Assembly (NCBI GenBank): GCA_044892525.1
Contig: CM097886.1
Span: 166,706,312-166,770,311, forward strand
Direction: 5' to 3'
Length of the DNA stretch: 64,000 bases
From: Schmidtea polychroa
Lineage: Eukaryota
Below the pieces are notes generated by a model that was given only the letters and a program-made list of their open reading frames with translations, was not told the origin of the DNA and did not search any database. Position 1 is the stretch's first letter; every line of letters begins with the position of its first letter. This document shows, in pieces, positions 1-64,000 of this stretch. Made by a program: the position numbers and the translations under genes.

Positions 1-439
1 CAATCACTCATTTAAGTTAATCATTTCTGTTTACCAAGGCGGAAATATTTTCTTTAATTTATAGTTATTTTGCATTTATTACTTCCTAATATTCTCCGTT
101 TAATATGAGCAAAATTCCGTTACATATGCAACATTCCTAACACAAAAAAAGTGAGTAGGTTGACAGAAAACTTGATGCGTGAGTCACTGTCCTGCTATAC
201 AAATACAAGTTAGCACTCGCAGTCGAAAGAGATGAATTCTAAATTTGATTAGTCGAATTGTTGTTGTTGTTGTCTTTTCGTTTAAGTTTTATAGAACAAT
301 GAAGCAAGGAGCATGAGCAAAAAACGATAAATTAATCAAATATTTGAATAGTTTACATTATTCTTTTATAATTTTTGAAAAGTAATTATGACTGGATTAG
401 TGAGCACAAATGAAAATATTTTATAACATGCATAAAGTG

Positions 440-1680
440 TAAAATATGAAATTATGTCAAATCCCTGGAGTTTATGCCATGTTATCTTAACCTGTGAGAT
501 GCATCTTCGCAAGGCAGTTGTACTGATGTATCAAGGGAGATTAAACTTCGTTATAATTTATACAAAGAAAGAAAATGTGGGAAGGTATGGGAAGTTAAGA
601 ACCTGATTTAAGTCATCGTAAAGTCTGGATATGTTTGAAAAAGATCAAATATCAGTAAAGATATCAATAATATTTTTTCAACGAAAGGTTTTGGTAGATA
701 TAGGCTTTCAAACTCTTTTGGGGTTGGAATACCTTAAAAAGTGTCTGTCACAGTTGGTGAGATAAAATAAGGCGCTAATATGGTTCTAGGACAAAACTTT
801 TTCGAAAATAACCAGCCAAATATGAAATATTGTAGGATTTTGTAAGAGCAAAATTCAAACGGACAGAATATAAGCTTATATTAGACTGGAAAACTAGATG
901 GAATAGCATGTTTTATATGATTGAAAAAATTTTAAAATTGAAAAGCTGCATCCCAAATTCAACCGAATTAGAATCTGACGACGAATGGAAAACACTTGAT
1001 TTGATATATAAAACTATTCGTACCATAGAATTGATTTTGAAGGAAATTTACGCAGAAGATATAAACTTGCTTAAAGCGGAATCTTTAATAGATTTTCTCT
1101 TGGGCAAAGTTAGAGAAGCAACCAATCCATTGGCTTTAAAGCTTTATCAAAACCTTACTAATAAGTATAATGTGAGAAGAAATGTGGAAACTGTGGCAAT
1201 GATATTTTGCTATGATATTTACCACCAATATTTATTGAAGAGTCAAACTCAAGAGCTTTCGCTTTTCTAACAAAACAACTATTGAAGAAGCATGCTGAAC
1301 GAACATACAAGAGATTATTTCCTGAACACCGCGAGATCAAAGAAACAAATGAAGAAGTTGTTTTACAAACAAATGTTGCCCAACTAGTTCAGTCTTCGAT
1401 GGTGATGATCAACTCATGATTGAAAATATTCGTGTAATGAATAAACTTAATGAGGACATTAAGACTGATACCAATGAATAGGATATCTATAAAGAATTCA
1501 AGTATTTTGAATAAACTCTGAAGAGGAGGGAAAAACTTGAAAAATTTTAAAATTCATTGCTTACGATAAAACCGGCCAGTGTTCAGATTGAAAGAACATT
1601 CTCGATTACAGAACTATTTAACACTAATATGAGGTGTTTTCAGCTGAGAATTGAATATTTCATTAATTTATTAAGATAAT
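440..1680 (+). pseudogene. Decayed hAT-superfamily transposase (in intron 2 of the dystrophin-like gene)
   Basis: ORF 908-1270 resembles the hAT helical region and the 59671-60003 ORF. The C-terminal dimerisation motif TIKPASVQIERTFS reads at 1563-1604. Many stops and frameshifts; boundaries approximate. Confidence 0.7.
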
Positions 1681-2483
1681 TTATGGTAATTATAAATGAT
1701 AATTAATGGACATTTAAAATAAGTTTTAAAATAATTTTCAAATTAAAGAGATTTTATTAAAGATAAATTTTAAATAAATAAGTATTTTAAATATGTTTTA
1801 ATAGGAAATAATTTTTAAATAAATACATTTTAAATATCGAAAATTTGAATAAATTATTTTGAAAATATTTATTCAAGGCTGAAAATTTGTTTGAAACTTA
1901 TGCAATATTTCTTTAAATAAATACTTTGAATTATGACGTTATCTTTTGAACCTGATTTGAAAAATAATTTAGAAGATATTCTAGCAGCTTCTAATAACTA
2001 AAATTAGAACACGTCTATCTGGTTAAACACTCAATGGACTGCGTTTTTAAAAGATTATTTTCAAATAAGTTTCTAAAGTTGAACGCCTACTTTTCTTTGA
2101 GATGTTAAATTTTTTTGTCATTCTGTCAAATATTTTTAATAAAAAATAATTTTGGTAAATCATGGATTTGTATTTTTTTTAAAGAAATTTTAATACTTAT
2201 TTTAAATTAAAAATTAAATTAAAATGTGCATTAAATAAAGGATATAACTACTGCATTTTAAATATATTTCCCAAATAATCATTCATAAATTGTAAACCCG
2301 GTTTTGATTAATGCGCATCGGATCAACTCGGTTTTGAATTTATATAAAATATAAAATTTATTAATAGCTTTAGAAAAAGACCTAAGCTCCGTAATTTTTG
2401 ATTAAATATTTACCAGTGAAACAATTAAAATCAAAAGTGTCTTCAAAATTAAGTAAAAACAAAAAACTTATAAACTAAATCAC

Positions 2484-3092
2484 CTTTGACAATAAATTGT
2501 TGATCCATTTTGTGAATGTCTTTTTCTGGATGTGCTCATGCTCGTCTGAATAAAATGAAAGATAAATTTCCTTGCATAAATATTATGGTAAATAAATAAA
2601 CAAATGGGCTGGCTCATTTACTTCGTATAAGTGGACCTCTCGTTCGGATTAACATAGATAGCTTCTAAACATTAATTCTGTCAAATTGTTTTAAACTAGT
2701 GAAAATTTATGAGTTTTTCCCCTTCAAGCCCTCTTGAAAAGAGATGATCTATTGGCAAATACAATAGCCGTAATACAATGAGACATCCCTGAAATGCATC
2801 AGCCAATGTTAATTTCACTATTTTAATTGCTAAAAGCGAAAGAATAGACAGTTTAATACAAGTCGGACATTGATGCGTGTCTGTACCCCTTAATATGTCA
2901 GGCAACACTGATGAAAATCAACACGGTTCATAGGGAGAAACAATTGTTTCCTTTTAAAAACAGCCGACAGTACGAGGAATTGTCAATTAAAACATGAAAT
3001 GAAATTAAATTTTTTACGGTGACATACAAACATTTTGTAAAATACTGAAAAAATCCCATACTTTGTAATTCATTTATTTCCCATAGGGTCAT
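2484..3092 (-). CDS. DMD: Dystrophin-like gene, coding exons 1 (3062-3092, 31 nt) and 2 (2484-2545, 62 nt); the gene presumably continues beyond the left edge
   Basis: The spliced product MTLWEINELQ-N-EHEHIQKKTFTKWINNLLSK aligns without gaps to human Dp427m MLWWEEVEDCYEREDVQKKTFTKWVNAQFSK (start of CH1). Donor A|GTATGG at 3061, acceptor TTTTATTCAG| at 2546, donor AAG|GTGATT at 2483. Other spectrin-superfamily CH1 genes (nesprin, spectraplakin) are not excluded. Confidence 0.7.
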
Positions 3093-3543
3093 GTAGACAA
3101 GACATGTTGAGGATAAGAATTCTCATTTTTTATCCCAGGCATAGAGACCAAGAGTAGGCTTTGAGTAAAAACAGTAGTTTAATTCCCATAAATCCTTTTA
3201 AGAATATATTTAATGTACATTCAAATGTTTTATTTTTACATATACACCAAAACTTCACTTGGTGTCCATAATTGGTTCTACAAAAATGCTATGCCAAATG
3301 AACTAGCATTTTCCATGTATTTTTTATGTGAAATGATATTTGGAATTCACTCTCAAATTTTTGCTTTAATTGTTTCATAATATTATTTTTTCGATATTTC
3401 ATTAAAATTATTGAAAATTATAAAATAATGCAAAATTACAAATAAAAACGCAACGCAATGTTATACACAATTTAAACGCAAACTGAAAATTGAGTGTCAA
3501 AAATATTTTTTTACACAAACCGAATCAACGCAAAGTGAGATAT

Positions 3544-3749
3544 CAGTGTATATACTCGCGTAAAGGTCGAGAAATTTACCTCAAATTTTCAAGTCAAAAT
3601 AGCCACTTCGATTTATATGCGAGTCAAAAAAAGTACAAATTAATTTTTAATGAAATCATTTTTGTTACTTCGACTTATACGCGGGTTTCCAATTTAGGAC
3701 TTAAAAACCTCTTAAAATTTACTCGACTTATACGCGAGTATATACTGTA
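3544..3749. mobile_element. Tigger/pogo-like MITE
   Basis: Imperfect terminal inverted repeats GTATATACTCGCGTA(A/T)A(G/A)GTCGAG at both ends, TA-rich flanks, and internal repeats of TCGACTTATACGCG. Confidence 0.7.
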
Positions 3750-3949
3750 TATGTTATTTATTTCAATTTAATATGTAAAGTTTAGGGTAAGAGATAAAAG
3801 GTTTTACTAAAAATAGCAATTTAATCCATTCGAACGAGTGGGAACTTAAGTTATAGTATTAGAAAATTTCAAACGAAAGAACATATTCGATCATACAAAG
3901 ATCTTCGATGCTCTTTCAACACAAATTACAAAATTGTCACAATATTTGC

Positions 3950-4800
3950 ATTCTTCTTTCCAAAACAAATTTTAACACTTAAGGCAGAAAACCCAATGGG
4001 CAATCGCCTTTTCTGGTACTTCTATTATAATTTACTCGATTACAATTATTTTGCCTCTTCGTCTGATTTATCCTTTTGACCACTAAATTTATTTTTTAGA
4101 TCTTCGACCAACTGGTAATTTATTTCTTTTTAGCTCTCTTTTTATACTGTTGTTAAGACAATTATTTGATTGATATCAGGCAATTATTTCGAATTTCGCT
4201 CTTTCGAATTTCACCGTCTTTCCATGTTACGCTTGGGCATTTTATCAACAATTATGTTGGTGATTATTTTGGGTTCCCACATCGTTTTGGTCCATACACT
4301 GCTTGAGTTTCCCATTAGTGAATTAATTAATTTTAATTATTTTGATATTTTGTTATAACTTTCTTTAGAGATTCCTCGCTAAATTTTTATTATTATTTTT
4401 AGGTTTGACTCATGATTCGGCGTTTGACCATCCCCGTTTCTACGTACAATATTAATTTTCAATTTTTAATGAATTTTAATTAAATTTGCACTTTTATTAT
4501 TTTGATTTTATTATTGATTTTAACCTGCTTCCATTTTATTAATGTCCCTTCCTATATTGACCCCAACAGTATGAATCGTTTACAGTATAGTGTTTCGTCA
4601 AGATTAAAAACTTGAGAGAGAAATTAAAATTTGATGTTTAAATCTTTCATTCGAAAGAAGTAAAACATTTGAGTTCCAAATTTTTTTAGAAGGATTGAAG
4701 ACTCATCAAATCGTAATAACTTATTCAGCTCCAAGGCATCATAACACAGGCGGCTTAGTTGAGAAGCAATTTAGATACATTCTCATCGTTGGAATAGTCA
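3950..4800. pseudogene. Decayed Ty3/Gypsy fragments (gag/protease-like on minus; integrase piece on plus 4722-4781)
   Basis: 4722-4781 translates YSAPRHHNTGGLVEKQFRYI, matching FSSPYHHNTNGIIERQFRTI in the intact pol of this window. The minus-strand gag/protease similarity is weak. Confidence 0.55.
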
Positions 4801-5249
4801 GAATAATTCTTTGCCTTTATTTTTACAAGAATATTTGATTAACTTTTATTATAAATTTACGTAAGTCTTTTTCTAGATTGGGCAAATGTAGGCAGTGGGA
4901 GAATATGTTAACAAAATGGTCATCCGACTATTGTTTTAATGCTCTTGTTCAATTAATTGGTTGAAATCTTTTGAAATTAAAATGGGTTGCCTAGCAACAT
5001 ACTTCAATTAAAAAAGACTGACATAAAGTTGGAAATTTTTTGTATTGACAATTTCAAATACAAAAAAATTCATTTTTCAATTGTTTGTTTTATCAAAAAT
5101 ACAAAATGGACATTAAATTGGAATAAAACTTCATATACACCTCAATAGTAGGATGGTCCATCACATGTTAGGATGAATTTTTTTACTACGTAAAAAATTG
5201 ACATAAGAAATAATTAAAATTTTTAAAAAAATTTTTTAAATTTTTTTTT

Positions 5250-5422
5250 TTCAATAGAGAAAAATCGATTTTCAGACAGCGTTGGAATTAAAATGTCATG
5301 TCGAATAAAACAGAAAATTATGATAATATTTTTAATTTAAAAATATTATCATAATTTTCTGTTTTATTCGACATGACATTTTAATTCCAACGCTGTCTGA
5401 AAATCGATTTTTCTCTATTGAA
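5250..5422. repeat. Perfect palindrome: 86-bp arms, 1-nt loop
   Basis: 5250-5335 is the exact reverse complement of 5337-5422, with a single central T at 5336. Confidence 0.95.
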
Positions 5423-8400
5423 TGATAAATAATTTGTCCAATTTAGGTAAATATTTCCTATACTATATCCATTTATATTTTTAATAAATTTAATTTATTG
5501 ATTTGAATTTATGACTAATAGTCATGGTAACGGTGATTGAATTTGAGTGTCAAGTTGATATTTAATTTAATAGAAACATGAACAATAAGCTTAGGAAAAT
5601 ATCTTCTTTAATATTTAATGACTCATTTTTGGAAAGAATGTGCTTTTTCTTCACTTTGCAAGATTTATGTATCATTTATATTCAATAAAAGTTATTTGAA
5701 TCGCTTTGAATTAAATTTTAATAATTTAATTATCTTTTTAATTTGATTTAATTAATTTTCGATAAACTCACTGTGATCCGTTGTCAATGTTGATCAGAAA
5801 GCGATCAAATATTTACAATACAGCATCAATAATAATGTGAAAGTTGAAATATTTTCTCACTAAATTTTGGTTGTTTTTCTAAACTGATTTGCACACAAGG
5901 TCAATAGTTATTGAGACATACGCAAGTTCACAAAAAAGACCAAAATAGTCGCCATTAGAAGTCAAGGTTACTTTTTTTTATTTTTTACAACATTCGCATT
6001 CCGGATCTTGTTGAAGATTCTTCAAGACTCGAAAGAGAAACTAATAAAATCTTCTATCTTGTACATATATTATTGTTATTGAACTTTTCTAACAAGGTAA
6101 TTCTAAACCGTTCCAAAATATTTCCTCTTGATCTTGATTGAAACAAAAAAAATCATTTGATTTAATATAATTTATCCGTAATTAATGGAACAATGTTAAG
6201 GGATCCTTCATCCTTAACATTCCTACATTCATGTAAAAGCGCTCTTCGGCCAAATCTAAGCGTGACATTAAGCAAAAGAAAGTTGAAAGTTGAAAATACC
6301 ACAACTAATCTAAAAATGGCAGCCATGTTGAAATGTGCAAATGTCTTATCAATACTGTTTCCATTTTGAAGGAGTTCTTGTTGCAGACAGATTATTTAAT
6401 TTTTTAAAAAATTTCAAAAATAAGAATGTTTGAAATTCTATAAAAGTTGATTATTGATCGAAAAATAATATTTTTTTGATGAAAAGAATTCTTAAACCTT
6501 TTTATTTTTAAACCCTTATAGCAAAAGTCTAATGAATGAAAAATTCTTGGAAATTTCTGGCTTTGTTTTAAGCGTATTTGTAAAATAAAATAATAAAAAG
6601 TTAATATTCTTCGAGAAAATTAATGAGTGGATGGCAAATGATGAGACAAACAAGAATATATTAATATAAAATCGATTTGGGCCCCTACACATAGTTATTT
6701 AGTGAAATACAAACTAATTAATTAATTAAATTTAAAAATTGGTCCTGGTTCTTTGTTGAGAAATTGTAATGAGAAGAATGTTCCCTATAGAAAGAGTTCC
6801 AAACTCAGTGAAGTCACTAGAAATGGTCGAAAAAAAAATAGAGTGGAGAAATAAAAGAAATAAAAAACCAAAGTATGTAATTGGGTTAGAATTAAGTAAA
6901 TTGTATTGATAATAATTGAGAAAAAGAACTGTAAATTGTGTTATTAATAAAGGTTATTCGTGTTGAGTTAGTATTATTCGATAAAGATCACGCGGAGTCA
7001 GACTAGCAGTTATATCCTACTAAAATATAAACTTATTCATAAAACGTATTCATAATTTTTTTTAATTAAAACCTATGTTTGAATGAAACAGGCAATGATT
7101 ATCCTTTAACTTAAAATTGTATCCTTGGCAATTTACCGTTTTATTATCTCATTGAGAATAATAATTTGCCCTTATTTGAAAAATTAGTTAGCAGTTACAT
7201 CGATCACTTTTTAATATGTTTCAAGATACAGTAGAAAACATTAATGAAACATGCAAACAAAGCGCATACAATTTCTTTAATAATAAAAGACATACAAAAA
7301 AGCGATAAAATGCGTATGCTGCAAAAGATACACCAACGCGTACAAATTATGTCCAAAAAAGACAAATATTATTAATAATTATATTTTTTATTAAATTTAC
7401 ATTTTTATAAAGTTTTTTTATTTAATTTTATTTAAGTAAACTTGGAAAATATTTCCGAGGATAGTAATCGAAGAAAGCATTCATTTTGGTATAAGAAAAA
7501 ATTATATCTCAATAAATTTATATATCTTGGTCATATTTATTCAAAAATTTAACTATTTAAAATAACTTACATATTTAAATTTAAAATGCGAAATTTACAG
7601 AATTTGATAAAGAATTTGGACAATAATTTGTAAGTAGTAATTACTCCTTTTTTAGATATAAATACTCCTAACACAAAATAAAATTTTTATTTTTTACAAT
7701 GTGGCTTACATTAAATTTTGTGTTGTTGTTTGATAAAATACAGATTTTTTTCCTTAATAATATATTACTTTTTGAAACTTCAGATCGTATATACATTGCA
7801 TGAACATCACTTTATGCTTGTTCAAAGCAGTTAAATATTGTCATCGAATGAATATAATTTAAAAAATTTATACATTTAACCCTGTTTAGCCCCGTGTTGC
7901 ACATATTCAACAGTTACAGTTTGATATTCCACGCTCATTTTCAACACAGCCATTTAGGAACGCAAATTCTGTTGATTTGTTTTTGTGAAGTTTTATGTCA
8001 ATCGTATTTCGATTTGGTTTGGAACTTTAACCACATCAAGTAAGTATGTTCTGAATTTCTATTATTTTTGGGTGTTTTTGATCACCCAGGATTTACTGCA
8101 TGTTTTGACACGGTCCCTAAATTGTTATGTTTGCATATGCACAATATAGTCCCAAATAAAAGGACCCCCTGAAATATTATTAAAATTCAGTCTATGCCAA
8201 ATGATTAAACAAGTGTCTAAATATTTTATGCACCAATTAATTTTAAAACGATTCAAATTTTGAGAGTTTAATTTGATATTTATTGATACACTTGTCATGG
8301 TTGAATGAAAATTAAAATTCAACAATGAATATTTAGGATTTGATATTATTGTTTAGTATTGTTTAAATGAGTGTTCATTTTTAATTTATTTTATTTAAAA

Positions 8401-9147
8401 TATCGAAACTTTAAATTTATATTAAACGTGTTTTTGGTTTGTAAAAATATAATTAATTAATATTTTGTTTATTTAGATTATGACGGTAAATTATTTGTTT
8501 GAATCAAAGATGACATAACTGAAGTAGTAGAGATCCTGAATAGAATAAATAAACATTTCTGACATTAATTGACAATTTATAATAAACCGTGGCACCACTC
8601 AATCAATTTATAAAAATTAATCTTTTATGATAAATAAATTACTTTTACTTAAACTTGTTTTATCAATTAAAACATCACAATTTAAATTAAAATATTGGGC
8701 TACTTGCAACTAATATTCATATTTTGAATTTGTACCTTTGAACTTGAAGCTCAAGACTGGCAGGTACATTCCTGTTTCCCTGCGCTAAACATTTCCGCGC
8801 CAATAAAATTTAAACTAGGTTTTAATCAAATATTTTCTCTGGAGGTGGAAAGTTTCGCAGAAGAAAAATGTTTTGAAAATAATTTAAGGGTAAAATTATT
8901 TTCATTTACAAAAGATTAATTTTGGCACAAAAGTTTCAACTCGGAAATTTTTGTTGCGTAAAATTAAATTTTTGATTAGTCAAAATGAAAATAAATTAAA
9001 TATCATTTTTATTGACTATCTTTATTCAATGAATATAGTGGCAAATTTACGCATAGGCGTGCCTAGGGTTCTTAAATGAATGAAATTTTTAAAAATTAAT
9101 TTTAAAAATAGCCTTTTTGAATTTTGACTTTAATGAATTATTTTAAA

Positions 9148-9427
9148 TATTAGGTTGTGGAAATAGAAATTCATTTTACGTTCATTTTGAAGCTTTATTT
9201 AATAAGGTTACAATCATACGCTTTGACTTAACTATGTCCCCAGGTTTTCGATGACTTGTTGTCATTTAGAAGGTAACTTCATTATGCCACTTTCCCAAAA
9301 CGACTTGTCCTTGGTTGCAAAAAAACTGAGATAGCCAGTTTTCATAAGCCTCTCTTGAAGCCAATTTAACACAACTAAGAGTGTTTGACATAGACAAAAA
9401 CAGACGATAATCGCTTGGGGCTAAATC
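9148..9427 (-). mobile_element. Mariner 3' end (transposase C-terminus plus TIR)
   Basis: Minus strand reads DLAPSDYRLFLSMSNTL...ENWLSQFFATKDKSFWESGIMKLPSK*QQVIEN (mariner DLAPSD motif and C-terminus). The TA+TTAGGTTG terminus is at 9148. Confidence 0.85.
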
Positions 9428-9554
9428 TCCCTCTTTCATTCTCACTCTTTGGTAAAATAAATATATATGCTTTTATTCAGGTTTTATTTATAAAGCAGGT
9501 CCGTTAAACTTAATAATTTATACTGCTTGCACGGGGCGATCAATGCTGGTGAAT

Positions 9555-10316
9555 TCACTCCACCTCTTCGTCCATCTCATCTGTCAACTCATTGATTTCG
9601 CCGCCCGTCATTGACTTAAGTGCAACAAGTTCATCGGTGAATCCACCGAAAAAGGTTCCAAAAGCAAAACGGAAGCAATTAAAGAGATGTAGAAGAAATG
9701 CCAGGTGTTTAATCATCCACGTTTCATCGAGACACTGAACAGGGTATCTATGCTGACAGAGCAACTCGTACACTTCATCGGCCACCTCATAATCTGACAG
9801 ACAAATGGAACCTGTATCATTAGCTTCGGTGATTTTCTTGACTTGTAATTTCTCAATATCTGCCTCATTTGCTGGTGGAGGACCACTCTGTTCAAATTGA
9901 TTCATAATACTCGTTACAAAATTGTCGAAACTTTGATCTGAAAATATGTAATCTGACGAATCGGATCTAAAATCCAGCGGCAGCAATCCACCAAATAAAT
10001 TTGATATTAGTTGGCCAAAAACACTATTTCTGTTATCAGGATCTCTTGGAGTAATAAAAAAGGAACCATCAGTTTTGTTTGTAGTACTTCCACCAGGAAT
10101 ATGACGAATAAGATGAAAAACATTGAAGGCATCATCATCACTTTCCATTGAATTATGACGAATAATATGAAAAAAATTCAATGCATCATCATCATTTTCC
10201 ATTGAGTTATGACGAATAATATGAAAAACATTCAAGGCATCATCACTTTCCATTGAGTTATCAGATTCAATTCTTTCAATAAATCCATCATTGCACGTCA
10301 CACATTTACCATCCAT
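9555..10316 (-). pseudogene. RNF126/RNF115-like E3 ligase copy with a degenerate RING-H2
   Basis: N-terminal CxxCxxGFIE half zinc ribbon, then IMNQFEQSGPPPA (RNF126 has LLNQFENTGPPPA). In the RING, C1 is Gly (GGT), H5 is Pro (CCT) and the last CxxC is absent. An internal 18-aa repeat occurs three times. Confidence 0.75.
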
Positions 10317-11223
10317 TAAAAACTAAATTCCCAAAAAAATTTATTTTCCAAATTCTCGAACAAACTAAATCTTTTTAAAAACAACTCTAATCACTTTAAA
10401 CAAAATCAAAATCTACCAAAATTCCAGAAATTCCAAATCTCGAACATCAATCCAAAATCGATAAAAAACTTCACACTACAAAACCGAATTATAATTCCAC
10501 AATTGTCCGCGTCTGTGTGCGCACACAAATCAATCCAAAAAAAGTAAAAAGCGCACACAGACGCTAGAACCGATAATTAACCACCAGGCAAAGGGCAAAG
10601 AAAGCCGCTGCCATAAGTCAGCTGTGTTGTCAGGAGATCTCGTCAGTTGTAGACCTAAATCTCGACGGGATGGCCGTCTCTTTAGCTGTAAATTCGAATG
10701 TATTCGATCTCAACGAGTTGTTAGGTGAGGCCGAAAGAACGGTCTTGAACTCGCGAACTCAATTATTGTGATGTTATCCTTGTTTTGATTTAATTCCATT
10801 AAATAATTTTTTTTATTTCTTTGATTTCTCGTCTTAATTCATCTATTTATGTATCATAAGCAATTATTTTTGAATTCACCTTAATAAACAGAATTTAATC
10901 AAATTCGTGACTAAATTAGCATTTCTCATAAATTTTGAGGACTACAAACTCTGACGTATGATGAAATTATCACCTCACTTCTTTCATTAGTATAAGACCT
11001 TCTATCGGCCGCTCAGAACCCGTTTAGATCGTATTACGAAGAGTAGTTTCGGCAACGACTTTCGGCTATCATGAACATCACCAACATGGACATTGTCATG
11101 GGTACATGGGTAGAGTTTGAAATAGTCGTGGAGGCTTTTCAGGCCGTTTTTATTAAGACAAGACCATCTTCACTCATACACTCAAATATGTTTTTGATTT
11201 CCTTTTCCCAAAACGTCAAAAGA

Positions 11224-11490
11224 GGTCTGGCATTGTCCTGGTAGAACTCATTTATAAAACTGTCTTGTAGTCGATCTTTAGTTCCCGGGCAATGCTACGG
11301 TAAGTTTTATGACGATCTACTTCAACAATTTCTAAGTTTTATCGAAATATTTGACGATAGGGCTTCTAGTGCATGGTACTTCTTTCACATCAAATTTACC
11401 GGAACGAAACCGATGAAACCAAAATTCGTCTAGGCTGACTGTTACAGTATTGTGACCATAAACACCATTTAGAATTTCAGCCGATAACGT
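11224..11490 (-). mobile_element. Mariner transposase N-terminal/HTH remnant plus DNARP motif
   Basis: Minus strand reads AEILNGVYGHNTVT...WFHRFRSGKFDVKE...EVDRHKTYRSIARELKIDYKTVL, then FYQDNARP after an internal deletion. Confidence 0.8.
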
Positions 11491-13627
11491 AGAACTTGTT
11501 AACCATAATTGTCTGTCTGCTGCAGTTTACATTGTTGGACTAAGAACCAAATAACCTCTTTCGATTTTCTTGTTTTAATTATCTAAGTTTTGCGAGGACG
11601 TTTCCGTGTATTACTTATTATTACGAGCGCGACTTTTAAAGTAAACAGTACGGGTATAAATTTTTCTCGTCATCATTACAGAACTCGGGACTGGTGTACT
11701 GGTCAGGAATTTGTAAATCATGGGCGTTCTTGTAAGAGCCAATAAACCGTCTACTAGTTTTGCCTGCTTTTTACTCAAACGCCAACAACATGTTGAAATT
11801 TTTATTCTTATCATCCCGTCATTTGTAGTGTTAAAACTTCGTGAATTATTGGGTAACTTTTGCACAAAGGCTACACACTATAAGTCTTATACTCTCGGTC
11901 TACAGAAAATGTCTGCGCCTAGGGCCCCATTTTCTGTAAAGGAACTGCTGATGACATATTATTTATTAAATAAAATGTTTATAACAATTTAGACCAAACA
12001 AAACTGTTCCGTGTTTAATAATTGACAATAAAAAGAATTAATATAATAAGTTTTTAAAAACATCCCAAATAATAATTTTTATTGATGACTGCATTTAAAT
12101 AGTTTGCGAGCCGCAGGATGGATGGTGCTGGTTTAAAGTAATTTCTCTTTAATTTAACATAGCAAAATAGTTAGAATTATAGATTTTTAGAAAGATTAGA
12201 TTAGAAATTATTATTACTAGTTATAACCAGTAATAATGGCAGCATTTTTCATGTTTAAATTTCAGCTTTAGTAAGTAGCTTAATGTCTAATAGTAACAGC
12301 CATGCCAATATTTTGAAAAAATAGTTTTTTGAAGGTGTTCTTTAATTTATATTATTATTATTAGCTATAACCATCAGAATATTATTTTCATGTCCCAACA
12401 ATGTATAAATCAGAACACATAATTCTCTTCTAAAGTTATTTTTATATTCAAAATGTTTACATAAAACATAAGGAAATTTTGATAAATAATCAATCGAAAT
12501 ACATAATTCTCCATGAATGAGTGATTATGGAATAACTCGTAATTAAAATCACCAAATGGCAAATTTTATTATAACTTAATTTTGATCGACAACATGGCAT
12601 TTTTATTTTAATGTTATCTGAAAATCGACTTTTCTCTATCGAATGATGCATAATTTGTCCTCAGCAGCCAAAAATAAATCTTAATTTATAAAAAAAAACC
12701 ATGAATTTTGAGGATTTACAAATAAAAATGATTGTAACCACTGAATTGTACTGTACAAGCATCCCGCCGAGTACAAAGAACGAAACATAAACGAAATACT
12801 TTTTGACTGCGACCTCATTTGAAGACAAATTTCAATGTTGCCTATGGAAATAAAAAGGTTCCCCACTCCTGGGTTATAGTAACTAATAATCAACTAGTAT
12901 TCATTTCCAACCTTTAAATGGCGTTACAACCATGCATTGTTACATACGTATACTAAGACAGAATAATAAATAAAATGAGAAATTCAGTTACAATAAAACT
13001 GTCATAAAATTAATTGTAATACAAATGATTTATAAATAATTACATTTATTTTAATAATATCCTGAAGTTTATACATTATTTTTAACCCCCTACCATTCCC
13101 AACTTAGCAAAGGGAAAACTGTATTTCCATTTATTTCAGTACAAATTTCTTAAAATTTATATTTTACAAAATTTAAATAATTGTTTATACATTTACTATT
13201 CAACAAAATAAGAGTTATTACAAAAAGATAAATTTAAACAAATAATCAATAACCTTGACATTGAGCAATCGAAATAAAATTTTAAATAAAGTTTTTAAAG
13301 ATTTTTTTTTAAATATTCACTTAAAAATTTAACAACAAAATAAGAGTAAAAGTTAATTTTGTTTGAAATTATTTTTAATAAAAAATATCTTTAATTACAT
13401 TAAATATTCTTACTTTTATTATGGAAAACAGAGCATTCCATGAAATATTTGAGCTAATATCAAATCAATCAGTTGAACAATTAAATGTTAATTATTATTA
13501 GCGTCAAATGTTGGTCAGTAATTCATTTATATTCTACTAATCATTATTAATTATTATTTAATCTTGCACTTAATAACGCACACTTGGCCAGTGGTGCACT
13601 GATTAAATTTTCTAATTCTTTCTGTAT

Positions 13628-13666
13628 TTAACAGTCGAGCACTGCAACCAATTGAGCTACCGAACA
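13628..13666 (-). pseudogene. tRNA-Asn(GTT)-like 5' half (pseudogene or SINE fragment)
   Basis: TGTTCGGTAGCTCAATTGGTTGCAGTGCTCGACTGTTAA has an A-box/D-arm pattern and a CTGTTAA anticodon loop, but there is no complementary 3' anticodon stem and no T-loop. Confidence 0.3.
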
Positions 13667-14568
13667 TTTAACTTTTGAACATTATCAACAAAGTTTTTGA
13701 TTTTTCTATTGATGAAAAATCACGAGGGTTTACTATTTTGGCTTGAAATATTTAAAATAAGTGGAATATATTTTATTTATTAAATAAAAATAAGCAATAC
13801 CACTGCGCCTGTCTGAAATAATCGAATTTTGACTATTTATAAGATAGTAGTAAGGAAAATTTAAATAAGGAATATTAATTTGTAAAGACCGTGGGGATTT
13901 GTTATTTTTTCAATAAAGATATTGCTACAAAATAAAGCATTTATTATTTCACTGTAAAATACTGATGTATACAATTTTTTTTGAAAGGGCGTAAAGTTTG
14001 CATTGCTACTCCTCTGGACAATATTAGAATTTATTAGTTTTAAGGAATTTTAATTTTGACATTGATAAAATATTTAACGTTATCATAACAAGCGCATAAT
14101 ATATGGTCTACCATAGTATTTTATAGTACTACAGCGGGAAAAACATCCATTAATCATAAAAATTTACATTTTTTAAAAAAAATATTTTACATTCGAAGAA
14201 TCCAAAAAATTTATTAGTTTAAACACAGTTTTTTTCCGACGTGATATCTACGACATACAGGGGGGCAATTTAAAAATAAGTTATTAAGTATTAAAATCAA
14301 TAAAAAATTAAAATTTTTTAAATCAATAATCGCGATTTGACCTTGAAAAAATGAAGGGGGCAGGGGCCTCGGTTGCTAACCAGTGCGCGGTAACTAATGG
14401 TGCAGTAATTGGCTCACATCTACCTACCCTAATAGCATTAGAAATAGAAAAACACATAAAAATTTATATTTTGCATATAATACCATTGCCGAAAATTCAA
14501 TTAAAACAAGAACACAAAATCAATATTATTCGAATCTATTTACAGCAAAAATGATCACAATCAATATT

Positions 14569-15012
14569 TCACAGATAAATAATTTTTCTATTTATCGATT
14601 TTGATTTTCTTCTTCTCAATTTCGTTTTTTCCGGCATCAATTCATCCCGCTCATTGCTGATCGAGCTCTTTCGCAGTCGGGATTTGATATTGTCTCCCTC
14701 TGATTCCGCCAGCTTTCTCGTGAGTTTCTTTTCTTTCTTCGAAATCTTCAATGAATTTTTCACGTTCTTTTCGATACGAGAATTTTTATTTTTTCGTTTC
14801 CTCCGATCGGGAATCGACAGGGAATCGTTAGCAACGGTTGCCACAGCGGAACCATTCAAAGAGCAGTCCATCATTTCCACCGATGACACTCGATCGGAAA
14901 TCGAGTGAAGTGCTGCAGAAACGCTGCCCAGTAGTTTTTTCTTTTCCCGGTAATTCAATGAGCGACCGGTCGATATTTCCTGGAGCCAGAACTCCATCCG
15001 TTCCTGGGTCAT
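14569..15012 (-). CDS. Lys/Arg/Ser-rich hypothetical protein or exon (147 aa)
   Basis: Open frame with higher GC than its flanks and a basic NLS-like C-terminal half. No recognisable domain. Confidence 0.4.
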   Translation of the reverse strand: MTQERMEFWLQEISTGRSLNYREKKKLLGSVSAALHSISDRVSSVEMMDCSLNGSAVATVANDSLSIPDRRKRKNKNSRIEKNVKNSLKISKKEKKLTRKLAESEGDNIKSRLRKSSISNERDELMPEKTKLRRRKSKSINRKIIYL

Positions 15013-15144
15013 GCTGGAATCCCCCGGTAGATATCCGTGATCTCTGCAATCGATAATCGAGTTAATCCGTGTTTTATATTAAGGAATAGCTCAACCCGCC
15101 CAATTTTATCAAACATCCAATAGGAAACCGTGAAATTTTCCAAT

Positions 15145-15720
15145 CGATTTTGATTGGTCAATTTTGTTTTTGGCATCGGTTCATTTCTCAAAATGGAAAA
15201 TGCAAAGATCATAATCAATATTTACCCCCCCCCCCCCCTCAGTGTCAAAAGGAAGAGCAATAAGTGAACTAATCGCAAATTATTAACCAACCAATCAAAT
15301 TCATTTTAGACACATATCAATTGAAAAGTTCAAATACACTAATAAACAGTAACAAAACATAATTTATCTCTATATATGATTAAATCTACGAAATATCTCA
15401 ATAACCCCACCAGTACCAGGAAACGGAACGCTCGATTTTGATTGGTCAATTTTGATTTTTTACATGGTTCATTTCTCAAAATGGAAAATGCAAAGATCAT
15501 AATCAATATTTACCCCCCCCCCTTCCTCAGTGTCAAAAGGAAGAGCAATAAGTGAACTAATCGCAAATTATTAATCAACCAATCAAATTCATTTTAGACA
15601 CATTTCAATTGAAAAGTTCAAATACAGTAATAAACAGTAACAAAACATAATTTATCTCCATATATGATTAAATCTACGAAATACCTCAATAACCCCACCC
15701 GTACCAACAAACGGAACGCT
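15145..15720. repeat. Tandem direct duplication, 2 x 288 bp (15145-15432, 15433-15720)
   Basis: Both units start CGATTTTGATTGGTCAATTTTG and end AAACGGAACGCT, and are near identical. Confidence 0.9.
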
Positions 15721-15893
15721 CCCCCCCGCAAAAAAAAATTGACCATGTTAATAAAATTCATTCAATATAATATAAAAATCTGTAAATAAACATAATCGAT
15801 ATGATACGGGAGGAGTAAATCCAGATAAGGAAAAGGGACGAGGGAGGATGTTCTATCACACGCGTTATGGCAAATATCGATCTAAATTGATAC

Positions 15894-17484
15894 TCACATA
15901 AAATTTTTCAATTTCTTTCGCAGCTTTTTCCTCAAATACGGCGGCAATTTATCGAGATTTGCTGTTTCACTTGGGAACAATTTCTTCAGCAATTCTGTGG
16001 TGATTCCCGGCAATTTCGTCGGCACCTTAGGAACGGTACCGTTTTGGGATTGTGGAGTCGAGCTGATTTGCAGGGGTGTCGAACTGTTGACGAGAATGGG
16101 TTTCGGTTGACGAGTTTTCGGCTGGTTGTCATTTGGCATTTCCTTGACAATCGGGCTTAGCATGATAACTCCATCACCGAATTGTGAGTTTTTCATTTCC
16201 ACGTCGGATAAATCGGGCTCATTTCTCTCGGATTCTTTGACAATTGTTGTTACGTTCATGTTTTCCATGAATGACGGAAATTCGACCTCGCTGCCTGATA
16301 ATATATCGTTTACAGTCGGCTTTGCTTTAGTTGAATATCTAATTCCCGCTCTTTGATAAATGTCGAAATCGTCATATTTTATAATTTCCATAATTGGGGG
16401 AGGCCCAACAAAATGAGAATTCATTCGATTTCTCGGACATTGCTCGGTAAAATGTCCGGATTTGGCACAATTAGCACAAAATACCGAAGACTTGTTTTGA
16501 CTGGAAAACTTCTTGAAAATTGGCGGTCCAGGAGCAAGAGTATATTTATATTGACGCCAAATGTCAGGACAAATCTAAAATTATTTAATTAACTTTGAAA
16601 TATATATTTTATAATCAATAAATGTAATCAATAAATTAATTCAATATTTAATTAAACTAATAAATAAAAATATTTACCTGTTCAGAGTGACCACGTTGAC
16701 CACATCGCTTACATCGTAAACTGAGAAATGTTTTTGTCGATTGACATGATTTTGTTCGATGATCAATGTTAAAACAGCTAAAACAAATGATTGTGTCACA
16801 TTTCTTATTATTATGGCCTTCTTTTCCACAAGAAATACACACAGGCCCAGTTCTTACGCACTGTTCATCAGTGTGACCCTTTTTCGTACATATTCCACAA
16901 ACAGATTTCGAATTATTGTCATAATATCTACTGCTAAATTTATTTTTTGATGCTGGAATATAATCAACTGCCCAATTAAGATCAGTTGATTTAACGTCGA
17001 AAAATAGATTGTCAACACTATTAAAACTCTCTTGTTCGTTAATAAGAACGTTGATTTGCTTCTTATCAGAGACAATATTTAGCATTAACGAAGAAGTATC
17101 GGAATTTAAAACATTGTGTATAGCCTCATAATCACTTTCATCAGAACTTGAACCGACACATAAAGCATTATTAACATTAGAACATTTTAATATTTCAACA
17201 CTCTGACTAGTGTCAGAATCAGAATCTGATGTAACTATAGAATAAATAGTTGAATCACTCGAATTTACTAAATTAATAACAATATCTTCATTATCTGATT
17301 TGACTTCATTATTTTCACTGTTGCTCAAATTGTTTAAAGTTAGTGGAACATTTTTTTCTTCTAGATTAGATGCTTTTCTGACAAAAGTTGGACATTCGTC
17401 ATAATATAATAAATTATAGGCTTGTTGTTCCAGATCAGAATCTATATCATCGCTATCGTGCCAAGAATTAGGACTATTTACCAT
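15894..17484 (-). CDS. ZCCHC7: Zinc finger CCHC protein 7 / AIR1-like TRAMP subunit; exons 16678-17484 and 15894-16574, 103-nt intron, about 495 aa
   Basis: Donor CAG|GTAAAT at 16677 and acceptor TTTTAG| at 16575. Splicing completes knuckle 4 (CKRCGQRGHSEQ|IC), followed by IWRQY..PGPP and knuckle 5. Five CCHC knuckles, acidic N-terminus; exon 2 is in frame with ORF 15894-16424. Confidence 0.9.
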
Positions 17485-18328
17485 TAAAAAAAATTTATAA
17501 TATTAAATAAAAAAATTTATATAATATTATTTAAACAAATCTTTTTAATTTAAATGTCGTGAAGTGTTAAAGTTAGGAATATATAAATGAAAACTTACCA
17601 AATTAATTACTTTAAAAAATTTGCAAAATAATTTTAAAATATTGCATAGAATTATAAAAAAGGATAATTCAATAATTTTAAATTTTGAAAAATTTAAATT
17701 TTTATAATTTTTAAATTAACAATTATTTGTAATTTTAAGGAAATTAATCAGTTTAATTTTAAAATTAAAGTATCAGTATTACATAGAAAGTGATAATGCA
17801 TGTGTAAATTACTTTTTAAATCAGGAGTTTCAAATCTTGATAATGCAACGGGCTTATATATTAATGTAAAAAAACCTATAATACACCAGACACCACTGAG
17901 ATACATTTTCTATAGTGGTAATTGGCGTGTACAGCAATTGATCACTCACCAATTTAATGAATTTCATTTACATGTATGAATTGCTCATCATGAAATTTAT
18001 TTTAGAAATGGCTTTCAGGTAAGATGTTTAATTTTAAGTTAATTTTAAGGCTTCAAGTTCTTAAATATAACAGCATAATTATAAAGTATTTTTAATTAAT
18101 TTTCAAGGATTTTAGGAATTTTATGACAATTATTTTAAAGTATTTTGGAATTATTTCGTAAAAATGTGAGTCAGATATACTTTTAATTATAAATAAATCA
18201 ATCATCAAAAATATGTATTTTTCTAAGCAGTTAAATATCAAATACATGAATATGGTATCCACAATAAGCATGCATAAATGTGCAACAATATATAATCATA
18301 GTTATGCACAAAGTTAAGCAGTTATTTA

Positions 18329-19390
18329 TGTTGAGGTCTGTAAATTAAAATTAAAATTTAAATGAAATTTAGGATAATAATTCAAATAGAAAGTAAGCGA
18401 AGAAAAAAGACAAATAAAAGCGGGATCGCGCACAGAATCAATAGTAAAGGAAAGTGTGATGGAAACAGTATTAGAAAATGCCAAAAGCAATTACGAAAGG
18501 CAAGAATCCGGAAATCCGAGAAAAATCAATAAATTGTAAAACCATCGAAATCAAATTGGGAAAACGGGACAGGTAAAGATTAGCTAATGGTCAACAAGAT
18601 GATGACTAGGGATTTATCAGAAAATGGTTAGGAAGGGTCGAAAAACATTCAAATGTATGAAAACAGAAAACGTTAATTAATTAATTAATTGGCTAATGGA
18701 AAACCCGAGCCAATGGGAAACCCGAGCCAATGGAGAACCCGAGAGATAAAGGAAACCCGAGCTGAGTAAACAAGAAGAAAAGCAAACAGAAGGAAGATTT
18801 GGGCCCATTAGCTTGACACAATGATTAATGGGAAAAGAGCAAGGAGAAGATAGCGCGCGTAGGAAGACCGGAAGGGCCATTAATTATCTGGATTCGTTGG
18901 ACCATTATGGGTGACAGCCGAAGCAAATACGTAGGAGCAAATGTCAAATGAAAGATTGGCTCGTCAATAACCATTTGTCATCCTGATTTCGAGGAGTATA
19001 TAAGCAAAGGGAAAATCAGAGAAAATCGGCATTTTGCCTCAGCTAAGGTTCGAAGAATTAGAGCGTAGGAAAAGGCGGATACGAATTAGGGAAATTAGAG
19101 AAAAGAAGAAATAGAATTAGGAATAAGGAAAGGTGAAAAGGAATCAAATCAAACAGAAACTGAGGAAAACGTGGGTCAAGAGAATCCAAAGGACTAAAAG
19201 GTGAATATTATCTATTTGCAAAGCATCAACGCCGAGCGGAGAATCGTATAAAACTTTGATTAGTAATTGTAAAGTGGTGATAATCAATTGTGAACCTGTT
19301 GTTTCAATATACGTTGTGTCGTTCATTGCTTTGATTTAAAGAACACTAGGAGTCAGAGGGAACCGACTTAAAGTAATCTAAAACCCAACA
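18329..19390 (+). mobile_element. Solo LTR (1062 bp)
   Basis: TGTTG...CAACA termini, 4-bp TSD TTTA (18325-18328, 19391-19394), internal TATATAA box, no coding content. Confidence 0.75.
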
Positions 19391-19446
19391 TTTATAACGA
19401 TACATTTTTATGGAAAACGATACATTTTTCTGGAAAACGATACTGC

Positions 19447-20180
19447 TGTTGGGTTATTGGGTTGGTAGTTATATTTAAAAGTTACCAATCAAATCTCTGA
19501 CTACAAAGCGTGTTTTATCTGATCCACAAAATAACAATTGTTTATTGATTATCACAATTGATTACACGAATTATAACAACGCGATCAATTCAATACTTAA
19601 ATAGGTTGTTGTAACACTGCGTGAGGAATAGTTCTACACGTATAACTCCCAAACACTTAACAATCATCGGCCGCTTATCTGACTCAATAATTTGATAAAT
19701 TGAATTGAATTTCCTTTGCTTTGACTTGAATTTATTCAATATACTTTAAACCTTTCTTATTAAACTCAATTTTGCCACACCTTTTGGTTCCAATATGTTC
19801 TTTTCTTTTCAATTTTTCTTTTCTCACTCTAGTTTCCCTAATTCTCAATTTCTCAAATTTTCTCTAATATTTGATTCTGAATTATTTTATTGCCTATTAA
19901 TTTCCTCCACTACTAAATGTCCTGATTTCATTATGAAAACTTTTGCTTTTATAGACCGCACTTGACAGACACTTATGATTATTCATTTTTTCCATTCCTG
20001 TCTCTCCATGGTTTGTATAGCTCTTATATTATCACTGGTAGTTCCGGATAAATTGTCATTTCTTTTCATTTTTGCTGCTGACATTTTCTATACTTTTTAC
20101 AACTTCCGTGTCGCCCTTAATATTTCGTCACTCAGGATAGTTCGGAGATGGCGATTTTGTTTTCCAATTTTGGAATTCTT
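19447..20180 (-). mobile_element. LTR-like sequence, relative of 27100-27870
   Basis: Ends ...CCCAATAACCCAACA on minus and has a CTATAAAAG box. Long near-identical stretches are shared with 27100-27870 in the opposite orientation. The 5' boundary is approximate. Confidence 0.6.
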
Positions 20181-20414
20181 TTTTTGATTTCTTGTACTTA
20201 TTTTTTTGTAATGGCTTTTTTCTATAGGATCTTTTTTTGTATTGAATTTTTTTTGTATTGAAAATCCCAGAAAAATATGTGTTGCCCACTGCCTCAGTTA
20301 CGTAAAAAAAACTGATTGCCGCAAAGTTTTTCCTAAGGGGGGTTACCCCCCCCCCCCTTGCGACAGGGGGCTACTAACTACATACTAATGTCTAAAATTA
20401 AAACGAATCCTAAC

Positions 20415-21780
20415 ATGGCGAGACGCCTATGCTGCAGCTTATTAGACGTCAGAAACATTAGAAATCGGTAATGACATAGGAAAAGTTTTCGAAGAAACAG
20501 ATAAATCTTTTGAGTTTACTCAGACAGCCGAAGAACACAGAGGAGATTTATCAAAGCGTTTTTATCAATGAAAGCAATGCAAAAGTTCGAGGAAATGGAT
20601 TATGAAATTCACTAAAAGGAAAGAATATATATCTTTATGAAGCCATCTAACTTAACAAATTATCTCAACAAAGCCTTATGATTTCGAAGAGGAGTAGAAA
20701 CAATTAATGAATTTTTTTAAATATTGAGAAGCTAGTAAAGAATGTAGTCAGGCACATCTGACAAAAGAAGATATGAAAATATATTTAATTCAAAATGCTC
20801 TCGACGATAGAGAAATTAAGAAAGATTTAAAATTACAAGGACTAAAAACATTCGAAGAAATAAAAAATCAATTGGTCAAATATGATGATATTAAAAAAGA
20901 AATTGAAATCGAAAACATTGCTTCAATACGGCATGTAAAGAAAAATTATGCTTAGGTAGCGATGTTGAATGAAGGACAAACATGGAATCAAAGAAAACCA
21001 TATCATCGTCAAAGCAATGAAATAATCGAACAAAGTCAGACTGTGGGACGACCGGAAACAAATGTTCAAAGATCAGGAAATCGAAATGAGTGGGAAATGA
21101 GGACAATTTAAAGAAGGACAACAGAGGTCCGCGAGACATTTTAACGGATCGATTAGGAGAAATGTTTATAAAAACCAAGATAATCGCATGCGAAGATGTT
21201 GGGGTTGTAGAGGAGAAGGTCATCTAAGATCAGAATGCCCAAATGTCAAATGCAACCATTGTCACAAGAATGGACATTTCAAACAACAGTGTTATGAAGT
21301 TAGTCCACAAAGGAAGTTCCAGAGTTCTCGGTACATGGCTGCCTTCCGACATCTGGGGAAGTGATCTGAGTCATAAATTGAATGTAAGTGATATTTCGAA
21401 CAATGTTTGCATGTATATAAATGATTGTGAATGTATGTATCACCTGAATGAGAATGAATGTAATTTGAATGTTGATATGTATTTTGATAATAGTTTGAAT
21501 GAACTTAATAATTATAATATTTATGATTTATATAATTTTAATTAAAATAAATTAATTTTTAAACAAATCGCTCTAGTAACGTTAAAAGCCCGAATACTTG
21601 CAATATAAAAGTGGAAAATCCTAAAGAATTTATAATTAATTATAGCCATATGGTAGGAAGACCCAGTGTTGAAATTGAAATAAATAAAGGAAAAGCAATG
21701 TCTATGCTTAATACAAGGGCAAAGATTAATGTTTTAGAATACGAAATTTATAAAAGATTTGGAAGTAACATTGGAGTAAT
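20415..21780 (+). pseudogene. Decayed Ty3/Gypsy gag-protease
   Basis: CTAACA|TGGCGA start as in the intact element; knuckles RCWGCRGEGHLRSECPNVKCNHCHKNGHFKQQC near 21190-21290; protease-like GRPSVEIEI...LNTRAKINV near 21655-21735. Confidence 0.8.
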
Positions 21781-22050
21781 GTGATTTTGAGTTGATTTTT
21801 TTCTTTGACTTTCTTCGAAAACTTTATTCAAATATTCCATTAATTTCTTTACGTTTATTTCTCAACTAATTCTTTTCTGAAAATCTTCTCCGACAATTAT
21901 TCCTTAAAATTTATTCTCCAACAAATCGTTTTCCAAAAAATATTCGTCTCAATGACTTCTATAAATTTCTCCCACAATTTCTCCGTTAATTTTCTCTGTA
22001 AGTTTTATCTCCTTTTCCCGTAAACCTTGCCTCATTTTCCTTTTCGTTTC

Positions 22051-22161
22051 AATATAATTATAAAACAATATTTAACAATATAATTATAAAATAATATTTA
22101 ACAATATAATTATAAAATAATATTTTACAATATAATTATAAAATAATATTTAACAATATAA
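22051..22161. repeat. 26-bp minisatellite, about 4.3 copies
   Basis: Tandem unit AATATAATTATAAAA(C/T)AATATTT(A/T)AC. Confidence 0.85.
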
Positions 22162-23058
22162 AAGTTTGTTTAATTGAGTGGAATTCTGTTTAATTTAGTA
22201 TCGAATGAATTTAATTTTATTATTTTATCGGACTTTCATTTTGAATTTTTATACTTATATATTTCTGGGAATCTGTTCGGTATTTTACTTTATTAATCCC
22301 GATTTATTTAAATGTGCTATGAAAACCCTTTTGCAGGGATTTGCTAGCCATTTTATGTTTAATTTGATACAACTTATGATTTTGTATTTGATCCTTTTAA
22401 ACATTATGAAAGTTTTGAAATTTGATTTTTAGCATTCACTTTTATATTTGATGGCAAATTTATATTTTAAGTTAATAAAACTTGATTTTTACTGCAATAA
22501 AATTTGATTTAGAGGTCAACATATAAATGACATGAAAAGTTTTATAATTTTTATAATGAAATTCATTTTTGTAATAATTCCCTTCCAAATTAGATAACAA
22601 ATATTTTTTTGCCATTGAAATAATCTATTTTGTATTTATAAATTTATGTGTCTTAGGCAATGTGAAATTTGACCAATGAAAATAAGCTATGTTTTGATTG
22701 GACAAAATCAGTTGGTATAATTCAATGCAAAAGTACGCTATTTGATCATTAAAACAAAATAATACTGCGGAAAATATAAAAATTTAATTTCGAAAAAAAT
22801 AAATATAAATTAAAATTTACTCCTTTCTATTTTGTCATCCATAATGTCCCATTATTGAACCATGCTAAAAGATCCTTTGCAGCAATGTGGTTGAACTTCC
22901 ATTTTCTGTATGAAATAACCTTAAGGGCAGGCCCGGTTTTAGGCATAGGCGACGTCGGCAGCAGCCTAGGGCGCCGATTTACAAGCGGGAGCCAAATAGT
23001 TCTGCTTTTTTTATCAAGTAAATTAAATATTTTATAAACTTTCTATCTTTATATTGAT

Positions 23059-23203
23059 NNNNNNNNNNNNNNNNNNNNNNNNNNNNNNNNNNNNNNNNNN
23101 NNNNNNNNNNNNNNNNNNNNNNNNNNNNNNNNNNNNNNNNNNNNNNNNNNNNNNNNNNNNNNNNNNNNNNNNNNNNNNNNNNNNNNNNNNNNNNNNNNNN
23201 NNN
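23059..23203. other. Assembly gap (others at 42959-43128, 47171-47355, 61709-61920)
   Basis: Runs of N. Confidence 1.
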
Positions 23204-23664
23204 TTCCATCGTTGTTTTAGTCCGATACCGATTACTTATTTCTTTTAAAATTTAAAAAAATACAACGGAAAATCGATTTAAAAAAATATTTTGCAAGTTC
23301 AAAAAAGTTAACTGAAAAGCGGTTTTAAAAAAAATTTAGCATATAGCATGCTCTGAAATTTTTTTAAATTACGCAATAATTTTTAGTTTTATTTTAAAAG
23401 AATAAAGTCACATGCAGTAAAGTTTTAAAAGACTAAAGTTAATGTTAAAAAAGTTAAAAAATAAATAAACAGAAAGTGAAAAAAAAAATAAAATTTAATT
23501 AGTGCAGGGCTCAAATTTTTTTTATTTAAAGTATATATAATTTCGGTCGTACTTCCAGTATAATTTTTACATATATACAACACAGTAATTTAATTTATAT
23601 TGGATTTTTCTACACCTATTATTAAATCTATTATATTCTATTAATTTTTACTTGAGGTAGCATA

Positions 23665-26306
23665 ATGGCAGATAGAAAAAAATTATCTGGCGCACAAAAT
23701 AGAAAACGTAAAGCTGAAAAGAAAAATGAAGAAAAAAAGCAAGAAGGTGCTTTTCTGAAATATATTTGTCGTCAACAATCACAAGATAAAAATCGAAATG
23801 AAATGACTCCGAGAAAACAAGTATACTGCAATTTGGAAGAGCAAATGGATAGGAACTCTACAACTAGAAATGCAGAGGTGCCTATTTTGACTGAGTTTCC
23901 ACATACGAATGTGGAAGAAACTATAGAAGAAACTGAAGTTGAAACAATTGAAGAAACTGTTGAAGAACCTATAGAAGAAATTGTATTAGAAACTATAGAA
24001 GACACTGAAGAAATTTTAATTAATGAAACTTTGGAAATATTAGAAAGCGTAAATTCGAGTCTTGATTATAGTGATCCGGCAACTTGGTTAAATTCACATG
24101 ACTTACGTTCTGGCCGTTTGAGGCAAATTTTGGTTGAACACGGACCAGAACAAATTGAAGAATTTGATTTTCCTCAAAATGAGAGCCATAGAAAATTTTC
24201 AATGAATTTTTATAGAAGGAGACTTGCAAATGGAGAAGAAATGCGGCGTCATTGGCTACAGTATTCCAAAACAACTAATTCGGCTTTCTGCTTTTGTTGC
24301 AAAATTTTTAATAATAACCAGCGTGTAATACATCTCTCCGATAAAGGATCAAGCGATTGGAAAAATATGTCTGTAATTTTAGAAAGACATGAGAAAAATA
24401 AGGATCATTTAATTAATTTTCAAACTTGGAAGGAGCTAGAATTGCGTTTAAAAAAGAATAAAACTATTGACCAGGATAATTTGCGTCTCATAAAACAAGA
24501 AGAGAGACACTGGCAACAAGTCTTAGAGCGTCTTATAGGTCTAGTTAAAGTGCTTGCTACGCAAAATATTGCATTTCGCGGAAGCAATGAAAAATTGTAT
24601 TCTCCTGGAAATGGAAACTTCCTTAGCTTTGTAGAATATTTGGCCTCTTTTGATCCAATTATGGGTGAGCATCTTCGCAGAATAAAGAACAATGAAACAC
24701 AAGTTCATTATTTGGGAAAAGATATTCAGAATGAGTTAATACAACTTTTATCTAAGAGTATTAAAACAAAAATTTTAAATTCGATTTCCATGGCTAAATA
24801 TTTTTCAATAATCCTGGATTGCACACCAGACGTTAGCCATACTGAACAAATGACGTTGATTATTCGTTTTGTCCATACAAATACAGAAAATTGTGATTTA
24901 GATCCCATATGCATAAGAGAACATTTTTTGGGATTTGTGAAACTAACAGATACAACTGGTGCTGGTATGACCGATGAAATCGTTCAGATGTTAGCAGATA
25001 TGTCATTACCTATTGAGAACTTGCGTGGCCAAGGATACGATAATGGTAGCAATATGAAAGGCAAAGAAAATGGCGAATTCTGAATCTAAATCCACGAGCA
25101 CTATTTGTTCCTTGTTCTGCGCATTCTTTGAATCTGGTTGTTAATGACGCTGTAAGCTGTTGTTTAGATGCTACATCATTTTTTATGTTAGTGCAACGAA
25201 TATATGTCTATTTTGCCGCTTCAACACGTCGATGGGAAGTTTTAAAACGTCATGCTTCAAACTTGACAGTGAAGCCATTGAGCGATACAAGATGGGAGAG
25301 CCGAATCGATGCCCTTAAACCTCTACGCTATCAGCTAAGTAAAGTTATTGCTGCACTTATTGATATTTTTCAAGATACTTCTCAAACAGGAGTTTCTGGT
25401 AATACTTCACGTATAGAAGCACAGGGCCTTGCTAAAGCTATTTCGAATTTCGAGTTTGTAGTTTCTGTTATTATCTGGTATGATATTCTTTTCAACATAA
25501 ATATTACAAGCAAACAACTTCAATCTGAGAAAATTAATATTCAAGATGCTATGAAGCTACTAGAAGATACCAAAAAATTTCTATTCAACTCCCGAAATGA
25601 TGAAGGTTTTGAAAGAATATTGGTAGATGCGCGAGAACTTGCTGAAGAATCAGAAATTTCCCCAATCTTTAAACAAACTCAGCGTATCAGAAAACAAAAA
25701 AAACAGTTCGAATATGAAGCCAACGATGAGCCCATTCAGAACCCAAAAGAAAAATTTAAGATCAGCTTTTACTTCGCAGTTTTGGATAGAGCTTTAAAAT
25801 CTGTTGAGCAAAGATTCACCCAAATGTCAACGATAAATTCAACATTTGGATTTCTATACAACATACATAATTTGCAATATATTTCGTCAAAGAAAATATT
25901 AGAGGATTGTCTTAAACTGGAAAATTTTTTACGGCACGATGATTCTAAAGATATTGATGGTACAGATTTATTGAACGAATTGATATTTATAGCTAGACAT
26001 ATTCCAAAAAACTTATTGCCGGAAGATGTACTTAATTATATTTGTAAAAATAATATAGTGGACAGCGTTCCAAATATATTTGTTGCTTTGCGAATTTTAT
26101 TAACCCTACCAGTTTCTGTGGCAAGCGGTGAACGAAGCTTTTCGAAGCTTAAACAGATCAAAACATATATAAGATCTACAATGTCACAAGAACGGCTTGT
26201 GGGATTAGCAATATTGTCGATTGAACACGAAATGGCGCGTGATATAGATACGAAGTTGCTGCTTGAAGATTTCGCTAAACTAAAAGCACGAAAAATTAAA
26301 TTTTAA
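23665..26306 (+). pseudogene. hAT transposase (ZMYM1-like: TTF zinc finger, DUF4371-like, hAT dimerisation) split by one frameshift near 25075
   Basis: ORFs 23665-25083 and 25128-26306; motifs WLQYS..FCFCC, ILDCTPD, GQGYDNGSNM, CSAHSLNL, TRW, PVSVASGERSFS. RILNLNPRALFVPC reads in the second frame directly after KENG, implying a short deletion. Confidence 0.9.
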
Positions 26307-26559
26307 ATGGTTTTTGTTTTTATATATATTTTTGTGTAATAAATAAATGAAGTATAGTTATTTTATTTTCATTTACTTCTTTAATTATTGGGTTTGTTTC
26401 TAGACTAGAGGCGCCATTTTTTTAGTTTGCCTAGGGCGCCAAATACTCTAGCGTCGGGCCTGCTTAAGGGTAATCAAATTATTTTATTTCTTTACCCATG
26501 ATTTCAATTGCTATGAAATTTTCGCGACTAGTTAACTTAAGGCCCTCAAACAACAGCAC

Positions 26560-26790
26560 GTCTTCCTTGATTCCAAACCCACCGTTCCCTTTCATTAATG
26601 TCTGTGGACACTCAATATCTAAAATTTTGATTGCATTTCCTGACTATTTTGCTTACTATTTACTGGCCCACAAATGTTACATCTTACTTGAATTCCGAAA
26701 CGAAATCGACAAGTTTTTGCTCAATGCCCAAAATTTTCACATTTATGACATTTGAATCGCAAATGACCATCATTTTAACTTTCAAAACAT
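26560..26790 (-). pseudogene. Non-LTR retrotransposon ORF1-like zinc-knuckle remnant
   Basis: Minus strand reads FKCHKCENFGH*AKTCR followed by VRCNICG. Confidence 0.5.
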
Positions 26791-27099
26791 TTAATTGGGT
26801 TTCTTGCTGTAATGCAATTATAATTAAGTATAAATGTTTTTGATGTTTTTGTTCTTTTAATTAACTATGGAAACGAAATCGAAATCGTGTCGAAAATAGT
26901 CCTAACATGAGTTGCTAAGTCCTATTGACAACTTCAAACTCAAAATTTCCAAAACATCCACTTTTCCATACAAACTGGCTACAAAGCGACTTTTTTTTGA
27001 AAAACTCGTAAACCTACACTTCGTCATCTTGACTACATCCTCCTAGAAGCTAAATCAGTTTGTGTGATCATGAAAGCTTGTGATTTTTCATAGTATAAT

Positions 27100-27870
27100 T
27101 CAGGGATGGCGAACATATATCACATGTGCCCAAAGTGCCAGAAGCAGAAATGAAAAAGTTGACAAACTATCCTGATTGTTGACTGCTACGGGCATCATTG
27201 AAGTTGGAAAAAGTATGGGAAATGCCAGAAGCAGAAATGGAAAAAAATGTCAAATTATCCCGAATGCCGAATTATCAGTGATGACACAGGAGCTAGACAA
27301 ATTATTGAGAGACAGGAATGAAAAGACGAATAATCACAAGTGTCGCATAAGTGCGGACTATAAAAGAAAAAGTCTTCTTAATGGAATCAGAAATAAGTGA
27401 TCAAGGGAAAAATAAAAAAGATAGTCGTGAAATAATTCGAAATTAAAGAAATTGGAAATGAGAGAAATTAAAAGTGAGAAATTAGAACTTGGAAAGAAGA
27501 GAAAATATTGGAACTAAATGTTTCAATAAAATTGAATTCAAAAAGAAAGGTTTAAAGTATACTGAATAAATTCAAGTCAAAGCAAAGGAAATTCAATTCA
27601 ATTTACCAAATTATTGAGCCAGATCAGCGGCTGGTGATTGTTCAATAATTGGGAATCATACGAGTATAGCTATTCCTCACGTAGTGTCGTAATAAGCTCT
27701 GTGTAATTATCTATTTGAGTATTGAATCGATCGTGTTGTTATAATTCGTGTAATCAATTGTGATAAGGTTTATCTTGTCTGAGAATTGTTATTTTAAGGA
27801 TCAAATAAAGCACGCTTTAGAGTCAGAGATTTGATTAGTAACTTTTAAATACCCCAAACCAATAATCCAA
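27100..27870 (+). mobile_element. LTR-like sequence, relative of 19447-20180
   Basis: Shared blocks such as GAAAGGTTTAAAGTATA.TGAATAAATTCAAGTCAAAGCAAAGG and GTCAGAGATTTGATT.GTAACTTTTAAATA. Boundaries approximate. Confidence 0.6.
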
Positions 27871-28514
27871 AAAATTATAAGATAAGAAGTTATTTTGAGA
27901 ATAATGAAAACAGATGTAATGTGCCCCCCCACCAATATCTCAGTTCCAAAACATATTCACACAGCCTCCTGGGTTAAGAAGTATCTCATATGCGTTTTAT
28001 TTTTGTCATCCTATATCTGTGTGGTTTTCGAAATATTTTACACTGGACATTAGAAAATGGGAAGGTTTATATACAGTTATTATTATTACTGAAACATCAA
28101 TGCAAAACAAATTATAAAAGTTGGCGTCAAAATAAACGCATTGTCAAATGTTGAAATATTTTAATAATTTTAGTTGCTAGCTTTTGATATCGGTTCAAAA
28201 ATAATAGTATGCGACAGTATATAATTATATAATTAATTGACAAATCTTATTCTGGACCCTGCGAGTGGTACAAGCCAAACCTTTCTATGCACCTTCACAA
28301 ATAGATGTGCTACCATTGATTGATGTGAAAGAATATCGATTTATTTATTATCATCAAGTAAGTTTTTATTTTGTTTTCATAATCATTTTTTGATCAATTA
28401 ATAACTTATTTAATTAATTAAAAATATAAAATTTATTTCCATAAATAAAAACAAAAATAAAAATGTAAATGCCTATTTCAAATTTGCAAGTTCTGTGAGA
28501 ATATTGCTGATATT

Positions 28515-28922
28515 TCAATAGCATCGAATTTTTTTCATTATTGTTATTTGATTTTCCTTAATATATTTGAAGATCGGAGACGATTCCACGACGATCTCTC
28601 GAAACCGAAATACTTCCTCTTGGATATCACAATCCGGGTCGCAGTTATCGATAGACAAAACTGCTGGTGGTTCATAACAAGGATTTATATTCAACACAAA
28701 TGTTATGTGGCATTTCTTTGAAGGGGGGTCAGGTTTTAAATAAATAATTTGACTTCCGTTTTGATACTTAATATAAACCGGGTCGCTGAATGATTTCCCC
28801 TTCAACAGCTGATTCACGAAGCTGAAAATCTCCGGCCATGTTCGAATGTGAAGGCAAAATTCTTTCTGAATTGTTGCCATGATCAGCGAGAGAATTATTA
28901 GAGATCTGAAAATATATTTCAT
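28515..28922 (-). CDS. Secreted Cys-patterned protein, subfamily A, copy 1 (135 aa from MKYIF)
   Basis: Intact single-exon ORF with a hydrophobic N-terminus MKYIFRSLIILSLIMA and 6 Cys. The upstream ATG at 28970 lies 3 nt after a TATAAATA box, so the second ATG is the likelier start. Confidence 0.75.
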   Translation of the reverse strand: MKYIFRSLIILSLIMATIQKEFCLHIRTWPEIFSFVNQLLKGKSFSDPVYIKYQNGSQIIYLKPDPPSKKCHITFVLNINPCYEPPAVLSIDNCDPDCDIQEEVFRFREIVVESSPIFKYIKENQITIMKKIRCY

Positions 28923-29085
28923 TTGTTTTAATAGAAGAAACTGAATATTTCTGCTCAATTTATATCTCATTCTATTTATATCTCTGTACGTAAATAGATC
29001 AAATGAAAGATCTGATAATTTTATATTGAAATTGGAAAATTTATTAATCGTGATTGCTATGAATTTTGAAATAAGAAAATTTAAT

Positions 29086-29780
29086 CGTTGGGTATTTTGT
29101 GTAAATCAGTGTCACTGTCTGACTTCTCGGTGTCCTTTTATTTATCAAATCGAACCCCCAACACAATAATATTTATTTAGAATTATCATAATTACATCAC
29201 TTCTCTTTTATTACACACTTTACGGAATCAATCTCAAATTACACAACTTTAAATAACTCTTTATAATATATACACTTTCCAATTCGAACCTGATCCTTGC
29301 GCAAGGATAAATCTTCCAAAGGAAGATGTCCCTTTCTAATACGCTGGATTCAAAAAGATTTGGTTATCACTAAGTTAAATTTGCCTTTGCTTTCTTTCTC
29401 TATTCTATAACTTTTCTTTAATCGACATACTGGCGATTCTGTTTACTTACCGTTCGCTTTTATAACTATCTCGTAGTTAAACTATCCATTAATCGAATTG
29501 CTTTGAATCCCTTTTCCCTGGCTTCCCCTTACCGACCTAATTAGTTTGGGGAATTTGCTCTTTTTTTTATGGCTTGCCTCAATTTAATTATTCGTCAACT
29601 GATTCAATTGCCTCTAGCTAATTCGATTAACCACTCGGGTCCTCTCACACTAGCTCAGGATTTCTATTAGCTAATTAATTTTAAAATTAATATTAGTTTT
29701 GTAATTATTTCCTTCTGGGGATCCTCCATTGACTTTTATTCTTATCACATTTGAACTCGTCTCATTGTTCAGCATCCGGG
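29086..29780 (-). mobile_element. 5'-truncated LTR-like sequence
   Basis: TATAAAAG box, ends AAAATACCCAACG on minus (compare AAAACCCAACA of the 18329-19390 LTR), with similar U3-like motifs. Confidence 0.45.
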
Positions 29781-30727
29781 CATACTAGTTTCCCCAGGAA
29801 AATATTCATTTAAAATTTTTTTGATTTTTAATTAATATTTTTGTACTTTAAAATATTATTCTGAATTTGATGCCTTTATTGATTTTAACCTCATTTTAGT
29901 GCCTCTTTTGTTGAACCCCAAAATAATTAACTATTAATTAATTTTAAGTAATAACGAGTGAGTGGTATAAACCAAGCTAGTTATTCAGCATTACGCAATA
30001 TCTATATGGGTAATCTGATGTTTAATTTTATAAAGTTTCGTAATTCATATATATGACGACCATTGACCTCCTACATAATATTTTACCTTTGACTTCTTGC
30101 ACAATCAATTAGTTGATTAGTTTATGTAGAAATTTAATTTAATTAGTTGAAAAAATTTATAAAATAAATTTAAAATATAAAAATAAATTATGATGAAAAA
30201 TAAATTATTTTATTTATCACTTGATCAAATATTTTACAATCGAACCAAATATGTTATAAATTATTTAATGTTAAATTTATTTAATCTTGTTCACTTTTGT
30301 CATTTTTTCAATATTCAATAAGGGTAAAACAAAATAATTACAGACGCTATAAAATGTTAATTTATTTTCTTTTTTTTTCTTTTTTTACTTATGTTTTGTC
30401 AAAATTTATCGTAAGATGGTAAATATCACCACCGAATGATCAATTTATATTAAATATAATATTTTTACTATTTCCTTTAATCCAGAAAACCTTTTGGTTT
30501 TTTATCAGAGTTTATTTTTCACTCATAAAAATGAAAAAAAAAATAAGTAAAGGTCTGGAATTTTGATAAAACGATCTGAAAGCAGTCAGTCAAGACTATG
30601 TAATTACCAATGCGAAACGACGAAAATTCTAATTCTAAAAATAAAATGCTAAACTATATAAATACTAAATAATAATGAGAACATTATTTGTATAATAATC
30701 ACCACAATTGAAACAAGAAAAAGAAAA

Positions 30728-31156
30728 ATGTGGGCGAAGATATTCATGTTAATGATAATGAATGTAATTTCCACCAAGGGAACCTCAATTGAGGATTGCT
30801 TACCAAGCGCATCGTGGATGAGCATTTTCAATATAATTTCATCTCTTTCAAAAGAATATCATTTTAAACAACCGAATCCCATCAGTGAGATAAAAGGAGA
30901 ACAAGTCATTGATGTTGAATTCAACAAAGATAATGGATGCATAATGGATGGCAGTATCATAATTAACCCTTGCCTCGACCCTCCGGTTTACCTATCAATA
31001 AAGAAATGCAATTGTATACCACATTGTCAATGTAGACCTCAGTACCAAATTTATACATTCAGATGGATAAAAGTTATCAGAAAGAATATGGATTATGATT
31101 ATCTAAAATTTGTCACCTTCACAAAGGAACTCGTTGCTGGATGCGTGAGAAAATAA
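30728..31156 (+). CDS. Secreted Cys-patterned protein, subfamily B, copy 1 (142 aa)
   Basis: Intact single-exon ORF with a signal-peptide-like N-terminus, 8 Cys, and a TATATAAA box about 70 nt upstream. Confidence 0.75.
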   Translation: MWAKIFMLMIMNVISTKGTSIEDCLPSASWMSIFNIISSLSKEYHFKQPNPISEIKGEQVIDVEFNKDNGCIMDGSIIINPCLDPPVYLSIKKCNCIPHCQCRPQYQIYTFRWIKVIRKNMDYDYLKFVTFTKELVAGCVRK

Positions 31157-31323
31157 ATTTATAATTATTTTATTTTCAATAGATTAATTTCATGAATTTT
31201 TAGTTTTTAGTTTCAATTTTATCACTCCCAAGTTTCAAATTATTGACAATTACGATATCATATAGTCGGCGTAAGACATGACCAAGAAGCTGTAATAAGA
31301 TGTAATAAGGTACTGCATTTTAA

Positions 31324-32819
31324 CCCTTTCACGGCTTTGTTACGTTCGTGTCCATCTACATAAAATCTTGATTGAGTAAGTAAACTAAAATTATTTAAAT
31401 ATTTTTATTAACAAATCCTTAATTCGGAATGTATTTCTGTTAACTTCATTATGGGTAATCATTCACACATGTCAATGTAACTGAACAAAATAAAAACAAA
31501 TTTGAAAATCGCAAAAAAGCATTGCCGAAAACTCTTATTCAATATCAAATAAAATATTCGGTTATTTTCAACTCTCAAATTTCCTCAATGATTGATGGAT
31601 TTCCCTTGAATAATAAATGAGATTAATTGGTTAATATTTTTTCATATGTAACACATATTAACAACTGGGAAATTACAAAATTTGAAGTGCAAAGAAATGG
31701 CAATTTTTTAACAAATAAAAATTTAATAGGCATCGGGAAATGTTTGTCAAAACTAATTTCGATATTTTACATTTAATTTTCAATCAATTATATTTTATAA
31801 GTTTCTGTCTCCTTCCACCTTCACAAGAAAGGATTGGGGTTTTCTAAAATTTCCATTCTTCTTAAGGATGAATTAATAAGTTTAATTATCAAGATTTTTA
31901 TATTATGCAAAATTATAAATAAATATAAAATTATTTGAAAAACTGAATTTTTATTTTAAATTTGCACTTTAGTTTATTACCAATCGATTTCTTTATAAAA
32001 ACATTGCAAATATCACCCCATCGCATAAGTGTTCTTTTTTATTCCTTTTCTCTCCTACATTTACCTTTAGAATTCCTTTAAAAGATTGGAAATCCATTTT
32101 CATTCTTTCAATCATCCAATGGCATGCGATCAGCATCGCAGTTAAATGCTCAATCCAATCAAATTTGTAGATTTATTTTAAGAAATTTCTAAAAATAACA
32201 TTTGAAATTGTTGATCATAGCAACATTAAACTACAGATTTTATCAGAATGGTAAATAAAACAAACCGCAGAAACATGTTATATAAAAAAAATACGTATTG
32301 CAATTTTTTTAAAAATTAATTAATTTTTTATCTAATTTAATTGGTATATAATTTAAATAAAAAATATTCATAAAATCTACTTATATGAATCAGTTTTCAA
32401 AAATAACAATAAAAATGTGTCCAGCATGATATAATACAAATATCAGAGTTTTCGTAATAATACGTTTTGATTTTTGGACAAAAATCACAGATTGAAGTTT
32501 CATTGCAACTATTCTGGACGCCTGAGAAAGCGGGACTGACTTTTGTTTGTATTTGATATCATGACAATATATTCTGTTAAATCTGAAAGAAAAAAATTGA
32601 ATCTAAACAGGAAATGGCACAAAAGGCTAAAATTTTCTTTTTGAAATAAAGAGATTTTTCCCGTATTTTTTCCCCGGTAATATTGTATTGGTCGTAAAGA
32701 ATCATCTACCGAGAATTATTACTTTTCGCAAATTGGACTTTTTGGACCTTTAATTGTCTGACTTTAGTGTAATTTACTAAAAGATAATTTGTAACGAGTG
32801 TAACAAAGCCGTGAAAGGG
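31324..32819. mobile_element. piggyBac-like non-autonomous element at the palindrome centre
   Basis: TTAA at 31320-31323 and 32820-32823, with a 20-bp TIR CCCTTTCACGGCTTTGTTAC / GTAACAAAGCCGTGAAAGGG. No intact ORF inside. Confidence 0.6.
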
Positions 32820-32986
32820 TTAAAATGCAGTACCTTATTACATCTTATTACAGCTTCTTGGTCATGTCTTACGCCGACTATATGATATCGTAATTGTCAA
32901 TAATTTGAAACTTGGGAGTGATAAAATTGAAACTAAAAACTAAAAATTCATGAAATTAATCTATTGAAAATAAAATAATTATAAAT

Positions 32987-33415
32987 TTATTTTCTCACGC
33001 ATCCAGCAACGAGTTCCTTTGTGAAGGTGACAAATTTTAGATAATCATAATCCATATTCTTTCTGATAACTTTTATCCATCTGAATGTATAAATTTGGTA
33101 CTGAGGTCTACATTGACAATGTGGTATACAATTGCATTTCTTTATTGATAGGTAAACCGGAGGGTCGAGGCAAGGGTTAATTATGATACTGCCATCCATT
33201 ATGCATCCATTATCTTTGTTGAATTCAACATCAATGGCTTGTTCTCCTTTTATCTCACTGATGGGATTCGGTTGTTTAAAATGATATTCTTTTGAAAGAG
33301 ATGAAATTATATTGAAAATGCTCATCCACGACGCGCTTGGTAAGCAATCCTCAGTTGAGGTTCCCTTGATGGAAATTACATTCATTATCATTAACATGAA
33401 TATCTTCGCCCACAT
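32987..33415 (-). CDS. Secreted Cys-patterned protein, subfamily B, copy 2 (142 aa)
   Basis: Intact ORF differing from copy 1 at T16I, I21T and V60A. Confidence 0.75.
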   Translation of the reverse strand: MWAKIFMLMIMNVISIKGTSTEDCLPSASWMSIFNIISSLSKEYHFKQPNPISEIKGEQAIDVEFNKDNGCIMDGSIIINPCLDPPVYLSIKKCNCIPHCQCRPQYQIYTFRWIKVIRKNMDYDYLKFVTFTKELVAGCVRK

Positions 33416-36400
33416 TTTTCTTTTGCTTGACTCAATTGTGATGGTTATTATACAAATAATGTTCTCGTTATCATTTAGTTTTTATATAGTTTATCATTTT
33501 ATTTTTAGAAATTTCATTCAAAGTTTTGCATTGGCTATTAATAAACATCTTGACTGATTGCTTTCAGATCGTTTTATCAAAATTCCAGACCTTTACTAAT
33601 TTTTTTTTATTTTTATGAGTGAAAAATAAACTCTGATAAAAAACCAAAAGGTTTTCTGGATTAAAGGAAATAGTAAAAATATTATATTTAATATAAATTG
33701 ATCATTCGGTGGTGATATTTACCATCTTACGATAAATTTTGACAAAACATAAGTAAAAAAAGAAAAAAAAAGAAAATAAATTAACATTTTATAGCGTCTG
33801 TAATTATTTTGTTTTACCCTTATTGAATATTGAAAAAATGACAAAAGTGAACAAGATTAAATAAATTTAACATTAAATAATTTATAACATATTTGGTTCG
33901 ATTGTAAAATATTTGATCAAGTGATAAATAAAATAATTTATTTTTCATCATAATTTATTTTTATATTTTAAATTTATTTTATAAATTTTTTCAACTAATT
34001 AAATTAAATTTCTACATAAACTAATCAACTAATTGATTGTGCAAGAAGTCAAAGGTAAAATATTATGTAGGAGGTCGTCATATATATGAATTACGAAACT
34101 TTATAAAATTGAACATCGGATTATCCATATAGATATTGCGTAATGCTGAATAACTAGCTTGGTTTATACCACTCACTCGTTATTACTTAAAATTAATTAA
34201 TAGTTAATTATTTTGGGGTTCAAGAAAAGAGGCACAAAAATGAGGTGAAAATCAATAAAGACATCAAATTCACAATAATATTTTAAAGTACAAAAATATT
34301 AATTAAAAATCAAAAAAATTTTTATATAAATATTTTCCTGGGGAAACTGAAAAATATTTTTAAAATCTCAATATCAGACATACAGAGACATAATTTTTAA
34401 TAATTTCTAAACACGATGGCTCGGCGTTTAGTTACACTTGTGCAATGCTATGCATTACACCCAATTCCGAAATTTAGCAACATCTATAATTCACGTTAGT
34501 GAGCACACTAGTTGAAGTGAGTCAACTTTTACGTGAAAATGAAGTTACTCAATTTCATTTATTCAATTTCTTAAAAATGGTTTTCAGGTACTTTTATTAA
34601 TTTCAAGTCACTTTAAGACTTGAATTTTGATTTTATATAATTATGAGATCATTATTCAAGTTCTTAAATATTACTGTTAGTCAGTATTTATAATATAACA
34701 TATTGATAATTAAATTTCAGGTGTTTTTTTTAGGAATTTTGACATTTTATGAATTTAATTGGAATTATTTCGATAAAATGTAAGTTGGATATATTTTTGA
34801 TTATAAATTTACATTTATTTTTTTAATACAATTAGGAAAGAAGGAAAGGCTGAATTTTGTCATTTTCTGTATATCTATGAAAATATTAATTTATTAAAAT
34901 AATTTATTTAAATTTACGAATTGTGAATTTCTTTCTGCAAATTCTAATGTTTTGTAATTTAATGAATAAATCTTACATTGTCAAATCTAAGGAAAGTTTA
35001 TATGCTAAATTATTTTATTCTTTTTCTCTGAAGCTCAAGGTAGAATTGTCGGATTCTAAATAAAAAGTATTTTCTTACAAATTTTTTAATAATTTCAAAA
35101 TAATTATATTTTAACAATATGTTAATGGTTATTGATTTCGGAACAAAAAAAGCTATATTAAATTTTCATGCATTTTTCATTATGTGTTTTGTGTTGGTAT
35201 GTTCAATTATTTTTCTCTCACCTTCACAGAATCCTATAATAAAGTTATTAAATTTCGAAACAATAAATTTCTACACACAGGTAAGTTTGTGTGTTCCTAT
35301 ACTATAAATTTATTGATTTTTTTTAGATTATTGTAGTTACTAAATTTCGGAATTAGGTGTAGAGTTCCTTTTTTGTATGTATACTGAGTTATAAATAGAT
35401 TGTTGCAGGATATTTAGGATAAAAAATAAAAAAAATAAAATAAAGTAAAAAAGAAAATATTCAGTGCTAATTCATTCAAGAATTTTTATAGTAATTTGGG
35501 CGATGAAGTATTTCAAATTTTAAAAATCGATACTAATATGAATTGTCATATATGTGATTGTGGATCATGAAAACCATCATCAGTGGTAAATTCTACGAAT
35601 AAGAACTCCAAGTCATTTCACCAACAAAGATATTTAGAATTCAAAACTTTTTAACAATTCAATATAATAAGAAATAATAACAATACTGTGTTATGTTATT
35701 AAATTCCAACTTTGATAAAACCTAAAATTCCTGAAGCTATACCTACCTAAAAATAAGTACTAAGAACAAAGTTCCTTGTACAAAATATTTGAGAACACTT
35801 TTCCCAAAACTTCACTTTACATTTCGTATTAATTCTGTTTTCTCGTCTCTCTTCTTTTTAAATTGTGTTTCCGTTTTTCTTTTCAACTTACGTCTTATTT
35901 TGTTCTTTTCGAATTTTGTCCTTTAAAAATTCCAAAGGTTGACTCAATTTGTGTTTTCTTTCATAGTCTGCAATCTAATGGCACTTACTGATATTGACTT
36001 TCGTCTATATTCCTTCTTTTCGTACTTTCCCTTTGGTCATATCCACTTCTTTTATTATCCCTTACACCTGTCGAGTTATATAATTTTTAGAAGACGCAAT
36101 TTCTAGTCTGTTCCAGTAATACATTTCTTTATCTCCTACAGCCTATCGAGATATGATAATTTAATTTCGATTTTGTTTTCCTTCATCGCTTTCTACATTA
36201 TTCACCCGATCGTATATTTAATCACTTATTATTGGATTTCATCATTTAGCTATCCTCAACAAAATTGAAATTTAAACCTTTATAAATTATAGTCTTATAA
36301 AGGCCTTCCAATCAGGTGAATATGCAAATAATTAATAGAAATGTTACATCTTCCTTTCTGTTATTAAATTTATCAACATTTCTGTTCTAATAAAAATATA

Positions 36401-37020
36401 TTTTTCTTAAATCATTTATCAATAAAAAAATGAATAAATTTAATCCAAACTTTTATCTTTTATATGAACACTTTTCAAAATATTTTAATTTCTCTGATAA
36501 ATAACACAAAAAATTAAAAATATTAAAATAGCAATAATCAGAATTTAATTTATAAAATAAATAATTAATAATTACTTTTGTTGTTTTCATTAATTAATTT
36601 TTCTTGATCAACAGCAGAATTGTGAAATCAATAAAATTTAATTTATTTTTTGGTATTTCTTTTAATATTGGATCCAAATTGATCCAATTAATTATTAATT
36701 ATTTAGAAATAAACTTTGAAACATTTTTGTTACTGACAATAAATGGTAACTATTATTCTGGACCCTGCGAGTGGTACAAGCCAAACCTTTCTATGCACCT
36801 TCACAAATAGATGTGCTACCATTGATTGATGTGAAAGAATATCGATTTATTTATTATCATCAAGTAAGTTTTTATTTGGTTTTCATAATCATTTTCTGAT
36901 CAATTAATAACTTATTTAATTAATTAAAAATATAAAATTTATTTCCATAAATAAAAACAAAAATAAAAATGTAAATGCCTTTTTCAAATTTGCAAGTTCT
37001 GTGAGAATATTGCTGATATT

Positions 37021-37428
37021 TCAATAGCATCGAATTTTTTTCATTATTGTTATTTGATTTTCCTTAATATATTTGAAGATCGGAGACGATTCTACGACGA
37101 TCTCTCGAAACCGAAATACTTCCTCTTGGATATCACAAACGGGGTCGCAGTTATCGATAGACAAAACTGCTGGTGGTTCATAACAAGGATTTATATTCAA
37201 CACAAATGTTGTGTGGCATTTCTTTGAAGGGGGGTCAGGTTTTAAATAAATAATTTGACTTCCGCTTTGATACTTAATATAAACCGGGTCGGTGAATGAT
37301 TTCCCCTTCAACAGCTGATTCACAAAGCTGAAAATCTCCGGCCATGTTCGAATGTGAAGGCAAAATTCTTTCTGAATTGTTGCCATGATCAGCGAGAGAA
37401 TTATTAGAGATCTGAAAATATATTTCAT
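37021..37428 (-). CDS. Secreted Cys-patterned protein, subfamily A, copy 2
   Basis: Intact, with four amino acid differences from copy 1. Part of a ~2.1-kb duplicated unit (about 35450-37547). Confidence 0.75.
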   Translation of the reverse strand: MKYIFRSLIILSLIMATIQKEFCLHIRTWPEIFSFVNQLLKGKSFTDPVYIKYQSGSQIIYLKPDPPSKKCHTTFVLNINPCYEPPAVLSIDNCDPVCDIQEEVFRFREIVVESSPIFKYIKENQITIMKKIRCY

Positions 37429-37834
37429 TTGTTTTAATAGAAGAAACTGAATATTTCTGCTCAATTTATATCTCATTCTATTTATATCTCTGTACGTAAA
37501 TAGATCAAATGAAAGATCTGATAATTTTATATTGAAATTGGAAAATTAAGGGTTATATTGAATAATTAAGTAAATTAAGGGCTTGATTTGGTAATCAACT
37601 AAATTAATTAAATTGACAGATATATTTCAAAATTAAGTAAGTTAAGGGTATTATTTTAGATGCATAGCTGTAAAGTGGAATTCCCGTAAAATGGAGTTCT
37701 CATAAAATTGAAAATATAAACAAGGCGTTTAATAGATAATAAAATCAAATAATCAAGGATTTTATTTTTAATAAAAACTTAAGAACTCATAATTTTTTAA
37801 TAGATTAATTTGTCAAAATTCTTCCAATCCTTTA

Positions 37835-38670
37835 ATGAACACAATAAATTGGATAAAAAATAAAAAGAAGACACTCGTGCCAATTTTCAATGATTATAGG
37901 TTTAAAAAAACGGTAAAGGCAGCAATGCACATTTTTGGGTGTAAAGTGACATGTATTACCAAGAATCAGAATTTGGAGAAAGTAAGTGGTTTACACGAGC
38001 ATCCCTTTGATGGCACAAGCAATATTATAAATGAATTTAAAACCATGCTACGTCATAAAATATCCCAGGATCCGTTTGTGCCAGCCAAAGCCCTTTACAG
38101 TTCTACAAGAAGGGAAGTGATTCAATCAGGCACAATACTCGACACAGAGGATTTTTTGCTAAGCTTGACATCATTTATTTCAATTAAAACTTTTATCTAT
38201 AACGAGAAGCATATGCACTTTCCTGTCTCTAGTACCATGGACGGATTTATTTTTGATCGCGCTTTTTCAATGATTTTTTGATTTCAGACGAAAATATTAA
38301 CGGAAGAATAATTTTATTTGGAAATCCAGTGACAATTTCTCAATTTTGTCATCAAAATGAACAACGCATATTCCTAAATGGTACATTCAAATCGTGCCCC
38401 AGTTTTTTTTATCAACTTGATATCATTCATGGACTGTACAAAGGAGTTAGTATACCATTATTTTATGCATTTCTTGGAAATAAAACTCAAGAAATTTACA
38501 CTAGACTGTTAACATTAATTCATAACAAATATGGAATGCTTAATATGCCGTTAAATCCATCTACCATTATTATTGATTATGAATACTCCATGTTAAATGA
38601 ATTAAGAACTATTAAATGTTATTATTGCACATCGAAAACACTACTACACTGTACGATAATGAAAAAATAA
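37835..38670 (+). pseudogene. MULE (Mutator-like) transposase remnant
   Basis: IFLNGTFKSCPSFFYQL..IHG...IPLFYAFLGNKTQEIY..L...IIIDYE is the MULE pattern with the first catalytic D changed to N. Split into two ORFs and truncated. Confidence 0.8.
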
Positions 38671-39599
38671 GTTAAATAAATACGTACCTCACTCGACATC
38701 CGTATGAACGTGAACAAAACTAACGTACTACTGAATAGTTGAATATTCCAGTAAACTCACTCGACGTCTGGTTAGGGTGGGAGTAGGGCAGAGTCTGGTG
38801 CGTGCGACATGCGCGAAGATAACATGAGCCATTAAAATTCCTTAGAGTGAACCCAGTGTGTTGTGACTTAAGTAACACAATAGATACACAATTAGTACGA
38901 TAGTTAGAAAACGTTAATTGTCATTATTAGTACGATACTTAGCAAACGTTGATTGACATCACACCAGGTTTACGAGCGAGCTATATTTTTTATTGTCATA
39001 TCAAATTCTTTCAATTTGTCGACCCTGAAAATTTTTCTCTCGAACCCTCTGAGGATTGCGACCCACTGGTTGCGCACCACTGGTCTAGAGGAAAGAAAAT
39101 TCTATTTCCGAATTAAGAAGAGCTTATTATAAGCAAATATGTGATGCAGAATAAACATTGTATCTTTATTTTGTCTTTAATTGTTGTTATTATTATTTTA
39201 TGCAGCACCGGCGCTAGAGGTTCAGATGATGTGTGAAAATTGCATATTACCGCCTTCGCATTCCATAATAAGAGTAAAAAAACGATAAATGCATACATAA
39301 CAAAACAATATAACTTTATTACTTTTAATTTAATTCATATTTATTATAAAAACATAAAAATCTTAATATATAAGCAAACTATTTTGAAAAATTGTTCTGG
39401 AAATAACAAATTTCTGTACAATTTTGCCGCCTTTTGTATTTTTCCGCCGTGACGCCTGCGTGAAAATCACGCATCGTACCCGCCTCACGCCGGGCCTGAT
39501 TTTATGTGTTGTTAGTTAGTTGTAAGTATTAGGCCTCTGGTTGATTGTACATAGTTGTTGAATTATTACTATAATAATAATAATAATTATTATTATTAG

Positions 39600-40300
39600 T
39601 AGGTAGAAGTGAGCCCACGATGAGTCATCGCGGGATCACTACTACCAGTCATATAAAATTTTGAGGTCAACTTAAGGGCAAATTTTAAGGTCAATGTCGT
39701 TTTCAGGACAATTTAAGGTCAATTTAAGCAATTTTGAGGTCAACGTCGATTTTAGGCCATTTTAAGGTCAACTTTTGAGGCCTCAATATAAAATTATCAG
39801 ATCTTTCATTTGATCTATTTACGTTCAGAGATATAAATAGAATGAGATATAAATTGAGCAGAAATATTCAGTTTCTTCTATTAAAACGAATGAAATATAT
39901 TTTCAGATCTCTAATAATTCTCTCGCTGATCATGGCAACAATTCAGAAAGAATTTTGCCTTCACATTCGAACATGGCCGGAGATTTTCAGCTTCGTGAAT
40001 CAGCTGTTGAAGGGGAAATCATTCACCGACCCGGTTTATATTAAGTATCAAAACGGAAGTCAAATTATTTATTTAAAACCTGACCCCCCTTCAAAGAAAT
40101 GCCACACAACATTTGTGTTGAATATAAATCCTTGTTATGAACCAACAGCAGTTTTGTCTATCGATAACTGCGACCCGGATTGTGATATCCAAGAGGAAGT
40201 ATTTCGGTTTTCGAGAGACCCCCAATTTTGGGTCATAGAAAAATTAAGGTCAACCCCTACCCCCTTAATTTTAAGGTCATATTGAGGTCAAAATTAAAAA
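39600..40300 (+). repeat. AGGTCA-rich repeat element enclosing a subfamily A gene fragment
   Basis: Starts TAGTAGGTAGAAGTGAG and runs (T/A)AAGGTCA arrays to 39782, resuming at about 40219 (GGGTCATAGAAAAATTAAGGTCAACCCCT). Colinear with the reverse complement of 47356-47605. Confidence 0.7.
39890..40218 (+). pseudogene. Subfamily A copy 3, 3'-truncated
   Basis: Near identical to the other copies up to EEVFRF, then a 1-nt insertion; homology is lost at 40218. Confidence 0.85.
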
Positions 40301-40447
40301 TTTTAAAAATTTTCTTAAGTCCATTTAACGAATTACTTTTGTTGGTTACTTAGGGGTGTGTCATTTTAAATTTTTAAATGCATTAGGGGTAATCATATAT
40401 ATTCCCTCGACTCTTTCCTAAGCACCTCCATGACTATTGCAATTTAA

Positions 40448-40950
40448 CCCTTTGTGTACCCATGGCGACGACCATGTTGGTACTGTACACAAAGGCGAAA
40501 AAACAATGAGCAGATGAGCTCTATTGCTAAAACTACTCCCCATTGTATTTTCTCTTCGGGTTCTAGACGGCCGATAGAAGGTCTTACGTCATTGATCATT
40601 TTCTATTTTTACTTTTCTATCTCATTCGGTTATGGTCTTCATTTCCAGTTGTTTTCTATTGTTTCCTTTCAAAATTTTGTGCAGGGATGCGCCCTTATTT
40701 GTCTATTAATAAATGTTGCTAGGTAATTTTCTAGATATTTATGAATATTTAACCTATCTCGCAAAAAATTTGAGCAGGGATCGGCCCTTATTTTCCAGCT
40801 AATAATTATTGTTCTACAATTCCTACCATATCTAAATTATCCTTTGAAAAATTTGAGCAGGGATTGGCCCTTATTTCCAAGTTAATCCGCGCTTCCCTTA
40901 ATATTTAAATTGTACTTCAAAAAATTTGAGCAGGGATCTGCCTGTATTCT
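40448..40950. mobile_element. piggyBac-like terminus with four ~30-bp subterminal repeats
   Basis: TTAA|CCCTTTGTGTACC at 40444-40460. The motif AAAAATTTGAGCAGGGATCGGCCCTTATTT occurs at about 40670, 40763, 40847 and 40918. A decayed relative of the terminus lies at about 10993-11115 on minus. Confidence 0.45.
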
Positions 40951-42494
40951 CAGTCCTAACCTATGTTTGACCAAAGTACTTCCAGCGATAGGACCCGTGA
41001 GGAAGCCCCCACATTTCGGCCCAATCCAGCTGCGTGATTGAAGAACCTCATGTCCACCGGCTGAGCTCCCGAAGGCACCTCATACCATGACATGAAGTTC
41101 CTCAACTCCACGTTACTATCGTTCACAATCAACAAATAATATAATTGAACTCAATAAAAACTATTATTTCCAACTTGAAACTAAATGAAATTAAACAATA
41201 ATAAAAAAAACTAAACTAAATTGAATATAAAATTTATTTAACTTAAAACATTACCTAAAATTTCATATTAAAATAAAATTACCAGTCCAATCCACAAGGG
41301 CATAAAATCGAAAATTGAGAGCATATGTTCGTTACCTGACAAACGATTTGTTGTGTAAAACTGAAAACTAATTTAACAAGTTGAACAACTGAAATTTCAA
41401 TCCATATTTATACTGATTGAATTGTACGCCTACGCATTCTCTGCTACTATATCCAATTAGAATGCGAGGCAATTCTGATTAATTTTTGCATGCATGCATG
41501 CATGTGTGCAATTATTGTTTTTTAATTTAATTAATTTAGTTAATCAAAATTCTAATTTTTATTAACTTTTAAGATTTATTTTTATAAATTCTATAATCAA
41601 AATAGTTTTTTGCTAATTTTAATTTAGTTTTACAAGTTTTGTAATTTAAATAAGTTCAGTTAATTTTACTTTAGTTTCATTAATTTAAACAATTTGGTTT
41701 TATAAGTTTTATAATTTAAATAATTTTGTTGGTTTTATTTTTAGTTTTAGTTTTATAAATTTTATGGTTTTACTACTTTCATTCTACATTTTTTATAATT
41801 TCTCCGGTTTACTAGATAATTTATTTTAAATTTTAAATTTATTTATTTAGAAATTTTCCATATTATTAATTAATTCATTACCCATTATTTTATTTATTAT
41901 TATTTTATTTCTTAGTGGTTAGCTATTCCGAATGTGATGTTTCTCCTAATTGTGTTAGTGATTGCGACCTTTATTTTCGTTCCTTTATTTTTTCACCCGG
42001 GTCTTATTTATCATCAATGTGTTATGTACTTTAATTTGTATTGATTGGTGTTTTAATTTAACTTGGTGCGACTTTTTTGTTATGTATTTTTGATTCATTA
42101 AAACAAGCTCTCGATTCTCGATTCTAGCCCAACACTTTATAGAAAATTTTCAAAGTCAAAATTTGCAAATGTCTTTGTTACTCGTGCATTTGTATTGCAT
42201 ATGTCTTCGTATTACATACCTTAAGGATAGAAAAATATTTCCTAGCGAGATCTAAAGTGAATGTGTGTAAAGGGCAATAAATAAGGGTAAAATTAAATTT
42301 TTTTTTAAGAAAATACATGTAATTTGGTTTAAATTAATGAAAACTATTTATATATCTTTTATTTTGGGCTGATAATCCATGTGTGTCTGTATATGAAAAC
42401 ATGGATAAGAGCAATAAATAAGGGACGGTTTTACTCACACACAAGTTTTATATCATTCGAAAGTCTACTATTTTTCAAAGTTATATTATTATTT

Positions 42495-42507
42495 TTATTT
42501 ATCAAAA

Positions 42508-42562
<55 letters not shown>

Positions 42563-42781
42563 CTTTTATTAGTATTATTATAATTTTCAAAGTATTATTA
42601 TTATTATTTTTTAAAGTATAAAATGATGATTTCTTGGTAGCAGCATTTATTATTTAAAACAAAAAAATGATAATTTAAGCCTTTTGCTGCAAATTATGTA
42701 TTTAATGAAAGAATTTTCGACTATAATATAGTCCTTGTCAATCTTTTAAAGTATTATTATTATTATTTATTATTATTATTA

Positions 42782-42841
<60 letters not shown>

Positions 42842-42850
42842 ATTATTAAT
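42495..42850. repeat. (ATT)n microsatellite tracts
   Basis: Long ATT runs at about 42505-42557 and 42748-42848. Confidence 0.9.
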
Positions 42851-43721
42851 ATTGCAAATATTAGTGCAAATCCTAAAATATTTTTTACACACATACACAA
42901 CTCATTGAACTTTATTATTAATATTATTTTTCAAATTATTAATATTTTTTTCAAAGTANNNNNNNNNNNNNNNNNNNNNNNNNNNNNNNNNNNNNNNNNN
43001 NNNNNNNNNNNNNNNNNNNNNNNNNNNNNNNNNNNNNNNNNNNNNNNNNNNNNNNNNNNNNNNNNNNNNNNNNNNNNNNNNNNNNNNNNNNNNNNNNNNN
43101 NNNNNNNNNNNNNNNNNNNNNNNNNNNNTTATATATAGTCCCAGTTTATGCGACAAGATATTCTGTCCCCATATTGGTATTGCTGGCAAGGGTACTGGTC
43201 ACATTCAACATTTCGCAAGGGTATATTAATTAAGGTTATTATTATAAGGTTATACTATTTTTAATAATATTTAAACGATAAAAATCAAGACAAGAGAGGA
43301 AAGGCAAAGTTTATGCATTTAGTATTGCCAGGCCTAATGAGCAGTGACCAAATATCTGTGCCTGAAAGACACGGTGGATATTTGTTCGCGTCCACAAGGA
43401 TCGTCTGTGCCTCCCCAAGTGGGGTCAGAAGAACCTGGGCATTATAGATTTCCGTACGGAACATTACGCCTAGCATGGGTAGTCAACTACCATTACATTC
43501 GAAACGTATAAAAATACATGCATCATTGGCACTATAACCAAATTAATTAATGTTTTCACTAACAACAATATATATTTACAGAGGCCTCCCACCAGTTTGA
43601 TTGCAACCGCCACCACGACGATCAGCTTGTAATTATTAATTAAGGGATAAAGAGGACCCACCCAACCCTATTATATTTAATTTACAAAGGGTTTCTCGCT
43701 CTTCTGGAATTTGTTGGTAAT

Positions 43722-44411
43722 TTATCTCAAAATTATCATCTCCATCGGGCCATTTGATAGTGATTTCATGGAATACATCTTGCAAATTGGACGTATTTCT
43801 TGCTTAGTTTCTGATGCGGCATCAACTCTCATTGCTAAAATTTGTATTGATTTAAAAACAATTAACTTACGGATGTTATCTAACATTCTATCGTCACATG
43901 CTTGATAAATTAAATTCTGCCTGACTATTAGGCAACTATTATTTGTGGTATTCTTTTTCAATATCATTTCTTATCAATTCCCACCATAAATCACAGATAC
44001 CTAAATATAATATATATATATATTTTAAAGAATTAATTCATGTCTTACATTAATAATAATCTTTCATATTCTTCAGGTATGACGAGTTCTTTACAATATC
44101 TAATTGCTAAAACATCGGGTTTTCCCATTTTTCTTGATATTCGTTGAAAGAAAGTTTACATAATTTAAGTCTGATAAGTAAACATTCATGTTGAAGGACA
44201 CCCACAATCAGCTAATTCATTTAAGAAATCTCTAAATCCAGAACTATAACTTCCTTTAGTGTTTCACCATTTTGTCCGGTTCATCTTCCTCATAATCCTA
44301 TAATTCAGGTTTTAATAAGAAATCTCTAAATCCAGAACATGAGTCCTTTGATGTTTCACCAATTTGTTTGGTTCATCTTCTTCATAATCCAATAATTCAT
44401 TTTCTTCATTA
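43722..44411 (-). pseudogene. DDX39: Decayed, internally deleted DDX39/UAP56 DEAD-box helicase copy
   Basis: Minus strand reads NELLDYEEDE...SGFRDFLLKPEL (duplicated as a ~100-bp tandem), then DCG..PS..HEC, MGK, CDDRMLDN and KQEIRPICK...PME. This follows human DDX39B ELLDYEDDE, SSGFRDFLLKPEL, DECDKMLEQ and SKEIRPVCRKFMQDPME in order. Confidence 0.8.
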
Positions 44412-44979
44412 CTAAGGAAAACAATTAAAATATTGTAGTAAATTCTTTATTTACTTACTTTATGGATACTAAAACGAAAGAAATAAAATTATATCAGAAT
44501 TATATTTAAATAATTTAAATTTAGTTATTTAAACATATTTAAACAATTTAGTTATTTAAGCATATTTAAACATTAATATAGTATAATATAGTATAATTTT
44601 ATATAATATTATAATATTATGTATTGTAAATTTAATATATTCTTCATTTAATTTTTTAAATTCAAAAATTTATAATGAAGATTCTTTGAATTAAAAATAT
44701 TCTATTAGTATTTCCATCCAGAAAACAACGAATTCAATAATTAAAATCTTAATTTTCATGTTATATATTTAGGGTTGTGGCCAGAGGTTAATCGTCATCT
44801 AATCGTTTGTTCAGTTATCAGCCTGTTCTCAATTTCGCTCATTTTTGTTCAAAACATTCAGGTGAATTGTTATCTGGAAAGTTTCTTTGAGCTCAGTTTT
44901 GTTAAAACACTCACGGTATTTTTGAGTATTTTTTAGTTAATTTATAAATAACAGTATTTTGATATATTAATAAAGACTA

Positions 44980-46951
44980 TATACTCCGAGTTTATCCGAC
45001 AAGATATTCTGTCCCCTTATGGGTAATGCTAGCAAGGGTACTGGTCACATTTAACATGTCGCAAGGGTATATTAATCAGTTAGAAATTCTTAGGTAATTT
45101 AGTGAGATGATCAGAAATTTGTGAATATTTTAAATGTAACTTACCGAATTCTTATTTCGAGCGACTAATTTTTGGTTAACTTTGTAGTCATTTAGAGCAC
45201 AAGGTAATTTATTCATCTAATGTTCGTTACAATAGTTAATAATATCAGAAAAACATGGTCATTATTCATTGATAATTTTAAATTCTTTATCATTTGGAGT
45301 AAATTTGTTTCAGGCAAAAATAATTAAAGGAGTCATAATAGAAATATGGTTATCATTTATCCAATTAAAGAGCTTATTAGTTAGAAATATATATTATAAA
45401 GTAACAATTATTTTCTAATTTAATGAGATGATCATTGGGCGTAGTATATCTTGGCGAGAAATTTAAGATTTTTGAGTAACCAAAACATGGATATTTTGTG
45501 CGATCAATTTATGACAATTGGTTAATTTAGTCATATAAAATAATAATAATTTAATAAGGTAATTTAGCAAAATATCATTGAAAGATTTGTCCGATAACAA
45601 TATTCCTTCAATAGATTAACTGATATTCAACCTATTTAATTTCTAGAAATCTAATTAAAATTATAAATTTCCTTCAATAAAGATCACTTTTCTTTAGTTG
45701 TTTTCCAACTCTTTTAAGTCAATATTTCTCAAGTTTTGTCACTGATATCCCCACAATGAATAAAATAACTTCTTAAATAAAATAATTTAAAGCAATAACC
45801 ATTGATATCAATTAATTCTAAAGATTTCAAATTTCTCATTGTCAAAACCAAGTAATGTTCATTAACCATTAATAAAACCGTGGATAATTAATAAAATCTG
45901 ATTCTAAAACAAAGATTACTGTGCAATAACATTCACCACAACCTCTAAAACAATATAATTTCACAGGAACTATTCATAGCTGACTATTTCCCTTGAATGT
46001 TTTACCAATAAGAAAATATAAATATTCAAAACATTAACCGATCCCTCACCAAATATTTCTACCCCTTTAAACACCTTAAATCGTATATATTACCATCTTA
46101 ACCTTCACTAAATCCAACCGAATATAATTTCACCCACTTGAGCCCTTCAATATATCTTAAAATCCATAGAAAATTCTTCAAAATATGAATTTTATTTAAT
46201 TGTTACAAACATTCTTCCATTGAATTAATTTAGTAGCTAAATTCAAAGAGCTCACTAAAAGATCAAAATTCACTAAAATCAATATTTTCTACAAATGTTT
46301 CACCACATTCACCATCAAATACCTAACTAGAGATGACATATATTGATTCAGCTAATTATAGTCATTATAAAATGATATATCTTTCAAACTAAATCACAAA
46401 TTTCAATATATTTTACATTAATTTTCAAGTAGATTTCAAATATATCATCATCGTGATAAAATTAGCTGGTTTCAACATTAAATTTTCAATATTTTAAAGT
46501 TCATCAATGTGTAAATATTCTTAGAAAATATATGAAAAAATTATTTAGTCAAATTCAATATCATTACAAAGTTATTATCATCATTAAAATTTATCCTATC
46601 ACTTGATTATTAGCCTCATTAAAAATTAATTTTTATTTAAAATTTAAAAACAAGTCAATAAAATATAGCAAATTATCAAGAAATTAATTAAATTTGTCTT
46701 AGAATTAACACTAAAACCTTAAATTTTTAAATATTCTTTCAACATGAAATTCACAAAAAATGTTAGTAAAATCCCACTAACATCAACTCTAAAAAATTAC
46801 CAATGAATTTAATGCCAAATAATAACCAAATATTTGCCTAAATAAAATCATTAAAACACACCAGTACCTTTACGACCAGTACCCTTACGACCAATACCCT
46901 TACAAGCAGTACCCATAGACAGAATATCTTGTCGGATAAACTCTGACTATA
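44980..46951. mobile_element. TA-flanked TIR element carrying a decayed LRR-like coding remnant
   Basis: Inverted termini TATA(C/G)TC(C/A)GAGTTTATCCGACAAGATATTCTGTC plus GGGTACTGGTC subterminal repeats; a third left-type terminus lies at about 43130. The internal minus strand has Leu-rich repeats (NLKSLELIDI, LNIS, ILLSDKSF) with many stops. Confidence 0.6.
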
Positions 46952-47355
46952 TAATAATAATCACATATTAAGAATATACACCCATGTTATAGTATGTGCA
47001 ATACATTATAATGTGTGTATAATTTTCCCTTAATTATCACTCCATATTGACAATTTCCTGTAAAGACAAACACAGAAAACAGATTTTTCATAAATTTAAT
47101 ATTTAATTAATTAGTGCAAACATATAATAATTCTCTACCCTATAACTTATGTGTGTAAAAATATTTTAGGNNNNNNNNNNNNNNNNNNNNNNNNNNNNNN
47201 NNNNNNNNNNNNNNNNNNNNNNNNNNNNNNNNNNNNNNNNNNNNNNNNNNNNNNNNNNNNNNNNNNNNNNNNNNNNNNNNNNNNNNNNNNNNNNNNNNNN
47301 NNNNNNNNNNNNNNNNNNNNNNNNNNNNNNNNNNNNNNNNNNNNNNNNNNNNNNN

Positions 47356-47605
47356 TAGGAAATAGGGGGTTGACCTTAAAATTTTCTATGACCTTAAATT
47401 TTGACCTTACATTTGGAAAAATTAGACTTTGGCCTCACACATTGACCTTAAATAGCCTAAAATCGACTTTGACCTCAGAATTTGACCTTAAAATGGCTTA
47501 AATTGACCTTAAATTGTCCTGGAAATGACATTGACCTTAAAATTTGATCTTAAGTCGACCTCAAAATTATCTATGACCTTAAGTTGACCTCACTTCTACC
47601 TACTC
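47356..47605 (-). repeat. AGGTCA/TGACCT array upstream of subfamily A copy 4
   Basis: About 12 TTGACC(T)-type hexamers at irregular spacing, ending CTCACTTCTACCTACT. A second copy lies at 55795-55980. Confidence 0.8.
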
Positions 47606-47723
47606 ACTTGTCGCTACTTCAAATTAATTAATAGTTAATTAAAACAATTAAATTTCCTAATAAATCACGATTAATACATTTTCCATTTTCAATATAAAAT
47701 TATCAGATCTTTCATTTGATCTA

Positions 47724-48704
47724 TAGGGTTTTTAGTTTAAATAGATTTTTTTTTAATTAATGAATATTTTTTTTTAATTGATGAGTATTTTTTTTAATCG
47801 ATGAATATTTTATTTTAATTAATTAATGTTTTATTTTAATTAATGAATGTTTTTCTGTGAACCCTTTATGGACCAACCAAATTGTATACCGGACAGAAGG
47901 TCCAAAAATATGTCAGATGAAAAACGTCTTGTTCCTCGAGAAAGTAAATGAAGGAAAAAAATTTCTATTCTTTGATGAAACAGGTTTCCAAGTAACAATG
48001 AGGAAACATTATGGAAGATCAAAAAAAGGGAAGAAGGCCATTGAGATAGCTCCAGGAATCAAATCAAGAAATAAAACCGTTATGACTTGTATGTGGAAAG
48101 GCGGGCTAATCCATTATGCAGCTTTAAATACAGCTGGAAATCGAGTTTCTTGTTTGGAATTCATGGAAACACTATGTGAAATTTTAACTTTTGAAAACTT
48201 AACGAATGTGACAATAGTTATGGATAATGTCTCATTTCATAAGTGTAGTGAAATTTCAACCTTTATTGAATCGAAAAAACACCAAATCAAGTTTCTACCA
48301 CCCTATAGTCCATTTTTCAATCCCATTGAATTCATGTTTTCTCAATGGAAAGGTATTGTAAGATCACGAAAACCAAATACTGATGTCGAGCTTTTGAGAA
48401 TTATCGATGATTTTCAAAACATCCTAACGGTAGAACAATGCGAAAATTATGTGAGGCATGTTACAAACAATATTATAAAATGTTTGGGTGGTATAAATGT
48501 ATTCGAGGAATAAATATTTTCATTTTAACTTTATTTATTTACCGAATCTTGTTGGTTTATCGTTAATATACATTTTACTCGTGTTTACAAAAATGAATTC
48601 AAAATAAATATTTTTATAAATATTCATCAATTAAAAAAAAATATTCATAAATTAAAAAAAACACTCATCAATTAAAAAAAAATCTATTTAAACTAAAAAC
48701 CCTA
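47724..48704 (+). mobile_element. Tc1/IS630-like DD34E element, internally deleted (lacks the HTH)
   Basis: TIR TAGGGTTTTTAGTTTAAATAGATTTTTTTT, TA duplication at 47722-47723 and 48705-48706 (empty site GATCTATTTACG is seen in the other A copies). ORF 47857-48513 has FFDETGF, MDNVSFH and PYSPFFNPIE, with 34 residues between D and E. Confidence 0.92.
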
Positions 48705-49451
48705 TATTTACGTACAGAGATATAAATAGAATGAGATATAAATTGAGCAGAAATATTCAGTTTCTTCTATTAAAACAAATGAAATATATTTTCAGATCTC
48801 TAATAATTCTCTCGCTGATCATGGCAACAATTCAGAAAGAATTTTGCCTTCACATTCGAACATGGCCGGAGATTTTCAGCTTCGTGAATCAGCTGTTGAA
48901 GGGGAAATCATTCACCGACCCGGTTTATATTAAGTATCAAAGCGGAAGTCAAATTATTTATTTAAAACCTGACCCCCCTTCAAAGAAATGCCACACAACA
49001 TTTGTGTTGAATATAAATCCTTGTTATGAACCACCAGCAGTTTTGTCTATCGATAACTGCGACCCGGATTGTGATATCCAAGAGGAAGTATTTCGGTTTC
49101 GAGAGATCGTCATAGAATCGTCTCCGATCTTCAAATATATTAAGGAAAATCAAATAACAATTGTTAGAAGCTATAACATTTAATTCTTCTGTCATCAAAA
49201 TAAATTACTAAGACTATTAAATCCAAAATTATATTTCATCAAATCTGATTATATAAACAAATATTCTTGGGACATTTTCTAAATTTTAATTTCAACCAAA
49301 TATCAACATACCATCGCATTCATACTTGAATTTCAATTTTATTAAAAATTATTTTATTTTAAAATTTCAATTATCATTTCAATTTTAATATCTTAAAATA
49401 ATTTAAGTTTCAATTAAAATTTTACAAATTTTAATCATGAACTAATTTAAT

Positions 49452-52400
49452 TTAGTATTTTAATTTTAACTCCTCACATCCCCCTTTTTTAAAATGTTTG
49501 ATCTTCTCAACATTTCTGACTACCATCTTCCCATTTTGATCTTTAAGTAAGTAGCTCCGTTCATGTATTTTCTTTATCACTTTGTACGGCCCTTCCCACC
49601 TTGTATCGTCTTTATTTCGAATTTCTTGTTTGATCAAAACCAAATCTTCCATTTCAAAATCTCTCACTGTTTTGCTTATTTTTGGTTTTAGTGTTTTATC
49701 CTCTATTCTCTTTTCCATATCTTCTCTATTTATTTCTTTATTCGAGTACCATTTCATTCTGTCGATTTTCCTCCCAAATATAATCTCTGCTGGGCTTACT
49801 CCCGTTGTTTTTTGAACTGTTGCATTTAAAGTATATTCTATTTCTGGCACTATATCAGCCCAGTTTTTCCTTCCTCCTTCATTCAATGACGCGTTAATAT
49901 ACTCTCTGATTGTTCTGAATTGTCTTTCAATAATACCATTCGTGTTATGGTGATATGGGCTTGAGAAAATTAATTCAATGCCAGCTGCCTTTGCTAGTTC
50001 TTTTATACTTCTTGCTTCAAAGTTCTTCCCACAATCTACATGAAGTTTTTTTGGAGCTCCAAACTTTAATATCCATTTATTTAATAACGTCTCACTAATT
50101 GTTTTTTCGTCTTGCTTGTTTATGGCCGTTAATGAGATGTATTTACTATAGTGGTCAATGATTCCGCAAATATATTTCTTTTTGTTGAACGTTTCTTTCA
50201 ATGGCCCACATATATCCATATATATCTTCTCGAATGGTTCTGTACTCTTTATTGTTTGAGTTTCCTCCTTTGTCTTGGTTGTTATCGTTTTCATTTTCTG
50301 ACATCTTTCGCAGTTCTCAATTACCTTTTTTACTTCCGTTGCTAAATTTTCCATGTCGCAGTTATTCTGGATATATTTCGTTACTTTCTGTGCACCTGCA
50401 TGGCACAGCAATACGTGTACTTCTTTTATCATCCTCTGTCTATTATCTGACGGTATCCATATTTTACCTTGCTTAGTTAGTACCGTGTTGTTTTCCATTA
50501 TGAACTTACAATCTTTATTTTCTAACTTATTCTTTATTTCTTGGACCTCCATATTGTCATTTTGCCACTTGTTATATCCGCCTTCTGCTGTTACTGTTAA
50601 TATTCTGGTTTTAATTTTGCCGGTTTTTGGGTCTTCGTGTTCCATCATACACTGTACACATGTTCCGCATGTTTTCCTGGATAGCATATCCGCGTTTGTA
50701 TGGCTTGTTCCTTTCCTGTATTCCATTTTAATATCCAGGCTGCTTAAATAGTTGATCCATGTCTGGAATTGAGCAGTTATTGGTTTCTTCGTTGTTACCA
50801 TAAACGTAATAGCTTTATGGTCCGTTCTCAGTACGAATCTCTTACCATATAAGTAATGGTTGAAATGTTTACAAAAATAGTATATTGCCAATAATTCTTT
50901 TCTGGTAATGCAGTATCCTTTTTCGTGGCTGCTCATCGCATGTGAACCATATGCAATGACATGTTCATGTCCTTTTTCATCCTTTTGCGAAAGAACTGCT
51001 CCAATAGTATCGAAGCTCGCGTCTGTGTCTAATATAAATTCTTTTCTGAAATCTGGAAATACCAATACTGGGGCGGTTATCAATGCTTCTTTCATTTCCC
51101 CGAAAGCCTTTTCACACATCTCTGTCCATCTTATTTTCTCATTGTTTTTTCCGCATATGCTTTCTAGTGCTCTTGCCTTCTTTGCATAGTCTTTTATGAA
51201 CCGTCGATAATAGTTACAGATACCCAGAAAACTCCTCAGATTCTTTACACATTTTGGCTTTTGAAATGATTGTATTGCTTCTATCTTAGTATTATCTGTT
51301 TGTATGCCGTCTTTATTTATTATGTGTCCCAGAAACTTCACTTCTTTTCTAAATATTTGACATTTTTCGGGGTTCAATCTTAGTCCTGCTGTTGCGATCT
51401 TCCCTAGGACTTTTCCAAATATGTTATAATGGTCTTCTTCTGTCTTTGTGAATATTAGGATGTCGTCTAAATATACCATCACTCCATCTTTCCACAAATC
51501 TTTCAATACTTTCGTCATTAATTCTTGAAATGTTCCTGGTGCCGCTGCAATACCGAACGGCATCCTGTTAAAACAGAACTGTCCTTCTTTTGTTGAGAAT
51601 GCTGTTTTCTCTTGAGATTCTTTATCTAACTTCACTTGGTAATAAGCATTTCCCAAGTCGATTGAGCTAAAATATCTGGATCCGTGTAGGATGTCTAAAA
51701 TTTCATCTACATTTGGCATTGGAAATGCCTGTCTTTCTGTTATCTTGTTTAATTGTCTGAAGTCTAGACAAAGCCTGATGTCTTTTTTCTCTTTCTTCCA
51801 TACACAAACTAAAGGTGTGTTCCACGGTGAATTACACTTCCTAATTATTCCGTTGTTTTCTAGATTTTTTATTGCTTCCTCAATCTTGTCTTCCAAATTT
51901 ATTGGCTGACGTCTCGGTTTAATCATTATTGGCTCTCCTTTCGTGATGATCTTATGTTTTATCAGATTGGTACACCCAATGTCCCATTTATCTGCCATAA
52001 AAACATTCTTGTTTGCCTGAAATATTTCTAACAGTCTCTTATTTCCGGTAACCTTTAAAACGTCGATGGCATGACGTAATCTTTCTTCATCTGTTATAAT
52101 CCGCCCAAATCTAGCTTCTATTTCGCAAATGAAATCACTACGTTTTTCATGTTCTTCTAGTATACATTTCAATTCTATACCAAATAACCTTTGTAGTTCT
52201 ACTCCTCCAATAATTTCTGGTATTAAATTCTTTACTATAATGAATGTTACATTTCTTTCAATACTGCCCATTTTATCATTGATGTTTATTTTACCCATAG
52301 TTTCTAATCTACTGTTGTTTGCACATCTTAGCGATTCCCTTGTTTCTAATATTTCGATATTTTCTAATCTATCAATTACAGATTTAGCCATCACATTAAT

Positions 52401-52796
52401 TCGCGCTCCTGTATCCAATAAACAATCTACTTTCCGCCCTTGAATATCCAGTGTTGTACTCGGTCTACCTTGCATTATATTATATGTTATTACTGGACTT
52501 TTTTGTTCTTCTACTGACAAAATATTCTGCTCTCTAGTATCTTCTACAATTTCATTAATACACACGTCTCCATTTTTCTTGAGGAATTTGTAAATTTTCT
52601 CTATAGTTCTTTCCTCGTGTTTTACTAATTCATTTGCTTTACACTCCTCTTTAAATTTTTTCTGAATTTCCTTATCATTCGACTTTTTGATTTCTACACT
52701 ACTATTATTATTAATATCACGTTCAAAAACACTACAATCTTTATCAATCATACAATCATCATACATACTTAAATTACACATACCGTTAGCATTCAT
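49452..52796 (-). CDS. pol: Gypsy Pol (protease, RT, RNase H, integrase), intact
   Basis: LLDTGA, YLDD, TDAS, HxxxxH/CxxC, MDICGP, HVDCG, NGIIER and a GPY motif, in PR-RT-RH-IN order. Confidence 0.97.
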   Translation of the reverse strand: MNANGMCNLSMYDDCMIDKDCSVFERDINNNSSVEIKKSNDKEIQKKFKEECKANELVKHEERTIEKIYKFLKKNGDVCINEIVEDTREQNILSVEEQKSPVITYNIMQGRPSTTLDIQGRKVDCLLDTGARINVMAKSVIDRLENIEILETRESLRCANNSRLETMGKININDKMGSIERNVTFIIVKNLIPEIIGGVELQRLFGIELKCILEEHEKRSDFICEIEARFGRIITDEERLRHAIDVLKVTGNKRLLEIFQANKNVFMADKWDIGCTNLIKHKIITKGEPIMIKPRRQPINLEDKIEEAIKNLENNGIIRKCNSPWNTPLVCVWKKEKKDIRLCLDFRQLNKITERQAFPMPNVDEILDILHGSRYFSSIDLGNAYYQVKLDKESQEKTAFSTKEGQFCFNRMPFGIAAAPGTFQELMTKVLKDLWKDGVMVYLDDILIFTKTEEDHYNIFGKVLGKIATAGLRLNPEKCQIFRKEVKFLGHIINKDGIQTDNTKIEAIQSFQKPKCVKNLRSFLGICNYYRRFIKDYAKKARALESICGKNNEKIRWTEMCEKAFGEMKEALITAPVLVFPDFRKEFILDTDASFDTIGAVLSQKDEKGHEHVIAYGSHAMSSHEKGYCITRKELLAIYYFCKHFNHYLYGKRFVLRTDHKAITFMVTTKKPITAQFQTWINYLSSLDIKMEYRKGTSHTNADMLSRKTCGTCVQCMMEHEDPKTGKIKTRILTVTAEGGYNKWQNDNMEVQEIKNKLENKDCKFIMENNTVLTKQGKIWIPSDNRQRMIKEVHVLLCHAGAQKVTKYIQNNCDMENLATEVKKVIENCERCQKMKTITTKTKEETQTIKSTEPFEKIYMDICGPLKETFNKKKYICGIIDHYSKYISLTAINKQDEKTISETLLNKWILKFGAPKKLHVDCGKNFEARSIKELAKAAGIELIFSSPYHHNTNGIIERQFRTIREYINASLNEGGRKNWADIVPEIEYTLNATVQKTTGVSPAEIIFGRKIDRMKWYSNKEINREDMEKRIEDKTLKPKISKTVRDFEMEDLVLIKQEIRNKDDTRWEGPYKVIKKIHERSYLLKDQNGKMVVRNVEKIKHFKKGGCEELKLKY

Positions 52797-52819
52797 TCTT
52801 TGGTTGAAATCAATCTTAC

Positions 52820-53882
52820 TTAGTAAATTGCTCCGATCAATGTCCCGTTTGACGGAGCGTGCTCGTTTGGGTCATTCTCCCTGTTATACTCGTCTGGCTG
52901 GCTTGACTGTTTTGTATTCATCATCTCATCATCAGACTCGATAGCTGCAATATCTTTTCTGTTATATTGTTGGTTTCCCCATTGTCTCTGATGTACGTTC
53001 CTTGATTGATACATATCTTCCCTTTGTTGATAGGTATTTCTTTGAATTCTTCCTCCTGACATCTTCCTTTGGTCTCGATCTCTTCCTTGGTTTCGTCTTT
53101 CCATATTTGTGTAGCACTCTCTTTCTTTGTGTCCTCGTGCATTGCATCTATGACATTTGATTGTTGGGCATTCTCTTCGTATGTGACCTTCAACACCACA
53201 TGCATAACATTGAAATCTTCTTTTTATATTACATTCTCTGCTACTGTGTCCCGGTTTTTTACACGTCCAGCATTCTATCACTTTAATTCTTGTCTCTGGT
53301 TTCCATTCGTTGATTTTTCTCTTCGTGGCTCCAACTTGTACTACATCTCTATAAGTTCTTCCTCCAGTTGTAAGTCGTATTGATCTCACCGTGTTTACTT
53401 GTTCAATAACCTTGTTAACTTTTTCTATCTTCTTTATAGTTTCTTTAATTTGTTCCGCCGTTTTGAGATCTTTCATTTCGATTTCTTTCCTGACTTCTTT
53501 ATCTTTTACACAATGTGTCAATAAACATTTCTGAATTTCTTCCTCATTCCAAGTGTGTGAGGCCAATTTTTTAGTCATTTTTGATATTTTCGTTACCTTG
53601 CTCGTAGTTCAAGGCTTCTCTTAAATCATCAATCAATGACGTTGGTCGATGAAAAGCTGCTCTTAATTTCTGTTCAACGGTTTTACCTTCTGCGGTTTCA
53701 TATTCTTCAATCAAAGTCCTGTCCAGAAGTGTAATAACTAGTACCATTTGGGTCTTCACTGGTGTCTTCGTTATTTCAAAGAACCTCTGACTTTCTTTGA
53801 TAAATAATTCGAGGTCATCTCCTCTGTGGAATTTTTCTGGAAGTAATCTTCCAATAAGCAGATCCGTTGGAATGGTCGCCAT
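52820..53882 (-). pseudogene. gag: Gypsy Gag with CCHC knuckles, frameshifted near 53580
   Basis: ORFs 53571-53918 (MATIPTDLL from 53882) and 52820-53578 (CWTCKKPGHSSREC, CYACGVEGHIRREC, CHRCNARGHKEREC) are in different frames. Confidence 0.85.
52830..52871 (-). promoter_or_regulatory. Putative -1 programmed ribosomal frameshift signal (gag-pol)
   Basis: C CCA AAC heptamer (52865-52871) in the gag frame, a 6-nt spacer, and the hairpin GCTCCGTCAA-ACGGGACA-TTGATCGGAGC. The pol frame is -1 and open from 52871. Confidence 0.75.
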
Positions 53883-55794
53883 GTTAGAAGCTATAACATT
53901 TAATTCTTCTGTCATCAAAATAAATTACTAAGACTATTAAATCCAAAATTATATTTCATTAAATCTGATTATATAAACAAATATTCTTGGGACATTTTCT
54001 AAATTTTAATTTCAACCAAATATCAACATACCATCGCATTCATACTTGAATTTCAATTTTATTAAAAATTATTTTATTTTAAAATTTCAATTATCATTTC
54101 AATTTTAATATCTTAAAATAATTTAAGTTTCAATTAAAATTTTACAAATTTTAATCATGAACTAATTTAATTTAGTATTTTAATTTTAACTCCTCACAAC
54201 AATAATGAAAAAAATTCGATGCTATTGAAATATCAGCAATATTCTCACAGAACTTGCAAATTTGAAATAGGCATTGACATTTTTATTTTTGTTTTTATTT
54301 ATGGAAATAAATTTTATATTTTTAATTAATAAAATAAGTTATTAATTGATCAAAAAATTATTATGAAAACAAAATAAAAACTTACTTGAAGATAAATAAA
54401 TCGATATTCTTTCACATCAATCAATGGTAGCACATCTATTTGTGAAGGTGCATAGAAAGGTTTGGCTTGTACCACTCGCAGGGTCCAGAATAATAGTTAC
54501 CATTTATTGTCAGTAACAAAAATGTTTCAAAGTTTATTTCTAAATAATTAATAATTAATTGGATCAATTTGGATCCAATATTAAAAGAAATACCAAAAAA
54601 AAATTAAATTTTATTGATTTCACAATTCTGCTGTTGATCAAGAAAAATTAATTAATGAAAACAACAAAAGTAATTATTAATTATTTATTTTATAAATTAA
54701 ATTCTGATTATTGCTATTTTAATATTTTTAATTTTTAATTTTTTTTGTGTTATTTATCAGAGAAATTAAAATATTTTGAAAAGTGTTCATTAAAAAGATA
54801 AAAGTTTGGATTAAATTTATTCATTTTTTTATTGATAAATGATTTAAGAAAAATATATTTTTATTAGAACAGAAATGTTGATAAATTTAATAACAGAAAG
54901 GAAGATGTAACATTTCTATTAATTATTTGCATATTCACCTGATTGGAAGGTTTCGGCATTTATAAAGTTTTAAATTTCAATTTTGTTGAGGATAGCTAAA
55001 TGATGAAATCCAATAATAAGTGATTAAATATACGATCGGGTGAATAATGTAGAAAGCGATGAAGGAAAACAAAATCGAAATTAAATTATCATATCTCGAT
55101 AGGCTGTAGGAGATAAAGAAATGTATCACTGGAACAGGCTAGAAATTGCGTCTTCTAAAAATTATATAACTCGACAGGTGTAAGGGATAATAAAAGAAGT
55201 GGATATGACCAAAGGGAAAGTACGAGAAGAAGGAATATAGACGAAAGTCAATATCAGTAAGTGCCATTAGATTGCAGACTACAAAAGAAAACACAAAGAA
55301 AACCTTTGGAATTTTTAAAGGACAAAATTTTAAAAGAACAAAATAAGACGTAAGTTGAAAAGAAAAAGGGAAACACAATTTAAAAAGAAGACAGACGAGA
55401 AAACAGAATTAATACGAAATTAAAAGTGAAGTTTTGGTAATAGTGTTCTCAAATATTTTGAACAAGGAACTTTGTTCTTAGTACTTATTTTTAGATAGGT
55501 ATAGCTTCAGGAATTTTAGGTTTTATCAAAGTTGGAATTTAATAACATAACACAGTATTGTTATTATTTCTTATTATATTGAATTGTTAAAAAGTTTTGA
55601 ATTCTAAATATATTTGTTGGTGAAATGACTTGGAGTTCTTATTCGTAGAATTTACCACTGATGATGGTTTTCATGATCCACAATCACATATATGACAATT
55701 CAGATTAGTATCGATTTTTAAAATTTGAAATACTTCATCGCCCAAATTACTATAAAAATTCTTGAATGAATTAGCACTGAATATTTCCTTTTTT

Positions 55795-55980
55795 AATTAG
55801 ACTTTGGCCTCAAACGTTGACCTTAAAATAGCCTTAAATCGACGTTGCCCTCAGAACTTGACCTTAAAATGGCTTAAATTGGCCTTAAATTGTCCTCGAA
55901 ATGACATTGACCTAAAAATATGATCTTAAGTCGACCTCAAAATTTTCTATGACCTTAAGCTGACCTCACTTCTACCTACT
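55795..55980 (-). repeat. AGGTCA/TGACCT array upstream of subfamily A copy 5
   Basis: Near copy of 47424-47605; marks the start of the second tandem unit. Confidence 0.8.
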
Positions 55981-56171
55981 CACTTGTCGCTACTTCAAAT
56001 TAATTAATAGTTAATTAAAACAATTAAATTTCCTAATAAATCACGATTAATACATTTTCCATTTTCAATATAAAATTATCAGATCTTTCATTTGATCTAT
56101 TTACGTTCAGAGATATAAATAGAATGAGATATAAATTGAGCAGAAATATTCAGTTTCTTCTATTAAAACAA

Positions 56172-56579
56172 ATGAAATATATTTTCAGATCTCTAATAAT
56201 TCTCTCGCTGATCATGGCAACAATTCAGAAAGAATTTTGCCTTCACATTCGAACATGGCCGGAGATTTTCAGCTTCGTGAATCAGCTGTTGAAGGGGAAA
56301 TCATTCAGCGACCCGGTTTATATTAAGTATCAAAGCGGAAGTCAAATTATTTATTTAAAACCTGACCCCCCTTCAAAGAAATGCCACATAACATTTGTGT
56401 TGAATATAAATCCTTGTTATGAACCACCAGCAGTTTTGTCTATCGATAACTGCGACCCGGATTGTGATATCCAAGAGGAAGTATTTCGGTTTCGAGAGAT
56501 CGTCGTGGAATCGTCTCCGATCTTCAAATATATTAAGGAAAATCAAATAACAATAATGAAAAAAATTCGATGCTATTGA
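56172..56579 (+). CDS. Secreted Cys-patterned protein, subfamily A, copy 5
   Basis: Intact ORF; TATAAATA at 56114-56121. Confidence 0.75.
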   Translation: MKYIFRSLIILSLIMATIQKEFCLHIRTWPEIFSFVNQLLKGKSFSDPVYIKYQSGSQIIYLKPDPPSKKCHITFVLNINPCYEPPAVLSIDNCDPDCDIQEEVFRFREIVVESSPIFKYIKENQITIMKKIRCY

Positions 56580-58079
56580 AATATCAGCAATATTCTCACA
56601 GAACTTGCAAATTTGAAAAAGGCATTTACATTTTTATTTTTGCTTTTATTTATGGAAATAAATTTTATATTTTTAGTTAATAAAATAAGTTATTTGCAAA
56701 TAAGGGTTAAATTAAATTTTATTGATTTCACAATTCTGCTGTTGATCAAGAAAAATTAATTAATGAAAACAACAAAATTATTAATTATAAATTTTATCAG
56801 AAAATGATTATTAAAACAAAAACTTACTTGATAATAAATAAATCGATATTCTTTCACATCAATCAATGGTAGCACATCTATTTGTGAAGGTGCATAGAAA
56901 GGTTTGGCTTGTACCACTCGCAGGGTCCAGAATAATTGTTACCATTTATTGTCAGTAACAAAAATGTTTCAAAGTTTATTTCTAAATAATTAATAATTAA
57001 TTGGATCAATTTGGATCCAATATTAAAAGAAATACCAAAAAATAAATTAAATTTTATTCACAATTCTGCTGTTGATCAAGAAAAATTAATTAATGAAAAC
57101 AACAAAAGTAATTATTAATTATTTATTTTATAAATTAAATTCTGATTATTGCTATTTTAATATTTTTAATTTTTAATTTTTTGTGTTATTTATCAGAGAA
57201 ATTAAAATATTTTGAAAAGTGTTCATATAAAAGATAAAAGTTTGGAATAAATTTATTCATTTTTTTATTGATAAATGATTTAAGAAAAATATTTTTTTAT
57301 TAGAACAGAAATGTTGATAAATTTAATAACAGAAAGGAAGATGTAACATTTCTATTAATTATTTGCATATTCACCTGATTGGAAGGCCTTTATAAGACTA
57401 TAATTTATAAAGGTTTAAATTTCAATTTTGTTAAGGATAGCTAAATGATGAAATCCAATAATAAGTGATTAAATATACGATCGGGTGAATAATGTAGAAA
57501 GCGATGAAGGAAAACAAAATCGAAATTAAATTATCATATCTCGATAGGCTGTAGGAGATAAAGAAATGTATCACTGGAACAGACTAGAAATTGCGTCTTC
57601 TAAAAATTATATAACTCGACAGGTGTAAGGGATAATAAAAGAAGTGGATATGACCAAAGGGAAAGTACGAGAAGAAGGAATATAGACGAAAGTCAATATC
57701 AGTAAGTGCTATTAGATTGCAGACTATAAAAGGAAACACAACTTGAATCAACCTTTGGATTTTTAAAAGACAAAATTCGAAGAATTAAGTTGACCTAAGT
57801 TGAAAAGAAAAAGGGAAACCCAATTTATAAAGAAGACAGACGAGAAACAGAATTAATACGAAACGCAAAGTGAAGTTCTGGGGATAGTGTTCTCAAATAT
57901 TTTGTACACTGAACATACATGCCAATTCAGCTTAGTATCGATTTTTAAAATTTGAAATACCTCATCACCCTAATTACTGTCAAAATTCTTGAATGAAGTA
58001 GCACTGATTTTACTCACATTGTATTCTTGTTAGGCCATATTTTCGACTTTTCTTTTGATTTTGTTTGTAATTTCAACAG

Positions 58080-58620
58080 ATCGTATATCAATATGGCGAA
58101 TGATTGTAACTTAAAATTATTTTTGGAAAAATGTTTATCCAAGTTATGTTACATTGATGCATTTTTTTGAGCTTTTTCTTCTCATTTAATATCTCCGTTT
58201 TCTTTTCTAAGTCTTTTTGGAAAATCTTTCTTTCATTATTACAACACGCTGTCAAAATATTTAAATCTATACTATGTTTATCCGCTAATGAACCTTTGGT
58301 CCTTATTAAGATTCTAATCATGCAATTGCACTATCTATTAATAATACTATTAGAATTGATGTACTCAAAGCCAACCTTTTTTATATATTATTGTTCTCAA
58401 AAGTTGAAGATTTTTAGTGTTGATTATCTTTTATGTCTTTGCAATGCTATTTTATTCGGGCACATTATTAATTGAATTAATTTAAGAATTTATTTGAAAA
58501 GGCCTCATGATCCTAATTGCCAAAATTTAGATTTTTAATTGGGACTTTTTGTAAATATTTGGAGGCTTTACTAAAACTTTACATCAATGGCTCAATCATC
58601 ATCTCAAATTCTCAGGATTT
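58080..58620 (-). pseudogene. Possible retroviral-type integrase remnant
   Basis: WINIFPKIILSYNHSPY and SKASKYLQKVPIKN resemble integrase core motifs, but are heavily decayed. Confidence 0.3.
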
Positions 58621-59176
58621 TCGAGTTCTATCATTGTCAGTTGGCTTAAAATGTATTCTGTGCCGATCAATTTAACAATACTAAAATAAGATTTAGAAAT
58701 ATTTTTAATTTAAATTTTGTGATTTTGAACTTAAAAATTTAATTGGGTTTAAAAGAAATTAAAAATTAAAAATTGCAGTTTAAATATTAGCTTTGTAAAT
58801 AGAGTTTCTGAAAAACCCGTAATTTGATAAACGCCGGATTCGGTTTTTGGATTTTTCAAAACCGCCAGATATCAGAAAACCGATCAATAAAATTGTTAAT
58901 ATGATAAAAGCGCAAAAAATGTTTGAATTTAATTTTTATAAATCTATATTCAATTTTAAATAAAACAATTTTAGATATGCAAGCTCATTCAACGATTTAT
59001 CAGATAATCGTGATTTGATTTTGGTGCAGAAATTAGCTGATATGGAACATTAGGATCGGTTGATGTTGGCTTGATTGAACATAGCACCAAATAGTTTTCC
59101 ATATTATCGGTTCGTTTTCCAGTATTGCGGAATAATGTAAATTCTTGTTTTATATTCTTAATATGGAATTGGTTAC

Positions 59177-59548
59177 CAGCGCCGTGCTGTAACTTTTGGG
59201 GGCCCTGTGTAGAAACTAAAAAAATTTTTTTTTAAATTTGAATTAATTTTTTATTGATTGTATTTAAAAAAATAATACCAATTATAAAGTAATTTTTCTA
59301 GCTCTTTTGCTAGATTTGAAGCAAAAAACAACTGAATTATTAGGTATATTTGTTTCAAATTAAATCGTTGCCAACTAGATTTTTTTGAAAGTTAAACGAA
59401 TTTTGAATTTTCAAATTTTTTTTTCTTTCAATTCGTAGTAATTTATGGTATTGGAGAAGTTTTTCTAATGTATTTAATATTTGGGGCCCCTCAAAAATAG
59501 GGGGCCCAGTGCGATTGCACTTGTTGCACTTACGATATTACGGCGCTG
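59177..59548. mobile_element. hAT MITE (372 bp)
   Basis: TIR CAGCGCCGT / ACGGCGCTG with an 8-bp TSD TTGGTTAC on both sides. Confidence 0.92.
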
Positions 59549-60841
59549 TTGGTTACCCCTGATTTGTGATTCTCTTGATAATGAGTTTTATATAACCTTT
59601 TCCAGTTCTTCTTCCATAGTCATTTCTTTTTCTTCAACAGAAACAATTTCACTCTTATTTTCTGTTTCATCTAAATTATTTGAAAAAAAAACTTTGCATT
59701 ATTTAGTTTTGATGGAACATGCGATGAAACGTTCAATGATATGAGTAGATTCATTATATTCTTATTTGTGAGTTCACCAATTCTTCTTGTCAAGTTTTCC
59801 AATAACGTTTTACTTATTTCACTGTCAGCATTACGAAGTTTATTCATCAGAAACTCGATTATTGCATCTGCTGATGACAAATAGGCATCTTGTCTACTAA
59901 GAGATTCTACAGCTAATTTTACTGGTTTGAGAACATTAACCAAATCACTAAGAAGGTTGAAATTTACTTCTGTCAGCATATCCATATTATTTAACTCAAA
60001 CATTTATAAAACGCTCAACCATGCCAATTAATCAGTTCCATCTGATTTTTACGTCTGGTTTGAGCTCTAAAGAATGTGCTTCTCCTCACCAAAGTTTGAT
60101 CTTGTCTTGTAAAATACGATTTTTAACTGTTGATTTTCTAAAAAAACAGACACTTTTACTCATGTTTTTGATGTTTTCTTGAATATTTAATATATTTTCA
60201 AATTGAACTTCTGACTGACAAATATCGTAAGTTCCGTCTTCATCTTCAAAACAATCTTATCTATCACTATCAACATCATCTTCATTCAATATTTCAATAT
60301 TATTATCATCGTTGTAACAAACATTTTGTATATGTTCCAATTCAAATATTTGTTTTTTATAAAGTGTGTCGCAAACAGCTAAATGTATACCACGGTTGAA
60401 ACATAACTGGTAAATTGCTGGGCTCTCTCTACCATACTTAATCATCATAGGAGCACCATCACAAGTTGATGCAACAATATCTTTCTCAAAAGAAATGTTA
60501 CAGTTTTCTAAACGAGTTTTAACTATATCAACTAAGTCAAATCCAGAACAAGATCCAAATATTCTTACTAATCCAAGATTATACGGTTCGTTTTCTTTGG
60601 CTTCATGTAAATTGATATTAACATTCGTTTCATCCGAATACTTGTCCCTATTACTCTTCAGCTTTTCAATTAATATTGTACTTAGTTGAGCTTTTTTTAT
60701 TCATAGCTTTCATGAAAAAGTTCCATGACATCGGATTCCTTTTTGGCGGAGGTTTGGTACATTTGGCTATTGAATCTCGCATAAAATTTGATCTTGTAAT
60801 TGCTTTTAAATGCTCTTATCTTCATCTTCATAGTTTGACTT

Positions 60842-61268
60842 TAGGGTTGCCAATTCCCACAACCTCGAACCAGGGAGATTATAAAATTGCGAACAGTATA
60901 ATGCTTAAGAAATAATATAAAAGGTGTTTTTTCACTTTTTTGGTTTACACATGTTGCTAGTTTTTAAACATTAAAATTTTAAAAGTGAAAAAAACCTGAC
61001 AGTGACAGACTAATAACGTGGGTAAGATGAAAAACATAAAATCACTCGCCACGAACAAACAACTTAAACTTCCGGTGACAGTGAGCAAAAATAAATCCTG
61101 ATTATCATGAGTTTAGAGAAATCAAATAAAAGTTAAAACTTCAAAAACTGCACTTTTTTCTTGAAAAATTGTAAAATATTGTAAAAACGGAAAGACGGGA
61201 GATTTACATCTCCCGGGTCATAGTTAACCGGGAGACTCCGGGCAAAAACGGGAGAGTTGGCAAGTCTA
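60842..61268. mobile_element. hAT-type MITE (427 bp)
   Basis: Termini TAGGGTTGCCAA / TTGGCAAGTCTA, flanks TTTGACTT and TTAGACTT (7 of 8 match), and CGGGAGA subterminal repeats. Confidence 0.75.
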
Positions 61269-61968
61269 TTAGACTTACTTAACATAATTCCATGAATCAT
61301 TTCTATGTGGTTTATCAATGCACCAGTAGAGCTACTGCTGTTTGAAATCTTTGTTTTGCAAATTTTACATTCTGATTTTCCATTAGAAATTTGGTTAAAA
61401 TGTTCCCATGTTTTTGATGTTTTTTGGAACTAGGTTTTTGGATATAGGTGAAAATAAGAAGCTTTAATTTTGAAAAAATAAATTAAAACTAACCGAAAGA
61501 ATTATTTAACTTAATGTTTTGCGATACAAATAAATTTTTAAGATTTATTTAAACAAACTATTCAACACGATTCACTTCAAAAAATGAATGCAGAAATAAA
61601 ACAAAAAACTTCAAAAATATTATGCTATTATACCGTTTTATTTTAAAAATAATTTGCCCTAGACATAGGAAGGTCTTCAGGGAGTTTACTTAACTTGAGA
61701 ACCTCGCCNNNNNNNNNNNNNNNNNNNNNNNNNNNNNNNNNNNNNNNNNNNNNNNNNNNNNNNNNNNNNNNNNNNNNNNNNNNNNNNNNNNNNNNNNNNN
61801 NNNNNNNNNNNNNNNNNNNNNNNNNNNNNNNNNNNNNNNNNNNNNNNNNNNNNNNNNNNNNNNNNNNNNNNNNNNNNNNNNNNNNNNNNNNNNNNNNNNN
61901 NNNNNNNNNNNNNNNNNNNNTATGAATTAGATGATTTTTCCGAGGGAAATCCTAAACAAAATTTAATT

Positions 61969-62238
61969 ATGAAAAAATATTATATGGATGATTTTTTGAC
62001 CATTTTTCGGGTGGCATATAATCGGAGTTATTTGTTATTTTTCGTTTTTATTGCGAGTTTCTTCGTTCTTTATTGGAATTTTGTTGCCTTTTTAATAATG
62101 ATGGTGATTATTTTCTTTTCCATCGCAATTCTGACGATGATTGCTGGAATGCAAATCACAAGCAAGGCAGCAATGTTCCAGAATTTGGCAGGCTTCCTAA
62201 ACAACAAAAATTCTTCATTAAGTTATTATTACTTATAA
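61969..62238 (+). CDS. Small hydrophobic hypothetical protein (89 aa, about two TM segments)
   Basis: Open frame with two long hydrophobic stretches and mildly raised GC. No known family. Confidence 0.3.
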   Translation: MKKYYMDDFLTIFRVAYNRSYLLFFVFIASFFVLYWNFVAFLIMMVIIFFSIAILTMIAGMQITSKAAMFQNLAGFLNNKNSSLSYYYL

Positions 62239-63219
62239 ATTTAATTTCATTAATTTAATTACAACTGTTAGTTAAATTGTGTGAATAATAATAATAAAAT
62301 ATTTGTTTTGTGAATTGAAATATCTCAAACAATATTGCTGAAAATGATGCTGAATTTGAAAGGAATGAATGAAGGGGTCAGGTTGAACCTTTCGCTTGTT
62401 GAGACTCCTAGTAATATCGTTTATGGACAATTATAGAACGTATATGATAAAGATGTGCAGTCTATTCATTGGACAATTTCAATATTATGGAATATCAAAT
62501 AATTACAATTTATTAAGCAAAAACTATTTAATAAATTTTATTTAAATAAAAATCTGCTTCGAAAAGACAGATTGGTCCTTTTAAAGGGACTAGCTTCGGC
62601 GGGATGCCAGACACTTCAGCATCATCTTTATAGTGTCCACTCTAGTCCTGTATGTTTCAAAGTACAGGGCTGCTTCTGAAAATGAATCTCATCTCTCGCA
62701 ATCGTCAATCTTTCGGCATTCAGTAGTCACATTCTCCTGGGAAGTTTGTGGGGCAATCAATTATCAGATTCTCCTGGGCTGTTGTGTTTATGGGGCAGTC
62801 GTTTGGTTAAAGTTCATTATCAGTATATCATTTTTATAGAGTCTATACTAGTTCATCTCATCTCTCGTAATCATCAATCTTTCAATCATCAGTCATTTGG
62901 TAATCGTTATATTTCAAAATTTCACAAATAACAAAATATATTTAAAGGAAGGCCAAAGACAAGTCGAGAAAAATACCCAATCACAGTAAAACAATAAAAT
63001 AGCCATCACGATGCAAGTAAACAAAGAAAAATAGCCATCACAAGGCACAGGAAAATTAATGTCAACGTGACTACACTATACAACAGTTAGTTTAATTACA
63101 ATAAATGAATACAATAAACACAAATTAGAAGAATAAAGCCATTACAAGGCAACAACAATTGGAAGGTTCAATTCACAAGTATTCATATCATTCATATCAT
63201 ATTCATATCATTCATAGTA

Positions 63220-63489
63220 CACTCATACCTCGCTTTACGGCCTAGATACGTTCCAGGAAAGTTGGCCGCAAAGCGAAACGCCGCATAACGAATCAAATGT
63301 TCTACGTAAATAATATGCCTTAAAAGTGGCTATTGCACCTTGATCCATTGGCTGGATTCATTTTTTTCACACTTTTTTTGGCCGTATAACGAAACATTTT
63401 AGGCCGTAAATCGAAAAAGTGCCGTAATTAAAGTAGGCCGTTATAGCGAAAAGCCGTATAAAGAGCAGCCGTATAGCGAGGTATGAGTG
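63220..63489. mobile_element. Tigger/pogo-like MITE (270 bp)
   Basis: Perfect 15-bp TIR CACTCATACCTCGCT / AGCGAGGTATGAGTG, TA on both sides, and internal GCCGTA repeats. Confidence 0.9.
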
Positions 63490-63599
63490 TATAGTAATAT
63501 AAGTACTTTCATAGGGTAATTATAATAAGTATTAAATAAAATAATTATGTTGGTAGGTAGCAACTATAAATATTAGTCAATTTAATAAGTTTCTCTCTA

Positions 63600-64000
63600 T
63601 TGCTTATTTTACTTGGATGAGTTAGGGTTATGGTGAGGAGGTGCAGATAGATTTGGTGTTTGACACTTATAATTCGTTGGGTTAATATACTCAGTTGTTA
63701 GGCTACGTCTATCCAATAATTGACCAAAAATAGTTACTTGTTCGTTAATATTGAGGTGATTCATGTACTTGTAGTCTTTAATTTTAATCTTAGTACAACA
63801 GCTGTCAAAGTAAGCGTTTATCTTAGTCTTGTGGTTTCTTACTTCGACATCTGTATTTGTTCTTATGTTTATCTCCTTATCAGTTTGCATAGTTAGGTTT
63901 GGTAATTGATTATTAATGGTCTGTAAATTATTATATTCATTTACTTGATCTCGTCTGTCTAGTAGCTCACCAAATATAGTTGTTTGCTCTTTAAGGCTAA
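63600..64000 (-). pseudogene. Possible non-LTR AP-endonuclease remnant
   Basis: ORF 63609-63890 and its flanks show a loose APE-like pattern only. Confidence 0.2.

What the first reader, a model, noticed from the sequence alone, without database searches (positions are those of the whole stretch)
28515..56579. Seven-copy cluster of an unassigned small secreted Cys-patterned protein family with two divergent subfamilies
Seen: five A copies (135 aa) and two B copies (142 aa), all intronless with signal-peptide-like N-termini. A and B are otherwise very divergent, yet they share C-L-x4-W-x2-IF near the N-terminus (C23/C24). They also share Cys at exactly positions 71, 82 and 94 within INPC-x-[ED]-PP-x2-LSI, plus FR[FW] and a C-terminal Cys. 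I recognise no known domain. Inference: an old lineage-specific disulfide-bonded secreted family (toxin, mucus, immune or gland product) that is still being amplified at this locus.
Basis: partly seen in the sequence, partly recalled or inferred. Interest (0 to 1): 0.78.

Follow-up and report, generated by a model that had tools for sequence, protein, structure and literature searches.

The report
Planarian Ston-like secreted cytokine-fold gene cluster
The seven copies are real genes of a planarian-only family of at least 34 small secreted proteins. The family includes the wound- and bacteria-induced gene ston, and its predicted shape most resembles IL-17-type signalling proteins, so it may be an unrecognised cytokine family, though this is not proven.

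Summary
Only three A copies are intact. A3 is frameshifted and truncated. A4 is split by a young LTR retrotransposon and has a Tc1-like element in its promoter. Neither assembly gap touches a copy.

A and B are true homologues (31% identity, E 3e-12). They belong to a family with at least 34 genomic matches, arranged in clusters on three chromosomes. The family is not wholly unassigned. A profile built without Ston detects the published planarian protein Ston (hmmsearch E 2.9e-9; hhalign 97.8%). Papers describe ston as an epidermal gene induced by wounding and by heat-killed E. coli.

Best reading (0.6): a fast-evolving secreted family with a reduced cystine-knot cytokine-like fold, growing and decaying by duplication and transposon hits. 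Membership of IL-17 proper is not shown.

The parts
28515..28922 (-). A1: intact 135-aa gene including its stop codon. The mechanical ORF runs on to an upstream ATG at 28970.
   Evidence: 100% to the query. A TATAAATA box at 28981-28974 sits directly before the first ATG, so the ATG at 28922 is the likely start (inference). AATAAA lies at 28437-28432. Contigs of the runs guessed to be RNA cover 28421-28907.
29787..31349 (.). Left arm of the inverted duplication; it carries B1.
   Evidence: 96.6% identity to 34348-32794; the arm ends are 31349 and 32794, with a 1444-bp spacer between them.
30728..31156 (+). B1: intact 142-aa gene.
   Evidence: AF2 model pLDDT 88.9. A B-like contig covers 30523-31309 in run X1.
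32794..34348 (.). Right arm of the inverted duplication; it carries B2.
32987..33415 (-). B2: intact 142-aa gene, 4 nt and 3 aa different from B1.
   Evidence: coding sequence 99.07% identical against 96.24% in the upstream arm.
37021..37428 (-). A2: intact 135-aa gene.
39890..40218 (+). A3: pseudogene. It has a +1 T frameshift at 40208-40211, and homology ends at 40218, so the C-terminal quarter is lost.
   Evidence: (only residues 1-108 match). A high-copy repeat begins about 115 nt beyond the break.
47725..48705 (+). Tc1/mariner-like element of 981 bp, with terminal inverted repeats of about 87 bp and a TA target duplication. It is inserted about 20 bp upstream of A4's TATA box and carries a 218-aa DDE_3 ORF at 47857-48513.
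   Evidence: DDE_3, E 1.4e-25.
48779..49161 (+). A4, 5' part: the gene is interrupted seven codons before its stop.
49162..54198 (-). LTR retrotransposon inside A4. Its LTRs are at 49162-49478 and 53882-54198, its target duplication is ACAAT, and its gag and pol ORFs lie on the minus strand.
54199..54228 (+). A4, 3' remainder: the duplicated ACAAT, the last codons and the stop.
56172..56579 (+). A5: intact 135-aa gene, one nucleotide different from A1.
42959..43128 (.). Assembly gap, outside all copies.
47171..47355 (.). Assembly gap, 65 bp before A4's upstream repeat and outside all copies.

Best explanation
The locus is one cluster of a planarian-specific multigene family that I call Ston-like. 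Its genes have no introns in the coding region and encode proteins of about 135-150 aa. Each protein has a signal peptide, then an N-terminal helix (the W-P-E-I motif), then two long beta-hairpins. The hairpins are pinned by two conserved disulfides, inferred as C71-C98 and C94-C134. The A and B lineages carry a third, C23-C82.

The predicted fold is a reduced cystine-knot cytokine fold, nearest to IL-17. I think the proteins are secreted extracellular ligands or defence factors of the wound and infection response, like their relative ston.

The cluster evolves by birth and death. Units are duplicated in tandem and in inverted orientation (A units of about 2.4 kb; the B palindrome). Copies are then lost to transposon insertions (A3, A4).

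Shown: the copies, their homology, the family size, the link to Ston, coding constraint, and the transposon breaks. Inferred: secretion, the disulfide pairing, the cytokine-like fold, and the function.
For: Family:
- There are 26 matches to A alone and 34 to the family profile in the window's own genome. They lie in clusters on C2 (76.4-76.7, 153.0-153.5, 155.1, 165.7-165.8 and 166.7 Mb), on C1 and on C4.
- Most are uninterrupted ORFs of 135-151 aa.

Link to Ston:
- A profile built without Ston hits it at E 2.9e-9, and hhalign gives 97.8% probability, E 1.2e-12.
- The protein is named Ston, S. mediterranea, AFJ24718.1. A gene on C4 of this genome is 87% identical to it.
- ston is induced in the epidermis by injury and by heat-killed E. 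coli (bioRxiv 10.64898/2026.05.17.725704; PMC10560571).

Fold:
- The A model has pLDDT 85.6 and the B model 88.9, with the same order of secondary-structure elements.
- In AFDB-SwissProt the top hits are oyster IL-17-like (E 6.5e-3, probability 1.0) and IL-17B, then PDGF-B/A/D rows; IL-17F, Noggin-2, IL-25, IL-17C, IL-17A, ILC-17.1 and Trunk follow further down.
- In the ESM Atlas search by shape, the top hit is IL-17a/f at TM 0.46 and 0.41.
- Language-model features of B (0.92) and of Ston (0.91) both point to the IL17, NGF and Spaetzle clusters.

Secretion:
- Every full-length member has an N-terminal hydrophobic 10-mer with a mean Kyte-Doolittle score of 2.3-3.5.
- Most members have an even number of Cys in the mature part.

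Disulfides:
- C23 and C82 occur together in 12 of 24 members, and C82 never occurs without C23.
- One lineage lacks exactly C71 and C98.

Coding constraint:
- dN/dS is 0.24-0.78.
- Coding sequence is more conserved than its flanks.

Expression:
- Contigs of two runs guessed to be RNA cover only the A and B genes plus a short repeat-like stretch (sparse 29270-29804, strong 29797-29868). A DNA run covers the whole stretch.
Against: - There is no sequence-level link to any known family. Pfam gives nothing for any of 21 members. The PDB sequence search gives nothing. An exhaustive HMM search of 1.84 billion proteins finds only flatworm-like relatives and spurious bacterial Ig-repeat proteins.
- The Cys pattern is neither the IL-17 pattern nor the canonical six-Cys knot.
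- The feature search gave no usable hit for A.
- Neither the IL17 (PF06083) nor the SEFIR (PF08357) model found a match in the genome. These are weak negatives.
- The homodimer prediction gave no verdict.
- The RNA status of the runs is only a guess.
- Wound induction is known for ston, not for A or B.
Confidence: 0.6

Rival explanations
1. The family consists of true, extremely diverged IL-17 orthologues. They act as dimeric cytokines through a diverged IL-17-receptor-like pathway.
For: IL-17 family members are the top structural hits for both models in several libraries. They are also the top language-model clusters for B and Ston. Invertebrate IL-17 genes are likewise very divergent, often expanded and often in tandem arrays (PMC4517768). 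ston is induced by bacteria and by wounding.
Against: The Pfam IL17 model finds nothing in the proteins or the genome. No SEFIR domain was found. The C-terminal C-x-C is absent from A and B, and the four conserved Cys sit differently. The N-terminal helix is not an IL-17 feature. The dimer test gave no verdict.
Confidence: 0.25
2. The family is a secreted effector family with a new alpha+beta fold that merely resembles beta-hairpin cytokines. It would be, for example, an antimicrobial, adhesive or mucus-associated epidermal product and not a signalling ligand.
For: The fold matches are weak, and alpha+beta two-layer folds score nearly as well. The family evolves fast and has high copy number, as expected of direct defence effectors. 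ston is epidermal.
Against: Three independent kinds of search converge on cystine-knot ligands: Foldseek 3Di, VIA-align and ESM features. They do so for three members that are under 35% identical to each other.
Confidence: 0.3
3. The ORFs are non-functional, or are cargo of repeats or transposons, and do not encode a host protein family.
For: The region is rich in transposons, and the copies sit inside repeated units.
Against: The members are clustered, not dispersed. ORFs stay open across paralogues that are only 20-35% identical, with invariant W, PP and Cys. dN/dS is below 1. Coding sequence is better conserved than its flanks. There is no match to any transposon protein. A member is a published, expressed gene.
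Confidence: 0.03

Closest known systems
Ston (Schmidtea mediterranea, GenBank AFJ24718.1 / UniRef100_I1ZI64), a wound-induced epidermal gene
   Same: It is a member of the same family by sequence (hmmsearch E 2.9e-9, hhalign 97.8%). It shares the signal peptide, the S-W-x-E-I helix, the Q-x-[VI]-x-L strand, the C...INP..EPPA...C core, the size and the lack of introns.
   Different: It is only about 25-30% identical to A and B, and the match covers the N-terminal two thirds. It lacks C98 and C82 and ends in C-x-C instead of a single Cys. It lies on another chromosome (C4, about 26.96 Mb).
Interleukin-17 family (Pfam PF06083), including invertebrate IL-17-like proteins
   Same: It is the best structural match for both models, with two long beta-hairpins tied by disulfides near their base. 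It is small and secreted. In invertebrates it forms multigene tandem arrays, evolves fast and is induced by infection (PMC4517768).
   Different: There is no sequence or HMM similarity. The Cys positions differ: CI/CII/CIV/CV-like here, against CII/CIII/CV/CVI in vertebrate IL-17. This mapping is my inference. The family has an extra N-terminal helix. No SEFIR receptor was detected.
Other cystine-knot ligands: PDGF/VEGF, NGF/Spaetzle, PTTH/Trunk, Noggin, TGF-beta/DAN
   Same: They recur among the top fold hits and the feature hits. VEGF and PDGF also have an N-terminal helix (the helix is from my own knowledge).
   Different: They have six knot cysteines; this family conserves four. TM scores are 0.2-0.35 and there is no sequence similarity.

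Membership tests
Ston-like family (planarian) | Significant sequence similarity to Ston, using a profile that does not contain Ston | tested here: met
   E 2.9e-9; hhalign probability 97.8%, E 1.2e-12 over 72 columns.
Ston-like family (planarian) | Induction by wounding or bacteria, and epidermal expression | not testable with these tools
   This is known only for ston itself. For A and B there are only gene-restricted contigs in runs guessed to be RNA.
IL-17 (PF06083) | Match to the Pfam IL17 model | tested here: not met
   No hit at E up to 10 in 21 members. No hit in the genome at E up to 1.
IL-17 (PF06083) | IL-17 fold: two beta-hairpins joined by knot-type disulfides | tested here: inconclusive
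IL-17 (PF06083) | Four conserved Cys: two on strand 2 and C-x-C on strand 4 | tested here: not met
   A and B have a single C-terminal Cys and a conserved Cys before strand 1. Only Ston has the C-x-C.
IL-17 (PF06083) | A cognate receptor with a SEFIR domain in the same genome | tested here: inconclusive
   No PF08357 match. The search is six-frame and exon by exon, with no positive control, so this is a weak negative.
IL-17 (PF06083) | Homodimer formation | tested here: inconclusive
   The complex-prediction job returned no verdict.
Canonical cystine-knot growth factors | Six knot cysteines (I-IV, II-V, III-VI) | tested here: not met
   Only four Cys are conserved across the family (C71, C94, C98, C134). 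The C23/C82 pair lies outside the knot positions.
Secreted protein | N-terminal signal peptide | tested here: inconclusive
   The hydrophobic core is present in all full-length members, and its sequence is not conserved. No SignalP run was possible, and the cleavage site is not defined.
Transposon-encoded protein | Similarity to transposon proteins, dispersed copies and terminal repeats | tested here: not met
   No Pfam hit. The copies are clustered. The transposons at the locus are separate insertions.

The most novel reading that the evidence does not exclude
The Ston-like family would be the planarian's own cytokine system. Its members would be IL-17-type cystine-knot ligands, diverged beyond sequence recognition and expanded to more than 30 genes. 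The epidermis would release them on wounding or microbial contact, and they would signal through a receptor not yet identified. That would supply the unknown extracellular signal linking injury sensing, immunity and regeneration.
Probability: 0.25. Interest if true: 0.8.

Novelty: new variant of a known kind. Interest (0 to 1): 0.6.

Why it matters
Planarians are a leading model of regeneration, but I know of few secreted signals identified upstream of their generic wound and immune response (my own knowledge). ston is used as a marker of that response and is described as planarian-specific.

If ston belongs to a family of more than 30 genes with an IL-17-like fold, three things follow:
- There is a concrete, testable candidate for a flatworm cytokine system.
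- It would be an example of a cytokine family that only structure-based methods can recognise.
- There is a set of loci for RNAi and expression studies.

The locus also shows gene birth and death by duplication and transposon insertion caught in progress.

Tried and rejected
- Pfam on A, B and 19 relatives gave only noise.
- A profile search of PDB sequences gave only chance hits to haemagglutinin at E about 6.
- The word-indexed protein search with A alone found nothing. With the alignment it found only Ston and one metagenome protein, both already in the query, so that result is circular.
- The exhaustive profile search also returned four long bacterial proteins. Pfam shows them to be Ig, PKD or FG-GAP repeat proteins, so I rejected them as spurious.
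- ESM feature search for A gave no usable hit.
- The homodimer prediction for mature A gave no verdict. It is evidence neither for nor against dimerisation.
- IL17 and SEFIR family searches of the window's own genome found nothing, but there was no positive control.
- A profile-profile test against IL-17 was not done. No tool gave me IL-17 sequences, and I did not type any from memory.
- The original ston paper (PMC3347795) is not held.
- Searches of the scan's own findings for the family, by words and by sequence, were blank.
Full report
**1. What is in the sequence**

The window is AT-rich (about 25-35% GC). It lies at C2:166,706,312-166,770,311 of a 781-Mb genome with four large chromosome-scale contigs.

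All seven ORFs of the finding exist:
- A1 28515-28970(-)
- A2 37021-37476(-)
- A3 39842-40285(+)
- A4 48731-49183(+)
- A5 56124-56579(+)
- B1 30728-31156(+)
- B2 32987-33415(-)

The four assembly gaps in the window are at 23059-23203, 42959-43128, 47171-47355 and 61709-61920. None touches a copy. The only ORF that crosses N (47151-47501) is an artefact of mechanical translation. The gap at 47171-47355 ends 65 bp before the repeat upstream of A4, so the true number of units there is unknown. I did not try to fill any gap.

**2. The copies are not all alive**

A self-comparison of the window shows that the A genes sit in repeated units. Each unit holds a gene, about 1.6 kb downstream and about 0.3 kb upstream. 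Some units are in tandem (A4, A5) and some are inverted (A1, A2 against A3-A5).

A1, A2 and A5 are intact and differ by 1-7 nucleotides in 405.

A3 is a pseudogene:
- It has an extra T in the run at 40208-40211.
- Its homology stops at 40218, so the protein matches only residues 1-108.
- About 115 nt further on begins a repeat. At least 40 scored copies, out of 2,804 candidates, are 96-99% identical and lie on all four large chromosomes.

A4 was hit twice:
- An LTR retrotransposon occupies 49162-54198. Its two 317-bp LTRs (TG..CA) differ at one base. It is flanked by the 5-bp duplication ACAAT, and the last codons of A4 follow at 54199-54228.
- A 981-bp Tc1/mariner-like element sits at 47725-48705, about 20 bp upstream of the TATA box. 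It has terminal inverted repeats of about 87 bp, a TA duplication and a DDE_3 ORF.

B1 and B2 lie in the arms of an inverted duplication (29787-31349 and 34348-32794, 96.6% identical, 1444-bp spacer). I confirmed the arms but not its piggyBac reading.

**3. Gene models**

All five A copies have TATAAATA ending three bases before the first ATG. Transcription should therefore start downstream of that ATG. The second ATG then gives the 135-aa protein, whose start lines up with the other family members. This is an inference.

AATAAA lies 78 nt after the A1 stop.

In two small runs guessed to be RNA, contigs cover only 28421-28907 (A), 30523-31309 (a B-like copy with 32 differences) and a short repeat-like stretch (sparse 29270-29804, strong 29797-29868). 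A DNA run covers every bin. This suggests that both genes are transcribed without introns in the coding region. The runs are not on record as RNA, and contigs cannot show strand or expression level.

**4. A and B are homologous members of a large family**

- A against B gives 31% identity and E 3e-12.
- Cys 71, 82 and 94 share the same numbers in both proteins.
- The genome holds 26 matches to A alone and 34 to a family profile. They lie in clusters on C2 (76.4-76.7, 153.0-153.5, 155.1, 165.7-165.8 and 166.7 Mb), on C1 (127.2 Mb) and on C4 (26.9 Mb).
- Nearly all are uninterrupted ORFs of 135-151 aa. A few are broken.
- W29, P85-P86, C94 and C134 are invariant. Q58, C71, I79 and C98 are nearly invariant.
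- dN/dS between paralogues is 0.24-0.78.
- Coding sequence is better conserved than its flanks: 99.1% against 96.2% for B, and 98.3-99.8% against 91-98% for A.
- In a maximum-likelihood tree, A is a long isolated branch and B groups with a C1 gene (support 94/91). The deep nodes are unresolved. A and B are therefore old paralogues that happen to be neighbours, not sister subfamilies.

**5. Secretion and disulfides**

Every full-length member starts with a hydrophobic stretch (best 10-mer mean Kyte-Doolittle score 2.3-3.5, beginning at residue 3-12). The sequence of this stretch is not conserved. Most mature parts have an even number of Cys: 4, 6 or 8.

Presence and absence of Cys across 24 members gives the following:
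- C23 and C82 occur together in 12 members.
- Both are absent in 9.
- C82 never occurs without C23.
- The lineage of L025 lacks exactly C71 and C98 but keeps C94 and C134.

I infer the pairs C23-C82, C71-C98 and C94-C134. I could not check this on coordinates, because the tools do not give them.

**6. The family is not anonymous**

An exhaustive profile search of 1.84 billion proteins found 13 hits. Eight are small proteins from short metagenome contigs, presumably other flatworms. Four are bacterial Ig-repeat proteins, which are spurious.

The thirteenth is Ston of Schmidtea mediterranea (AFJ24718.1), at E 2.9e-9. The profile did not contain Ston. hhalign gives 97.8% probability.

A gene on C4 of this genome is 87% identical to it. 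The genome is therefore S. mediterranea or a close relative.

In the papers held, ston is called an epidermal, planarian-specific, early wound-induced gene. It is also induced by heat-killed E. coli, and its authors place it in the defence arm of the wound response (10.64898/2026.05.17.725704). It is misregulated after alx-3 RNAi (PMC10560571).

**7. Fold**

Pfam and PDB sequence searches are blank.

The AlphaFold2 models are confident:
- A: pLDDT 85.6, pTM 0.72.
- B: pLDDT 88.9, pTM 0.76, with all five models at 87-89.

Both show the same order of elements: signal helix, a helix at about residues 29-44, a short strand at the Q-x-I-x-L motif, then four long strands that form two hairpins.

No single match is strong, but all the searches agree:

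| Search | Model | Best matches |
|---|---|---|
| Foldseek, PDB | A, B | PDGF, VEGF, PTTH, IL-17A/F |
| Foldseek, AFDB clusters | A | Spaetzle-domain and PDGF entries, plus uncharacterised invertebrate proteins |
| AFDB-SwissProt | B | oyster IL-17-like (E 6.5e-3, probability 1.0) and IL-17B; then PDGF-B/A/D; further down IL-17F, Noggin-2, IL-25, IL-17C, IL-17A, ILC-17.1, Trunk |
| ESM Atlas, by shape | A, B | IL-17a/f, TM 0.41 and 0.46 |

Language-model features give independent support. B (0.92, 189 of 256 features shared) and Ston (0.91, 184 shared) both hit first a mollusc cluster carrying IL17, then NGF, IL17 and Spaetzle clusters. A gave no usable hit.

Against this:

I therefore put the cystine-knot-cytokine-like fold at about 0.6, and true IL-17 ancestry at about 0.25.

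**8. Comparison with IL-17**

Same:
- small and secreted;
- a two-hairpin architecture;
- multigene tandem arrays, extreme divergence and induction by infection, as in invertebrate IL-17 (PMC4517768).

Different:
- There is no HMM match in the proteins or in the genome.
- The conserved Cys are at other positions, and the C-terminal C-x-C is present only in Ston.
- There is an N-terminal helix.
- No SEFIR domain was found in the genome (a weak negative).
- The dimer test gave no verdict.

I do not file the family under IL-17.

**9. Verdict**

It can be sharpened in two ways. This is the ston family of planarians, and its predicted fold points to cystine-knot cytokines of the IL-17 type.

In the papers I could search, I found no description of ston as a multigene family or as cytokine-like. 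That search covers open-access papers only.

Noticed in passing
window 49162-54198: An LTR retrotransposon that looks complete. It has a 1114-aa pol ORF (protease, RT, RNase H and integrase by its order of motifs), gag ORFs with zinc knuckles, and LTRs that are 99.7% identical. It is therefore a recent insertion.
   Followed up: partly
window 40331-40900 and beyond: A high-copy repeat. At least 40 scored copies, out of 2,804 candidates, are 96-99% identical and lie on all four large chromosomes. It starts about 115 nt after the A3 break. I did not classify it.
   Followed up: partly
window 37835-38670: Two adjacent ORFs carry a weak MULE transposase match (E 4e-4). They are probably a decayed Mutator-like element between A2 and A3.
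   Followed up: no
window 23665-26306: Two long ORFs (472 and 392 aa) look like a hAT or ZBED-type transposase by eye. I did not scan them.
   Followed up: no
window 30523 and 31309 (run X1, 1270-nt contig): A B-like contig leaves the reference at both ends. Its upstream part matches sequence found downstream of A2, A4 and A5 (for example 56748-56777). Its downstream part matches 32747-32776, beside B2. This suggests another arrangement or a further B copy in the sampled strain.
   Followed up: partly
window 28758 (run X2, 361-nt contig): The contig covering 28421-28758 continues with 23 A's on the plus strand, inside the A1 coding region and antisense to it. This is unexplained. It could be an antisense transcript end, internal priming or a chimera.
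   Followed up: no
window 31300-31349 and 32794-32843: The inner ends of the B palindrome arms contain TTAACCC. I found no ORF of 100 aa or more in the spacer.
   Followed up: partly
G000:C2:165674743-165675081 (L055/L061): A B-like family member with an in-frame TAG, truncated after the C-x-C-x3-C-x-C stretch. It is another dead copy, about 1 Mb from the window.
   Followed up: no
window 15144-15721; 19472-20106 and 27200-27851: A 289-bp tandem duplication (95% identical) and a 78%-identical inverted repeat pair lie upstream of the cluster.
   Followed up: no
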